This document shows positions 1-64,000 of a stretch of 64,000 nt of DNA, in pieces. The notes beneath the pieces are model-generated. The model was not told the DNA's origin. It searched no databases and saw nothing but the letters and a program-made list of their open reading frames with translations. This DNA is from Amphiscolops sp. MND2022 (Eukaryota). Positions within the stretch are counted from its first letter, which is position 1. Every line of letters starts with the position of its first letter. The translations under genes and the position numbers were made by a program. The DNA is taken from positions 48,734,001 to 48,798,000 of the forward strand of contig OZ076409.1 in assembly GCA_964187785.1 (NCBI GenBank), given 5' to 3'.

Positions 1-290
1 TGGTCGGTAAGTATACGTAATGTTATTATATTATAATGTATGTCCTGTGTCTGTGATCCAGTAATCTTTTCGCTCTCTTTTCGTCTCTTACACTCAAATT
101 GATTATTACCACGATTTGTAATTCTACCCATCAAGGGATTATATATTCCTGAATACTATACGGCCGAGTAGACACACTGGTCTGGCATTGATTATCACGG
201 GCCTACAAAAGGATTGAGTCAGCTTCTTGAGCATATTCTTCAGCCCAACATTTCCAAACGACGTGCGGGACAACAATTCTGTTTTCCATC

Positions 291-3200
291 ATGGAAATAA
301 CATCAGGTTGGTTCTTTCATTTTGTCTCACTAAACTTGATCAGGGTTAGGTTCGACTAATAATACTTCCTACATCGTGAAATGATTTCAAACTAAGTTGA
401 ACGAGTTGAACTTTACTTCCGGAAGACTTTTCAATTGCGGCAAGATGGATTCATTTGCAGGAAGTGAACCGCGCGACTTCATTCCTTTCAATTTAGGAAC
501 TGAATCAAACGGCCAACCGACCCAGACCTCCACAAACAATGAGAGCATCAGAGAAAACAATCTGACTCAACGCCCTGATGAGGCTGCGCAGACCAGTAGT
601 CCAGCAACTGTGAGGGAAGCAACTTCTACTTCCAAGCAGTCAACCTCACCTCCTCTTTCTCCCAGCATTTCACCCACTGCCATTGAGATTATCGAGGGAA
701 GCGGATCACAGGCTTCATCTGAACAAGATTCCTCTGCAAGAAATGCCGATTCTTCTACTCCTGCCGTTAGTCAACAGACCCTGCGACCACTGCCCCCAGA
801 TTACACTCCTTCCGTAATCAATCCGTTCGCGTCTGGGAATAGTAGTTCTGGAGAGAGCATCCAGGCGTATTTGACCCGCAAAATTGGCAGTCTTGAAGAA
901 GATTTACGGAAACAAGAGGCTTTAGTGGAGCAATCGACACTGTAAAAGTGAGTGAGAGTGAACCTCTCGTGATGATTCCTTCCTCCAGCTCTCAATTGAG
1001 CCCAACTGTACGAGGTCCCGCTGGACCTAAACTCTCGTTCCTAGTGCCAGTGCTTGGGGCCAGTTCTCAAGCGGAAACAGAACGTACTCAGGGTGCGAGC
1101 AAACGCCCGAGAATAGGGAGTACATCTTTTCATGAAAGCCATCCTCCAGCCAAACAAAGAGCTCCAACTCCGTTTCGTACCATGAGTGATGAAAAGACCG
1201 ACTCGGATTCGAATGTCGAAACGGGTCACAAAGACGACCGGACAGTCACGGTGAACAGTAGTGATCCTGCAGTTGAAACTGATGCTGAGTCTTCCTTTAA
1301 CCCAGCTGGCTCTACGATTGCACAGGCTTTGGACTTGAAGTCCCGACAGCTTAATGTCGAGTCTAGTGATGCTGAAAGTGCGTTTAACACTGTTGGCCTA
1401 CCTGTAGTTTCTAGAAGTCAAAGTCTTAAACCGACTAGCAGGGCGCTCATTAAAGAACACTTCCAAACTAATGAACACTTCAACTTTCCCCAAGGACATC
1501 CAGTTATTGCATTTACTGAGGAACAATTTAGCAGCGTCCTTAAGATTGTCGCGGATGAAACTGTGAGGGCCTCCCAGCACATGTTAGAAGGGATTATCCA
1601 ACAAACAAGGAGATTCACATTAGAAGCCACAACCAGCAACAAGGCTACCCCTACGTTCTTGGGTGACGGACAACACCAAAGGTCAAGAATCGCGACGCCT
1701 GGTCAACTAAGCGACACAAGTGGAGCCCTCCAAAGTGATGATGAGTTCTCCAGCATTGGTTACTCTTACGAAAGGCCAGAGACTAGACTGAGACGATAAT
1801 TGCCCCGCCAAAAGCTTCTGAGGGAGCGTCCTGTAGCTATGCGGACCGACGGGTCGACACCCCATTTACAGCTGCTGATAGTCCTGACGCCCAAACCCTT
1901 GCTTCCTTAAGGGCCGAAGCGATGAAAGACCAGGGTAAGCTTCCTCGTAACCAGCGTGGGATGTTCAGTTCCAGCTCCCGGGGCAAAGGGACCCGCAGGC
2001 AGATCACAAGGTCATGTAAAATAATGAAGGAAGCTTACTTCAGGGGAATGGAATGGACCCGAACATTCGTGTCAGGTCCAGTGGACCCAAGGTGGAATCC
2101 TTACAAGTTCTACTGCCAGATCTGTAAGGCCAACATCTCTAACTATGGCAAGGGAGCACGGGAAATGTTGCGTCATCATTCCTCCGAAAAACATTTACGC
2201 ACGGACCAAAGGTGGCGATACGAGTACCTCTACAAAGTTGATCCAATTACCAAAACAAAAATCCACCAAGTCCGAGGTAGAGATGGTAAACTGCTCTCGC
2301 CATACCAGTTGGAAATTAAATTGCCTTATTTCAAAGATGCACCGCTAGTTGAAATTGGTCAAAAGCTTCCATTTTACGATGAATTCATGGCTGGGACGGA
2401 TTATATGTCTTCTTCGTCCGAAAATCGTGCTCGAGTCCAATTGTCCGTACTGGCCAAGTTCCTTCCTACCCACGGTGAGCTTGAGGTTCTGAAAAGCTTC
2501 TGGAGTGACGTCGGGTCATAATCAATCACCAACCCCTGTTCATGGATTTCACCTGGGGGAAAGAAAGAATCAGTGTGAGTAACCACAATTATTTCATTTT
2601 CTCTATTTACGTCCTCCGTTAAAGTGCGTACTCGTAGTATCTCCTGGGACTAATCAATTGATTTTGTGTTCAGGTCATGTTCCACCACATGTTTCTTGAA
2701 CTTGTTGAGGACCTTGGAACTCAGATAAATTCGTCAGGAGAATACGCAGTGGAATTTGCTACTGATGGCGTTTTCCTCCTGTCCTTCGTCAGATTCTGGC
2801 ACGGAGATCAACTGTGTCGGGTGTTCCTCAAACGGACTGGGCGGGTACAGGGCCAGACTCACGCTGAAGTGTGCTTAATCTCGTACATCATGGGAGCAAT
2901 CTCAACTAGACCGCGCCTAGTTAATTGTACTGGAAGTAGCGCCGGTACAGTGCAATTGATTGATCAGAGACCATACAGTCCTTGTGGAGTGCAGAGTACC
3001 CCTCGTTTCGAAGAGCTAAAACTTTCAACCTTGATGCACAAGACCAGACAGAGTGTGTTTGGACGCATAGACTTCTTCTCCGTACTGCGCTACCTTGTCA
3101 TATCCCTTGGGGGCAGCTCAGAGCTGGACTGGGTGTTGTTGTCCCAGAACTAACCAAGGTAAATAATTTCACTTTGCCAAGTAGTGACTCGTAGTTTCCA

Positions 3201-4767
3201 AAAGTGTGAGCGTTTTCTTTTCGTGTACCGTTTGGTGCTATTGAGCTTAGTTTAGATATACTGTTTTAGGCTATCAAGACAAGTCAACTTGATGTCAGTG
3301 GACTCCCTGCACTGTGTCAGGAATTGCTGGACATTTGGTCGAAGGTGGTAGGATACCTTTCCAAGCACGCCCCACACCAAGAAAAGCAAGGAGTTCGAAA
3401 CGAGGTAATGGATAGTGTCCTTGTATGTCTAAGATGACCTTGAGTCTGGTTTAGTTTAAATTCGTAATCATTTCAGCCACAGAACCTGGAATGGTCCATA
3501 GTTTATGATGACCTCTTTCCCTGTCGATTGGACTTGTTCTCCCGATTAGTGCGCGATTGTAAGTGGTATAACGTGTGTTGTAGATACTGTCTGCTTTCCT
3601 GAGTTCATAGTTGTCCTCTTCAGATTCCAGCAGCTTCATCCTCAATCTCAAGACGAGACGTGATCGAGGGTTTCATGCCCACAAGGAGCTCTGCCAGTAC
3701 TTGCACAAACTTGCCCAGCGGTGCATTCGACCCAGTTGCCTGCCGTCCGAAGCTGATTACCATAACATACTTCGAATCTCCATTCCAGATGCAAAAGCCC
3801 TCACAGTCAGTGATTTTATATCCCGCTTAAACTGGGACGCCGACTGGATGCTTGCTGCAAACGTAAATCCGAGAAAGAGCGTAAGGAAGCAAAAAATAGT
3901 GAGCTGAGCCTCGAGGAAATAATTGCCAATAACCGCGAGGAATTTGGTAGACAAGCCCCTGGGTATGTGGCGCATCTTTTCGGAGCAGCTACTGGACTCA
4001 CCAGATTCGCTTCAGATATCGTCAAAGGGTTAGGCTCCTTCGACCTAGAGACCCTGTTCGTAGACACTATGGAGCAAGCTGCATATTTTTTCAAGACCCT
4101 GTTCTCTAGTTTCCGACTCAGAGGTGTCTTCCAGTCCGAAGAGGAAACTGTCTACATTGAGGAGTACTTTTCGTTCATTGACGAGTTGAGACGCACTCAT
4201 CCTGAGATACAACAAGCTAAACTGCTAATTGCTGATACTATTGACTTCGTGTCCAAGCAACCTGCCTTAAAGTCTCGAATACGTCTGACGAGGATTTTCC
4301 GTCTTAGCTGTCTCTGCATCGATGAGCCCAGGTTTACGTTTGCGCCTGTTAGGTTTGGTTCTAACAAGACTGACGAACCCACAAGTGTGATGTTTGACAT
4401 TGTCGCTCCTATTCAGTCTTATCTCAGAAACGTCGCTGGTGGACTGGACACACTTGTCTCCGAAGGTTCTATTGCCCGTTTTCTGGCCCTGGAAAAGACA
4501 TTTGGGGGTACTGGGCTCAGCAGTACCTATTGTCCTTGGGACGAGATTGATCGATTCAATCGCGCTGCAATTCAAGACTGCATTAATTCTCAATATACTG
4601 AGCAGCGCAAAGTCACCATGGGTGTTAGTGCTGATCCTCAAGGTTCTGGTAAATCGCCAAAAAAGTCCCGAGACAACAAGTCTAGCAAGCGTCAGGGCCA
4701 ATCAGCATCGAGAAGAAGTTCAGTCGAGCGAAGCAGTTATTCGAGTGGGAGTCCCACTAAGCTCTAA
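291..4767 (+). pseudogene. Spliced, disrupted gene with Ser/Pro-rich N-terminus and a BED/TTF-like zinc finger, possibly hAT-derived; convergent with Gypsy pol
   Basis: ATG at 291; GT-AG introns at 307-460, 2575-2673, 3159-3269, 3405-3476 and 3559-3623 link ORFs 397, 948, 1922, 2677, 3611 and 3967. Motif FYCQICKANIS..MLRHHSSEKH. Several stops and frameshifts. Confidence 0.6.
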
Positions 4768-6580
4768 TTGTCTAATACATACTTGCAGATGATAAACAGT
4801 TTTTATTTTATTCAGTTTTTTATTTATTTATCTTTATCCATTTGTTGTCTGATGTCTTTCGTAGTTTTCAGTTTAGTAGTCAGTCAGGTCCCTAAAAGAT
4901 ATTATTATTGCTCAAGCACGGGACAGTAATTTATATATCTGACTAGTATCTGTATTCATCAGTGAAGTTGGGGGTGGGGCTAGGTCGAAGGTTATATTTC
5001 CCTTCCCTAGGGCTTTCATTTTCTACAATCATATCATCATTTTCTTCGTTTGATACTTCAGGCACGATAGTAAGTGGTATAACGTGTGTTGTAGATACTG
5101 TCTGCTTTCCTGAGTTCATAGTTGTACTCTTCAGAATCCAGCAGCTTCATCCTCAATCTCAAAACGAGACGTGATCGAGGGTTTCATGTCCACAAGGAGC
5201 TCTGCCAGTACTTGCACAAACTTGCCCAGCGGTGCATTCGACCCAGTTGCCTGCCGTCCGAAGCTGATTACCATGACATACTTCGAATCTCCATTCCAGA
5301 TGCAAAAGCCCTCACAGTCAGTGATTTTATATCCCGCTTAAACTGGGACGCCGACTGGATGCTTGCTGCAAATGTAAATCCGAGAAGGAGCGTAAGGAAG
5401 CAAAAAATAGTGAGCTGAGCCTCGAGGAAATAATTGCCAATAACCGCGAGGAGTTTGGTAGACAAGCCCCTGGGTATGTGGCGCATCTTTTCGGAGCAGC
5501 TACTGGACTCACCACATTCGCTTCAGATATCGTCAAAGGGTTAGGCTCCTTCGACCTAGAGACCCTGTTCGTAGACACTATGGAGCAAGCTGCATATTGT
5601 TTCAAGAACCTGTTCTCTAGTTTCCGACTCAGAAGTGTCTTCCAGTCCGAAGAGGAAACTGTCTACATTGAGGAGTACTTTTCGTTCATTGACGAGTTGA
5701 GTCGCACTCATCCTGATATGCAACAACCTAAACTGCTAATTGCTGATACTATTGACATCGTGTCCAAGCAACCTGCCTTAAAGTCTCGAATACGTCTGAC
5801 GAGGATTGTCCGTCTTAGCTGTCTCTGCATCGATGAGCCCAGGTTTACGTTTGCGCCTGTTAGGTTTGGTTCTAACAAGACTGACGAACCCACAAGTGTC
5901 ATGTTTGACATTGTCGCTCCTATTCAGTCTCATCTCAGAAACGTCGCTGGTGGACTGGACACACTTGTCTCCGAAGGTTCTATTGCCCGTTTTCTGGCCC
6001 TGGAAAAGACATTTGGGGGTACTGGGCTCAGCAGTACCTATTGTCCTTGGGACGAGATTGATCGATTCAATCGCGCTGCAATTCAAGACTGCATTAATTC
6101 TCAATCTACTGAGCAGCGCAAAGTCACCATGGGTGTTAGTGCTGATCCTCAAGGTTCTGGTAAATCGCCAAAAAAGTCCCGAGACAACAAGTCTAGCAAG
6201 CGTCAGGGCCGATCAGCATCGAGAGGAAGTTCAGTCGAGTGAAGCAGTCATTCGAGTGGGAGTCCCACTAAGCTCTAAATGTCTAATACATACTTGCAGA
6301 TGATAAACAGTTTTTATTTTATTCAGTTTTTTATTTATTTATCTTTATCCATTTGTTGTCTGATGTCTTTCGTAGTTTTCAGTTTAGTAGTCAGTCAGGT
6401 CCCTAAAAGATATTATTATTGCTCAAGCACGGGAGAGTCTTTTCTATATCTGACTAGTATCTGTATTCATCAGTGAAGTTGGGGGTGGGGTTAGGTCGAA
6501 GGTTATATTTCCCTCCCCTAGGGCTTTCATTTTCTACAATCATATCATCAGTTTCATCGTTTGATACTTCAGGCACGATA
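3559..6580 (+). repeat. Tandem duplication, 1511-bp unit (3559-5069 and 5070-6580)
   Basis: ORF pairs 3611/5122 and 3967/5478 are offset by exactly 1511 bp and near-identical. Each unit holds the 3' part of the + gene and the last codons of Gypsy pol. Confidence 0.95.
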
Positions 6581-9500
6581 GTATTGCTCCCCCTGGCGAT
6601 TTTTGGTCGTCAAACGTGTCATTTATGCGTTCTGAGCGGGTTTTTTCAAGCGAAACAAAGTCATCATTTTCGTGAGGCCCGGTTGACCAAAGGTCCACGT
6701 CGGTGGAAATCTTGTCTGGAGCTTTGGCGTCATTTTCTTGAGGCCCGGTGGACCTAATGTCCACGTCGGTGAAAATTTCGTCCGGCGGTCTGTCTTCATT
6801 GATGTAATCGTTAGAAGTGTCTAGAGCTTCTCGACGCGTAGGAATTGAGTTTTCTTCAGTGGAATTGGGAAATTCGCCAAAATTGGTTTCCCAAGTGATA
6901 ACATAGAGGTCGTCCTGCGGAATATTAATTTCATCATCCGGTTGCAAATTGCCTTTCGGTCTGATGTCTTGCAGGACAGTGTTTGGTTCATATTTACGGA
7001 GTCTAATACGGTGTAGAATTTGCGTTTTGTTGGAATTCAGTTTTCGGACTATAAAATTTTCGTTTGGTAAGACCTTTTCTACAATATAAGGTCCAGTCCA
7101 TCTGTATTCTCGAAACGGGATTTTTGATCCTTGGTGGTCAGCGATAGGTTGTAATATGAAACAATAGTCGTTTTGCCTCAAAGGGGCTGCTTTGGCTTTT
7201 CTGTCGTAGTACTCCTTATATTTTAAATAGGATTGCATGATATTTTTCTTTGTGGAATCGAGTAGTATTTGTGTGCGTTGTTGAAATTCCTCAGCAAAGT
7301 CTGTGGTTGGAAGGACCTTCGGGTTGGGATTAAGGCCCAATTTATGATCTAAAATATTAAATGGGATTCGTCCATGAAAGATTCTGGATGGTTCACAGAA
7401 CAGGGCGGCGTGGTAAGTCGTATTGTAGTTTAATACGGCTAAAGGCAAATATTTATACCATTGTCGCCGGTAGTCCCCTGAGGCCATTGTTAGGTTCGTT
7501 TTAAGGCTAGCGTGTGTGCGTTTGAGTTTACCGATAGTTTGTGGATGTTTTGTGGTTGCGCATTTTACTTGAATTCCCAAAATTTGAGCAATTTCAGCCA
7601 CCAATTTGAACGTAAAGGCCGTTCCTTTGTCTGTGATCAGGGTGGTTGGCAAGTAGGTATGTTTCGTCATTATGTCAATAATGACCTTAGCCGTGTTTGT
7701 GGCTGATGCGTCTGTAACTGGGTAAGCAGAAAGATATCGCGAAAACACGTCCATTGCTGTTATTATGTTTTCATACCCTCCTCTGGGGGGTAATTTTGGT
7801 AGTAAATCGATTTGCATTGTGTCTTCTGGACCTAAGTCCCATTCGGGCAGATTGAGCAATTCACATGTGATGGATTAATTTGGAATTCTTTTGTCTTTTA
7901 TACAAGTTTCGCATTGTTGGACTCATGTTTTAACAATTTTTGCAATGCCAGGATAGTAATATTTTTGCCGAATTTCTATGAGCATTTTGGATATTCCTGG
8001 GTGGTTTTTGGCTTTGCCGTGTAAAGATTCAAACAATTCTGGGACTAGGTGTTTCGGTAAAAGCACCTGATTGTATTTTATGGACCCTGTTTCGTCGAAA
8101 TACTGTCTGGTGATAATTTCATCAGTGACAGACAGTCGGTCCATTTGGCAACAGTAGTGCTGATAGCGCGTATCTTGCATTAGAATGGTTTCTGAGTAGT
8201 TTTCATTCAATATTTTGAGTCGCAATTGCTGTAAAATAACGTCGTTGTTTTGCTACATTGCTATAGAGTTCGTGTAGGACAGTTTTTGAAGTGTGGAGAG
8301 TTTGTGATAATTGCTTTGGTGTGTAGAAACTCTTTCGAATGAGATATCCGGTAGTTGATTTGTTGGGTGATCTCTAGCTTCCCTTTTACGTTGTAAAATT
8401 TGTTCTTCCGTCTCATCGTCATCCTCTGTATAAAAGATTTGTTCCTCCTCCGACACTCCTGCTGATTGGACATGTAGTTCAATCGGTGTCGTTGGAATAT
8501 CTTCTCTAATTCGGAGGATTAATTTTCCTTTTGGAGAAATTTCAAGACGGGACAAGTAGTCAGCAGCGGTGTTGTTTTTACCTGGTATATGGGCAATAGT
8601 AAAATTGAACTGAAAGACATAGTCGCATGCATTCCATAGTGTCGGTGGATTGATTTTCGTTTGAAAAAAGTGCGTGACGGATTTGTTGTCGGTAAGTATA
8701 ATTACCGGTTGTGGTGCTCCCCAAAAAAGACGTCCAAATTCTTTAAAAGCAAAGAAAATAGCCAGGATTTCCTTCGCGTAGATAGACATTTTCAGTTGGG
8801 AAGGACTGAAGGTCTTGGATCCATAAGCTATTGGCGCGAAAGCTTTCCTCGTTGATGTGTATTTCTCGAGGGGATCATCTTCGATGAGAACTGTGTATTC
8901 TGCGGCCGAAAAAATGGCATCCGTCATAAGGGCTATTTGCTTGTTCGGTAAGGGCTGTTTGAGTGCCAGTTCGCAACATCGGTCAAGAGCCTTATTGATC
9001 TCGGTGATTTTTTCCAAGAGGTCCGGAGTTACCAGGACTTTTTCATCTTTAGTGAGGAGTTTGAAAAACGGTGTTAGTTTTTCTGATAGTCTTGGGATGT
9101 AATTTCAGTGATAGTTTAAAAATACCAAGTAACGCTGCAGTGCTTTCTTAGACTTCGGGAATTTCGTATTTTCTAGGAAGTTTTGGACCCTGAGTCTCTG
9201 TGGCTTCACTCCAGCAGGAGTGATGGTAGGACCCAGAAAATCAATTTCCGTTGCACAAAAGTAACATTTATGCATGGTACGTTTTAGACCAGCTTTCTGA
9301 ATGCATTGGAAAGTGGCCCTCAGGTTGTTGATGAGTTGGTCGGCATCATTAGCCGCAATGCCAATATCATTGACGTTTTGGGCACATTGATCTGCTTCGA
9401 TGACTTTGTCTGAGTATTCGCGCATAAAACTACAGAAGGCCGATAGGGCTCTACCGAGTCCTTGTGCCAATCTTCTGTACGCGAAGGTTCTGCTGGCGAA

Positions 9501-11533
9501 ATTGAAAGCGAGCATTTCAATGGACCGTTGGTCCGCCATTTGTAGGCAATGATACGCTTGGGAGCAGTCCAATTTGCAAAATAGCTTTCTTCCGGCCATG
9601 TTGGGCTGCGTCTGTAAATGTGCTCACTAGATGATTGTTGTTGATATAATCATCCGAAATAAAATGATTGATTTTGCGCAAATCGACTAAGAGTCGCAAT
9701 TTGCCATTGGGTTTCTTCCGGGCAAATATTGGGCTTGCGTATTTGGAGAATGGGAGTGTTGTAATGATCCCATAACGATGTAGTAGTGCTAATTCTACAC
9801 GGATATCTTCCTTGAGGTTGATTGGTGTCGGCAGACTCTGACTAGAGGCTGGGGAATCGTCTTTCGGCGTCAACTTGACCTTGAAGTCCTCGTTCATGCC
9901 TATGTCAAATCGGTGTCTTGCGAATATGTCGTGGAATTCGACAAATAAATCTTCTATGCGAGTTATTTCAGCTGGTTGTAGCATTGAGTCTGTCCGATCA
10001 AAATTGGACAAGAATTGTCGTCTGGACTCAGGGTCATCCTGAGGATTAAGTTTCTCTAATTCCTGAAGGTTGATTAGATCTGACAAAATCCTTTTCTGGA
10101 TGGGCGTGTGATGCTGAGGGTCCCCAGGGTCTTATGGTGTGGGAAACCAAATTTGTGGATTTGATCAAGCTGCTTGCATAGTAGGCAGCGTTCTCAGGGT
10201 TATCCTGCAAGAGGTGCCATGTGGTCACCGGATCTATAGGTTTGACATATTTCATCTGTTCTGGTGTCAGGACAGTGAAAGTGGCTACCTGCGTACCTCT
10301 TTTGAGGGTACACGGACTGTCGGTAAAGTTGTTCAGGTGGAGTGATACTTGACCATTGGTCAAAGTGACTAGGGCAGCACAGAAGGCAGTATCGTCATCA
10401 TCTGTAAGTGTGCTGCTTGGTTTGAGTATCCCAGTAACTGTATTGACTTCGTACAGTTGTGAAGCCAGTTGGACCGGATGTCGGTCATTAGGTGGGATGG
10501 TTACATCCTCTCTAATGCAAATGGGTTCCATAACGTTAGTATACTTGTGATCTGCAGTTTTCAACTACATTGAAAAGAAAGGGAATTTCAGGACACCTTG
10601 TCTCATGTCTAGGATGGTTTTGTCCCGTTGGAGGAACGATAGACCGATCAATGGACTGGTGAGTTTTTCCCTAACGATGAATATCTCGTGAAATTCTATG
10701 TCGCCGACTTCAAACTTCAGCTCGACGGTGCTCTTCGGAGTCTCCAGTTGTCCATTAGCAACCACAATTTGGAAGTTGGGTGCTGGGCCCTCTTTGACAA
10801 TAGACTGAGGGGCTAATAATCTAATTTTACGTAGATCAGCTTCTGGGATTGCACTAGATAGAGCTTCCGTGTCAACAAGACCATCTAAAGTTAGTTCGCC
10901 GAAACCCATTAGAAAATAGAGCATTCGTCGTTTGTATTTGAGGCCAAGATTGGTTGTCAGTGGCACATAATCTGGTTCGCCAATTCTGGTAACCAGTGTG
11001 TTGACAAAACGTTCTGCAACTGCTGAGGCCAGGGAGACCTGTGGTCTCCTACGGTGAAAATTGTCAGTGGCATCCGGGTGGATCATGTGAGTAGTGAATT
11101 GTGGCCCATGTTGCCATGGGTCAACTGGGGCATTTCTAAGGGCGGTATTCAGGGTGCTATCAAGTTTGGGATAATCCAACTCTACGTCCTGATCCGGTTT
11201 ATTATAACTGTCGTAAAAGTATAGATGATGTTGATTGTAGCAATTAGTCGCCCAGTAGGGGTCAAAACCATAGTCAGGGTCAGGGTAGCATGGGTTATAG
11301 TCATCAATGAGGGAAAAAGGTCGAGTAGTCGAAGAATCGTTTTGTAGTCCGTTAGACATAAGGTCCAAAGTGGTTGAGAATTTAGGTGGAATTTTCATCT
11401 GCTGCTGCCAGTCAGCTGATGATGTTTTTTTAGGAGAGGTATAATGTTCGGTGTAATAGACTTTTGAAGGGTCTGATAATATGAATTGTCGAACACGGAG
11501 TTTTTCGTTAAATTGGAGTCGTGGCGAATCTAG
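6454..11533 (-). pseudogene. pol: Ty3/Gypsy pol (protease, dUTPase-like spacer, RT, RNase H, integrase), degenerate
   Basis: Protease LVDTEA; RT motifs KLRLLVDLRKIN and KLDCSQAYH with YxDD decayed to NVND; RNase H (AYGSKTF, LTDNKS); integrase H-H/CETC finger and DVFSRY..ITDKGTAF core. The C-terminus KYNLRPNPTPNFTDEYRY* ends at 6454. Many stops and frameshifts. Confidence 0.93.
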
Positions 11534-13314
11534 TTTTTTGGGTTTTTCAAAATGGAGGTCGGTTGTGTATTTTTTGCATCGTCTTTGCTGGTGGAAGTAT
11601 CAGCGGCGGCAGTGTCCTCCAGTTTAAGGTTTTTGAGCTTGAGGTGGGCTCCAGCGCCTTTCCAACATCGTTCCGCCGGTTGGTTCGTTTTGTCGTAAGT
11701 TGGACATCTTGGATACTCTTTCTTGGTATCCTGCCCGTCATTGCGGCATTGTTCCTCCTTTCTTTTGAGTTTTCGGCAGTCGTCTTTGACATGTCCCGGT
11801 TTCTTGCAATAGTTGCAAGTAATGTTGGGATCATTGCCAGAAGAAAGAAGGCCAGTTCCCGGTCGTAATGCTGTAGGGGTAGTGGACATTGCTGGTACTG
11901 GAATGTGGTCCCCCTCCTCAAGTCCATTGAGCTCAAGCTCTCGTTCCAAGTGGGTGACTATTTCCTCGTAGGTGGCATTTTCAAGTCTAGCCATATTGAC
12001 GGAGCGTTTCAATTTTGGTGGCAATTTGGCATAAAGAAGACTGTCAATCATGGCCTGGGCGTTCTCACCAAACGCATTTTCAGCTCCTTGATTTAACTCC
12101 TCAAGGAAGTCTGGCAGTTTCATGGTGTTTGGATCAAACACCAATCTGTGCCATTAGTGTTTGGCGGTCGCCTGGGACTCAGGTTTGACGTATTACCGGC
12201 GAAATGCAGCTAAGATGTCCTCTAACGTTTGCCTGTTTGCCGTATTGATGTTACGGAAGGTTTGTAACGCGTTCTTGCGGTTTATTTTCATTGTTTCTGT
12301 CATATCAGGTTGCATTTTTATCATTGTGTGAAAAAGATCTTCGAAAAGTTCGAACTTCTCAGATTTGCTGTCAAACGTCAGTGTAGTTGTGCTGACTGGG
12401 CGTACCATCAGCGTTTGTGCTGAGGGACGGTTGTTCATGCCAACCAATACTTCAGCAAGACGGTTGATAGGGTCTGAAGGGGTAGTTTGGCTTGCGGGTT
12501 CCTGGACCTGTGGGGAATGGTCCAAAGGTTCGTCTGCATTGGAGTTTTGACGCTGCAGGGGTTCACGGTATTGCATGGGCCGTCCAGTGAGAAACTCAGG
12601 AACCATATGGGGGGTAAGGTTGGCTCTTGTCACCATGTCGCGATCTTCCTCATCCGTATAAGAATCTACTGAGATCTCTCTAGATCTCAGTCTACTATTT
12701 TTCTGCGTAAAACAGGTTTTGGGACGATTTTCCCATGTTTTCTGTGAATTTCTTACTTCGGGGTTCCGCTTCCGCCCACTGGACTTTTGGTCCTCCACGG
12801 TGGAATTACCTGTCCTTGGGCCAGGATGAGGCCCGTTGGACACTCGGTCCACCACGGTAAAATTTGGTCTCCCCTGCACTTCTAATACATTCTGTATAAA
12901 AGGAAGCACTGTATCAGTTATTGCAGCAGTAATAGCATTCTGAATTTGGGAATTTAAGCTGGTTTTGATTTCATTTAGTCTCCTAAACATTTGGTTTGAA
13001 ATTTCCTCATTCCTCATTCCCCCATTGAATTTTCCCCATTCCCCCAAATTTTATCATTCTATCGTCTCAATCGTGACCTCGCTGTTTTCGTTACTGTTTG
13101 TAAGTAATGACCTAAAGTCTTCCCCAGTTACATTAGAGGCACGTTGAGGCCTACTTGACTCAGAGTCCAAATTTATCTCAGTTTCGCTATGGCCTTTATC
13201 TTGATCAATTGTTGAATAATCTCCTAACATTACATCAACATTTTCTACATCAGACATGATGTTTAGTTGTCTAGAGCGTCTCGCCTTCGCCTTTTGCTTC
13301 CTTGTAGATGGCAT
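11530..13314 (-). pseudogene. gag: Ty3/Gypsy gag with CCHC zinc knuckle, degenerate
   Basis: ORFs 13054-13314, 12193-13047 and 11530-12144; knuckle CNYCKKPGHVKDDC; lies directly upstream of pol. Confidence 0.88.
11533..11539 (-). promoter_or_regulatory. -1 programmed ribosomal frameshift heptamer A AAA AAC (gag-pol)
   Basis: Minus strand reads CCA AAA AAC TAG. The -1 frame is open from here into the protease ORF at 11398 (checked codon by codon). Confidence 0.8.
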
Positions 13315-14040
13315 TGAAGAAATACTACTACAAGTAATATTGAATTAGAGAACGAGTAGTACAAGTGTATGAAACGGTTAAAACAAACACAATATCAGAA
13401 TCAACTGGTCAAAGTTAGCAACTTGTTTGTATTTCAGGTTATCGAAAGATTGTCCTTTGGGTCTCTCCCTCTCCCTATTTATAGTTGGGAGGAGGTGACA
13501 ACACAGAAATTGCGTGTCATGTTACTAAATATAGACATGACAAACTAAACATAGCATCATGTTAGGATACTTCACCATGACGTCATTGCATCAAGGAAAA
13601 GAATGGGGGGGCTTTGACGGTTAAGCCGACAAAGTAGGAAAATATTTACAGTAACCTGTAAGTACATTCAATACTAATCTACAATACTACAAGTATTCAG
13701 AATGCGTATTTTCATGTTATCACAGTATTTCACCGTAGCGGACTTTAAGTCCAGGTGGCCACACTCAAATACAGCACTAACAGCACGCTCGCGCTAATTC
13801 CATTCTGTCCACGGAGCGTCACTAATATACTGCGTTCTGATTGGACTAAAATACTTGTACAGCAAGTACAATAAACTGAAAGAAGCGCTCATTTGAACGC
13901 GTTTCCTCTTCCGCATCCAATTGCATTGCATAATTGATAGACTTTACATTCATTTACCAAATTGCATTAACATTCTAATAACAAAACAAGCACAGGATGA
14001 TTTACTAAACGATTAAATTCATCCTGGTAAACTAAAATTA

Positions 14041-16970
14041 TTAATTGCACTGGGGCCGTATAGACCTTGAGTCTAATACGGTGAAATTAAACGTAATAAG
14101 AATAATAACAAAATACATGCAGTTTATATTACTTTTTGGTCCTTGGCAGTCTTCAAATGGGGAGTACTCCTGGAGGAGGAATAGAGTTGTCTCCTTCCAA
14201 TGTGATTTGGTAAAGATTGCCGTCACAGGCGGCAGCCTGCGACACATAAGATTTGTTATATTTGGATCATCTGATGGGAGATAACGGTCTTCATCAGTTG
14301 GTGTAATAGGAATAGAAAATGTGAAACATGTATTTAGGTAAACGAAGATTATATGAGTTATGAAAAGTGAAAGATTTGTGTTAAAAGGACGTGGTATATT
14401 TGAGACCAGAAAAAAGGGTTGTAGAAAACAATTTTGCCATAAGCTAAAGTATGTAGTTCTGGATCACGATTAAAATCAACTAAAATTACTTCAAAAGGAG
14501 CAGGAGTTGTTTTGTGTTCTATCTTTGCAACGTGAAATATAGGAAGAGGATTAAGACCTTGAAATTTGACTCTAACATCGAACTTTAATTCTAAGTTAGG
14601 CGTTTGGAGACGTTTAAGTTCGGTTTCTTTTCTTTTAGTAGAAAGATAATTGTTTGTAGTAATAAATCGTTCTGCAAGGATAGGAAATCGAGGATCGTTT
14701 CGGGGGTTATATATAGTGGTTTCGTCTACACGTATAGGATAATCAGCAAAGTTGGGAGTGGGTGGTCTTGATTGATCATATGTAAAATATTCAGGGATTC
14801 TTACGTGAGGAGCAACAGGTGTAAGTACTAAAACTCCAGAGAAGAGATTGCCAGATAAATATGCAGTTTGAACGTCAGAAGAAAGTAATGAGGCTGTGTC
14901 TAGTCCGGAGGTAAGGTAAGATTGTGGGGCAAAGTCTGAAGAATGTACAGTATCGGAGGATATAGGTTGAGCGTGTTGTCTAAGGAGACGAAGTGCAGAG
15001 TTGCTTGATAGTGCTGAAAAATTGAGTGTCGATGAATCAGTAGCACGCAGGGAGACGTCGATTTGGAAGCGGTCTAAGATTGTATCTATGTTGAGGTATA
15101 ATATCAGAACTAGAAGTGTCCGATTGTGGTTGATACTCTGAGGCAGAGTCTAACAAGTTAGTAAGAGAAGTAGAAGGATGTCGTAGTGGTTTTAAAGGAG
15201 GATAGAGTTGGGACGGGCTAGAAGATTCAGATGGTAAGTGTATTGAAGGTAGAGGAGTGTATTCAATATCAGGTATTTGTACTATATCTAATTTGGATGG
15301 AAGGTTGGGTGAAACACGAGCAGTTTTAATGGCGGTTGGTTGTTTATAATTAACAAGGTGTGCTACAGTATGAGGGTGTGGTATGTGAATTATATGTGTA
15401 TGAATTGATGGTTGAGATCTAGAACGAGGGGTATATGGTATTTCAGGAATAGGTGGTCTACTAATATGAGTAGATGTTATGTGAGAAGATGGTGTAGGTG
15501 AAGTAGTTATAATGTGAAATCTTGGTCTTTTTGAAGGAGTTACAGGAGTTACATTACTAGTTGTAGTAGTATTTGAAACTGAGGATTCAGATGAAGAAGA
15601 TATACTAGGCGCAGAAGGAGATGTTTCAGATGAGGAATCCAGGTTGGTAGTCCGGTTCAGTGAAACAAGATTTCGATTATTTTATGTGACTAGTTGAAGC
15701 AATGGCTGAAAGAGTGAATGAATTGTTCAAAGTTTGGATGGTGGTATAAAAATACGGTAATCCATTTTTGGTTGTTGTCTTAATTTGTAATGAGTTTTGG
15801 TATCTCTATTATTTGTAATAGATGATGGTGATTGGTTTGGAGATGGGTGACGGGTTCTGTCAAAGGAGTGATTAGTACCAGGAGGTTGAAGAATTGGTCG
15901 AGAGGGCAAATTAGTATTTGAAGGAAGATTAGTATTTGATGGAGTTTGTGTAAAAAAGGTCATTTGGTGACAAGGTTTGGTCATCATCTGGTTCAGATAG
16001 ATCATCAGAAAAGGATTCATCGGAATTAAAAGGTGAGGAGTCGCTATTAGCATATTGAATGGGTTTTGGAATGTTATAAGTAATTGAATCAGAAAAACGC
16101 ATGAAATTACGGAGGTGCGGATATAAGAGTGGTTCTTTTGGACAATAAGGTATTAAATGATTCCTATGTACGTGGGATGTAGAACCATCTTGTGCAAGAA
16201 GTTCATATGTAACATCGGCAATTCTGTCAAGATATTTGTATGGACCAATCCGAAGAAGTTTAAGTTTGTCAGAAAAATGAACATGTGCAAAATGACGTTT
16301 GAGTACAAAAGTGCCAATAGGAAGTGGTTTGCCTTCATGATAAGTTTTAGTTATGTAAGCGTGAGAATTTATTTTTTAAGAGTATAGTAATATACAGTAG
16401 AATAAATTTGTAGGATTGAAGTTTCTACAGCGAGAAACCATTGTGGAATAGGTTTTGAAAGAGTTTTATAAAAGAATGGATTTAAGTCCGTTTTGTCATA
16501 GTGTGAATGTTCTGGAAGTTGTGAACAATATTGGGAGATACAGGTTTTTGAACTGTTACGAATAAGTTTGAGATCAAATGTAAGTGGGATTCTGGGTCTT
16601 GTGTGAAACACTATTTCATATGGAGAAACATTGAGTTCTGAAAAAGGTTGTGAATGGTGTGCATAAGCTTACATGTGGACTTAAAAAGCCCAGTCTTGAG
16701 GGGTGTTATGAAGGAACAAAAGAAGATGTGTATCAAGATCTCTGTTTTGTACTTCAACAAGGCCATTTGTCCAAGGAGAATAGGCCGTTCTGGGAGAGTG
16801 CCTAATTCCCATTAGTGTAGAAAGGTGGCCCATGTCTTAATTGATATATTCAGAGCCACGATCAGTGACAAGGTAAATAGTTGGGCCATATTTGGTAATC
16901 CAATGGTGTAGTAAAGTTTAAACTGCAGTTTTGGCATTGTTCGATTTGATTGGGACAGTAACAACAAAGT
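14041..16970 (-). mobile_element. Second Gypsy-like remnant: integrase core and C-terminus plus a downstream Ser/Pro-rich decayed ORF; truncated at 16970
   Basis: Minus-strand translation FVVTVPIKSNNAKTAV..YLVTDRGSEY..RTAYSPWTNGLVE..SPYEIVFHTRPRIP with many stops; coding sequence ends abruptly at the TIR at 16971. Confidence 0.8.
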
Positions 16971-17690
16971 CATTACGATACACGTACCGGTAAGCTGCAT
17001 TTCAGTCAAGCAGCGTAATCTGTGTAATCCGTAAAATGGTCATTCAGCGTAAGTTAGTCAAGACGGTCTATGCTTCAACGGTGTAGCTGTGTCAACGCGC
17101 GTAATGGAAAATAGTGTAAGCTAGTCAAAACACGTAGTTAGTGAAAAGTGGAAGTTAGTCCAAAAATACTCTTTTTCGTAATTCAGTCAAAACTTTGACT
17201 AACTTCCGCTTTTTGCAAATTGCATATCGCTATACTTGCAATAAGTGGAAGTTAGTCAAAGTTTTGACAAACTTACACCATGTTTATATGCATTCAAAAC
17301 TCAGTGTTCATTTTAATTCCAATTCATACCACAGCATCGTAAACCAGTCAAAGTAAACAACGATTCAATAAATAATTAGTTATCATTACTGAGCTCCACC
17401 GTGCATAGTACGTATAAACTGCATTCAATGCAAGTTGCACACGTGAACACGTGTGTTTCATCCACGCATTTACGTGCAAATAAAATACCTTGTAGCTTCT
17501 AATTAGTACAATTGATTGATCTGTCAACGATCTGTTTCCTATTTTAAAACATAATTTCAAAGCAGCCCTCATTAATAGTTGCCTAACTATTTTTAATTTT
17601 GGTCCCTGTCGTGAGCACAGTCACCGGAATGATTGGATAACTTGTTATTTTGGTCTGGGTATTTTGAGCCAGGGTATTGGCAAGGATCTA

Positions 17691-17917
17691 TTTTGATCCC
17701 TGTCGTGAGCAACATCAAGAAAAAAATTGTAACAAATAGTCTATACGAAGTTGAAACTTTATCAAACCGAAAACAGTAGTTTATGGAATACCGATCTTGA
17801 ATTATTGAACTAAAAACGAAGTTTGGACCATGTGCCTTATTCTCCCTCAGATAAATACTGTTTCTTATCCAACAACATCCCCCCATCCAAGTCTTCCCAA
17901 ACAAGTGAAAGTAGGTC
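17691..17917 (+). repeat. ~226-bp direct repeat, copy 1 (copy 2 at 50517-50741; partial copy at 47147-47197)
   Basis: ORF-track peptides 17593-17919 and 50486-50767 are near-identical; DNA compared by eye. Confidence 0.93.
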
Positions 17918-18928
17918 ACTATTCCAATATGAGATCCAAATGTGCCTCACCCCCCTTAGATAAAAACCGTTTCTTAATTGCTTGTTGTTAATTAATTGCT
18001 TAGTCAAATAAATGAATGGTTTTTTAAAGAAGTAAAGAAGTAAATTCAATTGGTCAAATGGAAAAGAGAATGAGAGAATTGATTTCAAAAATTGAATTAC
18101 TTTGTATCATGGTTAAGCATTAAAAGCATTGAATAACGCCACGTGACATATACGTCACGTTACATATACGGTACATGTATGTTTTAAAAGTTTATGAATG
18201 TGTGCAAAGCAGCGGCAAAATGGGGATGTTGGCGCGGTCGATAAGTCCGTGGGATGTGACTGTTGGTACCACAGGATCGATCCCAGCCATTATCACACTG
18301 GCTAGGTGAATCGATGCACACAACTCTGACAAAGATTTCCTCCATATTTGGCGTCTCATTTCGCAGAATATTCCACATTGAAGGTATCAACACCGCTGAA
18401 ACATCCTTTTTGATGAGAGGAACTCCAAGGTGTGTCCTTGTTCTGTGCCGCAACTTGCGCAAGTTGAACTTTGTGTCCCCCGACTTTTTGTGACCAGACC
18501 TTGGTAAGTAATGATTGCAATGATATTCATACTGAAAATACGTTATCTTTACGGCGTTTGGTTCTAAGTGAACAATTGCAAATTTTGCAATGATTTTTCA
18601 ATAATAAAATTTTGTTTCGAAGACTGAATTCAACTGCAATTTGAAATAATCATTAAGCATAATCATTCAATAAGTATTGCAGTTATATTTCACTGATTTA
18701 TTTATTACCAAGGTTTGGTGGTGACTCAAAGCAAACCACTGAGACAAATTCCCTCCATATTGATTTATCAAAAGACACATGTCTTGTTCCGCTTTCCAAT
18801 CCCACATTGAAGGTATCATCACCGCTGGAACATCCTTGTTGATGAAAGGAATTGTTCAATCCTGGTTCATATCAAATGAAAGTATTCTTCTTTCTTCTTT
18901 CGAAACTCTTGAATGTAAATTCCCTCCA

Positions 18929-19551
18929 TGATCTTTTCTGTTAATCCCCCCCACAGTAAGGGCGGAAATTTTAATTCCCCACCACTATCCAGGGGTGTGA
19001 AATATTGTACTGGTTATTCTATTGTAGCTCACAATAACTTATTTTTATTGCGTGCGCACAAAAACAAATAATTGTTTCAATAACTTGAATTATTTAAAGC
19101 AAACATAAATTATTGATCAACATCATCAACAATTATTGCTTATCAACGACAGAATTTGCGCTTCCACGTTAACTGGGGTCGTTTTCTTGGATAATCGGTA
19201 AAAACGGCACGAACGACACTAAATCGCATTGTATCGATCTGCGCTGTATGCGCGGCGATTCAGACATTAAATTATTGAGCCAATGAAAACAATTATTGTT
19301 GCAATCAAACAAATAATTGCTATTGAATTTTTGCCTAAAAAAATAATTTTATTGTATTTATTGAAAATTATTTATCAATAAATTACTTATTTTACACCCC
19401 TGCCACTATCAGCGATGAGTTTCAGTTGCAGTTAGAGCTATTAAATACTGCAATTTGATTGGTTGTTACTATTAATTCAGTGATAATTTCACTTGACCGC
19501 TTAACTGGGGGGGAAATTAAATTGGTGGGGGGGAATTAACAGAAAAGATCC
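18929..19551. mobile_element. Merlin-like MITE containing a nested hAT MITE
   Basis: TIR (G)GATCTTTTCTGTTAAT.CCCCC; 8-bp TSD TCCCTCCA at 18921-18928 and 19552-19559. Confidence 0.75.
18990..19402. mobile_element. hAT-type MITE
   Basis: TIR CAGGGGTGT; perfect 8-bp TSD CCACTATC at 18982-18989 and 19403-19410. Confidence 0.88.
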
Positions 19552-19824
19552 TCCCTCCATATTAATTCAGCAAAGAGCACGTCTTGTTCCGCTTTCCAAT
19601 GGTACAAAAATCCCACATTGAAGGTATCAACACCGCTGTAACATCCTTGTTGATGAGAGGAACTCTTGAATGTAAACTTCCTTTAAAAGTTTAGACTGGT
19701 CCGATTAACTGTTTAAACTGATTGATTACGCAAAATTAGTGTGAAGAATGTTTGTATCTCAAATTGAGATTCTCAATTCCAAACTCTCACTTTGAAAAAA
19801 ATTAAATTGATGGTTTCTAGTTTG

Positions 19825-20295
19825 GGACCATGTGATCTATGCCCCCCCCAAAAACTGCGGCGGGGGGAAAATAATAAAGTAGGTTCAAATACTAGTTTTA
19901 AGCGAATTAATTATGTCGACATAACATTTTTAAATAGTCAAATACCATTATGTCGACATCGTTGCGTTGAAATTTTAGTCCGATAAAATAATTGATGTCG
20001 ACATAATCATATCTTTTACATTGATTGACAGTTAAAATCAATCATTATTCTTTGAAATGTGCTTCCAAACGGACATGCTTCTTTATTTACAAAACTACGA
20101 ACTTTGCATTCAGCATTTAAAAAATTTGGGTCATTTGCCACGAAGTTTGAATTCACGCGTTTAGTAATATTTGTAAGCATATCAACTTGTTTTATTCATT
20201 CAATAATTAATATACTTGTGAAAAAGCCGTTTTCGTTTGGGGGGGGAATTCCTAACAAGGTGTATATGGGGGGGGGGGAATAGATCACATGGTCC
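19825..20295. mobile_element. Merlin-like MITE inserted in a long palindrome
   Basis: TIR GGACCATGTGATCTAT; perfect 8-bp TSD CTAGTTTG at 19817-19824 and 20296-20303. Confidence 0.85.
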
Positions 20296-22458
20296 CTAGT
20301 TTGTATTCAACTTGAATACAAACTAGAAACCATCAATTTAATTTTTTTCAAAGTGAGAGTTTGGAATTGAGATACAAACATTCTTTTTTTGAAATCATCT
20401 GATCTTTTTTTGATACCTGTCGTGAGTTTCAACAAAAACTGTTCCGAAAAATTATTTTTTCGATTAACTGTACTCTTTTGTACGAAAGAAAGGAAATTAA
20501 AGACAAGATTAAAAAGCCATCAGTTTAACTAAAACTGATGGCTTTTTAATCTTGTCTTTAATTTCCTTTCTTTCGTAAAAGTAACCCGTTTTTTTGAAAA
20601 GTTTTTTTGAAAAGTAACCCGCTTTTGAGTTTTGTAAAAGAACGATTTTCAAAAATCAGGGAAGTTTCCAAAGGTTAGTTCCAAACTGAACGAACTGTTT
20701 CATTCTTTTGTTTACCATTCATCAATCAAATTTTAAGTTGTTACAGCTACACATGGTTTCAAAAAGGATGCGAATAAGTCCTACCTTATAAGGTAACGAA
20801 AGTTTCACTCATCATGAGTGATGATCAGCTCTCATTTCCTTATAAGGTACGCGCTGTTCCATTTCTATGAAAAAGCTACCTTATTACCTTATTTGGTCAA
20901 TACGGTGATTCATCGTTGACGAACAAGCGTGCGCGCACTACCTTATTTGGTCAGTGAGCGCCTGCTTTAAAGTACTTCAAGTTTGATCGCGGTAAAATTC
21001 CAATTAAATTGGCGGTAATCAAATCTTCTCGGAGAGACCAATTTCCCGTATGAGTAGGCATTGTATTTATTTGGAAATTACAGTAGTAGCAGAAGCATAC
21101 AATAAAATATGGATACCGTTTGGTTGATGGCTAGGCAATACGGAAACAAATACGGAAGAAGCGTTGAATATGTGGAAGTAAAAACAGTATTTACTTCTGA
21201 CTCAGAAATAAATACTGTTTTTATTTCCACATATTCAACGCTTCTTCCGTATTCTGAGAAGTACTGAGATTAGTGATTGTTAATCATGTCGCTTCTCAGA
21301 AACATGTCAATTCAGCTAAGTATTGAATAATTTCTATCAAAATAGATATATACTTATGTACGGCGAAATATGGAGAAACATGACATTTATATACAAATGA
21401 ATCCCAAGCCTACTCATGATTGTTCACTATGGATGAATCAAATGAAGATTTTTGGAAATTGGCAGTCAGAATTTGTAACAGACAGCAATATCATTGACTT
21501 GTTGGTAAATATGAACGCCAATGCGAATTCTTAAATTGATGATTGACATTTCTCACCACTGTTACAATACACTTCTGACAGCAGAAAATGGTTCGCAATA
21601 CTAGCCCCGAGAAGAAAAATTTAGCTCCGAAATTTATCATTACTAGAAAAGCAAAACGGTTGACCGTTGAATCCTCTCCCTTTACAGAAGTTTCAACAGT
21701 CTTAGTAGGTAAGATATTGATAGTTTCGTTTCCTTTCCGTAGTATTCAGCTATCTAAAAATTTATTCACTTCACTAAAAGCTTTAAATATAGTATATCTT
21801 CAAACAAACTCCGGTTTCACCCCCTTTGGAAAAACGAATAATTCTTCTATATTGAATCTGAATCAGTTACTAAGGAACTGGATATAAGTTGAGTCGGACA
21901 CTTTTCAAGCGCCCGGCGCCGAATTTTGGTCGCGTTAACCTAAATAAAAAACCGTATGTCCCTCATATTATCGTCACGGTTGTGATTACGCTCACGGCAG
22001 GGACCAAAGTTCAGAAATTTGATTGAGAGTAAAAACATTTATGGTAAACAAAGTACTCAGTAAACAAACAAAATCCTGAACTTTGGTCCCTGTCGTGAGC
22101 GCAATCTTATTAGACAATTCATTAACTTGTCCATAACAACAAACACTGTCTGGCCGACAATAGTTGATAAATTGTTCAATGCGTAAATTTAATGATGAAT
22201 TGTTTAATGATAATTTGTTTAAACTGAGTTGCAACTAATTTTGGTCCCTGGTGTAAGCGCCTGATGTAATAAAACGTTCCTATGACTAAAACGACTCCGA
22301 TGACTTCTGATCAAGGAAAACGCTAATTTGAAAATTCCATTTTGGAATTTTTGTATTTTTGATACGTTTATAAAAAATGCAATAATCATGATCGTAATCA
22401 TTTGAGGATCACACCATTTGAATTTCATATGAAAAGTTACATGACAAATGAATTGAAA

Positions 22459-24203
22459 TTAGGAGCAATGTTCCTTTACGTGCATTCTATAATTTTCCAT
22501 TGTCTTGAAATTCACATTGGATACGAGTGTCGCGTGAACATAAATGTTGCTGTTGAAGTTTAGAGTTGATGTTTTGTCAACTTTGAATTTCAGGGACGTA
22601 ATGACAGCTGTTCCATCCGCAACTTTGTCCCATTCGTTGCCCAATATGTGGTCCCATGCTGATGTTGAAAAAGGGCCGTCGTCTTCTTTTATGGAGAATG
22701 TCACTGGGCCATTTGTGACACCGAACGCGTGAATCGTCACATCAGTGCAAGGGGCAAAATCTTGCTTGATGTCTTTGACTCTGCTGCCTCCACTGAGGGA
22801 ATTCATCAGCAAGTTCTTCAGGTTAGAATATGCCCAATACACTAACGCATGGTCGTCGTATAACGGCGCGCCAGGTGCGTTTTCAACTGCTCCCAGTCTT
22901 TTTTTCCGGAGATAACTTACAGGGACTGTTGCGTTAAAGGAAGGATCGTCCTGTTTTTCGACTTCTACGAGAAGTTTCGTCTTTAAATAGTAAATAGAAT
23001 TAATCTTCCAATCGCAGCCCAAAATTTCAACAATGTCTCCCTTGATGACGACTCCGGTGCTGATGGGGACACAAACTAGTTCTTTTCGTTCAAGTGGGGT
23101 ACTTTTGAAACTCTGGCAAGGTCCACCAATGGTGATGGCCTGGGATGGTATTGCATCAGGATTACCGAATAATTTATCGTAGTCACTATTCCAAAGTTGA
23201 AAAAATATTAGAAAAATGATTGAAAAGTACTACAACTAACCCATTGAACCTATTTTGGTTGGTGATATGCGAATGATAGATATTTTTGCCAAAATTGAGA
23301 ACTCAATTCGCTTCGGAAAAACTGAGGATAAAGCACTTCGGAAACTTTTCCTCGTAGTATTGTCAAAAACATTTATGTATTCTACAAAAAATTCAAATCA
23401 ACTGTACGTGCTTTTTCTCGGGAGGCTGCCAACAACTTGCAACGTTAAACTTGCAATCATTCAACCCTCATAGTCTAGCTAAAAAATAGTTGTACCTCTG
23501 TTAAAAAAATATTGAAGTAGTATTTTTGGTAAGCCTGCTTTACATCAATTTTAGTCTTCTTTTTAGGCATCTTGGCGGGGATCGTGGCCTCTATTCGGCT
23601 GGTCACCAACACGGTCTTTTTGTCGCATCTTGAAGTAACGTGTTCTTCGTCAGATTCATCCGAGGACTCAGAGTCCTCGGGTTCTTCGAATTTCACTTTT
23701 TTGAAAACGGATGCTGCCTTTTGTGACAATTCGCATCGAAGCTGGTAGTATTTGATGGGGACCAAATTCACATTTTCCAGCTGTTCGTCGAAAAAAACGT
23801 TTTCTTCTATTGGTATCACAACTGGCGATATCAACATTTCTTTACGGAAGGGATCGTTTTTCATTACGAAACCTTCTTCGATGTCCCCTATGTGTCGGAC
23901 GCCGTCTTTAGCATGGGCCAGTGTGTAATGAACTTTATCGTTTCTAACACGTTTTTCTTTCATGTAGCCCAGAACATCAAGGCTCAGTGTCAGTTCAACG
24001 CTACGGCTGTAGCTTGGAATTGGCGTTTCGTTCTTTCGGATGGGCCATTTCTCTGGAAAGTCATGAAATTTTGGGGGTGTTCTAACGACTCCTGCTGCAT
24101 GTTTTGAGTTGTAATCCAACCATTTGACTTTCGCCTGGAAACAAAAACTTTTTAAAATGTAACTCATTGAACAAAACAGTAGTGATATTTCTGAAAGCAA
24201 CAA
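22459..24203 (-). CDS. Orphan, probably spliced cargo gene(s) of unknown function
   Basis: ORFs 23475-24203 and 22459-23022 (the latter open upstream to ~23190) are GC-richer than their flanks and protein-like; no family recognised. Confidence 0.45.
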
Positions 24204-25027
24204 ATGGCAAGTCTGAAAATCGAATATCTCAAAAACAGCAGCGATTTCTGAAAAATTATGAGGATGAAAGTTTCTTAGATATTTATATGTTTATTTGAAG
24301 AATATAGGATGAAAATTTAATAGCTCATGAGTTCGGTGAAATTCGGTGACGTAGGCTGATCGCCAAAGTCCACATTCTTCCTCGAAACATTGCAAGAGTT
24401 CTCCGATTTTGAAATTTTTCGAGAATGTCTACATTGTCTGTTTCGCACTCGGTTCAAGACTCGGTACTAGTAGTGGGTTTAAGAGGACTAAATTCAGTGT
24501 CTTTGTAGTGAAATGAGACTAATATTTTGTTGCTTTGGGCAAGCTAAGTTAGCAAAAAGACTTCAACTTGAACTGACTTCAACAAAAAATAGAATAACTT
24601 CAACTTAAACTTGTCACAGCCACAAAACCAAATTGGGTTAAATTGTTCCAGAATAATATGCCGGCCCGCGGGCGTTAATTTGAACCAATGTGGTCAAAAC
24701 TTAGATTTTCGGATAATCAGTTGAATTGCACAATGGAAAAATTAGTCTATTTAATGATGCTATTCATTACTATCCAATTCATAGTAATGAATGATGCCTC
24801 CTATGATGGGGATGACCATCATTACAAGGCCCACTTCATCCAATATTCAATCTTGGTTGAAACCTAAACCACAAAACCAGATTGGGTTAAATTGTTCCAG
24901 AGTATTTTGCCGGCCCGGAGGCGTTAATTTGAACTTGACTTTCGAATAATGATAATTATTAAGTGATTAGATAATGATGCCCCGTCCTGGCTGACTTCAA
25001 GTCACGCTGATAAGTCACGCTTTACGT

Positions 25028-25092
25028 TACGCTGATTGACCATCTTACGCTGCATGACTGAAATCCATTCTACCGGGAAGTGTCTCGTAATT
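25028..25092 (-). repeat. Internal inverted copy of the left transposon end
   Basis: Reverse complement of 25045-25092 matches 16971-17018 at 39/48 positions, plus a further ATGGTCA(A/T)TCAGCGTAA block. The terminal C is changed to A. Confidence 0.8.
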
Positions 25093-25254
25093 ACATCGTA
25101 AAATCGAAAAGGGAATAAGTTTTTGAATTCATCATTTGAAATCAATTCCTCGTCAAGTTCAGACCTCAATTTTATTCAAACTTCTCAACTATATTGTTGC
25201 AACAACCAGTTTACTAATCTCTTGAATTCGAGAATCAAACTGAAATTTTCCAAA

Positions 25255-28751
<3,497 letters not shown>

Positions 28752-30529
28752 AGCTCTGGCCCTTTTAAATTCTGGCCTTTTTATAAAATGGCGCGTTTGT
28801 ACATTTTCTAGAGAATGGCGCTTGTCAATTGTCACTACTACTACTGGCGATATCCAAATACTTGGCGATTATTAATACTACTACTACTGGCGATATTTGA
28901 ATTTTGGCGATTATCAATCAGCTAGCATCAAAGTTTGGAAACGTCTAAGGAATAACGTCTAAAGGTGTTCCGGGAATAACGTCCAGAGTAATAACGTCTG
29001 AAGTTCGATGTTTCAAGATACTCAATAAGCATGACATTGCTTTAGATGTTATTCCCGTTTAGCTTTCAGACGTAATTGCGTAGACGTTCCAGCTTTTCCA
29101 TCAAAATCATGAGGATTCAAATGAAAACGTCCAAGGAATAACGTCTAAATTTGTTCCGTAAATAACGTCTCAAGTGATAACGTCTAAAATTCCATGTTTT
29201 AGAGATATTGAATAAGCATGAAATAGCTTTAGACATTTTTCCGTTTTGCATTAAGACGTTTTTCCTTGGACGTTAAAGCTTCTCCGTCAAAAGCATGAAA
29301 AGGTATCTGAGTAGATTTATTCTGATTGAAAGTGAAGATATAGGAATCATATGAATGGGGGATTAACTGAAATCACTGAATTCTTTTTATTGAATGAAAG
29401 TGGAGAAATGGTAATCACATGAAATGGGAACTAAAATGAAATGGGAGTCACGTGGAAACAATGAATTCTTTTCATTGAATGAAAGTGAAAACTTGGTATG
29501 ACATCAAATGGGAACTGAAAATCATATGAGATAGGAATCAATATGGGAATGGAATCGGAATCAATGAAAACACAATGAATGGTTAACAAACAAAACGAAA
29601 ATCAAATGTATTCTCATCACATGAGTCCAGATAAAACTATTGGGCATCATGGACGTAAATATGAACAATACGCAAACTTGATTTTATTGTAAATTCTAGT
29701 TATCATCTGTGGATCAAACTCAATTCCAGAATTTTTCAAGGTTCCAATGATCTCTTCTCGTGACATACCTTTCTGTACATGATAAAATAACTCTTGGGCC
29801 CGCTTCTCCTTCTCACATGGGTCCCGCTTTCTGTGACTCTTCAGAGATTTAATGAACTGTTCCCGTCGTGTGGGATAATTTGATGACTTCGAATAACTCT
29901 TCGGGTTCTCACCTCCGTCATCTCCGTCAAGTTCCTCATCGTCATCACTGGAGCTCCCTGGATGGAACTCAGAGCCACTGGAGTCTGACTGATTTGTTCG
30001 AGGTCGTTTACTGTATTGTAATTAATTTATAACGCACAGAGAAAAAACTCAAAACTGACGTGAAAAGTCAGAAGAAACAGTTTCTTATTTTGACGTTAAA
30101 AATTCGTAGACATGATTTCAATTTCCAACAAATTTGGCAAACTTAAACAAGAACGTACTCTGATTCGGCTGAAATTGCATTTGCCATGGTCTTAGTTTTA
30201 ATCAAACTCAGTCAACCTCATATTCAAACGGTCGTTTGTATTCATCTAGATTAGCGAAAATATGATCAAAAATTGTCTCATTTTCCAAAAATGTTGGAAA
30301 AATTTTCAACGTGAAGTGTATGGAATAAATTAATTACACAGTAGCTCTCTTTTTACGCAGTGGGACAATTTCATTGGATTCACAGGAGTGGGTAGAAGAC
30401 TTCAGTTCCCGTGGGGTTGAACATATTATTCTTCCTGCATGGCGGTGTTTCCGTTGGGGGTTTCCTGCATCTGAAGACGCAAGAGTTTTATCTTTCGATC
30501 CAGGTGTTCCAAGTTGTAATACATGTTTT

Positions 30530-30702
30530 CCATGCTTGGATCCCGCACTTCCAGACTTCGATGCTGGAGTTCCAACTGGTAATCCAGGACTTGCATGCTT
30601 GGATCCCGCACTTCCAGACTTCGATGCTGGAGTTCCAACTGGTAATCCACGACTTGCATGCTTGGATCCCGCACTTCCAGACTTCGATGCTGGAGTTCCA
30701 AC
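30530..30702. repeat. 60-bp coding tandem repeat, ~3 copies (GLPVGTPASKSGSAGSKHAS)
   Basis: Visible in the DNA and in ORF 30334-31185. Confidence 0.92.
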
Positions 30703-32799
30703 TTTTAATCCATGACTTCCAGTTTGTGTTTCAGATGTTTCACCAGAGGAGGCAAGATGCTTCCCAGCAAGGGGTGTTCTTGGAGTAGTTGAAATATTTT
30801 GAAGCGGGGTGATTTTGAAGCCCTCGTCATTTTCAACATTTTGCAGTTTTGATAATTCGCTTAAATAAGTATTAAGCACTTCTCGTCTGTCTTTCGGAAC
30901 GACGTAATTGGCCAGAGCAGTGGCCGCTGTGTGGCCGGTCTGCTGTAAGTGTGAGGTAAATAGGGAATCTTGGTAATTCTTCCTGTTATTATGGAAATGT
31001 GTGTCCCACATTTTACGAATTGCTGTGGCGTGGAAGTCTTTATTAGAAAGATTGGGATCGAATAATTCTGTGAGGACACTTTTTATGTTCTTTGCCATCG
31101 AATGTTCGTACTTGTTGTTGGAAAGACAAGATCTGGTTCTGTCGAAAACTCTTTGACAAAACGACGTTTTAGTCTCTTTAGCCATTTATGTTGGTCGTTT
31201 TCAATTACTATACTGACATCATGAAACCTCCCAGTTTTATGGCGGTCTGTTTTCATCACCCCGTTTTGTTTTATAGACTCGAAATCTTTCCAGGTGAGTT
31301 GTAGGAGTGGTCCTGCCCGACAGTTTAACATAAAGGAAAGCATAAGGAAGTTAAGAGCTGAAAGTTCTTTGTAATAGAGAACCTTCTCCTCGAGATCCTT
31401 GTTAAGGAAATCTTGGACCATGTTATTTAGTCTCTGGACTTCGTCTAGACTAGGGACCTTTGCATAAAGTTCCTTTGATTTACGTCTTTTTTCCTTTTGG
31501 GATCCAATTAGGTATCGGCAGCGGCACTCGTGGAGTATTTTCTCCCAGGGATATTTCTTGAATCCGGGGTATCGGTCTCCGGTATGTAATTCCAAGTATC
31601 GGAAGAATTTACGTAGTTTAAATAAATAATTGGATATCGTAACTCGTTTCAAAATGTGGTCTTGCATGAATTTACGAATACTGTTTGCCAATGCGGTGGT
31701 CTCGTTGAATTCTTTAGTTTCGTAGACAATGTATCCTAAAAATTGGCGAAGTGTGGAAGACATCGTGGACACGGACACAACATCGCCATCATCCATCAAC
31801 CCTTGACAATGGTTGTCAAACTGGATCACAATGTCCTCAAATGGTTTTTGCAGCTTCTCTCGCAGAGTCCTCAAAGCAAGTTGGATCTCAACTGGATATA
31901 ACTTCTCGTCGCATCTGTTGAATATTCTCTCTAATTTCTGATGCTTTGGATGACTGCCTCGAAAGCTCATTCGTTTTAAGCAAGTTGTACATTGGAAGCA
32001 TCTTTTTGTTTTCATTGTCGAATGACAACTCAATATGAATGATTTCACTTTAGGATCCTAGTTCAGTTTGTGTGCGTTCGAAAGGTGGTCGCGCATTTTT
32101 TTCAGCTTTTTTTTACACACCACACATTCCTCAATTTCTGGTCTTTTTGCTTTGTTTGAAGTTTTAACTGTTCTATCTTCCTCGAGTTCATCATCGACAT
32201 CGGATTTTTCCGTTGCGATTGAATCTGTGGACTCGTGATCGGAGACAATTTCTCGAAAGGAAATGCTGGACGTATCCCCATCTCCATTCGAGGCGGAACC
32301 AATTTCACTTCGTGGTGAATTTCTTCGAAAGTGATTTTCTGAGGAAGTGGATCTTGACAGACCTTGAAGAAACGATGAAGCATTGCACTTATGGAGTTTT
32401 CCTACTTGCAAGTTATCTGTGTTGTAGAAGCACCAGCGGCAAACAAAATTGGCTCGGTGTTGCTCTTTAACATGCTTCACAAGGATTGATCTACCTATAG
32501 AAGTGCTCATAAATTTTTCAACACAATGAGGGCAAGTGAGAGGCTCACTACTGTTTTTTGTTATTTTGGCTTTTCTCGACCGACTAAACGACCGATGACG
32601 AAACATTTTGGAAGAGCACTTTTGCTTATGTTGCGATGAATCATGCGACATGAAACCGCAGAAGCACACACTGCATACAAAAGGAAGTTCGGGGTGCTTG
32701 GAGCGCACATGGTGGATCATGTATCTTCGAACGATTCTTTCAGGGCAATGTTTGCAAGGCATTCCAATTGACCTCTGATGTCCTTCAAGGGCAGTTTCT

Positions 32800-33030
32800 T
32801 CAATTTCTGTTCCTCGATTCCTGTACTTCTCTACTTCAAATTCTTTACTTCGATCAAAATCTTCAGTTTCTGTGCTTGGATTTCTGTACTTCTCTACTTC
32901 AAGTTCTTTACTTCGATCAATTTCTTCACTTTCTGTGCTTGGATTTCTGTACTTCTCTATTTCAAGTTCTTTACTTCGATCAACTTCTTCAGTTTCTGTG
33001 CTTGGATTTCTGTACTTCTCTACTTCAAGT
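32800..33030. repeat. 63-bp coding tandem repeat, ~4 copies (ELEVEKYRNPSTETEEVDRSK)
   Basis: Visible in ORF 32058-33551. Confidence 0.9.
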
Positions 33031-34556
33031 TCGGTTCTTGGATAAACTTCTTCAGTGGAACTGTCTTCTACCTTGTCTTTTTTCTGGGAAAGTTTACTAA
33101 AGAAACTTTCTTTTCGCCAAGGGGAACAATTCGTTTTGTAATCATATCGCAATTCGGACCCTGCGTCGATATTCTTTGTGGAGTAGAAGCAAATCATAAC
33201 TTCATTTTTTTCATTGAAACATTTGACAGGGTGACAGTTCTGAACTGAATAGGGATCAATGTCATTTATGCATCTCCCCTTGCACTCGGGTCTTTTCGTT
33301 GCGTCGATGAGGATACTTTCCGGTTTCCCGACATCGAATACATAAACGCTGTCTTCCTCTACAAAGTTTACTCGATCACCCCTATAAGATAGGGGTGATC
33401 GAGTAAAGCGCTTTACAAATAGACCATTTCTAGCGAATTCAGTTTCTCTGACAACGAAATCATCGGGGTCTTTGTCCTGAAAATTGCGTGGATTTTGTTT
33501 GTTGGCATCACTGAATGTTGCCGCTACAATACGTCGACTTCTCGATTGCATGAGTTTTCAGAAAATGGTGGTTGGATAGAGATTGGAATGAAAGACCGAA
33601 ATGTTGAAATTGAAATGAATTACAGAGTTAGCGAAAGCAGATAGAAATTGGAATGTTGGGTGTGAGTTGACACAAAGAAATTGAGGCGGACAATGGGAGT
33701 TGACACAGGGAACTGATTTGACAGAGGGAACTGAGTAGGATAGAGTGGAAACCTGAATGTGTAGAAGGCAGAGCAGCAAATCTGAAATATAAAAATTTTA
33801 GAGTAGTTGTACTTCACGAGAGCCACACCAATGGATTCATCTATCAATTCAAATCATTATCATCTAGATAATTTGGAGAGTCTTTCTGAATTGTAACAAT
33901 TCATGATTCAACGGAATCTAGACTAGGAAAAATAGAGAATATTCGAAGAAAATAAACCAAATGAGATCTAAAATTCAATCATAGGTCCGATTATTTTGAT
34001 CAGCAACCGTGGGAAACAGTGCGCAGAGTGACCAATTACTGGAAGGGAATCTTGCTTTCCAGAGATGTGAGAGTAATTTCCAGAGTCTACAAAACATTAG
34101 ACTTGGTATTAGCCAGAGGTCCAAATGTTTAGGGTCCCTTCACTGGCTGCTGGGCTTTAAAGGTGGCCAGTTTTCTTCAGAACATATTTTAAAATGCAAG
34201 TACAAAATGCAAAATCAAATGATATACAGAAACTGCGGACAAAGCATACATTTGAAAAAATTTCCAAAGGCATTCAACTTGTTTCATACAATATCCTAAG
34301 AAATTTGACTAATTTTAACAAAATTATAGGAGATCACATTTCCCGTTTCCCTTGGTTGTGAAGTCAAATGATTCCCATGTCTTCACTCGTGAGCTTTGAT
34401 TCACTCGCGACCTGTTTCATATCCCAACTACTCTTGACAAGGTCATCAGGAGCGACATCTATGGAATAATATTTTTGAGGAGTTTCTTCTACACGATTGC
34501 AAACGAAACCAACGTCTTGACGATTCATAGCATTTAGGACGTTGAAGCTTCGGATA

Positions 34557-35246
34557 TATATATATAATATATATAAATTCTAATTTGACCCCTATATGCG
34601 GGCATTGTTTATCACAAGTCAAACAGTAGTCATTTTGTCAAATTTAACAAATTGTAAGGTATTTGTTTAGGTATTCAAACCTTCCACTGTTTTTTATAAT
34701 TCTATCAGTTCAATACAGTTATTTTTGTCATACAAGTTGAAGTTTCCTGTGGACAGATTTCTTGTAACAAAATTTGGACAATCGAATAGAAAATGGGTGG
34801 CAGTTTCTTCAGTTATGCGACAGGAGCACATCGGACTGGCAGTCAAGCTTCTATTATAGGCAAAGTTATTCAGGGATGGATTGATGTCCAGGAGTACTTC
34901 GATGGAGGTCCTCATGAGTTCCTTCTGTAAAGAGAGTTTTATCAAGGCGGGGTCAGTGTCTACTCGAGGAACAATTTTTTTAAGGTTAGTTTCAAAGTCT
35001 GGGTATTGCCATCTGGAATTCCATTGTCGCAGTATATGGGTTCGACTAATGGCTTCATTGTAGCTCAAGGGGTCAGTTAAGTCAAGGTTCTTTTTGTTGT
35101 AGAAAGTTTTCAGTATGTTTCTGTGGAAAGTCACAAAAGTTACAGTTCCTTCACTTTTTATAAATAGCTCTGATAAAAGGTCTCTCTGCTGTAGTACTTT
35201 GGTGAGGAACTTAGCGGATATATTTTGGCAAACAATATCGATAGGT
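34557..35246 (-). mobile_element. 5'-truncated non-LTR retrotransposon (3' end of ORF2 with CCHC finger)
   Basis: SPMCSCRITEETATHFLFDCP zinc knuckle; (TA)n tail at ~34557-34575; 11-bp TSD AGCTTCGGATA at 34546-34556 and 35247-35257. Confidence 0.85.
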
Positions 35247-35661
35247 AGCTTCGGATACAATCCGCAAAAAACTCCTAGGTATTCTTTAGATGTTATTCCT
35301 AGTTTTTTAGTGAAACCATTCTTTTCAAAAAACATGACTGAACTGAAATCGTTTGTAGTTGCAACTGTAAAATGGCGTTGAACGAAATTTTGACTGGCGC
35401 ATTTTAACAGCCCTAGCTGAGAATGTTTGGAGATCGCCAGTAGTAGTTGAAAATTGTCTTTCCAACAAAACGTCAATAAAGTCGACCGAATCAATTTGTT
35501 ATCATCTACTATTATAGTGAAAGTTCGACAGAAATAACAGAAATTTGAAATCCATTGATCACAATTTTTGCTGGCGCTTTTCAGTCCGAGGACCCAAAAA
35601 AATGGCGTTTTTCAACAACTGGCGCTCCCGATAAGGGCTGAATACCGCCAGTCAGGAATAT

Positions 35662-35730
35662 ACTATTACTACTACTACTAGTAGTAACTCTCAAGTGACC
35701 GAGACGCCTGAAAGTCCTACCCTCTTTTGA
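35662..35730 (+). CDS. Displaced C-terminus of the SET/poly-Thr gene (TITTTTSSNSQVTETPESPTLF*)
   Basis: Continues the ACT codon frame with the same Ser/Thr/Pro/Glu composition and ends at TGA 35728-35730. Confidence 0.65.
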   Translation, partial: TITTTTSSNSQVTETPESPTLF

Positions 35731-36760
35731 AACTTGAAGTGTAATCATTAGTGAAGATGATCTTAGTACAGTAGCGTGATTAAAAAAAATGCCCGGCCTG
35801 CCTCTACACTGAGCGTTATCATAATTGATCGATTAAGCTATGATCAACTTTTAAAAATGCATGTTTGCTCAATTTCAACTGATTATATATTTTCAACACT
35901 TTCAAGTGATATCATATTTCAACATATTTTCAACTAATAACAACTAATTTTCAAATAGTTTTTTCTCCACCGAAGACAGTATTTTTCTTCCTTACATGAT
36001 GATGATACGTATGATACTAGTGGAGTCTCATAAATTTAGAAATGTTTTCAGGACAACCAAAGAAGTTTTTTTTGAATTTTTGAATTACGTTTCGAGTCAC
36101 TTGGTTTTTTCTCTGGGGTTAACGCTTTATCGCATAACGAGACAACCCGGTAAAATAGGTTTCAGGCACGCAGCTGTATGATCTCGGACATTTCAAAAAG
36201 TCTGTCGGAAGTTTGCAATTTGTTTTTTCTTCTTCTACCGTGACGGTCACTTCTGGTGGCTATCATAACTTTTGAAATTGTTTTCAAAATCATTAAGCCA
36301 GTATCATCGTTTTTGTGATTTGTTTCTGGTTTCTTGCTTAAACAGGTGTTGTATTTCAGATCGAAATGATACAAAAACCAATCATCACTTATGCTGGCAT
36401 CAATTACGTGAAACTCATATTCCTGAACGTCTTGTTCCCGAATGTGTTCCTGCTGGAAAGCAATGACTGTCTTCTTCCCAATGATCGCAGGAAGGCTACA
36501 GATTTCCTCAAGAAGCATTTAAAAGGTTTATTTTCTTTCCTTTTTTAATCAAAAACATACTATGTTTTTTATCAAAAACATATGTTTTTATCAAAAACAT
36601 ACATACTACGTTTTGGACAATTACGTTTACGATCTCTAGTTAGTAACTAGAGATCGTAAACGTAATTGTCCAAAACGTGGTTGTGAGATGTAAGGAACGC
36701 ACTTAAGCATAGCATTGTAGTTGATCGTTCGTGGCACGTTTTGATTCATGATTGTTGCAG

Positions 36761-39708
36761 GACTGAACGTAAACTTCTCTGATGTATACAAGCCCCATGG
36801 ATTCAAAGAAAGGTGTCCTTTGTTGCGCGAAGACGTATTCGATTTATTGATAATATCTGCACCTCCATCATTAATTCCCTGGACGACTAAAAGAGTTGGC
36901 TATATACGACAACTTTTCCCTTCGTTGCCCATTCCAGGCTCAACCTCTTTTTTAACAATTGACACTATTTTTTCACAACAGTCATTGGAAACAGGCGTTT
37001 CGCTGCAGAATTTTTGGAGCTCTTCTTTGAAGACTATATCAGAATCAGAAATTGCATTGGGTCATTTTATTGAAACTCTCAAGCAGTTTTTCACAAGTCA
37101 AACTTTGAAAATCAAGAAAAAAAACACCTTAGTGCATAAACTTCTTCATCTATTTCTGCCAAACTTGTTTTGCCTTCAAAGGGAAGACATTCAAATGGAG
37201 ATTCAATGCCTACTTACTCTCAGTAATCCTCAGGATCTTTTAGTCAAAATACGTCGACTTATACAATGCCCTTTCATCAAATCCACCATTCTCCCTTCAA
37301 GACGTGAACTTCAAGCAATCACAAATAAATTGAACGAAGATTTCAGATCAATACTTACTCCCAGAAGAACCCCCACTGGGTTCCGTGTTAATCTTGTTAC
37401 ATTTGTCAGATTCGTTGCCTGCAATTTGTATAACAAGACCAGCTTAGTCGGCTTGAGAGTCGACATTTATGGTGATGCAATGTCTCGGGGGAAAAAAGAC
37501 GTCGTACGAATGGCCTTCCGAATTTTGCAAAGCGGCATCGAAACTGAGCAATCCTCAACCCATGTCTTCACGTTTGCTGTGTTTGAGGTGAGTCGTTCAA
37601 GTTTTAATCTGAAAATTCGGAACTTGATTTCTTTTGTGAGCTACATCAAAATGTTTATTGAGAATTTTGGTCCCTGTTGTGAGCTACACTTAATAGTTTA
37701 GTGGTAACGCAAATCTAAATTTGGTCCCTGTCGTGAGTTACACTTAAATGATTACTAAGTAGTTGGAAAACCAATTTGGTCCGTCTTGAGCAGCACTCAA
37801 ATGTTTTGTTGATATAATTCTAAATTTTTCTCTGTTGTGAGAAACTGGAAGTTGAAATATGAAATTTTGGAATGTTTCCCAGGGTAAAGATGTGCGAATC
37901 AACCTGGAATACAATCTCGCCATGTTAGAAGTGCTTGGACGCCCTGGATGGCTATACAACGAAACAAAGGCCTTGCATGATGAAGGTGCTATACTGAGTT
38001 GTTCGGGTGATTCACCATTCCAACTGCGTCTTTTAAAAAGTGTTAGCAGTGATGTCTCTTGTCTGTCAAAGATGTGTCTTTATGTCAGTGATCCTGCAGA
38101 TATTTCGAATCCACCACTGAAACAGAGAAAAAAGACACCGCTGAATATAAGAGAGAAATGGAAGGAAGGGGGGTGATTCTTCCGTCAACTGTCGATTATG
38201 CTACTGGCCGAAGAACAGAACTGATCATTGACATCAACGAATGCATCCCAAAAGACTCTCTCATTTTTCTCAAATCCACTTTCAGTACATGCCCTGATTT
38301 GCTGCATATGGTTGTCCGTTCAGTCGAAAGTGACTTGAAGTTGCATGTGGACTCGATGTTGCTGTTGAAAGACCATGCAGAAATATGTAGACTCGAATGT
38401 AACATAACGGAACGAAATGTGAAACCGCCGAGATTCAGGTTTGAGATCGTTGAAAAACTCTGCAAGGCTGTATCTCTCAGTTTCAGAGACGCCGAAGTTA
38501 TAATTTCCGACTGCAACAGAATCAGCGACTATGGCCGATCAGACTGCCCAATTTTTGAAGGTGTATGTTCATTCGAAACACCTCATGTCTACAAAGCTGA
38601 TCAAACAACCTCTACAACGTCTTATAACGTATTGATATCATTGGTTGATGGGTTGGAGACATCTTTCACAAAAGGAGTGGGTATTTCTGTTCGGAAACTG
38701 GCTGACCTCCAATTCCAATCTCTTTACCAGTTACTTGATTTGCTTCGACAGAGAGAATTCAAAGATATTCCAAAGTGTAAAGATCTCTATGAGATTTATT
38801 ACCAGTCAACTTTATGTCTTTTCGGTGATCGTGCGTTGACGCCATACAAATTGAAACTGGATATTTTACTCAGACTTTTTGAGAAGGGTGAGCTTCTGTC
38901 TCCATTTTATTACATGACAGAAGGAACTGAAAAAAGCCACCACATGGCAGCCAAAGACTACAATACGAAGACAATGCGTGATGGTGGCAATGATGCTTGC
39001 AACATGTCATCCAGTTATCTCGATATTCAGTTTTCCTTCTACCGTGCAATTGATTTATGTTCTTCAAAGTCTTCGACACTTGAATCTTACCGGAAGTTGT
39101 ATGGAAAAACCGACGTGACAAAGTCGTATCTTGAAATTTGCTGTGAACCCATTCCAGAACCTGAACTTGACTATCTTAGAACTGAAGACATGTTTAGAGG
39201 TATGCACTTTGTCATTCTTGGAACATATGGTCACCTGAAAGAAACTCAAGCGAGTCTTGAGAAGAAGATCACTGAAAATGGAGGAAATGTTGTTTCCAAT
39301 GTAGACATCATCAACAGAAGCAAGCTGAATTTTTTGAGCCATCACTATTGCATTTTACCAAATCGAAATTGTATCGACGCATTCATTAAAGGTCAACAAG
39401 GTAAAGAAAAAGCTGCAACGAAGGCGCTTTCCAATACGATACTCGGTAACTGGATTTACTTGAACGCTGAATTTGTAATCGCCTGTGTACAGAAGAAGTC
39501 CTTGATTGATCCCAAAGGTTATGTTTTTGAAGTAGATGAGTCTGTGAGAGCCAAATTCAAAACGATGAAGTACATATCTATGGCCCCACAATTACAACGT
39601 CAATCAAACCCCCTACGACATGGTTCATTAACTTACCTCACAGCAATGCGGAAGTACAAGAACGCACTAAAAAAGGCCACCTTGAAGAGAAAACTAGACG
39701 ACGTTTAA
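36761..39708 (+). CDS. RAG1/Transib-like DDE transposase with a C-terminal BRCT domain (spliced; 5' exons uncertain)
   Basis: Candidate triad IYGDAM / CSGDSP / TEGTEKSH. DLLH and TPYKLK motifs parallel RAG1 DALH and TNYFHK..SEGNESGN. BRCT: FRGMHFVILG..ITENGGNV..LNAEFVIACV. Phase-0 intron 37588-37882; one frameshift in a G-run near 38170. Confidence 0.68.
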
Positions 39709-40537
39709 TATCTAAAAACTTACTTATTTTATTACTAATTCAGTAGACAAGGTCCCTTTGACCGCTTCATTATCAATTCAGTGCATATCTAAAAACTTAC
39801 TTATTTTATCAGACAAGGTCCCTTTGACCGCTTCATTGTCAATTCAGTGCTATCTGATAGGTGAACCAAAGAAAACGGAATGTACAAAAATTTTTCGAGC
39901 TCTCAAAGTTCCTAATATTTGTCAACAATCGTTTGAAAGCTCCTGCCAATCATTCAAATTTGGTACATTTCTTAGAAGCGAAAATGCTTTCACACATTGA
40001 AAGTGAGAACGAAATGACTGGTATAGACGTCTAGACTATTTTTGATGGTTCAAACCATCTTTGGTTGAAAATGTCATTACGTAATTTGATCTTAAATCTA
40101 AATGAATGACAGAAAAAATTGAACGATTATCAGTGCCTTGCTTACAAATAACTTATGTTATAATTTAAACTTATGATAGGTCTATGATGATAGATTAAAC
40201 CAAATATTCGCAGTTCAACTTATACTTCCATGGTATATCTTTTCGCTCTGACGTTTTCTCTGAAAAGTTCATCAGTCGAATTTTTGATCCCCGTCGTGAG
40301 CGCAATATTTAACTGCATCGAGTTTACATTCCCTCTGTTACCTTATTTACTATTGAATGATCTATGACAGTTGTCTCAGGAATGATCTAAGAGGACGTGT
40401 GACTTCCTGGATTAGTGTGATTTGTTGTGAGTTGTTGAATGTATATATTTGACAATCATTTTATAGTTAATTTCATACAATATTGAATGGTGTATAACTT
40501 ATGAGCGACTTCCTGGAATTTTTTCAGTTGATATCAA

Positions 40538-43500
40538 ATGGCAACACTGCCGACCACGCCATCAACGTCTCGTCGAAAGACACCAGAGAAAGTCCCATGT
40601 GGCCAAGGTTCGATAAACGATTTTTTTTTGTGATCAAGCTGTAACGTAATCAAGCTGTAACTTTTTTCACGGAAAAGTTTAATCTGACATATGGCATTCC
40701 TTTTAGGCACTTGTGACGTTGTGGACAAGCTGTCCAACATTCTACGCCACCGCAAAGTCTGTCCCCGAATGCCACGAGAGCAGTTCAAGCTCATGGAGAG
40801 AACGTGCCAGCTCTGCGGCCAGATCATTTCCGCCAAAAAACTGCTGAAGAAGCACTACAATACAAAGTATTGTAAGGAGCAGCAAAAGCGGAAAGCAGAA
40901 GGCCTGCCTACCCGAATGTACCAGTACGGTTAGTCATTACAATGTATGTAAAAAATTGATCGACTTGTAACATTTTGAAAAGTCCAGTTTATCATGCCCG
41001 AAACGATAAGGGAAACTCAATGATTTTGAAAAAAAAACTAGGTCTCAAACAAAAAGGGTGTTTTCATTCATGTAACTTCTATGTTACAGCAGCTGCAAAA
41101 GGCTTGACGCGGAGGCCTAACTTATGCTACGGCAGAGGTTGTGGCAAGTCATATGTTTACCCTTATGACTTGCGCGTGCACCTTTTGAAGAATCCTCAAT
41201 GCCAGGAAGGAGCGAATGTGAGTGCCTGTCCTATTTTTTTCCTCTTTAAGAACACATATTGAATGATTTGATTGACCAATTGATTCTCGAAACGCCGTGT
41301 TTTACACGGTGAAAATGTGACTGGAACTCCGAATGAGTCATTTTATCGTGGCAACTGTTTAGGCTGCAGTATCTTTGGGCTCCGATTCGTCTAGCAACAC
41401 TGACGAGCGATTCAGGCCAGAAGATTTCAACCACATTCCTTCTGATGTGTTTGGATCTGATGGATTTTTCAAGTTCGCGATGGAAGTGCCCCTCGACTAC
41501 AAGTTTCCTGTAGCTCAATGGGAAGGCAACGTTGACGACCATGTCGTCAAATTCAATTCCCTGATGAGACACAGTGTGCCTCTGTTGTGGCGTGGAGGTG
41601 TCAACCATTGCCATGGTTTGAAGCTGCCTCAAGTGGAAGAAATCGCTTTCACTGAAGTTGTCCAAGAGCTTCTAGTCCCCCAGAAGCTACAAGCAAGTGC
41701 AGCAACCATCAATGTCAAGTCGGCAAAAATTGGAGAAGTAAGTCTTTGGTTGAATTACTTTCAATTTGAAGCTTGTATTTTTCGTAAAATATCTGGAACA
41801 ACTGCAATTTGATCCCTGTCGTGAGCTCATTTTCAAACTTGGACAAGTCTTTGGTAGAATTACTTTCAATTTGAAGCTTGTATTTTTCGTAAAATATCTG
41901 GAACAACTGCAATTTGATCCCTGTCGTGAGCTCATTTTCCAACTTGGACAAGTCTTTGGTAGAATTACTTTCAATTTGAAGCTTGTATTTTTCGTAAAAA
42001 AATATCTGGAACAACTGCAATTTGATCCCTGTCGTGAGCTCATTTTCCAACTTGGACAAGTTGAACTTGTCGAACAACTGCATTTGAACTATTCTAGCGA
42101 GTAGAAAGTTGTCCGTCTTATTCCCGTCTTAGTCAATTTATGATCATTTCATTTCAGAGTCGTGACCTCTGTCTCGACGATTTCAAGCAGGAGCTCATCA
42201 ACGCCGACAGAAGCAGCGTTTACTATCCTTTAAACGCTATAGACATCGCCATGCAGCAAAAGGTAAACATCATTGAATGAGCTCCTTTGATTGAAAACGC
42301 AAATCCACTGAAAAATGACTTTTCCTTTTCTGTTTTTCTTCAACCCCCTGTTTACTAGTAGTTGCGTACAAATTGGACTTTGAGGATGCACATTGTTTTG
42401 AAACAACTTCAACTTATATTGATTTTTTTTGTCTTTTCAGTCCATCTACAGCGTGCCAACGATGATAAAAAAGTCGTCAGTCACACCCTTGTGGACGAGC
42501 TGGTCAGTAAGTCAGCAGAACCGTTCTCAGTAGCGACTTCATACTACTTGCTGATCTCCAACGATGGTTGTCAAACAACTTGGCACACGGACTTCAGTTC
42601 AACATCTGTCTTTTATACAGTCTTGACTGGGTCCAAGACCTTCTTTCTGGTTGCGCCAACTGAAAACAACATGGAGTTGTTCAATGCCTGGTCCAAACAA
42701 GAACGCGACGACATGTAAGTTGAATTTTTTCACCAAGGAATTTCAGCTTTTGCGTTCATCTATTTTTGTATTTTTTTTGCATCATTTTGCATCACGGGCC
42801 ATCATTTCCGTACGTGTTTTCAATGTATTTGCGAAATTTTCAACTTTCAATGCACTATATTGTTTTTGCCAACAGTTTTCGTTTTAGGCCAACATTTTTT
42901 GGATGCCACAAAAGACTGGAGGGGGGTTGCCTCAGGGTTACTCTTAATCCGGGCGACGTTTTCGCCATGCCGTCTCAGTACATCCATACAGTCCTCACAA
43001 GTGGAGACTCTGTGGCAGTAGGGACGAATTTCCTTTCAGAAGGTCATTTGAACCAGATCATGAAGGCGATCATTGAAGAAGACTCCGTCAGGGAGCATGA
43101 GAAGTTTCCGGGCATGTTGGAAATGCTAGCTATTTTGATGCTCAAAGCATCAGAGAGATGCATGATAACTCCGGACTTCCTTCGACTTCACAGGGTCATT
43201 GAGAATCGATATCAAGAAAGTGAAGCTGTTGCTGTGAGTTGTATTTTTTAGTTCACAATCGTTTCGAATCAAACTAAAAGATCGAATTAAGTATTTGTAT
43301 AATGAAGCCGTGTTGTGACTCACAACAGGGACCAAAACTAAAATTGGTAATCATCATGAATAATGTTGATGATGACGTTGTGGCTCACGACAGGGACCAA
43401 AATTAAAGGTGGTAATGATTAATTCGTGAGCCACAACGTTATCATCGACATTATTTGTTGATGATCAACAAAGTTGATCAAATAGCTTAGTGAGTTATCA

Positions 43501-44147
43501 TGAGTTTTGTTTCAGATTTGCCCCGAATTCAGCAAGGAGAGACTCGTTTACAATATTTGCTCGCGCAAAGACTTCGTAAACGATGTTTGTGTCACTGCTT
43601 TCACGGAAACGGCCTCAAAAAAGGCATATCTTCTTTGCCCCAAGCCTTGCTTCAGAAGGAGGAACTGGTATACGAACGAGGACGGCGTGAAGGTCCCGAA
43701 GGAAGCAATTTCTGAGGAGCGCCTCACTTTCTTGTGCCGAAGACCTGATGTTGACGAGCCGAATCGTGATGTTTTAATCAGCTATGAGGAAGCCATCACG
43801 TATGTTCACCCGCGACCGTCACAAACTGTCAGAGGTTTGCACAAAATGCCGAAAAGAAAAACCCTCGTTCAAGACCGTGGTAAGTTTGCTTATTTTAGTT
43901 ACATCCTGGTTGTTTCGTCTTAATATACATAGTGGTAATGTAAGTGATAATATTCAACTCAAAACTGGTCACCTGGTTGAACATCCGTAAGGCTTACATT
44001 TGATTTTCGTATTTCCTAAAAAGACTTCAAAATGAAATTAATGGAGTGGTAATCGAATTCAATGTTTTTGTTTCAGAATTCAGACCATCTACTGATCGTT
44101 ACGTTGCTTCGATCATGAGCCACCATGTCCCTGCATACAGCTTGTAG
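40538..44147 (+). CDS. Nine-exon zinc-finger + JmjC (KDM2/PHF8-like) histone demethylase
   Basis: Exons 40538-40607, 40707-40928, 41090-41217, 41363-41737, 42158-42262, 42441-42714, 42888-43233, 43516-43879 and 44077-44147. JmjC TTWHTDFSSTSVFY..GSKTF..PGD..MPSQYIHTVLT..DSVAVGTNFL keeps HxD..H and K. N-terminal C2H2/C2HC fingers. One probable frameshift near 42480. Confidence 0.85.
41738..42061 (+). repeat. Intronic 105-108-bp tandem repeat, 3 copies, each carrying the dispersed motif
   Basis: GATCCCTGTCGTGAGC at 41811, 41916 and 42024. Confidence 0.95.
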
Positions 44148-44315
44148 TTGCGTACAGACTGAGTTGTGCTTAAGAAGTTCTTGATCAATGTTAACTTAAC
44201 ATGTTGAACTTTCTTGTCTCCGAGTTATTTGTTGTGCTCAGTAAATTGTACACTGTGGCTCGGTATAAACTTGGAGCTTGAAAAACTGCTCTGGATTTTT
44301 CGAATGACCGTCAAC

Positions 44316-44757
44316 CAGGGGTGGTAAAGATTGCATTGCAATACTATTGCAATACTAATAAAACAATCTTTTGTTATCATAATTCTGAATGATTCTGAAT
44401 TTTGTTGAAACAATAATTGCTTTTATTGTGTCTATGAAAAAGATTGTTTGAAAAACCAATCAAATCAATTTGTTGATCAAATTAACATCCGAAAATTGTT
44501 CGTTGATCATTAGAAATGATTGGCATTCGAGATGCATGGGCAGCATTTTTTTTGCGATTTTGATATACAAAGTATTTATTAGTTTGACTGAAAAGTCCGC
44601 CAAATTGGAAGTAGTTGGTACCCAACTCATGTCTCCGAATTCTTTCCTTATTGTGAAAAATCAACAATGTATTGTATTTGATAACGTTCTCAAAATAATT
44701 ATTGTATACAATTTTATTGCAATTATTGTGACCTAGAATTATTTTTCAACACCCCTG
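44316..44757. mobile_element. hAT-type MITE
   Basis: TIR CAGGGGTG; perfect 8-bp TSD CCGTCAAC at 44308-44315 and 44758-44765. Confidence 0.88.
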
Positions 44758-47713
44758 CCGTCAACAACCGGTATTTTTTGTTCATAGCAAATTCAGCAAA
44801 ACATTCAGCAAATTATTACGGCAAAGTCCAATTACCTCATAGTCTAGTTAAAATTTTTATTTCAACTAATAACTTCATGGTAAAAAAGTGTTGTTGACCA
44901 TTATTAAATTATTAGGAACTATTCATTCAATAAGTTAATGTGTACAATTTACCTTCGATTTATAGTGCATTCAAAGTTTGTACAGCTTTGATCGTTTGTA
45001 AGTTTGTAACGTTCTGAATTGTATCAACTGTGTTTTGGACAATTACTGTCGGAAATGTCGAGTAGTTGTTCCCAAAAAAAGAGGGACATCTACCGTCGGA
45101 AATATCGGGTGGTTGTTTCCATAAAAATTTATCAAATACCGTCAAAATCAATCATTGATGGCCGCCGGAAATCATCGGGTCATCGGAAGGGAGTTTCCAA
45201 TTAACTTCGCCTTTGTGCTCCCTTGCATCGTATGTTTTCTCTTCCAGTACAAGCCGAGTATGAATAACAGAAGCAAAAGCCTCTTTGTCAAAGTTAAACT
45301 AATGTAAACTAGAAGAAAATTTAAGAATAGTTTCCTTCTGACAATTTTACAAATTTTCAATGGATTCCGAAAAAATCAAGCCTGAAAAAGCTCGGGGGAG
45401 GTTTTCCTAATCACAGTACTAGAGCTCTCAACCAATGAAAAGAACATGTGGGCCTCAATTAGCCAATGATATTTATTCGTTCGTTCCGCCGGCGGCTGCT
45501 GTTTTTCAAAAGTTGATAAAAACACTTGAAGTTGACTCAAGTTTGTTATGTTTGCTATAGACCAAGACTCAAGTTATTTCAATTATTCTTGACTCAGCAG
45601 CTCGGAGAAGCAACATAAATACAGGTACCTTTTGATCCCCGTCGTGAGCAAATATAAAACAGAGTTGCTAAACCATATTTTAAGTTAAGTACCAGCTCTG
45701 AGAATCTGTCCCTGTTGTCAACTACAGTATCCTTCTTTTCTTACGATGTGTTTTCAGAAAGAAAACAACTTTCATTGAATATTGTATTTTGAATATAAAA
45801 ATAGCACCAGTTTTATAATGGAATTTATGAACATTATAAAATCACAAAAAAAATTGAAAATAAAAAATTTATCTCTTGTAGAGCAAATAAATAATGAGTT
45901 TTGAAACTTTAAAGTTTCAAAAATAGTGGAAAAGTCGTTGAAATCATTTCAACGAAACTTTGAGTCCCTCGAAGTTCAGGTTCAGACATTATGAAGTTCA
46001 GGTACCCCAGGTTCAGTCATTATTTTAGCCTGAGCAGGCATCCTTGTTTCCTGCAGAGTGGGCACTTCACCCAAAGGGCACGATCAGTGCTTTCCCTGTG
46101 AATCACAGTGATCAAAATTTTCGAACGATATCTAGAATGAGTTTGTTTTGTAACCACGTGTGTACCAAAAATTTCAGGAATACAAAAATGTAAAGGACAC
46201 GCCTCAGAAAATTGATCAGTGAAAATTATCAGAAAGGAAAAGTGAAAACAGCTTCAATAACAATTTTTCAAAGAAAAGTTTTGTGAAACTTACCTCTCAA
46301 GCACTTTGATCCATGCTTGACGGCACTGATTGCATATCGCGTGTTTATCATGGAGAATCCAAATACGCGAAAAGATCTTCTCTCCACAGACAGCGCAAAG
46401 CATTTCCAGTTGGTTAATGTGTTTCAGGTGGTCAATAAGTACAATGATTTTTAAAAAGATATATCAGTCTGGTCACACGGTTGTTTGGAGATCGAATGGC
46501 CAACAATCGGCCCGGGACATATAGAACACATCGTACGAAAGATTTGAACTTTATTTTGTCAGTATCTTGTTTCTATGTACGAACAACTTGCTTTGTTTCA
46601 TGACTTGACAACTTGCAAGTCCTTTTAATCCTTTCACTAAGTAACCACCTAGTTAATTTATAACCTCTGTACCTGTAACAAATAACCGTCTCCACTTATT
46701 ATTTGGTTTAGTAAACCAACGCGGTACTGCGGTAGTGCCACTTTCATTCATTTCAAAATAAGATGATAGTCAAGATGATTCTTTCACATCAGTTATTATG
46801 TCGATATAATTGTATTTGTACTTTGCGACCCTGTAGTACCACCTACTAGTGTTAGTCAGAATTTTAAGTGTTTTTTCATGAAGTAAAATACTTTGTTCAC
46901 ATGAAAAGTTTCAATGGTTTCAAAAAATGAAATAATCAATACTTTACAGAATTGAATGACGTACATATGTATGTTTACAAAGTTTAGGAATTAACAAATT
47001 TCATTTATTTATTTTTACTAAAAAATAAATAACGTACATATGTCATTTTGATCCCTGTCGTGAGCAACATCAGTTACTGCTCACCACTACTAAAAAAACC
47101 ACTAAAAAAACCACTACTAAAAAAATTAATAACGTACATATGTGGTTTTGATCCCTGTCGTGAGCAACATCAAGTTGTAACAAATAGTCTATACGAATCT
47201 AAAACTCTGTTTGAGTCTAAAACTCTCTATCAATTTGAAAATCTGAAATGTCTATTACCAAATCTCCAAGTACTTAAACGATTATTTAACTACCACTGCA
47301 GTAAATTTAGAATTGAGGCGTGTTTAATAAGGACAACTGCCAGTGAAGGTGCCACAGTGAAGGTTTGTCGAAAACTGCTGAGAAGTTCTTACACGATTAA
47401 TTAATTACCACTGCAGAAAAGGGTAGATTTGAGACATTTTAATTATGACTATTCAAATTTTGTCGATAACCGCAGCAAAGTCGTTACACGATTAACTAAT
47501 TACAATTACGAATTGAGGCTTTCTAATAATGACTTCTGAATTTCTGTCGAAAAAAGTCGATTCATTCAAACCTTTTGCATCATACTGTCAACTTGCTTTC
47601 AATTCTATTAATATTGTCAACCTTCTTCTTTCGCAATCATCAACTTCTGTTAATCTTAATTTCATAATCAGTCAATCAGATACTTCTTTCTCTCGCAATC
47701 ATCAATATCTATC

Positions 47714-48136
47714 ATGTTCGATCCCGCAGCAATGCCAATCAGGTCGTGTATTCGTCCGATAGATGAACTGATCTCGAACTGTGGACCACCACACAGAAAA
47801 AACGTGCGTTTTGCGGACTCAACCACCGTGGTGACCAATCAACTTGAAACATCTCCGACACATCCGAGAGCTTGGAGGATCAAAAGAAGCGCACCCATTC
47901 CTGACAACCCACTCCCAACAACTCCACCCACTCTAATCTCTGGGATCAAAAAAGCAGTAGTTCCGGGAACAACAGTGAGGTTCTCTTTCATAGAAAGAGC
48001 TTTATCACCGAATGGAGAAGTATCAGAGTCCGTCATTTCTTTCAATGACTCGGAAACCAATCATTGTGATGAATACTGGAAACCTGGGGCTCTCGACGAC
48101 AAGCCGTATATAATGAACTGCCGAACAACAAGATAG
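47714..48136 (+). CDS. Orphan ORF (140 aa, Pro/Thr-rich)
   Basis: ATG-initiated and GC-richer than its flanks; no family recognised. Confidence 0.35.
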   Translation: MFDPAAMPIRSCIRPIDELISNCGPPHRKNVRFADSTTVVTNQLETSPTHPRAWRIKRSAPIPDNPLPTTPPTLISGIKKAVVPGTTVRFSFIERALSPNGEVSESVISFNDSETNHCDEYWKPGALDDKPYIMNCRTTR

Positions 48137-48875
48137 AATTTAAAGTTACTATTCTGCTCTTCTAGTACAGTTGTCACAACTGTACTAGAAGAGCAGAATA
48201 GTACAATAGTGTAAGAAATAAACTGAACCTTTTTTTGTAAGAAAAGAATTGGACCAAAACAAAACTTGCTCTGATTTTTGCTACCATCCAAGTTATTTAA
48301 AAATAAATTAAACAAACATTCTAGAGTTTTGTTGGGCACTTGAAATGTAGGTTTGCAAATAATGAAAAAACTTCCTAATTTAATTTTTCATTGATTGTTT
48401 TTACTACTGAATTGGCATATGGGTCATCAGTTTGGACAATTTTGTAACATTGGCACATAATTTGGAACTTTTGTTTGTTTGGCAGGTACTTCTCCATTTG
48501 CTGAAGCCATTCAACTATTTTACATCAAGATAATTGGTATTATATAGTTTTGGAAAGGGGTTTTCTATTATTTAGTTTCATTAACAATCTTAATACGTGG
48601 GACACAGCTATTTTTCGCAAAGATTGGGGATTATGTTTTCGGTTATAGACTTTTAACCGATAAAATTAATATCAAGAGAATCTGCTAATTAAGGTGATTA
48701 TACCCATTATCTTAGACATTCAATTTGTCCTTCCAGTCCCTTAACATCATGGGTAAAATAGAGAATGAACGAAATTCCCATGTAAAATGCTAGCTCTGTT
48801 TACATGCAGTCCAAATTATTTCTTACAAATAAGGGTTCAGTTCTTTTCTTACACTATTGTAACTTTAAATGTAAC

Positions 48876-49528
48876 CAGGGCTACCGAAAAATTAATGTAA
48901 TAAATGTTTCTGTAATAAATAAATGTAATAAATGTTAATAATAAATAATTTATTTCTAGTATATTTCCATCCAGATAATTTATTTCTGTCATTCGAAAAA
49001 TACCATAATTTATTTCGGAATTTTCCATTATTTTAGAAATAAAATGAAGCTACAAAGCAAATAAAGGCAGACGCTACCACCAAGGCAGCTTGCCGTATGT
49101 AGGCTATTGTAAATTTTATTTCATTTTTATTCCATCAATTTCTAACATATGCGAACGGCTCTTTAGCCGTGCAAAACTGCCCCAGGGATACTTGAGACAT
49201 CAAAATATAGCATCAAAACATAGAGATATCAAAACAAAAATGAGCAAGCTTCAAGGTGCATTGTGGTCAAGCTATGATAGCTTGACCCCAATGCACCTTG
49301 AAGCTTGCTTATTTTTGTTTATTAACAAATCTTTGTGGAATGTAAATGTTATTAATGAAGTTATAAATATGGCTGACAATTGAAATTATTTCATATAATT
49401 TAAAATTATGGCCATAATTTATTTTTTTGCTGAGAAAATATAGTTATTTATGGGCAATAAATCTAAAATAAATCTATAAATATAATAAAAATAATGAAAA
49501 AAACTAAAATAAATTTTCGGTAGCCCTG
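48876..49528 (+). mobile_element. Non-autonomous hAT element with a transposase dimerisation-domain remnant
   Basis: TIR CAGGGCTACCGAAAA; 8-bp TSD AATGTAAC; peptide PSISNICERLFSRAK..LTPMHLEACLFLFIN. Confidence 0.9.
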
Positions 49529-49554
49529 AATGTAACATTGGTTCTAAAATCTGA

Positions 49555-50400
49555 ATGTGGACGAAACAGTTTGGCTTCAGTATCTCAGTATCGGATGCGA
49601 ATTTTACCTCCGGTGTAAAATTCGCATCCGATACTGAGATACTGAAGCCAAACTGTTTCGTCCAATCAGATTTTAGAACGAACCAACGAGTCGTCATCTG
49701 GAAGGACAAATTTGATGATCAACTTGCAAAGCGAACAAAAGCTCGGTCGTCTCGTTACGAACTTCTAGACCTATTACACAGTCTGAAATCCAACCTGTCA
49801 AACTTGAAAGCGAATGGTCATTGTGTGAACAACTTCTTGACTCAAGGACGACCTTCGGTGGACGAAATTGAAGATCTTTCCTACCCATTTGAAGAATGGA
49901 TGGAGGAAATTGACCCCTTGGTTTCGGCTCAGTTTAATGCCCAAAACTTCGCAACCCTCAGTGAGGAGGATTTGAAGCAAGAACAAAACAAATGCCTGGA
50001 ACTTCAAGAAGGGGTTCAAGCTCAGAGAATCTCAATTGGCAAGTTACAGAAGAATATGTTGATGATTGAGGCCTTGTATTAAACCATTCAAAACTCACAG
50101 ATTCAGAACAGCACACAAGATAACGAATCAGTGGCTAGTTTGAGCGACCGCGTGATCGGAATCATGAACAGATACAACGCCATTTCTTCCAACGTGGAGG
50201 AAAGAGCGCAACAACTGTATTTCGACATAGAGGAGTCCTTACAGGTATTGAGATTGTGATTGTTATGTATCCGAAGAAACTGAAAGAACAGCTGAAGAAT
50301 CTATCGCAAGTTAGAACAAATCTGGAGGACACCGGTGCCGAAATTGACAAGATCAAAGCCAACGCTGAGCAAATGTTGAAGAGTAATCCTCACAATCGAA
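49555..50400 (+). CDS. Orphan coiled-coil-like ORF(s); 5' part scrambled by a palindrome
   Basis: ORFs 49555-50082 and 50256-50465 are rich in L/E/K/Q. Confidence 0.35.
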
Positions 50401-50516
50401 TTTATTATTTCAGAACAATATATTGTCAATTCATGATATTATTCATTTATTCAATAAAAAATTAATTGATATTTATTGATCTTATTCAATAAAAAATTAA
50501 TAACGTACATATGTGG

Positions 50517-50741
50517 TTTTGATCCCTGTCGTGAGCAACATCAAGAAAAGTTGTAACAAATAGTCTATACGAAGTTGAAACTTTATCAAACCGAAAACAG
50601 TAGTTTCTGGAATACCGATCTTGAATTATTGAACTAAAAACGAAGTTTGGACCATGTGCCTTATTCTCCCTCAGATAAATACTGTTTCTTATCCAACAAC
50701 ACATCCCCATCCAAGTCTTCCCAAACAAATGAAAGTAGGTC
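50517..50741 (+). repeat. ~226-bp direct repeat, copy 2
   Basis: Matches 17691-17917. Confidence 0.93.
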
Positions 50742-51172
50742 TCATAATGAAGGGGCGATTGCTTCATTGAGCTTGGTAATTTTGGTCCCTGTCGTGAGCA
50801 CTTCCTGTAGTCAGATTTACTGTTTATGCGATTTGATACTGTGTATGCGAATCAAGCACTGTAGTTATGAGTCGGCGTGTGTAGCTCACCAGTAACAACC
50901 CGTAATTACCCGAATTATGTGTAAATATGAGATGCACAGTGTAGTTAGTCAAATTGCTTAAACTAGTCATATGGTGTAAACTAGTCAAATACTGTACTGT
51001 CCAATGGTGAAACTAGTCAACGTACGAAGCTGTGTCAACTAGTGTAACGTCCTATCAATGCGCGTAATGTGTGACAAGTGTAAAACTTCCAAAAAAAATA
51101 TTCGCGCTCTGATTGGACAAAAATCGAACTAGCAGGATCCTGCTAGTTCATACCGGCATGTGTATCGTAATG

Positions 51173-52190
51173 GAAATTTTGGGTTTTTGTCATTTTCGTT
51201 GACAATTTAAGACATTTTCAAAACGTAAACTGCAATAAACTCTTCAAAAAAGCCTACTAGACAACACATTCGTTCCTTGTTGACACTATTCAACGTTCCA
51301 ATCCATAAAGTCTGTCGAAAATTTTGAAAAAAATGCATAAAATCTTTGAAATTTAGAAAATGGTTGGGTTTCTGTGATTTTCGGTGTCAATTTGAGAATT
51401 TTTCATAGAAAAACAGCAATTAGCTCTTCAGAGAAGCCTACTAGACAACGAAATGTTTCTCTTCGACCCTTTAAAACATTTCAATCCAAGAAGACTATTG
51501 AAACCTTAACAAAAAATGCATAAAAACTTTGAAAATTGGAAAACTTTGGGTTTTTTGTCATTTTCGGTGTCAATTTGAGACATTGTCACTTGAAAAACTG
51601 TAAATAACACCTCAGAAAAACCAACTGGACAGCACATTTTTTCCTTGTTGATCCTCTTCAACGTTCCAATCCATAAACTCCGTGAAAAATTTGGGGAAAA
51701 AATGCATAAAAACTTTGAAATTTGGAAAATTGTGTGATTTTTGTCATTTTCGGTGTCAATTTGAGAAATTTTCATTCAGAACATTGCAACTATCTCTTCA
51801 TTAAAGATAGTTGGACTACATTAAAGACTACATTAAAGACTACTGGACAACGAATTGTTTCTTTCTGACCCTTTAAAACATTTCAATCCAAGAAGACTGT
51901 GGATACTTTAACAAAAGTGCATACAAACTTTGAAACTTGGCTATTTTTGGGTTTTTTGTCATTTTTGGTGACAATTTAAGACATTTTCAAAACGGAAACT
52001 GCAATAAACTCTTCGGAAAAGCCTACTGGACAACACATACTTTCCTTGTTGACCCTTTTCAACGTTCCCATCCATAAAGTCCTTCGAAAATTTGGAAGAA
52101 GGAATGCTCAAAATTTTTGAAATTTGGAAAGTTGTAGAATTTTTGTCATTTTCAGTGTCAATTTGAGATTTTTTCATTCCGAAAACAGCA
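51173..52190. repeat. Diverged satellite, ~186-bp unit with alternating variants
   Basis: TTTTTGTCATTTTCGGTGTCAATTTGAGA-like block recurs at ~51183, 51370, 51552, 51738, 51953 and 52141. Confidence 0.85.
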
Positions 52191-53429
52191 CCACATTTAG
52201 GGCTAGGAAATAGTTTGCGGTCAAACAAGCCAGTTGCATACAAAACAAAAAATTTTTGAGACTATTGCTTACAAAACATTTTACATAAGTACTTTTCCAG
52301 ACTATGCAGTTTGCCCGGAAGCAAGAAGCTCCGTACGTAAACAAATGACTTGCTATTAGCCAGCTACAGGGCTAAAAACACAGGAAGCAAGCATGCTGTA
52401 CTTTAAGACTTTGTTTTACCGCTCGGTAAGCTCTGTCTTGGGTAAACTCCTTTCGCACAGCAATTGTCACACTAATACAACAAACTGTAGGCTAAACTAA
52501 CAAAACATCAAAACTGTTAAAGCGCCGGAACATAGGAAAGTAGATGAGGTAGTGAAGTTTAATGGAGGCAATCAAGTTTCTCCATCTTAGAGTGAGCCCG
52601 GAAGCTCACTTTTCTTCAGCTGTTGGGTTGTTACGTATCGGCAACTTTCACTGCACCGCACGTGAGTAGTAGAAGTACGTGGCATTATAAGCGGGGGGGG
52701 GGGGGGGGGTTGAGTGAGTAACCAAACATGGTCATAACACTAACTCCAGAATGACGTCATGATTGCGACACAATGACGAAACCAAGTTCAAAAATACTCA
52801 CTCACGAAGAGCCGACTAGAAACCGAAACAAATATACACAACCTTGAAAAATTCGAGCCTGGAAATGTTTTTTGTTTCTGTTTCAGGCAATGAAAGGAAA
52901 TTTCCTTACCTTTGCGTGCTGGAAAGTAATAAAAAAATGGAAGGAGCAGTTTGTTAGGAATGGAAATTGCGGCCGTGATAAAAGGAAACACGATCAATAA
53001 AAGGTGCTTTCATCTACCCACAATGAAATGAATGTGCTTCTTTTTAGTTCCTTTTGATGCTAGTGACCTTTATTGATGCGTGATTTCTAAGAATAAAATT
53101 TCCCTGAAGTTACCTTCATTTGCGTAATGATAACATTCTTTATCATTCCAACCAACAACCACCAAAAATATATCTACCTTTACACAACGCCATTTTTTTT
53201 ACACCGAGTAACATGGAAATGAGTTCTGCAAACTGTGAAAATTGCTATAGAAATTGATGGAAAAGATGCTGAAATGCTGTAAAAAGGATAACTTTTCTCA
53301 GTATAGAATGCTGAAAGAGTTTTCACAGTGCTGAATAACGAAGTGTCGGACACGAAATAGGACATACTTTTTTTTACAAATGCGCAGAGTAGCCCCTGAA
53401 ATAGCTACTATTTTCTACTAAGATCTCTA

Positions 53430-55047
53430 CAGAGATCCTATAGTAATATACCGTATTTTGAAATATAGATCGAATACAAGTTCTACGCGACTGTGTTCAT
53501 TGAATCTTAGCTACTTTAGCCCTACAGTATTGTATTGTATATTGAAATATAGATCGAAGATAAGTCCTACACGACCATGTTGATCGAATCTTAGCTACTT
53601 TAGACCTATAGCACGGTACTGTATGTTGGAAGATTTTTCGAATATAAAAGCTATACGATCTTGTTAATTGAACCTTAGCTACTTTAGACCTATAGTATTG
53701 TACTGTATAATGGAAAATAGATCGAATATAAGTCGTTTACAGCTGTGTTCATCGAATCTTAGCTACCTTAGACGTATAGTATTGTACTGTATATTGACCG
53801 ATAGATCCAATAAAAGTCCTATACGCCTATGTTCAATGAATCTTAGCTACTTTAATTTTATAGTTTGGTACTGTCTATAGAAAGATAGATCGAATATAAA
53901 ACATACGACCCTGTTCATCGAATCTCAGCTACTTTAGACCTATAGTATGGTACGGTATATTGAAAGATAGATCAATTATAAGTCCTTTACAGCTGTGTTC
54001 AACGAATCTTAGCTACTTTAGACATATAGTACGGTACTGTATGTTGGAAGATTGTTCGAATGTAAAAACTATACGGTCTTGTTAATTGAATCTTAGCAAC
54101 TTTAGACCTATAGTATTGTACTGTATAATGAAAAATAGATCGAAAATAAGTCGTTTACAGCTGTCTTCATCGAATCTTAGCTACTTTAAACTTATAGTTT
54201 GGTACTGTCTATAGAAAGATAGATCGAATATAAAACATACGACCCTGTTCATCGAATCTCAGTTACTTTAGACCTATAGTATGGTACGGTATATTGGAAG
54301 ATAGATCAATTATAAGTCCTTTACAGCTGTGTTCAACAAATCGTAGCTACTTTAGACCTATAGTACGGTACTGTATGTTGGAAGATTGTTCGAATATAAA
54401 ACTATACGATCTTGTTAATTGAATCTCAGCAACTTTAGACCTATAGTATTGTACTGTATAATGAAAAATAGATCAAATATAAGTCGTTTACAGCTGTGTT
54501 CATCGAATCTTAGCTACTTTAGACGTATAGTTTTGAACTGTATTTTGTCCGATAGATCCAATAAAAGTCCTATACGCCTATGTTCAATGGATCTTAGCTA
54601 CTTTACACTTATAGTATGGAACTGTATATAAAACGATAGATCGAATATAAAACTTATACGACCCTATTCATCGAATCTCCGCTACTTTAGACCTATAGTA
54701 TGGTACGGTATATTGGAAGATAGATCAATTAAAAGTCCTTTACAGCTGTATTCAACGAATCTTAGCTACCTTAGTCCTATAGTAAGGTACTGTAATTTGA
54801 AAGATAGATCAAATATGAGTCCTATACAACTTTGTTCATTAATTAAATCTTAGCTACTTTAGACCTATATTATAGTACTGTATATCGAAAGATAGATCAA
54901 ATATGAGTCCTATACGACCGTTTTCATCGAATCGTACCTACCTTAGACGTGAAGTATTGTACTCTGTATAGAATGATAGATCCAATATAAGTCCTATACG
55001 TCTATGTTCATTGAATCTTATCTACTTCAGACTTATAGTATGGTACT
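53430..55047. repeat. 84-bp satellite array, left of the BEL insertion
   Basis: AATCTTAGCTACTTTAGACCTATAG recurs every ~84 bp (53503, 53587, 53671, 53755 and onward). Confidence 0.93.
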
Positions 55048-55966
55048 TGTAACGGCTGTTTGCCCTTATCCTGCGCTGAGGCTTGACAAGCTTTACGCCG
55101 CCCTGATCCGTTGCTTAGTGCAGTGGACCGTCACTAAACAATTGCTGGTTTTCGTGTTTTAAAGGACTGTATCTTTTGACTGGTGGGTCCGATGTGACCC
55201 GTGGAATCTCCAGCGATTCCTCTTGCACTGAATTGGATCCGATGTGATCCTGCACACACTTCCCTCACGGTATCTTCACGCGCTCCGGCTCTTCGACTAT
55301 GAGAGTAGCTACTTAGTCGCTCTGACTCCAGCGAAATGTTGTGAAGATTGAGAAGTTGATTAATTAGTCTCTTGGTCCTAAGACCCAACTTGACTATAGC
55401 TATTCAGTGGAGAAAATCTCTATCTAATAATGGTATAAATCTGGTTGACAATTTTACAGTAAATATAGAACAAATATCAGTCGAAACATGTGGTATAAAT
55501 AAATGACATTTAAAGCATAAAATGAAGTTATTGGCTATGTAAACAAAGCACATGGTGGTTTTGGCATGTTGGTCAGGTGGGTTAGAAAGTATGTTTACAC
55601 TATGTAAATATCATTAGTTTCAACAGAGTTACATTCTAATGTGGTCTTATAGGTAAATAACAAAGTTTACATTTTTGTCTCAATGACCTTGAATACTACA
55701 CATGTGAGGGGTAAAGGGGGTTATAATGGGTGGATGACCTTGAAACTTTACTGGTGTGTTTGTGTTATGTATTTGCATATGGGTGCCAAGTTTCGTGGCT
55801 CTAGGGTTAGTATTCTTGGAGAAAACCCATTTGGGGGGGTTTCCATTTTTGTCACACTTGATATTTCTTCAAAATTTCTTCTGAGTTTTTAGGAGTTTAA
55901 GTTCTTGTATCTCAACCAGCATGTTCTGAATCGAGTTTCTTTGCCTTTTGATGACTGGCGCCAACA
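55048..55966 (-). repeat. BEL 3' LTR (919 bp)
   Basis: About 20 differences from 62698-63617 by hand count (~98% identity). Confidence 0.96.
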
Positions 55967-58900
55967 TTGCCGGCCCTGTTTTTCTCCCGAAAAACACTTT
56001 CGTAGAACATGGGTGCCAGTTTCACTACTGGTCTTTTGAGTTTTCCATCTTCAGTTTTCACCAGCGCTGATCTCACTCGCCCATCGCTTCCATGATAGAC
56101 TTCTAACACTCTACCCATCTTGTAAAGTGCTCTTTTCACCTTTTCATCCACTATCCAAACCAAATCATTGACTTCAAGTTGTCTAACTTCTTCTTTATTC
56201 CATTTAGATCTCTCATTCCATTGCGGTAAATATTCTCTATTCCATCTGCTCCAAATCATGTCTGCGTATGCTTGTGATACTCTGAATACTCTTCTCAGAT
56301 CGGTATAACGCTGAGCGTCAGGAATGAACGGGGTTGCTGGACTTGCACGTCCTAGCAGGAAGTGATTTGGAGACAAAGCTTCCAAATCTTCGGGATCATC
56401 ACTGACACTAGTCAGAGGTCTCGAATTCAGAATCTGCTCGACTAGACACATTGTTGTGGATAATACATCATCTGTCAGTGTTCTGTTTCCCACAATTGCC
56501 ATCATAGCTTTCTTGCAGCTTCTAACCATTCGCTCCCAAACACCTCCAAAATGCGGAGCTCCTGGGGGGTTGAACTTCCATTTTATTTGCTTTAGAGCCA
56601 AAGACTGCTCAATATCTGATTGATTCCACGCTTCTATCCATTCTCGCATTTCTCTAGCTGCGCCCACGAAATTTGTTCCATTATCACTCAGAATGATATT
56701 CGGTTTTCCTCTTCGAGCGATGAATCTCGTAATTGCAGCGAGACATGCGTCGGCTTCCAGGCTGGGCACGACTTCAATATTCACAGCTCTTGTTGTTAAA
56801 CACGTGAACAGACAACACCATCGTTTCTTTGATTTCCTCGTGAATTCCACTTCGAATGGTCCAAAGTAGTCTACTCCAGTGTTGGCAAAACGGAAAACCC
56901 TTTCTTCCAATCTTTCTTTAGGTAGGTCTGCCATGAAAGGTTGAACTCCTCCGACTTATTGCTTTCTACACTTAACACACTTCAGCTTCACATTTCTAAG
57001 CGCGTTTCGGAGTCCAATTATCCAATAATTCTGCTGCAAAATACTGCGAACATACTCTGTTCCTTCGTGGTAGTTATTTTCATGCGCATCTTCAATCAAT
57101 TTCCTCACTATTGGATGCTTCGCAGATAGCAAAATTGGATGTTTCATTTCATAACTGGCATCAGCGTGACGCAGTCGTCCTCTTAATCGCATGAGGTTCT
57201 GCTCGTCCATAAATGGTGACAGTTTGTTTAAGTGATCAGATGCAGCCATTGGTTTACCTGCGGCCAATGCTTGATATGCTGGACCAAAACTTTCCATCTG
57301 GCTCTTCCGCAGTAACAGTTGGATCACTTGCTGCATTTCTTCTGTTATTACCACCTTTCTTTTGCTTTTTGATTTGAACCGAAGGCAATAGGCGAAGATG
57401 CGGGTCGTTCTTCTGAAAGAACCGAACTTCTCCCAATCAATGTCCTTTTCTTCTGACACGACTTCAAAGACTTGCTCTATGTCTTCTGTTTTCTGCTGAA
57501 ACAACTGTGGTGAGGTTTGTGGCCAAGCATCTTCCTTTTCTTGAAGCCATGCGGGCCCTGTGAACCACTCGCTCTTTTCTAATTCGTGGACGGATTTTCC
57601 TCTTGTTCCAATGTCGGCAGGGTTTAAGGTTCCTTCGACATGTCTCCACTGATCAATAGTTGAACTGTCAAGGATTTCGGCGACTCTATTCGCTACAAAC
57701 ACCGGTTGTTTCTTGTCAGCTCCATGCAACCATTGCAAAACGGTTGTCGAATCCGTCCAAAAGAAAGTTCGTTCAACTTGAATGTCGTGTTCGTCTACGA
57801 TCAGTTGTTTTAATCGGGTTCCATACATAGCTGCTTGTAGCTCTAGTCGGGGAATTGATTGTTGCTTCATTGGCGCTACTCGGCATTTCCCTACCACATA
57901 GGCAAGCTCTCCAGTTTGTTGATCTCGAAAGTAGGCAACCATGCACATGGCTTCCAGGGATGCATCGGCGAAAATATGCAAGTCCACTACTTCAGCATTT
58001 TTCGATAGATATTTTCTTTTGATAGCCATTTCATTCACGTGATTCAACTCCGATGCCCAATCCTTGAATGCTATCTCGTCTTCTGGAGAAACTTGTTCGT
58101 CCCACGATTGCCCATGCTTCTTCCAAATTCCTTTGAGGAACAATCTCATTCTCACTGTGAAGGGGGAAAACAATCCCAACGGGTCAAACACAGAGGATAC
58201 GTGAGATAGAACAATTCTCTGAGTGATCTTGACAGGCACCTCTTTTCCCGTACCGCGGCAAATCTCAAGACTGTCTGACTCCACATCCCACTGGAGTCCC
58301 AAGATAGAGGGTGCCAAGGGTTCAGCTTCGAATGTTTTACTTAGCGCGTCTGATCTATCTTCAGAAGGAATTTCTTCCATTACTTTCTCTGAGTTGCAGA
58401 TCCATTTCGTTAGTTGAAAGCCACGATTCGCTAAGGATTGTCGCAAGCACTTATACACTTCCACAGCTTCTTCCCTCGAAGCTACTGACTTCACAAAATC
58501 GTCCATATAGAAGTTTCTGTTGATCAACTTTGCAACCATCCCATTGTCATCTCTGCTGTCTCGTCCGACTTGTTGCAAAGCGTAGTTGACACATGTTGGC
58601 GAACTCTTAGCTCCAAAAAAGTGTCTTCCATATTCATACACAGAGATAGGGTCAGTGTGGTTTTCTCTCCACAAAAATCTCAGTACTCTGTAATCAGTAG
58701 GGGGTACTTTCACTTGGAGAAACATTGCTTCGACGTCTGCTGTCAGGGCGATTTCCTTTTCCCTGAATCTGAAGATAATTCCTATCAGCGATTGTAGGAG
58801 GTCTGGACCGGCCATTAAGTTATCATTCAGCGAAACACCTCCGAACTTTGAGGCAGCGTTGCATACGCGTCTCACTTTGTCTGGCTTGTTCGGGTTCAGC

Positions 58901-61900
58901 ACAGGGAGATGCGGAACGTACCACTGAAGGTCTGTTTTTGTGTTTTCAAGTTCTTCTTCCTCCAGAATTCTCACAAACCCCTTTTGTACGTCCACATCAA
59001 TTGTCTCTTTGTAGCGTTGTTTCAAGTTCGCATCCTTCTCCAGTCGGCGCACGAGAGACTTCAATTGGCTTACTGCTGAACTGTAATTGTTTGGCAAATG
59101 CAGCTTTGCATTTTTCCAAAGTAGCCCGACCTCGTACCTCTCTCCATCAAAATTTGTGGTTGCCTTGAGCATTTCGAGGGCTCGCTCGTCTTCCTTGGAC
59201 CTTCCGGATACGCTGCAGTTGGAAGCATACGATTTCATGCTCCACCAAGACTTCACTTGATCCGCTAACGGGTCCACTTCTGCTGCAACTAGACTTTCAG
59301 TTGCGAGCTTTGCTGTCTCTTGTTGAGGCAATGGTCCACTGAGCTTCCATCCCAGTTTCGTTCGCACTGCCCAAGGCTTGGCGTTTCCACACTTTCTATA
59401 GTCGATTGCTCTATGCAATTGGTAGCAATCTTGGCCCAAGATGACTTTCACATCTTTCAGGTTGATGGTAGAATCTTTCAGCACTGACAGGTGTGGATAT
59501 TCTTCCTTCAATTTTTTGAGGTTGTACGTTCGATTTCCTGCATTTACGTCGGGATGACTATAGGCCATGATATCTTCTTTGACTTTTCCGTCCTGATCTC
59601 CAATCCTGACTCGAAGTCGTTCGCTACTAATATCTGACGTTCCATGAATCCCTGCAACATTCAAATCCACTGGCTGTCCCGTCAGATTTAGCGTTTTCAT
59701 CAGGCTCTCGTCCACAAAGGACAGGCTTGCTCCAGAGTCGCACAAAGCGAACGTTTTCACAGTTTTGCTCCCACTCCCTATCGATACTGGAATGACTGGA
59801 AGCACTCCACTGCTTCTCATTGAGGACAGGTTGGAGACCTCATCGACATTTTCAACATTTTTCTTTTGTTCCACGTTCTTGTATGTCCTGTGTAGCAATC
59901 TGTGATGAGGTTTTCCGCAACCATTCATATCGCAGAGTCTACCACAGCAATTTCTCATCTGATGTGCGTCTGACAAGCATTTGAAGCACAATTTCAGCTC
60001 TTTCGCCTTTTGTCCTCTTTCTTCGACGTTCATCTTCTTGAACTTCTCACATTTCCATATTGGATGTTTGCCATCTTTCAGCGCACACTCTGGCTGGTAT
60101 TTTGAGTTGTCACTGGTTGTGTTTGTTGTTGATGTGGCAAACGTGGAGCCTTTGGCCTTTTCCTTGTAGTTCAACTTCGCGCGATCAGCATTCGGGTTTG
60201 AAGACAAAAGCAATTCGTCTTGAACATCTGCTATATCATTGAGCCATTCACTGAACACAGCGAGTCCAGGTTGACACAGGTTCATTTGCTTGACATAAGT
60301 GAGCCACTTCGTTTTCATGTCCAGTGTTAACTTCCTTGTGGCACTGCCCAGAACTCCTTCTGAGTTTGGGTCTCCCACGTAGTTGAATTGTGTCAAAACA
60401 TTCACGCAACTCGACACTATTCTCGCAAACTTGATCAATGCGGCTCCCTCATAAGGTTTCATCGGAGGGAACGAATAGATTCGCTTCAACTGGGCGTTCA
60501 CAACCATTTGAGGTTTTCCAAAGTTTCGAACTAGAATGTTCCACGCCACATTGTACATCTCAGCAGTGTACCCAAGGCCAGCAATCGCTTCGTTGGCTTT
60601 GCCTGTGACCATGGTTTTCAGGTGATTCATCTTTACACTGTCGTCCATATTGGCTGCGTGGACGGTTGCTTGAAAGAGTTGTGACCACTCTGGCCACTCC
60701 AATGGGTCACCGGAAAACTCTGCCAGCTTCAGTTTTGGCAAGCTAGATCTGATGTAGTAGTCATCTCTCGCATTTGACACTATGTTTGGCCCTTGACTTG
60801 GCATATACTGCTTCTGTGTGTTCTCAAGCTGTGGTACTTGAAATGCACTACTCTGGATGCCTCCAAACGTAGGCGGTAACCGATTCGGGTCTGCACTGAG
60901 AATCATCGACGGCTTCGATGGGGCGAATTTCACTTCTGGTTGTGCTGTTGCTCTTTGACTGACAGCATCTATGACAATCTTTGTTCTGTGCTTTCCAATA
61001 CCTCGACTAGCGGCTTCGGTGGATATAGTCGGTTTCACTGGAGGATTCAAGTCCCTCACTAGCGCGGAGCATTGTCCTTCATGCATCGATTGTACTGTTA
61101 TTACTGGTGCTGAGACGGACGTTTGCTGGTATACAGATGGCACGTTAGTCGTCGATGCCACGTTTTCAGCTTCTTCTGTCTTGTCCATCCAATCTGAGAC
61201 TTTCGTCAGATTGTCGTCTGGAGTCTCGACTGGTGAGATTCTCCGGAAACTAGACCCACAACTACTCGGAACATTCGCCATCTCTTTTTCCTTTTCAGCA
61301 ATTCTGGCCCTGCGGGCCACCTCTTCTTGCAAGTCTGCTATCTCCTTCTCTTTTGCCTCTCTTTCCAATTGTTTTGCTTCTCGTTCCAGTTTCTCCAGGC
61401 GCTTTTGAAGTTCTTCGTGCTCTTTCAGAGCTTTCAGTTCTAAATGCATAACTCGTCTTGCACTTGATGTTTTTGAAATCACTGAGGTTTTGTTGCTTTT
61501 GGCTCTTTCACTTCGCGAATGTATACTCAATTCTTCTATTGGCAATGATCTAGCTCCATTTCTTGGCTCTTGGTTGTCATCCGCGTTGTGACCATCATGT
61601 TCCTTTTGCTCATCGTCTGGTTGCCGCTCCTTTTGTGGTGAAGTGCCATTTTTACTTGATTTGTCTGCGGCTACGCTTGCGCGAACGTCTGCCAGTCTTT
61701 GTTCAGCGTCTTCAAGACTTCGCAAAATGGCTCCTCCTTCTCCTGTCTTCAGCAGATCTTCAATCTTCGTTTTAATGTCAGACCGTTTCTGCAGCAATTC
61801 TTGACATGCTGCAGCATAATCTTCTTCGTCGACAACTTTGCCATTTGCGATTGAATCTTCCCGCAACTTTTTGTTGCTATCCATTAGTCTATCAATAGCA

Positions 61901-62319
61901 CGTTTCTTTTCGTCAAGATCCAAGTAATTTAGTATCTGATTTTCGTCTTGCAATGCTGACATCAGCATTTGTACCCTTCCAACGCTAGAGCTTTGCTGCT
62001 GCAACTCAGCCAATCGGCTCTGCATTTCTTTGTTCACTGTTGAGAAGATCTCGGGTATCTGCGGTTGATACTTGACTTTGATCGCATTTTCGACTGCCTT
62101 AATGAGCCGATTCCTCCTGTTTATGGCATCTGTTCGACTTAGCAGTAAATCTGCTATCTGCTTGTCGTCAACATTGCTAGTTAGGTTCTCATCAATTTCT
62201 TTAACAGTCTTACCGTGTTCAACAGCTGCATTCCAATAACTCAACGTTTGGGCTTTGTCAGCAGAGTTCTTCAGAAAGTTTTCGATTTTGTTGATATCGA
62301 ACCGTTTTGGTTCTGCCAT
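55912..62319 (-). CDS. gag-pol: BEL/Pao gag-pol polyprotein with a single premature stop at 56956-56958
   Basis: Gag FSGDPLEWPEW and three Cys-His knuckles; protease LCDSGA; RT FYMDD; Pao RNase H HIFADAS; integrase GVDYFGP..SDNGTNF..GVWERMV. The two ORFs are in the same frame. Confidence 0.95.
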
Positions 62320-62353
62320 CTCTTCTCTTGTCGATTGAACTCAGTTCCCAAAG

Positions 62354-62549
62354 TCACAATAGCCCAATCTCCCAGAGACACCGTAGCCCAATCTCCCAGA
62401 GACACAAAAGCCCAATCTCCCGGAGACACAGTAGCCCAATCTCCCAGAGACACGGTAGCCCAATCTCCCAGAGACACAGTAGCCCAATCTCCCAGAGACA
62501 CAGTAGTCCAATCTCCCAGAGACACAGTAGCCCAAACTCCCAGAGACAC
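62354..62549. repeat. 24-bp tandem repeat, ~8 copies, in the BEL 5' leader
   Basis: Unit CACAGTAGCCCAATCTCCCAGAGA. Confidence 0.95.
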
Positions 62550-62697
62550 ATTAGAGACTCCAAGATCCAGACACTTGTTCTTCTTGGGCAATCTTCTCAG
62601 TTGTCCACCAACGAGTCGTCTTCTTCTAGTCCGGGTCGTCCACCAACGAGTTGTCCGGGTCGGCGGACCAACGAGTTGTCCGGGTCGGCGGACCAAA

Positions 62698-63617
62698 TGT
62701 AACGGCTGCTTGCCCTTATCCTGCGCTGAGGCTTGACAAGCTTTACGCCGCCCTGATCCGTTGCTTAGTGCTGTGGACCGTCACTAAACAATTGCTGGTT
62801 TTCGTGTTTTAAAGGACTGTATCTTTTGACTGGTGGGTCCGATGTGACCCGTGGAATCTCCAGCGATTCCTCTTGCACTGAATTGGACCCGATGTGATCC
62901 TGCACACACTTCCCTCACGGTATCTTCACGCGCTCCGGCTCTCCGACTATGAGAGTAGCTACTTGGTCGCTCTGACTCCAGCGAAAAGTTGTGAAGATTG
63001 AGAAGTTGATTAATTAGTCTCTTGGTCCTGAGACCCAACTTGACTATAGCTATTCAGTGGAAAAAATCTCTATCTAATAATGGTATAAATCTGGTTTACA
63101 ATTTTACAGTAAATATAGAACAAATATCAGTTGAAACATGTGGTATAAATAAATGACATTTAAAGCATAAAATGAAGTTATTGGCTATGTAAACAAAGCA
63201 CATGGTGGTTTTGGCTTGTTGGTCAGGTGGGTTAGAAAGTATGTTTACACTATGTAAATATCATTAATTTCAACAGAGTTACATTCTAATGTGGTCATAT
63301 AGGTAAATAACAAAGTTTACATTTTTGTCTCAATGACCTTGAATACTACACATGTGAGGGGTAAAGGGGGTTATAATGGGTGGATGATCTTGAAACTTGG
63401 CTGGTGTGTTTGTGTTTTGTATTTGCATATGGGTGCCAAGTTTCGTGGCTCTAGGATTAGTATTCTTGGAAAAAACCCATTTGGGGGGGGTTTCCATTTT
63501 TGTCACACTTGATATTTCTTCAAAATTTCTTCTGAGTTTTTAGGAGTTTAAGTTCTTGTATCTCAACCAGCATGTTCTGAATCGAGTTTCTTTGCCTTTT
63601 GATGACTGGCGCCAACA
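62698..63617 (-). repeat. BEL 5' LTR (920 bp)
   Basis: Pair of 55048-55966. Confidence 0.96.
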
Positions 63618-64000
63618 GTACTGTATATTGGAAGATAGATCGAATATAAAACATATACGACCCTGTTCATCGAATCTTATCTACTTTAGACCTATATTGT
63701 GGTGCTGTATATTGAAAGACTGATCGCTTATAAAAGCAATACCATCGTGTTAATTGAGTCTTAGCTACATTAATCCTTTAGTATGGTACTGTAAAATGAA
63801 ATATAGATCGAATATGAGTCCTATACAACTTTGTTCATTAAATCGTAGCTACTTTAGAGCTATATTATGGTACTATATATTGAAAGATCGATCGAATATA
63901 AAACCTATACGATGGTGTTAACTGAATCTTGGCTACTTTAGACCTATAGTTTTGTACTCTATATTGAAAGATAGATCAAATACAAGTTCTTTACAGCTGT
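63618..64000. repeat. 84-bp satellite array, continuing right of the BEL insertion
   Basis: Same unit as 53430-55047, resuming in register after the TSD. Confidence 0.92.

Follow-up and report, generated by a model that had tools for sequence, protein, structure and literature searches.

The interval 16971..51172 of the window (the whole stretch of 64,000 nucleotides analysed here, from Amphiscolops sp. MND2022) is one copy of a high-copy, TIR-bounded DNA transposon family, in a lineage whose unit size is 18-28 kb. Genes predicted to add and to remove histone methyl groups, together with a DNA tag particular to each family, suggest that these elements protect themselves from silencing. Overall, the reading we favour, and consider reasonably probable, is that of a DDE lineage outside current classification whose members probably hold their own chromatin in an open state.

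Element boundaries and the condition of the window copy

The TIRs at 16971..16992 (forward strand, beginning 5'-CATTACG) and 51151..51172 (reverse strand) were placed by pairwise comparison of the ends and by their genome-wide recurrence. They are inverted, with 20 of 22 bases matching; the left end recurs across the genome at 99-100% identity (40 scored of 1297 candidates) and the right end at 96-100% (40 scored of 1119 candidates). Copies of the family are very young and dispersed through the genome, and short deletion derivatives retain the element ends. Among 25 paired copies, the target duplication was 2 bp in 21, 3 bp in one and mismatched in three, with none of 5 bp; the 2-bp duplications are non-specific and can be of any sequence. 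Families A (that of the window), B, D and Z all have 5'-CATTAC...GTAATG-3' termini. As read from their sequences, these copies show that the lineage is mobile, and the large cargo-carrying transposon family proposed in the first-pass annotation is borne out by their shared ends and gene order. Independent short elements at each end are ruled out, as both ends belong to one repeated unit with the same gene order, and single-copy host genes are rejected because the genes are multicopy.

The first-pass annotation had placed the 22-bp ends 34.2 kb apart. The ends stand, and 34.2 kb is too large for the true unit of about 27 kb, since the window copy contains 6.9 kb of a separate nested element foreign to the family (28752..35660, reverse strand); two of the cleanest copies of the window family measure 27.0 and 27.6 kb. 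The nested element carries a SET gene, zinc fingers, a short LINE-like frame near 34694-35246 and a tyrosine recombinase (YR) that appears catalytically complete from its R-K-HxxR-H-Y motifs, read by eye. It sits in an expanded (TAC)n tract at the tail of the SET gene of the host element (28502..28751, forward strand), a recurrent insertion site, and this YR, SET and finger block is rejected as family cargo because it is missing from all seven other stretches that span the site. Further, the window copy is flanked by gt and ga, which form no target duplication. Its right flank matches a left end lying another 45 kb upstream (ga, in the same satellite), so recombination or mis-assembly has probably produced this copy. 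It also has frameshifts in the second transposase exon and in the SET exon.

The transposase and its predicted fold

The transposase is encoded on the forward strand by two exons. Exon 1 (36745..37587) holds the first catalytic motif, DIYGD, and is followed by a GT donor at 37588, a splice that we infer from intronless homologs; exon 2 (37883..39708) holds SGD, DxxH, TPYKLK, ExxEKSHH and a BRCT domain, its frameshift in the window copy lying near 38128-38173. Among the transposase exon copies scored, 76 of 80 have no stop. In an alignment of 44 sequences, the catalytic D-D-E is invariant (D202/D206 in 19/19, D288 in 30/30 and E571 in 40/40), as is a DxxH after the second D (D361 in 37/37 and H364 in 38/38), and no conserved CxxC follows D288. 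RAG1 has a His pair just before its catalytic E region, and at this place TPYKxK directly precedes the catalytic E region here. The C-terminal BRCT domain (Pfam E 8e-5) is found in 23 of the 44 aligned sequences, and none of the 44 matches a Pfam transposase family; a PDB profile search with the alignment returned weak BRCT-type rows only.

The structure model is that of a homolog, P0015 (pLDDT 86), which is 32% identical to the window protein. The model matches RAG1 (Foldseek E 3.8e-8; Z 17.6 over 418 aligned residues, rmsd 4.6), BbRAGL (Z 17.3), HzTransib and P transposase (Z 12.0 each) and Hermes (Z 8.1). The architecture predicted is that of a DDE/RNase H core of the RAG1 type, into which a large domain is inserted, followed by the C-terminal BRCT. 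The first-pass annotation had called the transposase RAG1/Transib-like, and had named three findings that would count against its proposal: independent short ends, single-copy host genes, and a protein lacking an RNase H fold. None of the three was obtained, the last as judged from the model, and the likeness to RAG1 in fold is likewise supported by it; assignment to Transib fails on the 2-bp duplication, the CAT ends and the lack of the zinc ligands by which Transib/CACTA-type enzymes are defined.

Outside the genome, distant homologs in animal assemblies number 205, and six short metagenome loci (1.2-4.6 kb) carry the transposase only and are too short to reveal ends or cargo. Viral contigs gave 54 pattern matches, none of which was confirmed as a relative of the transposase, and a viral origin was rejected, with no viral hallmark frame among the frames examined.

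Cargo genes, dispersed motifs and their possible role

Besides the transposase, four families have a cargo kit in common, in which a SET gene resembling KMT5A is accompanied by one for a zinc-finger JmjC protein and by an orphan gene with a possible Tudor domain. The sister families, with transposase identities of 70% and 31%, measure 17.8-26 kb and carry the same kit, and two sister-family copies are 99.94% identical. (Rearrangement of its copies kept family C out of the motif and end analysis.) In 17 comparisons of cargo between families, pN was 0.23-0.37 versus pS 0.62-0.97, a transposase row of 16 codons in the wrong frame having been left out; at the level of codon comparison, this shows purifying selection on the kit in four families.

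The SET gene lies on the forward strand. Its SET domain exon (27540..28501, E 3e-10, with a frameshift near 27941 in the window copy) is closest to KMT5A/SET8 and keeps the KMT5A motifs GRG, YH and DY; the NH motif is retained in family Z and reads NY in families A, B and C, so that activity in the latter is uncertain. Upstream is a conserved N-terminal domain (26295..27272), and an open frame at 25102..25569 (forward strand), with no homology detected outside family A, may be the first exon, given the Pro-rich N-terminus of the one-frame version in family C. A search with the 807-aa protein returned its own cluster only, among 8000 scored candidates. The first-pass annotation had described a dead YR fused to SET, of which the SET part is confirmed. 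In a low-confidence model (pLDDT 46.6) the N-terminus weakly resembles an integrase (Z 5.6 over 82 aligned residues, rmsd 3.2), topoisomerase IB (Z 4.6) and MrpR (Z 4.4), and an inactive tyrosine-recombinase fold is possible and unproven: it had no YR sequence profile matches, and with a profile built on eight of nine rows (one misaligned row was left out) two nested YR frames scored no better than 400 shuffles.

The spliced zinc-finger and JmjC gene (40688..43923, forward strand) is KDM2/KDM7-like (Pfam E 0.003; E 2e-10 against KDM2A) with an intact HxD...H triad. The Fe(II) ligands are kept in families A, B, D and Z as HTD or HQD plus the distal H, and in family Z the zinc finger and the start of JmjC share one frame. 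KDM2A removes H3K36me2; the substrate of the element's enzyme is not readable from sequence. The DDE-like protein with BRCT, the zinc-finger JmjC and the SET noted in the first pass are thus all present, and a predicted histone methyl writer and eraser appear to be brought along by the family, minus the second SET and complete YR of the nested element. The conserved orphan gene (22459..24290, reverse strand) has two frames: a Tudor/Agenet-like character of the N-terminal part is no more than a lead (ESM features of 0.82-0.87 in the homolog from family Z), and the second frame has no useful match in Pfam or PDB. Three further open frames (47660..50411, forward strand) occur in family A only.

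The motif that had been seen to run throughout the interval, TTTGRTCCCTGTCGTGAG, has 20 copies at no more than 2 mismatches (17598..50798, both strands); all lie within the element, and 100 shuffles give an expectation of 0. They occupy introns as well as intergenic and subterminal sequence. The stretch 17598..17917 (forward strand) holds two of them along with a 196-bp segment that recurs as a direct repeat at 50546-50741. In introns and near the ends, each of the families A, B and Z has a version of its own of 14-20 bp; this the first-pass annotation could not see, and it is the main mechanistic clue. Elements of A contain 17-21 copies and those of B 32-33, with no cross-hits at 3 mismatches; B and B2 (88% identical) have one motif in common, and the family Z motif has 12 copies and none in A, B or D. 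Copies within the homology-defined coding mask number 0/20 in A, 1/32 in B and 0/12 in Z, although any non-coding repeat would be expected to avoid exons, copies in tandem do not count as independent, and the avoidance in Z is not significant (P 0.14). The element is also rich in long palindromes and tandem arrays, some of which hold the motif. Family D has the full kit without the A, B or Z motif and instead has 7-8 internal TIR-like copies.

We propose, at roughly even chance for the scheme leading from motif binding to transcribability, that an element-encoded protein, most likely the JmjC zinc fingers, binds the cognate motif and would strip the element of repressive histone methylation along its length, while SET would add an H4K20me1-type mark; only cognate copies would stay transcribable. 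The transposase would excise the element at its TIRs and integrate it with a 2-bp stagger, with BRCT possibly engaging host repair. Putting these parts together, we tentatively suggest, with somewhat less than even confidence, an unnamed lineage at superfamily level with a RAG1-fold, zinc-free, BRCT-bearing DDE transposase and a self-contained, sequence-addressed writer, eraser and possible reader, whose tag co-diverges with its binding protein.

Alternatively, the internal motifs may be bound by the transposase or the SET N-terminal domain, as in a TnpA-like activator or in the pairing of distant ends, with the histone enzymes recruited indirectly. Spm TnpA binds clustered family-specific motifs, and the AtMu1 transposase activates cognate copies (bioRxiv 10.64898/2026.08.24.746577). 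The internal TIR-like copies of family D make the transposase a possible binder, motifs are paired near both ends in A and Z, and the modelled SET N-terminus has its weak YR-like resemblance; however, the A, B and Z motifs are unlike their TIRs and unlike the separate subterminal repeats (AGTTAGTCAA-like at the left end, 17050..17290, strand not applicable, putative transposase sites), and many copies lie deep in introns, so we judge this unlikely. Still less probable is that the cargo's target is not the silencing of the element but host genes, or host chromatin around donor or target sites; an example would be H4K20 methylation that steers break repair together with BRCT. KMT5A-like SET and the BRCT of 23 of the 44 sequences both link to DNA-damage pathways, but this reading leaves unexplained why three families have motifs of their own in homologous introns. 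A third alternative, that the elements hold captured host DNA as passive cargo and that hairpin or tandem amplification gave rise to the motif as a by-product, could draw on the palindromes and motif-holding arrays. It is very improbable and largely refuted by the selection comparison between families: the kit persists in families whose transposases are 31% identical, with synonymous sites saturated and catalytic residues conserved. Motifs are replaced family-wide while equivalent positions are kept.

Comparison with known systems

No published description of such an element was found in titles and abstract openings; Repbase and Repbase Reports were not covered, and an existing entry is possible. 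The transposase is nearest RAG1, RAGL and Transib in predicted fold, in the long spacing from the second D to E and in its CA ends. Transib elements span 3-4 kb, duplicate 5 bp of target and bear the heptamer CACAATG (PMC1131882), whereas those described here are 18-28 kb with 2-bp duplications, CATTAC ends, no zinc ligands and an added BRCT. With no 5-bp duplication and no CAC start or heptamer-spacer-nonamer TIR, Transib membership is rejected; no RAG2-like frame was recognised in the general reading of the element's frames.

The CMCT clade (EnSpm/CACTA, Mirage, Chapaev, Plavaka, ESTA and Lanisha) has 5'-CA..TG-3' termini and duplications within 2-5 bp, both of which are found here; PlavakaB has CATCA..TGATG ends and 2-3-bp duplications, and in fungi there are members, about 24 kb long, that carry a TET/JBP epigenetic enzyme (PMC12730594). 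Unlike in that clade, the C(2)C and H(3-4)H motifs located after the second D and before E are absent, and the cargo consists of histone enzymes. The C/DxxH group (hAT, P, MuDR, Kolobok as well as Dada) resembles the present transposase in the invariant DxxH after the second D. P makes 8-bp and MuDR 9-bp duplications. The hAT duplication is usually 8 bp (PMC12730594), and Kolobok shares the C/DxxH signature but has TTAA duplications and RR..YY ends (PMC9587614), neither of which is seen here, and membership is rejected. The transposase may represent a branch close to RAG1 that has no zinc ligands and forms a bridge from CMCT-type ends to the C/DxxH group; stretches of 18-28 kb appear to be moved by it in nature.

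In plants, transposons that counter silencing in a sequence-specific way are already on record, as are transposons with epigenetic enzymes as cargo in fungi and oomycetes. HarbingerS and an oomycete MuDR carry a SET methyltransferase (cited in PMC12730594), with another transposase, in another host group and with no JmjC partner in the account cited. Given an active family that has a histone methyltransferase, a demethylase and three orthogonal sets of motifs, the arms race between host and transposon could be put to direct test, and natural modules pairing an address with an enzyme might be obtained for epigenome editing. The motifs that VANC binds are family-specific and lie in intron, intergenic and terminal regions (PMC5735166), and in VANDAL/VANC and Spm/TnpA, as far as the cited accounts describe them, such motifs are often tandem and diverge between families; dispersed, family-specific non-coding motifs are likewise found in A, B and Z, with TIR-like copies instead in D. 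The plant motifs are 8-10 bp whereas those here are 14-20 bp, and TnpA relies on host demethylases (bioRxiv 10.64898/2026.08.24.746577) whereas recognisable histone enzymes are encoded here. On the tentative reading given above, the lineage would be to animals what VANDAL anti-silencing is to plants, with catalytic histone enzymes added.

Termini, copies and unit size of family A

The element at 16971-51172 (family A) is a real feature of this genome. The inverted 22-bp ends described in the first-pass annotation were borne out, as the repeats at 16971 and 51172 are identical at 20 of 22 bases and both termini recur in the 1.07-Gb source genome at 96-100% identity among the scored candidates (40 scored of 1297 for the first 200 bases of the left end, and 40 of 1119 for the last 273 bases of the right end; candidate totals are not copy numbers). 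Besides the window copy, six long two-ended copies of 23.8-41.2 kb are colinear with it, with per-segment identities of about 85-99%, mostly 94-98%. Transposase exon 2 gave 80 scored genomic matches at 97-100% amino-acid identity, the window copy counted among them, and 76 of the 80 are stop-free.

The 34.2-kb unit previously proposed retains its bounding ends but not its length, since window 28752-35660 is a nested element and the three family A copies without large insertions or deletions measure 27.0, 27.6, and 28.3 kb. We rejected this interval as cargo because it is absent from all seven other stretches that span the insertion site and has its own copies elsewhere, mostly within (TAC)n microsatellites (five of six left ends and five of seven right ends). 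It has no clear TIR and may represent an undescribed microsatellite-targeting Crypton-like family. The nested element is low-copy, and encodes a SET domain, zinc fingers, and a YR frame in which the catalytic motifs, judged by eye, seem complete. Another family A copy (contig C1, 21241560-21282762, loci L051-L055) has a distinct YR-encoding element, about 9 kb long, in its corresponding (TAC)n tract, and this tract contains different inserts in two further copies.

A 2-bp duplication of varied sequence flanks 21 of 25 two-ended copies (families A, B, and Z pooled), with a 3-bp duplication in one and none in three. The window copy belongs to the last group; 45 kb upstream there is a left end to which both the right flank and the dinucleotide of the window copy correspond, and the copy bearing that left end runs into an N stretch, so that recombination or mis-assembly of the window copy is likely. 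Its transposase and SET exons are both frameshifted. Its surroundings include decayed LTR-retrotransposon frames on the left (6543-16375). To the right lie a 185-bp satellite beginning at 51173, a long BEL/Pao frame (55915-62340), and, at 53392, an 84-bp array. The host, a eukaryote, has spliceosomal introns, and the BEL/Pao element points to an animal.

Several variant structures were also observed. On contig C7 near 15.02-15.05 Mb, 25 kb separates two transposase copies and the interval lacks a right end, an arrangement that suggests tandem duplication of the greater part of the element. Four clusters of motif matches that share one spacing pattern over about 11 kb (C1 near 41.31, 71.18, 74.71, and 83.47 Mb) suggest an amplified derivative with an internal deletion. 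A left-end-like piece of about 110 bp (L081, at the position of window 27289) sits inside the SET gene intron in three copies (on C2, C7, and C11). Near-perfect long hairpins with 28-57-bp arms, some containing the motif, are scattered across the element (20478-20580, 21149-21253, 27307-27475, 36605-36681, 48147-48203, 49232-49320, and 49558-49664).

A transposase with a predicted RAG1-like fold

Using as query an intact 617-aa exon 2 frame from a copy other than that in the window, we recovered 205 representative homologs at E <= 0.001, some of them full-length proteins (845-1301 aa, about 32-36% identical); none of the 10 clusters checked was named beyond "hypothetical protein". Pfam detected only BRCT in 44 aligned transposase sequences. 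In the structural model of one homolog, P0015 (pLDDT 86), RAG1 was the first match (Foldseek E 3.8e-8), aligning over 418 residues (Z 17.6, rmsd 4.6), followed by BbRAGL (17.3), Transib (12.0), P element (12.0), BRCT (11.0), ISCth4 (8.7), and Hermes (8.1). Invariant acidic residues are placed in this model on the first strand (D202/D206), after a later strand (D288), and at a helix start (E571), and we infer from this placement that they form the RNase H triad.

Of the RAG1/Transib-like assignment made earlier, the RAG1-like fold held in the homolog model and Transib membership did not. A tested defining feature of each of Transib, CMCT, and Kolobok is absent, and Transib and Kolobok membership were rejected. 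The ends and duplication resemble those of the CMCT clade, but the motifs by which the consulted portion of PMC12730594 defines that clade, C(2)C and H(3-4)H, were not found in our alignment. A DxxH motif is invariant across the aligned transposases, a signature in common with the C/DxxH group as presented in part of PMC9587614. Together, the ends, duplications, and predicted fold point to a DDE transposase that would move the element with a 2-bp stagger.

Sister families, cargo genes and dispersed motifs

The same genome contains sister families B (transposase 70% identical; 10 scored matches, 88-95% to the family B query; copies of 25.0 and 26.4 kb), B2 (a 23.7-kb copy), C (copies rearranged), D (71% identical; right end unreadable), and Z (31% identical; at least 62 matches, several with 1017-aa open frames). 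Two 17,832-bp family Z copies are mutually 99.94% identical and carry ta/ta and tc/tc duplications, which, judged from sequence, indicates very recent movement. Adjoining a family B copy (L117-L118) are another SET gene and an orphan about 40% identical to the family Z orphan, probably a further family.

The putative histone methyl writer and eraser first read as cargo recur as such, the SET gene, the zinc-finger JmjC gene, and the orphan all being present in B, B2, D, and Z in varying order. Between families, cargo pN is 0.23-0.37 and pS 0.62-0.97, the latter near or past saturation. The SET domain is closest to KMT5A (E 6e-7), and three SET domains carry an NY change; the JmjC domain is closest to KDM2A (E 2e-10) and PHF8 (E 1e-9), its HxD...H is intact in four families, and its zinc fingers differ between families (35-57% identity to family A). 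Similarity scores of 0.82-0.87 to Tudor/Agenet clusters provide a lead only for the orphan N-terminus. At the SET gene N-terminus, three YR-fold entries overlap weakly in a poor model and sequence tests for YR were negative, leaving its "dead YR" identity unproven.

The motif reported to run through the interval occurs 20 times in the window, always within the element yet outside the nested insert. Its 20-base form has 1609 exact matches against 0 for a reversed control, a whole-genome total counted irrespective of whether a match lies in a family copy. Family B has a related yet distinct motif (32-33 per copy; no A/B cross-matches at three mismatches), and family Z a third (12 copies), absent from A, B, and D. 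All three begin TTTTG, frequently form tandem copies, and are placed in introns and intergenic DNA as well as close to the ends; for the transposase, SET, and JmjC genes, families A and B carry theirs in corresponding introns. Within a coding mask derived from inter-family homology fall 0 of 20 (A), 1 of 32 (B), and 0 of 12 (Z). Family D is devoid of these motifs and has 7-8 internal TIR-like copies in their place. A motif-binding protein encoded by the element, for which the JmjC zinc fingers are the likeliest candidate, would direct the histone enzymes to the element itself; the motif absence in family D and the NY change count against a simple self-targeting version.

Comparison with known elements

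Our literature search, which did not extend to Repbase, found no description of this combination of features, and the lineage is possibly a new superfamily. Individual features have precedents, at least in the portions of the sources consulted: large cargo-bearing DNA transposons include EnSpm elements of 16-20 kb in a red alga (PMC6431247) and TET/JBP-carrying fungal elements of about 24 kb (PMC12730594), and SET cargo is known from oomycete transposons (PMC12730594). Lanisha appeared only as a name in moss (PMC8245031), and nothing further came from PMC9406493. Parallels for the motifs come from plants. As described in part of PMC5735166, VANC binds family-specific motifs in intronic, intergenic, and terminal DNA of VANDAL elements and lifts silencing from cognate copies. 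The motif pattern found here agrees with that of VANDAL, and also with that of Spm/TnpA as far as it is set out in the consulted part of bioRxiv 10.64898/2026.08.24.746577.

Follow-up and report, generated by a model that had tools for sequence, protein, structure and literature searches.

The closest described systems are the VANDAL elements of Arabidopsis, plant Mutator elements with short (8–9 bp), family-specific motifs in introns, intergenic gaps and terminal regions, often in tandem, to which VANC binding was shown and at which DNA methylation is lost (PMC5735166), and the Spm/CACTA elements, whose family-specific motifs cluster at the termini and are bound by TnpA, an element-encoded, transposase-derived activator that uses host DNA glycosylases (10.64898/2026.08.24.746577). 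The available text of a 2019 review counts only three known mechanisms by which transposons encode their own anti-silencing, each of them from a plant (PMC6719617). Chromatin-modifying cargo is described in fungi, where transposons carry TET/JBP, and in oomycetes, where elements carry SET (PMC12730594); giant-virus insertions of Amoebidium carry KDM4-like, JmjC-only proteins (PMC11244446).

In the 64-kb window (the whole stretch of DNA that was analysed), we identified a DNA transposon with a layout like that of VANDAL/VANC: a short motif is abundant in its non-coding DNA and rare elsewhere, differs among sister families and has been multiplied by tandem repeats, and an accessory gene on the element is the candidate reader. 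It shares CA..TG ends and family-specific motifs with Spm/CACTA, and cargo of the eraser or writer type, proposed to counter silencing, with the fungal, oomycete and Amoebidium mobile elements. Unlike VANDAL, it has a RAG1-like transposase, a 2-bp TSD, a 19-bp motif and weak CpG decay; unlike VANC, its candidate reader has its own histone-demethylase domain, and binding is proposed from sequence. Unlike in Spm/CACTA, sites occur throughout the element and a TnpA-like gene was not identified, and unlike the cargo enzymes above, for which the available texts give no family-specific DNA address, its JmjC domain is joined to fingers that have a dispersed motif to match. We consider the chances evenly balanced that this is a VANDAL/TnpA-like family-specific code, read by a three-finger KDM2/7-type JmjC protein that would keep cognate copies active. 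The element (family A) and its genes are arranged as follows.

16971–51172, plus strand: family A DNA transposon, 34.2 kb including a 6.9-kb nested insert, terminal inverted repeats (TIRs) confirmed
16971–16992, plus strand: left TIR, beginning CATTACGATACAC
22459–24290, minus strand: two unannotated ORFs, g22 and g23, conserved in families B, C and E
25251–28500, plus strand: modelled YR-like-SET gene (g26), with a tyrosine-recombinase-like domain (a lead only) fused to a SETD8/KMT5A-like SET domain
28748–35661, minus strand: nested unrelated insert in a (CTA)n tract, with SET, zinc fingers and an integrase-like ORF
36745–39708, plus strand: transposase gene, DDE, RAG1/Transib-like, with C-terminal BRCT
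40538–44150, plus strand: ZnF-JmjC gene modelled from ORFs and splice signals, candidate reader, with three fingers and a KDM2/KDM7-type JmjC domain
51151–51172, minus strand: right TIR

An uninterrupted family A copy of about 27.6 kb (C2:48866634-48894280) is flanked by TG/TG, and a 2-bp TSD was found in eight of nine end pairings, the exception being the window's own left end. The family has at least about 140 copies (140 of the 150 transposase matches listed, at ≥86% identity), and its TIR pattern has 627 genome matches. P0001 is not a further family but an old copy of A-like type, bearing the A motif. The transposase is frameshifted near 38170 in the window; many other copies have it open over 617 aa. 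Its ESM features score 0.94 to RAG1 clusters, and GD and E are conserved; a PDB sequence search with its profile gave a weak BRCT match alone, no Pfam transposase family matches 39 members, and a metagenome scan gave no relative. The CA..TG termini and the 2-bp TSD (2–5 bp in the clade) are as in the CMCT clade, and the RAG1-resembling DDE transposase may belong with that clade's transposases, which are related to RAG1, Transib and EnSpm, but the C(2)C and H(3–4)H columns (C(2)C/H(3–4)H between the second D and E in that clade) were not found conserved in the 34 long rows of alignment A1, which instead have PDxxH, TPYKxK and a C-terminal BRCT. Transib has 5-bp TSDs and CAC ends, in contrast to the 2-bp TSD and CAT ends here. 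VANDAL elements are of Mutator type with TSDs of about 9 bp, so the 2-bp TSD and RAG1-like transposase set this element apart from them and the similarity is one of layout only.

The motif was first noticed in a first-pass annotation, which claimed about 23 copies of a private motif in the non-coding DNA of the element. Scanning the whole window at up to three mismatches returned 23 matches (11 exact; 18 on the plus and five on the minus strand) with 0.03 expected by chance, and none of 100 shuffles gave as many; the plus-strand copies start 2–3 bases further left than annotated.

17598–17710, plus strand: copies 1 and 2 (17598, 17692), left subterminal, 630–720 bp from the element end
20409–22258, both strands: intergenic copies at 20409 (plus), 21990 (minus), 22082 (plus) and 22240 (plus), 21990/22082 being an inverted pair
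26028–26046, minus strand: copy in the modelled YR-like-SET intron 25508–26295
27318–27460, plus, minus, plus: three copies in a palindromic array, YR-like-SET intron 27264–27560
37666–37738, plus strand: two copies 54 bp apart, transposase intron 37588–37882
40283–40301, plus strand: copy 255 bp upstream of the modelled ZnF-JmjC start
41808–42039, plus strand: three copies in a 105-bp tandem array, JmjC intron 41738–42157
43318–43401, minus strand: two copies 65 bp apart, JmjC intron 43234–43515
45631–47165, plus strand: intergenic copies at 45631, 47047 and 47147
50518–50799, plus strand: right subterminal copies (50518, 50781), strand as at the left end, not inverted

An approximate-repeat scan without a prior motif ranked the 19-bp motif first, with 23 copies in 13 clusters (four copies for the runner-up). 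As had been claimed, no match lies beyond 17598–50799 within the window or in the nested insert, which serves as an internal control, and the copies occupy introns and intergenic gaps: none overlaps an exon model (ORFs and splice signals, without RNA; 38% of the element; chance about 0.002 for 13 clusters), and 11 of the 23 lie in five GT-AG introns. Local duplication was also borne out, with array units of 105/108 bp, other spacings of 54, 65 and 100 bp, and palindromes (I2, I6, I9 and I16). A SINE or MITE end, which the annotation had named as a refuting alternative, is ruled out, since the copies share no flank (17 different flank contexts among the 23 copies, flanks at background). Genome-wide background sequence is likewise excluded: the genome has 2051 exact copies, all 30 sampled loci lie inside family A elements, and the reversed motif has no genome match. 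An RNA or splice signal is unlikely because the motif is used on both strands. "Private" was correct as to confinement to the element family, but the motif is not wholly so, being one state of a scaffold common to three families.

Families A, B and C carry the scaffold, and further families may have been missed. Their motifs (TTTGRTCCCTGTCGTGAGC in A; TTTACGAACTGT(C/G)(A/T)TGAGC-like in B; TTTGYTTACTGKCATGATC in C) agree at 10 of 19 positions, giving TTT-n5-CTG-n3-TGA-n-C, and the co-divergence across related families that the annotation had predicted is present. At all three introns compared, every family has its own variant in the same intron: the YR-like-SET intron (A 27264–27560; own variants in B and C), the transposase intron (A 37588–37882; five in B, two in C, none in E) and the JmjC intron (A 41738–42157; two in B, five in C). 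Only two of 13 intron pairs yield any short alignment across families, and A, B and C have near-identical TIRs while their motifs differ. Motif-bearing tandem units measure 105 bp in A, 42–43 bp in B and 55–63 bp in C. Leave-one-family-out matrices recovered the held-out family at a score of ≥12 (A, 19; B, 7–8; C, 15; controls ≤1).

Duplication, template switching or gene conversion, homogenised per family, could leave such a footprint without any reader: many of the copies belong to tandem or palindromic duplications, perfect hairpins without the motif are common inside the element, and a 225-bp repeat begins at the motif near both ends. We regard this as quite improbable, because conservation ends at the 19-bp edge across unrelated flanks, the scaffold outlasts neutral-site saturation in three families (dS between them is mostly saturated), family E lacks the motif, and the motif diverges less than its flanks (61/1265 versus 490/6036 differences between A copies, p = 3e-5 pooled; significant alone in two of four copies, all four sharing one reference). 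The ten positions common to all three families could alternatively be recognised by a single host protein, a transcription factor or an insulator, the family differences hitchhiking, and a length of 19 bp suits a host multi-finger protein. This reading is very improbable, given that the family-specific positions are constrained (mean top-base frequency at the nine free positions of scaffold-picked sites 0.78–0.91 within families versus 0.46–0.55 in flanks), that E is without any site, and that, of the 3659 matches that a scaffold pattern has in the genome, the first 100 look by eye like A- or C-type variants and not like a host spectrum. Some element-encoded protein probably binds the motif.

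The annotation had named the ZnF-JmjC protein as reader, with the SET protein or the transposase as alternatives, and family E favours the first over the other two. E is nested among motif-bearing families, and the YR-SET tree places it as the sister of B (98/96). It retains the transposase, YR-like-SET, g22 and g23, with open frames of 631 aa (transposase exon) and 807 aa (YR-SET); its JmjC is a broken fragment without fingers, and the leave-one-family-out matrices found 0–3 sites at ≥12 versus 0.7–2.3 in controls. That a family without the demethylase gene is also without the tag suggests that the enzyme is used for self-recognition, and we rate the ZnF-JmjC protein as the reader with somewhat better than even confidence; E is one lineage of three loci, interleaved with other repeats and with ends looked for and not found, so that the joint loss counts once. 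In group F, with a more distant ZnF-JmjC, a prediction set beforehand failed: the one full intron read has no scaffold site, the best scaffold score (7.6) falls in an exon, and a local repeat, searched as an exact 16-mer, has 10 of its 11 genome matches in that one intron and so is not dispersed.

A reading by the transposase, YR-like-SET or g22/g23, as a transposition scaffold or a transposase-driven activator of the Spm TnpA/AtMu1 type, would suit the copies 370–720 bp from both element ends and the short derivatives, which often retain one to three; sequence-specific activation is possible for transposases (10.64898/2026.08.24.746577), and a YR-like fold could span a long site. The YR-like region is a set of leads only (fold model pLDDT 53; best match TopIB, Z 5.4, rmsd 4.2, 97 aligned; XerH and TelK, Z about 4; ESM leads <0.9), its homologue search matched solely the family E protein itself, and hhalign of g26 against the integrase-like ORF of the nested insert was not significant. 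This alternative is unlikely: E has these genes with open frames and no sites, the TIRs are common to families with different motifs, the end copies are direct and not inverted, and two of five small TIR elements with TSD are motif-free.

The candidate reader has three C2H2/C2HC-like fingers at 40580–41217, and its JmjC domain keeps the HxD...H iron triad with the T/F and K co-substrate residues in A, B and C, with WHTDF in 29 of 30 sampled A loci; a weak search with the B finger-JmjC exon gave no homologue among longer proteins. By the zinc-finger recognition code there is a hint of correspondence between the finger 1 helix and the site end: A and B combine a K,S,N,R helix with sites in GAG-C, and C combines V,S,N,R with GAT-C. 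Against this protein as reader, Cys and His of finger 1 in A are 11 residues apart, one decayed A-like copy carries Q at −1, and three fingers usually span 9–12 bp rather than 19.

We propose that the motif would be a double-stranded DNA binding site for the transposon's own protein, most likely the three-finger JmjC, each family having its own version of site and fingers. Local duplications, tandem or palindromic, would have multiplied the sites within introns and gaps, and selection would then have retained them; protein from any expressed copy would act in trans on all cognate copies, stripping a repressive histone methyl mark, so that transposase and cargo genes stay transcribable and unrelated elements are not woken. 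The proposal is based on family-specific, position-conserved and constrained sites, intact JmjC residues, and the lack in E of both the gene and the sites. CpG decay in A copies is weak (O/E 0.88–0.94; CpG transitions 1.6 times those at other C sites), which gives no sign of DNA-methylation silencing to counter and makes any anti-silencing probably histone-based. An activating effect on chromatin is our inference, and the opposite may apply: KDM2A removes H3K36me2, which could mean repression, and the ZnF-JmjC protein may read the motif for self-restraint or tissue-limited control, by which cognate copies would lose an active mark, for example H3K36me2. KDM2A is the top structural-database match (E 3e-10, then PHF8 at 2e-9, and KDM7A), the sites lie in gene-body introns, and the element carries a SETD8-like enzyme. 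Self-restraint is nonetheless rather improbable, as the KDM2A and PHF8/KDM7 scores are close and come from one exon, and the system-less E is rare (three loci versus at least about 140 for A), weakly opposite to what a brake predicts. The activating reading is that of the first-pass annotation, which is partly supported as a whole.

Our literature search, with Repbase and subscription journals outside its scope, found no animal transposon that combines a ZnF-JmjC gene with dispersed motifs, and no Transib-like group with a BRCT domain; the available texts of PMC13269885 and PMC9406493 hold nothing on such elements. That the element represents a self-contained epigenetic editor in an animal DNA transposon, in which a KDM2/7-type demethylase is joined to a zinc-finger reader whose fingers co-evolve one by one with a 19-bp intronic address, on an unclassified group of RAG1-like transposases with BRCT and 2-bp TSDs, is a tentative view that we hold at slightly less than even confidence. 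If true, it makes a one-residue/one-base prediction (finger 1 position −1 versus motif base 18) and would supply epigenome engineering with compact modules of DNA address and demethylase that differ from one another. The findings suggest that these elements use the ZnF-JmjC protein to locate their own copies and hold them on; such an element would use a targeted eraser of its own against silencing by histone marks, mirroring on the transposon side the KRAB zinc-finger repressors of hosts, and the host–transposon arms race would be testable through three cognate reader/motif pairs and a natural loss.

We identified 23 matches to TTTGRTCCCTGTCGTGAGC with up to three mismatches in the window (11 exact, against a chance expectation of 0.03), all within 17598–50799, and an unbiased approximate-repeat scan ranked this motif top by a wide margin. 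The first-pass annotation had placed about 23 copies in non-coding DNA of the family A transposon (16971–51172) and none in its nested, unrelated insert (28748–35661). Both statements hold: the insert contains zero matches at the same threshold, none of the 23 copies overlaps the exon models (38% of the element; predicted genes derived from ORFs, splice signals and conservation across the families, not from RNA), and 11 copies lie in five GT-AG introns. Local duplication, to which several copies had been ascribed, accounts for only part of them, as 17 distinct flank contexts were counted among the 23. A 225-bp direct repeat (96%) near both element ends (17691–17917 and 50517–50741) starts exactly at a motif copy, and a deletion junction in another genome region (L001) is located just after a motif. 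Many near-perfect hairpins (at 20478, 21149, 36605, 48147, 49232 and 49558; arms of 28–52 bp, spacers of 1–7 nt) are motif-free and represent a general palindrome-forming process in the family A element.

Across the 1.07-Gb genome, the exact motif occurs 2051 times and its reversed control never. BEL/Gypsy content and the taxa of look-alike clusters suggest that this genome is an animal's. The first 30 exact copies come from contig C1 and all align to the element, 29 of them for 444 bases or more and one for 92; the motif thus belongs to the family A element. Zero copies were detected in the LTR retrotransposons (Gypsy-like and BEL/Pao-like) and satellites (185 and 84 bp) that flank the element (6540–16400, 55048–63617, 51140–52220, 53437–55047). 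The element is bounded by TIRs starting CATTACGATACAC (627 genome matches to the TIR pattern), with 2-bp target duplications in eight of nine end pairings; the one exception is the left end in the window itself (GT at 16969–16970 vs GA at 51173–51174). The right end agrees with the target duplication at another left end, 45 kb upstream (C1:48705424) in a 185-bp satellite, and the window copy is therefore probably a composite of two copies. The nested insert, situated in a (CTA)n tract, is a second mobile element that carries a SET domain. Besides SET, its ORFs are zinc-finger and integrase-like, and close to its termini it has an 18-bp repeat of its own in eight copies. Many young A copies of 27.7 kb share a 110-bp TIR-bearing piece inserted at one and the same site (L045, L047, L059; homologous to window 27289), and there is an abundance of short elements whose TIR is related (1991 matches to the pattern).

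The transposase gene lies as follows:
36745–39708, RAG1/Transib-like transposase with a C-terminal BRCT, of an element with 2-bp target duplications

Of 735 candidate matches, 150 were scored and listed (P0001–P0150), 140 of them at least 86% identical, and 163 relatives were present among representatives. Conserved motifs are GD, PDxxH, TPYKxK and ExxEKxNH; BRCT was found in 20 of 39 aligned rows, none of the 39 matched a Pfam transposase family, and language-model features placed the transposase beside RAG1 (0.94). The element shares CA..TG ends and target duplication features with the CMCT clade, described together with TET/JBP or SET transposon cargo in the available part of PMC12730594, but lacks its C(2)C/H(3-4)H motifs in the transposase, which is possibly an unnamed lineage near that clade. 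The cargo gene ZnF-JmjC encodes three C2H2/C2HC-like fingers (Pfam matches below cut-off) and a JmjC domain closest to KDM2A, PHF8 and KDM7A with catalytic residues kept; JmjC-only KDM4-likes are carried by giant-virus insertions (PMC11244446, in part). A second cargo gene, YR-SET, has a SETD8-like SET domain with RLLNY replacing RLINH in all families, fused to a domain that may, as a lead only, be a dead tyrosine recombinase. The remaining cargo is two unannotated ORFs (g22, g23).

Fourteen regions were read around diverged or full-length matches, among them three of sister family B and four of sister family C. Both have the gene set of A at 48–66% identity (dS reached saturation in every comparison except one) and almost identical TIRs. 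The A motif is absent from the B and C regions; those of C contain 23–38 copies of TTTGYTTACTGKCATGATC, and B contains 13 copies of a TTTACGAACTGT(C/G)(A/T)TGAGC-like site (117 matches genome-wide vs 1 for the control). The motif thus diverges between related families, as the first-pass annotation had anticipated, each having its own variant of one scaffold, TTT-n5-CTG-n3-TGA-n-C. In A, B and C alike, the family's own variant is found in three introns (one in the transposase gene, one in YR-SET and the first in the JmjC domain), although only two of 13 intron pairs gave even a short alignment across families. With sites chosen by scaffold alone and each flank context counted once, within-family conservation at the nine free positions is 0.78–0.91, vs 0.46–0.55 for flanks. 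Between A copies, 61 of 1265 motif positions differ vs 490 of 6036 flank positions (pooled p = 3e-5; single copies p = 0.0002, 0.005, 0.2 and 0.58, the window being the reference for all). The sites look as sites under family-specific constraint would. Family C has a second motif, TGACATGGTCACTCAGACC, absent from A and B, in 30–34 bp tandem arrays beside its transposase and ZnF-JmjC genes (L134–L135, C11:52602147–52613642; other C copies), and in B the family's TIR-like start sequence recurs in at least four internal non-coding copies (L123–L124, L130–L131).

Family E (three loci) retains an open transposase exon, an 807-aa YR-SET frame, g22 and g23; the 68, 40 and 40 kb read contain a broken JmjC fragment only and no zinc fingers. 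Leave-one-family-out matrices recovered the held-out family (A 19, B 7–8, C 15 sites; controls at most one), and the same matrices found 0–3 sites in E, the control level. The initial observation holds and widens into a code of three families with a natural loss. In the YR-SET tree, E and B form a group (98/96), so that its ZnF-JmjC loss looks derived; the transposase tree gives no resolved grouping of the four families. As E keeps the other genes but has neither fingers, intact JmjC nor motif sites, this one lineage (ends not found, interleaved with other repeats) favours ZnF-JmjC over other element genes as the putative motif reader. A degenerate TCATC-n6-CATC unit at ~60-bp spacing extends over kilobases around E and beside one B copy (L151–L154, L146–L150, L165–L166, L170) and may be the address of an element of a different kind.

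In the C2H2 recognition code, finger residues -1, 2, 3 and 6 pair with DNA bases. Families A and B have K,S,N,R at these positions of finger 1 and family C has V,S,N,R, and motif bases 16–18 are GAG in A and B vs GAT in C, a match that offers only a hint; in A, finger 1 falls short by one residue, and position -1 is Q in a decayed A-like copy. Group F, a more distant finger-bearing ZnF-JmjC gene (43–50% identity; L183, C5:44961253–44962325; C2:33951454, C477:94664, C8:46856856), was represented by the gene segment alone, and the scaffold site predicted beforehand for its JmjC intron was absent from the 1073 bases read (best score 7.6, in an exon). That intron contains a tandem-and-inverted 20–25 bp unit unrelated to the scaffold, whose exact 16-mer has 11 genome occurrences, 10 of which fall in this intron of four F copies. 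Support for the gene–motif link consequently comes from families A, B, C and E.

Spm TnpA binds family-specific motifs at termini (available part of 10.64898/2026.08.24.746577). A role in end recognition is counted against here, because the motif is missing from two of the five small TIR elements that have target duplications, and the copies at the two element ends are direct, not inverted.

PHF8/KDM7 remove repressive H3K9/K27me2 and KDM2A removes H3K36me2, and either may be the JmjC substrate. Within the elements, CpG O/E is 0.88–0.94, and transitions between copies are 1.6 times as frequent at CpG as at other C sites. There is thus little sign of DNA methylation in these sequences, which makes a histone route appear likelier than a VANC-like one.

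VANC binds motifs of 8–9 bp located in non-coding tandem repeats, and these motifs vary from one VANDAL family to another (PMC5735166, in part). The parallel drawn with this system stands for layout only; VANDAL membership was rejected. Anti-silencing cases in the available part of a 2019 review are from plants only (PMC6719617), and our literature search, whose scope excluded Repbase and most subscription journals, found no animal transposon of this kind. We consider it probable that an element-encoded protein would bind the motif copies. Reader identity and direction of effect are what we infer: ZnF-JmjC would be the reader, with an anti-silencing effect on its own family's copies, a full reading to which we give even chances.

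Follow-up and report, generated by a model that had tools for sequence, protein, structure and literature searches.

The window analyzed here is a stretch of 64,000 nucleotides of contig OZ076409.1 from Amphiscolops sp. MND2022, in which an earlier note, made from the sequence alone, had recognized at 36,761 to 39,708 a RAG1/Transib-like transposase fused to a BRCT domain and apparently lacking the RAG zinc ligands. The locus raises the question of which element such a protein would mobilize, whether it has the catalytic core of RAG1, and where it stands among known transposon groups. The analysis described below indicates that the protein is probably the transposase of a transposon of ~28 kb, with a predicted RAG1-like core that lacks the four zinc ligands and a terminal BRCT domain that would dock on repair proteins.

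Boundaries, Copies, and Target Site Duplications of the Element

Comparison with other copies in the same genome delimited a whole element on the plus strand of the window, at 16,971 to 51,172, which defines what is called family 1 below. Homology to other copies begins exactly at a left terminal inverted repeat of 22 bp (16,971 to 16,992, plus strand) that starts with CATTAC, and 20/22 of its bases agree with the right end once the latter is reverse complemented. At the right terminal inverted repeat (51,151 to 51,172, minus strand), homology to 5/5 large copies stops. The element measures 34.2 kb here, including a nested insertion of 6.9 kb, and other family-1 copies span 27.6 to 29.4 kb (n = 9 measured), with ~28 kb being typical. 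Five copies were compared with 40 kb of context and are collinear with 16,971 to 51,172, the exception being the 6.9-kb insertion, which is private to the window. Direct repeats of 196 to 227 bp are located near both ends of the family-1 element, and a dispersed 20-bp motif resembling TTTTG[GA]TCCCTGTCGTGAGC occurs at least 16 times within it (17,597 to 50,812), also in introns and hairpins. The element is flanked in the window by LTR retrotransposon ORFs at 6,540 to 15,700 and 55,912 to 62,340, a decayed Gypsy-like set and a nearly intact BEL/Pao-like set (labels assigned by eye).

Fifteen other family-1 copies were fetched, and both ends could be located in 13 of them. Target duplications of 2 bp, varied in sequence, flank 12 of these 13 complete copies, for which the chance expectation is about 1e-13; the remaining copy has no target duplication. 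The window copy likewise lacks a duplication, since its flanks read gt on the left and ga on the right. A partial copy 45 kb upstream (G000:C1:48,705,424-48,724,642; L079-L081) is 98% identical to the window copy, and its left flank ends in ga in the same satellite as the right flank of the window copy. This match between flanks suggests that the window copy is a composite formed by recombination.

A search of the genome with the transposase returned 121 match rows at 91 to 100% identity (120 scored candidates of 898). The exact 24-base pattern of the left end occurs 291 times in the genome, a figure that overcounts the copies because 4/4 close pairs checked arise from a second, internal copy of that end. 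This duplicate, of ~110 bp, belongs at about 27,288 of the window (L139:9465), where most other copies carry it and the window copy does not. Over the last 509 codons, pN/pS between the window copy and 16 intact copies was 0.25 to 0.34, based on about 10 + 10 changes in non-independent comparisons. Family 1 is a giant, young, and recently mobile inverted-repeat DNA transposon with more than 100 near-identical copies.

Structure of the Transposase Gene

The transposase gene is predicted to have three exons on the plus strand. Exon 1 (36,366 to 36,525; 160 nt, beginning with ATG) was missed in the earlier note, as it lies outside the extent claimed there; the same exon with its GT donor is found in 5/5 copies, and it resembles by eye the N termini of the intronless relatives P0046 and P0050. 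Exon 2 (36,761 to 37,587) carries the first catalytic Asp at 37,474 to 37,476. A GT-AG intron (37,588 to 37,882, plus strand) separates the first Asp from the second, at a point that P0016, P0018, P0033, and a second family of the same genome (family 2) cross without interruption. Exon 3 (37,883 to 39,708), of 608 codons in intact copies, carries the second Asp (38,009 to 38,011), the DxxH motif (38,296 to 38,307), and the final Glu (38,929 to 38,931), followed by the BRCT domain. Conservation of the GT-AG sites in other copies, together with the continuity of relatives across the second intron, suggests that these exons are spliced, and the predicted product in intact copies would have about 940 residues.

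The window copy is interrupted by a frameshift that had been placed in a G homopolymer and considered a possible sequencing error. That explanation is ruled out, as the G6 run (38,168 to 38,173) is identical in 20/20 loci. The break is located instead in an A run (38,128 to 38,133, plus strand) that is A6 here; at 18 other loci matching the pattern (19 examined), it is A7 in 16, A6 in 1, and A8 in 1. By hand count, 73 of the 121 match rows show an intact frame of 617 residues without stops, and therefore the frameshift of the window copy, real or an assembly error, matters little.

Conserved Catalytic Motifs and Absence of Zinc Ligands

The motifs earlier aligned with RAG1 by eye are all present where they had been reported: RVDIYGDAM at 37,456 to 37,482, CSGDSP at 38,000 to 38,017, CPDLLHMVVR at 38,290 to 38,319, LTPYKLKLD at 38,836 to 38,862, and YMTEGTEKSHH at 38,911 to 38,943. 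The earlier note set them against the RAG1 motifs around D600, D708, DALH, and E962 and found the two His ligands of HKTLAH not evident. Conservation in an alignment of homologs shows that the motifs are not due to chance. When 1.84 billion representatives were searched with a profile, 434 clusters matched at E <= 0.001, and the best 150 of these 434, together with the results of another homolog search, yielded alignment A2 of 120 rows. Among the rows covering each position, the motifs are near invariant: the first Asp is D in 30/30 and the second in 58/58; DxxH has Asp in 66/69 and His in 68/71; and ExxE is conserved in 84/85 and 84/86, the latter position being the final catalytic Glu.

The zinc ligands are absent from the same alignment. 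The suspicion that the two His ligands are missing proved correct and extends to the two Cys ligands. The two alignment columns that should hold the His ligands contain His in 0/85 and 0/86 rows; a His-x3-4-His pattern ahead of the final Glu is present in 7/79 rows, none of them at the ligand columns, and C..C between the second Asp and DxxH occurs in 2/56 rows, at unaligned places. As a control, EnSpm transposases from the same genome were inspected and have C..C in 7/7 and the His pair in 5/5 sequences reaching the region. In the window, the segment expected to carry a C(2)C zinc motif (38,072 to 38,086, plus strand) has no conserved Cys, and its single Cys aligns to a position where 40 of 67 rows have Pro and 3 have Cys. 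The place of H(3-4)H is taken by a TPYKxK segment (38,836 to 38,862, plus strand) with Tyr in 84/85 rows, Lys in 81/85 rows, and no His at the expected columns. Two conserved motifs, [LM]P[LM]Y and, as described, TPYKxK, stand where zinc ligands are expected, and the zinc clasp appears to have been replaced by this hydrophobic/basic motif pair.

Predicted Fold of the Transposase Core

Because the first Asp is encoded by a separate exon in the window gene, the single-ORF relative P0033, which is 32% identical to the last exon of family 1, was folded instead of the window protein. The AF2 model of P0033 (pLDDT 90, pTM 0.86) gave 50 Foldseek matches at E <= 0.001, and all 38 listed are RAG1, HzTransib, BbRAGL, or P-element transposase; HzTransib was matched at E 1.6e-6. 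VIA-align scored RAG1 at Z 17.5 (415 aligned residues, rmsd 4.3), BbRAGL at 16.8, the P element at 11.7, and HzTransib at 11.2, and residues 663 to 791 matched BRCT domains at Z 8 to 11. The model of the last exon from an intact family-1 copy (pLDDT 85) reached Z 11 to 12 with RAGL/RAG1 and up to 9.9 with BRCT domains; with this model, Foldseek returned BRCT matches only, none of them at E <= 0.001. In the P0033 model, the triad residues D206, D288, and E574 are carried by a strand at 200 to 210, the end of a strand at 282 to 287, and the start of a helix at 571 to 587, which are the usual RNase H positions. These secondary-structure positions and the overall superposition support a clustering of the three acids in space in the model. 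The structure prediction that had been suggested as a check thus points to a RAG1-type RNase H core with a D-D-E triad.

Queried against the PDB by sequence, neither the last exon nor alignment A3 matched anything at E <= 10, and the sole match of alignment A1 was the BRCT domain of ligase IV (E 0.003). No Pfam transposase family matched the family members scanned; Transposase_21 (PF02992) and Plavaka (PF18759) in particular gave no match on 11 + 13 + 1 members, and PF02992 does find other elements in the genome. A comparison with EnSpm of the same genome by hhalign gave 0.1 to 0.2%, that is, no match. Searches of the genome with Pfam RAG1 (PF12940) and Plavaka (PF18759) produced no candidates, but the controls were silent as well, which makes these searches uninformative. 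Because the sequence comparisons revealed no link to either RAG1 or EnSpm, the equivalence of residues to RAG1 rests on fold, order, and spacing.

In the ESM Atlas, the nearest clusters are unnamed or RAG1-like, with all scores under 0.9, and serve as a lead only. A search with the first 100 residues of P0050 gave no usable match, which leaves a Bro-N-like domain, proposed there by eye, unsupported. Of 20 family representatives whose records were consulted, none bore an informative name or taxon. Relatives were also sought by exact short DNA patterns, a search of low sensitivity, which confirmed 13/233 candidates in metagenome contigs (1.4 to 6.9 kb, too short for ends or cargo), 0/76 in prokaryote genomes, and 0/29 in viral contigs.

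A Single BRCT Domain Follows the Core

The BRCT pattern that had been seen after the transposase core is borne out by both sequence and structure. The region at 39,190 to 39,528 (plus strand) is a single BRCT domain that contains a helical insertion, matching Pfam BRCT_2 at E 8e-5, which falls below the curated cutoff, and solved BRCT domains at a structural Z of about 10 (model residues 434 to 553; Z 9.9 with MDC1 and 9.3 with XRCC1). It is aligned in 57 of the 60 rows of A2 long enough to hold it. The fusion, like the predicted RAG1/Transib fold and the loss of zinc ligands, is therefore a property of the whole family. No transposase-BRCT fusion was found by title or abstract start in the literature searched, a search that lies outside Repbase and most subscription papers.

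Phosphopeptide-binding BRCT domains of the BRCA1/MDC1 type form a tandem pair, in which a Ser or Thr before the beta-1 Gly provides the phosphate pocket. Unlike these, the family domain is single and lacks the pocket residue, the column before the beta-1 Gly being Ile in 25, Leu in 24, Val in 17, and Thr in 2 of 81 rows of A2. Recruitment through this domain is thus unlikely to depend on phosphorylation, judging from the aligned residues. XRCC1, DNA ligase III/IV, PARP1/PARP4, RFC1, and REV1 contain single BRCT domains whose fold the family domain is predicted to share (Z 8 to 11); it differs from them in its helical insertion, in the lack of Ser/Thr before the beta-1 Gly, in an identity of 10 to 21%, and in being fused to a transposase.

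The earlier suggestion that the domain recruits host repair factors is plausible. By HMM, the domain matches ligase IV of yeast (E 0.002) and RFC1 (E 0.004) best, with PARP1 also among its matches, and the nearest matches by sequence and structure are split among the BRCT domains of XRCC1, ligase IV, MDC1, PARP, and RFC1, so that no rank separates the subtypes. Docking of gap-filling or end-joining proteins is tentatively put forward as its role, at somewhat under an even chance. The same element and enzyme could instead use the domain to grip DNA or nucleosomes, for target capture or stability of the complex, with no recruitment of repair proteins. The BRCT domain of PARP1 grips DNA or nucleosomes; a single domain without the phosphate-binding Ser/Thr would suit such a role, RFC1 and PARP1 are among the HMM matches, and PARP4 at Z 9.8 and PARP1 in its nucleosome-bound form at Z 9.4 score level with other BRCT matches, but XRCC1 and ligase IV rank equal or higher and the ranks do not tell subtypes apart. 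We regard this use as possible, with a probability of perhaps a third, and it competes with the BRCT step alone of the transposase explanation. A function other than docking on repair proteins or gripping DNA or nucleosomes seems unlikely.

A Second Family with the Same Ends and Duplication Length

The relative P0018 maps to family 2, which is represented in the same genome by 67 match rows. Its transposase is an intronless ORF of 1,017 residues that is 25 to 39% identical to the window protein, depending on the segment, and the two families show no nucleotide match. The family-2 element is 17,832 bp long, and five copies are 99.3 to 99.9% identical; they include G000:C11:29,114,452-29,132,283 (L107-L108), which carries an intact intronless transposase, and four others. 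The ends are perfect 22-bp inverted repeats, also starting with CATTAC, and a 2-bp target duplication is present in 4/4 copies with both ends. A direct repeat of 220 bp is located subterminally. Family 2 is probably still, or was very recently, mobile. Its cargo includes homologs of the SET, JmjC-like, C2H2, and function-unassigned genes of family 1, oriented opposite to the transposase. Since this independent family shares them all, the ends, the duplication length, and the cargo can be regarded as lineage traits that travel with the transposase.

Cargo Genes and a Nested Element

Three cargo regions were delimited in the window copy. The first, a gene of at least two ORFs to which no function was assigned (22,459 to 24,290, minus strand), is common to 5/5 large copies; it has no Pfam family at the cutoff and a weak family-2 match (tblastn E 3e-4). 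The second (26,295 to 28,500, plus strand) combines a part recognized by eye as tyrosine recombinase-like, with no Pfam match, and a SET domain (E 3e-10 in an intact copy) that is common with family 2. The third (40,688 to 43,251, plus strand) encodes, in several exons, C2H2 zinc fingers and a JmjC-like domain, for which the Pfam JmjC/cupin and C2H2 matches are weak and below the cutoff, and it is 42 to 57% identical to family-2 ORFs. A likely function of the SET and JmjC-like cargo is to manage the chromatin of the element itself.

A tyrosine recombinase-like ORF lies upstream of SET in both families (by eye), which would allow a reading in which this gene moves the element and the RAG1-like gene is a passenger. 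Such a reading is very improbable: inverted ends combined with 2-bp duplications are given as a DDE signature in PMC12730594, the D-D-E triad is near invariant, and the recombinase-like ORF lacks a Pfam match as well as an evident catalytic Arg (by eye). An endogenous virus, a virus-like element, or a domesticated host gene might also be considered, given the large size and the many genes. Nevertheless, no BFVD match was obtained at E <= 0.001, the candidates in viral contigs remained unconfirmed (by exact short patterns of low sensitivity), no capsid- or polymerase-like ORF was seen among the ORFs of at least 90 residues in one full copy (Pfam applied to part of them), and a single host gene is ruled out by the dispersal of copies, each with its own flanks; this origin can be set aside as extremely improbable. 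The reading in which the RAG1-like protein moves the element is followed below.

The 6.9-kb insertion (28,748 to 35,660, minus strand) is a separate nested element with recombinase-like, SET, and zinc finger parts and is not part of the RAG1-like transposon. It is inserted in a (TAC)n tract, is absent from 5/5 large copies, and is found alone elsewhere beside TAC; at six other loci, long TAC tracts were found at the ends in four and one or two TAC units in two. It looks like a microsatellite-targeting element, which we take to be Crypton-like. Within it, an ORF at 34,694 to 35,611 (minus strand) ends in a LINE-type Cys/His knuckle (by eye) and is partly missing from its other copies. Elsewhere, at L082 and L089, ordinary EnSpm-like transposases share one open frame with a SET-like domain upstream of them (by eye), indicating that SET capture recurs in unrelated transposons of this genome.

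Proposed Mechanism and Implications

In the most likely mechanism, the enzyme would bind the 22-bp CATTAC ends, and the D-D-E triad, helped by the His of DxxH, would cut the element out. The element would then be joined to new DNA at a stagger of 2 nucleotides, from which gap filling by the host would produce the 2-bp duplication. The process would amount to RAG1-type cut-and-paste without the zinc clasp by which the insertion domain of RAG1, Transib, and EnSpm is held together, and the single BRCT domain would work without phosphorylation, docking the enzyme on host repair proteins. A bolder proposal, which we consider rather doubtful, is that these elements form a new superfamily-level lineage of giant eukaryotic cut-and-paste transposons, nearest to RAG1 among solved transposases, that combines zinc-free RAG chemistry, a BRCT hook coupling cutting to end-joining or gap repair in one chain, and SET/JmjC shielding from silencing.

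The zinc site is treated as a hallmark of RAG1, Transib, and CMC enzymes and as a requirement for folding. That a widespread and recently mobile lineage lacks the site indicates that it is dispensable and offers a natural test of its job in RAG1. With a BRCT domain fixed on the transposase, the handover of broken ends to host repair by RAG-type enzymes could be tested via deletion of one domain. Another possible use is the delivery of large gene cargo, for which these elements, 18 to 29 kb long and up to 99.9% identical among copies, are candidate tools.

Comparison with Known Transposon Groups

Among known systems, the closest structural likeness is to RAG1 and its RAGL relatives (ProtoRAG, BbRAGL), which are the best matches of the predicted fold (Z 17.5 and 16.8 over 412 to 415 residues) and in which D, D, DxxH, and ExxE follow one another as they do here. 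The family core, however, is 11 to 12% identical to theirs, lacks the ZnC2 and ZnH2 ligands, and is followed by the BRCT domain. The family elements, at 18 to 29 kb, also differ in carrying chromatin cargo. Among the cargo ORFs scanned with Pfam, none gave a RAG2-like kelch match. Transib (HzTransib) shares the predicted fold (Z 11.2) and likewise has its transposase flanked by short inverted ends. For RAGL and Transib, PMC7204232 describes CAC ends, 5-bp target duplications (mostly 5 bp in Transib), and four zinc ligands that stabilize folding, and Transib is included where zinc motifs are described in PMC12730594. The family has CATTAC ends, unlike ends that begin with CAC as the RSS heptamer does, and 2-bp duplications. 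The original filing under Transib/RAG accordingly does not hold, and membership in Transib/RAGL is ruled out by duplication length, ends, and zinc motifs.

The wider CMC grouping is confirmed in PMC5718144, and PMC12730594 (Kojima 2025) defines a CMCT clade of EnSpm/CACTA, Mirage, Chapaev, Transib, Plavaka, ESTA, as well as Lanisha, characterized by CA..TG termini, duplications of 2 to 5 bp, a DDE triad, and a middle His. The family shares all of these, its duplication falling inside the 2- to 5-bp range, and its ends are similar to those given there for PlavakaB (CATCA..TGATG, with duplications of 2 to 3 bp). Its chromatin-enzyme cargo echoes the TET/JBP-carrying fungal elements of the CMCT clade. 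These resemblances would fit a very divergent member of a named CMCT lineage (EnSpm, Mirage, PlavakaB, ESTA, or Lanisha) or an existing Repbase entry. We consider such an assignment unlikely, since the family lacks C(2)C and H(3-4)H, which the same paper describes as common to all CMCT lineages including Transib, no scanned member has a Plavaka or Transposase_21 Pfam match, and the EnSpm elements of the same genome show no profile similarity. The BRCT fusion is a further difference. The supplement of PMC12730594 contained 0 matches for Lanisha, Mirage, or BRCT. Because the family behaves like a CMCT transposon but departs from the clade in its zinc motifs, it was not filed in any named lineage. 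It is likely an undescribed branch of the group of transposons from which RAG1 arose.
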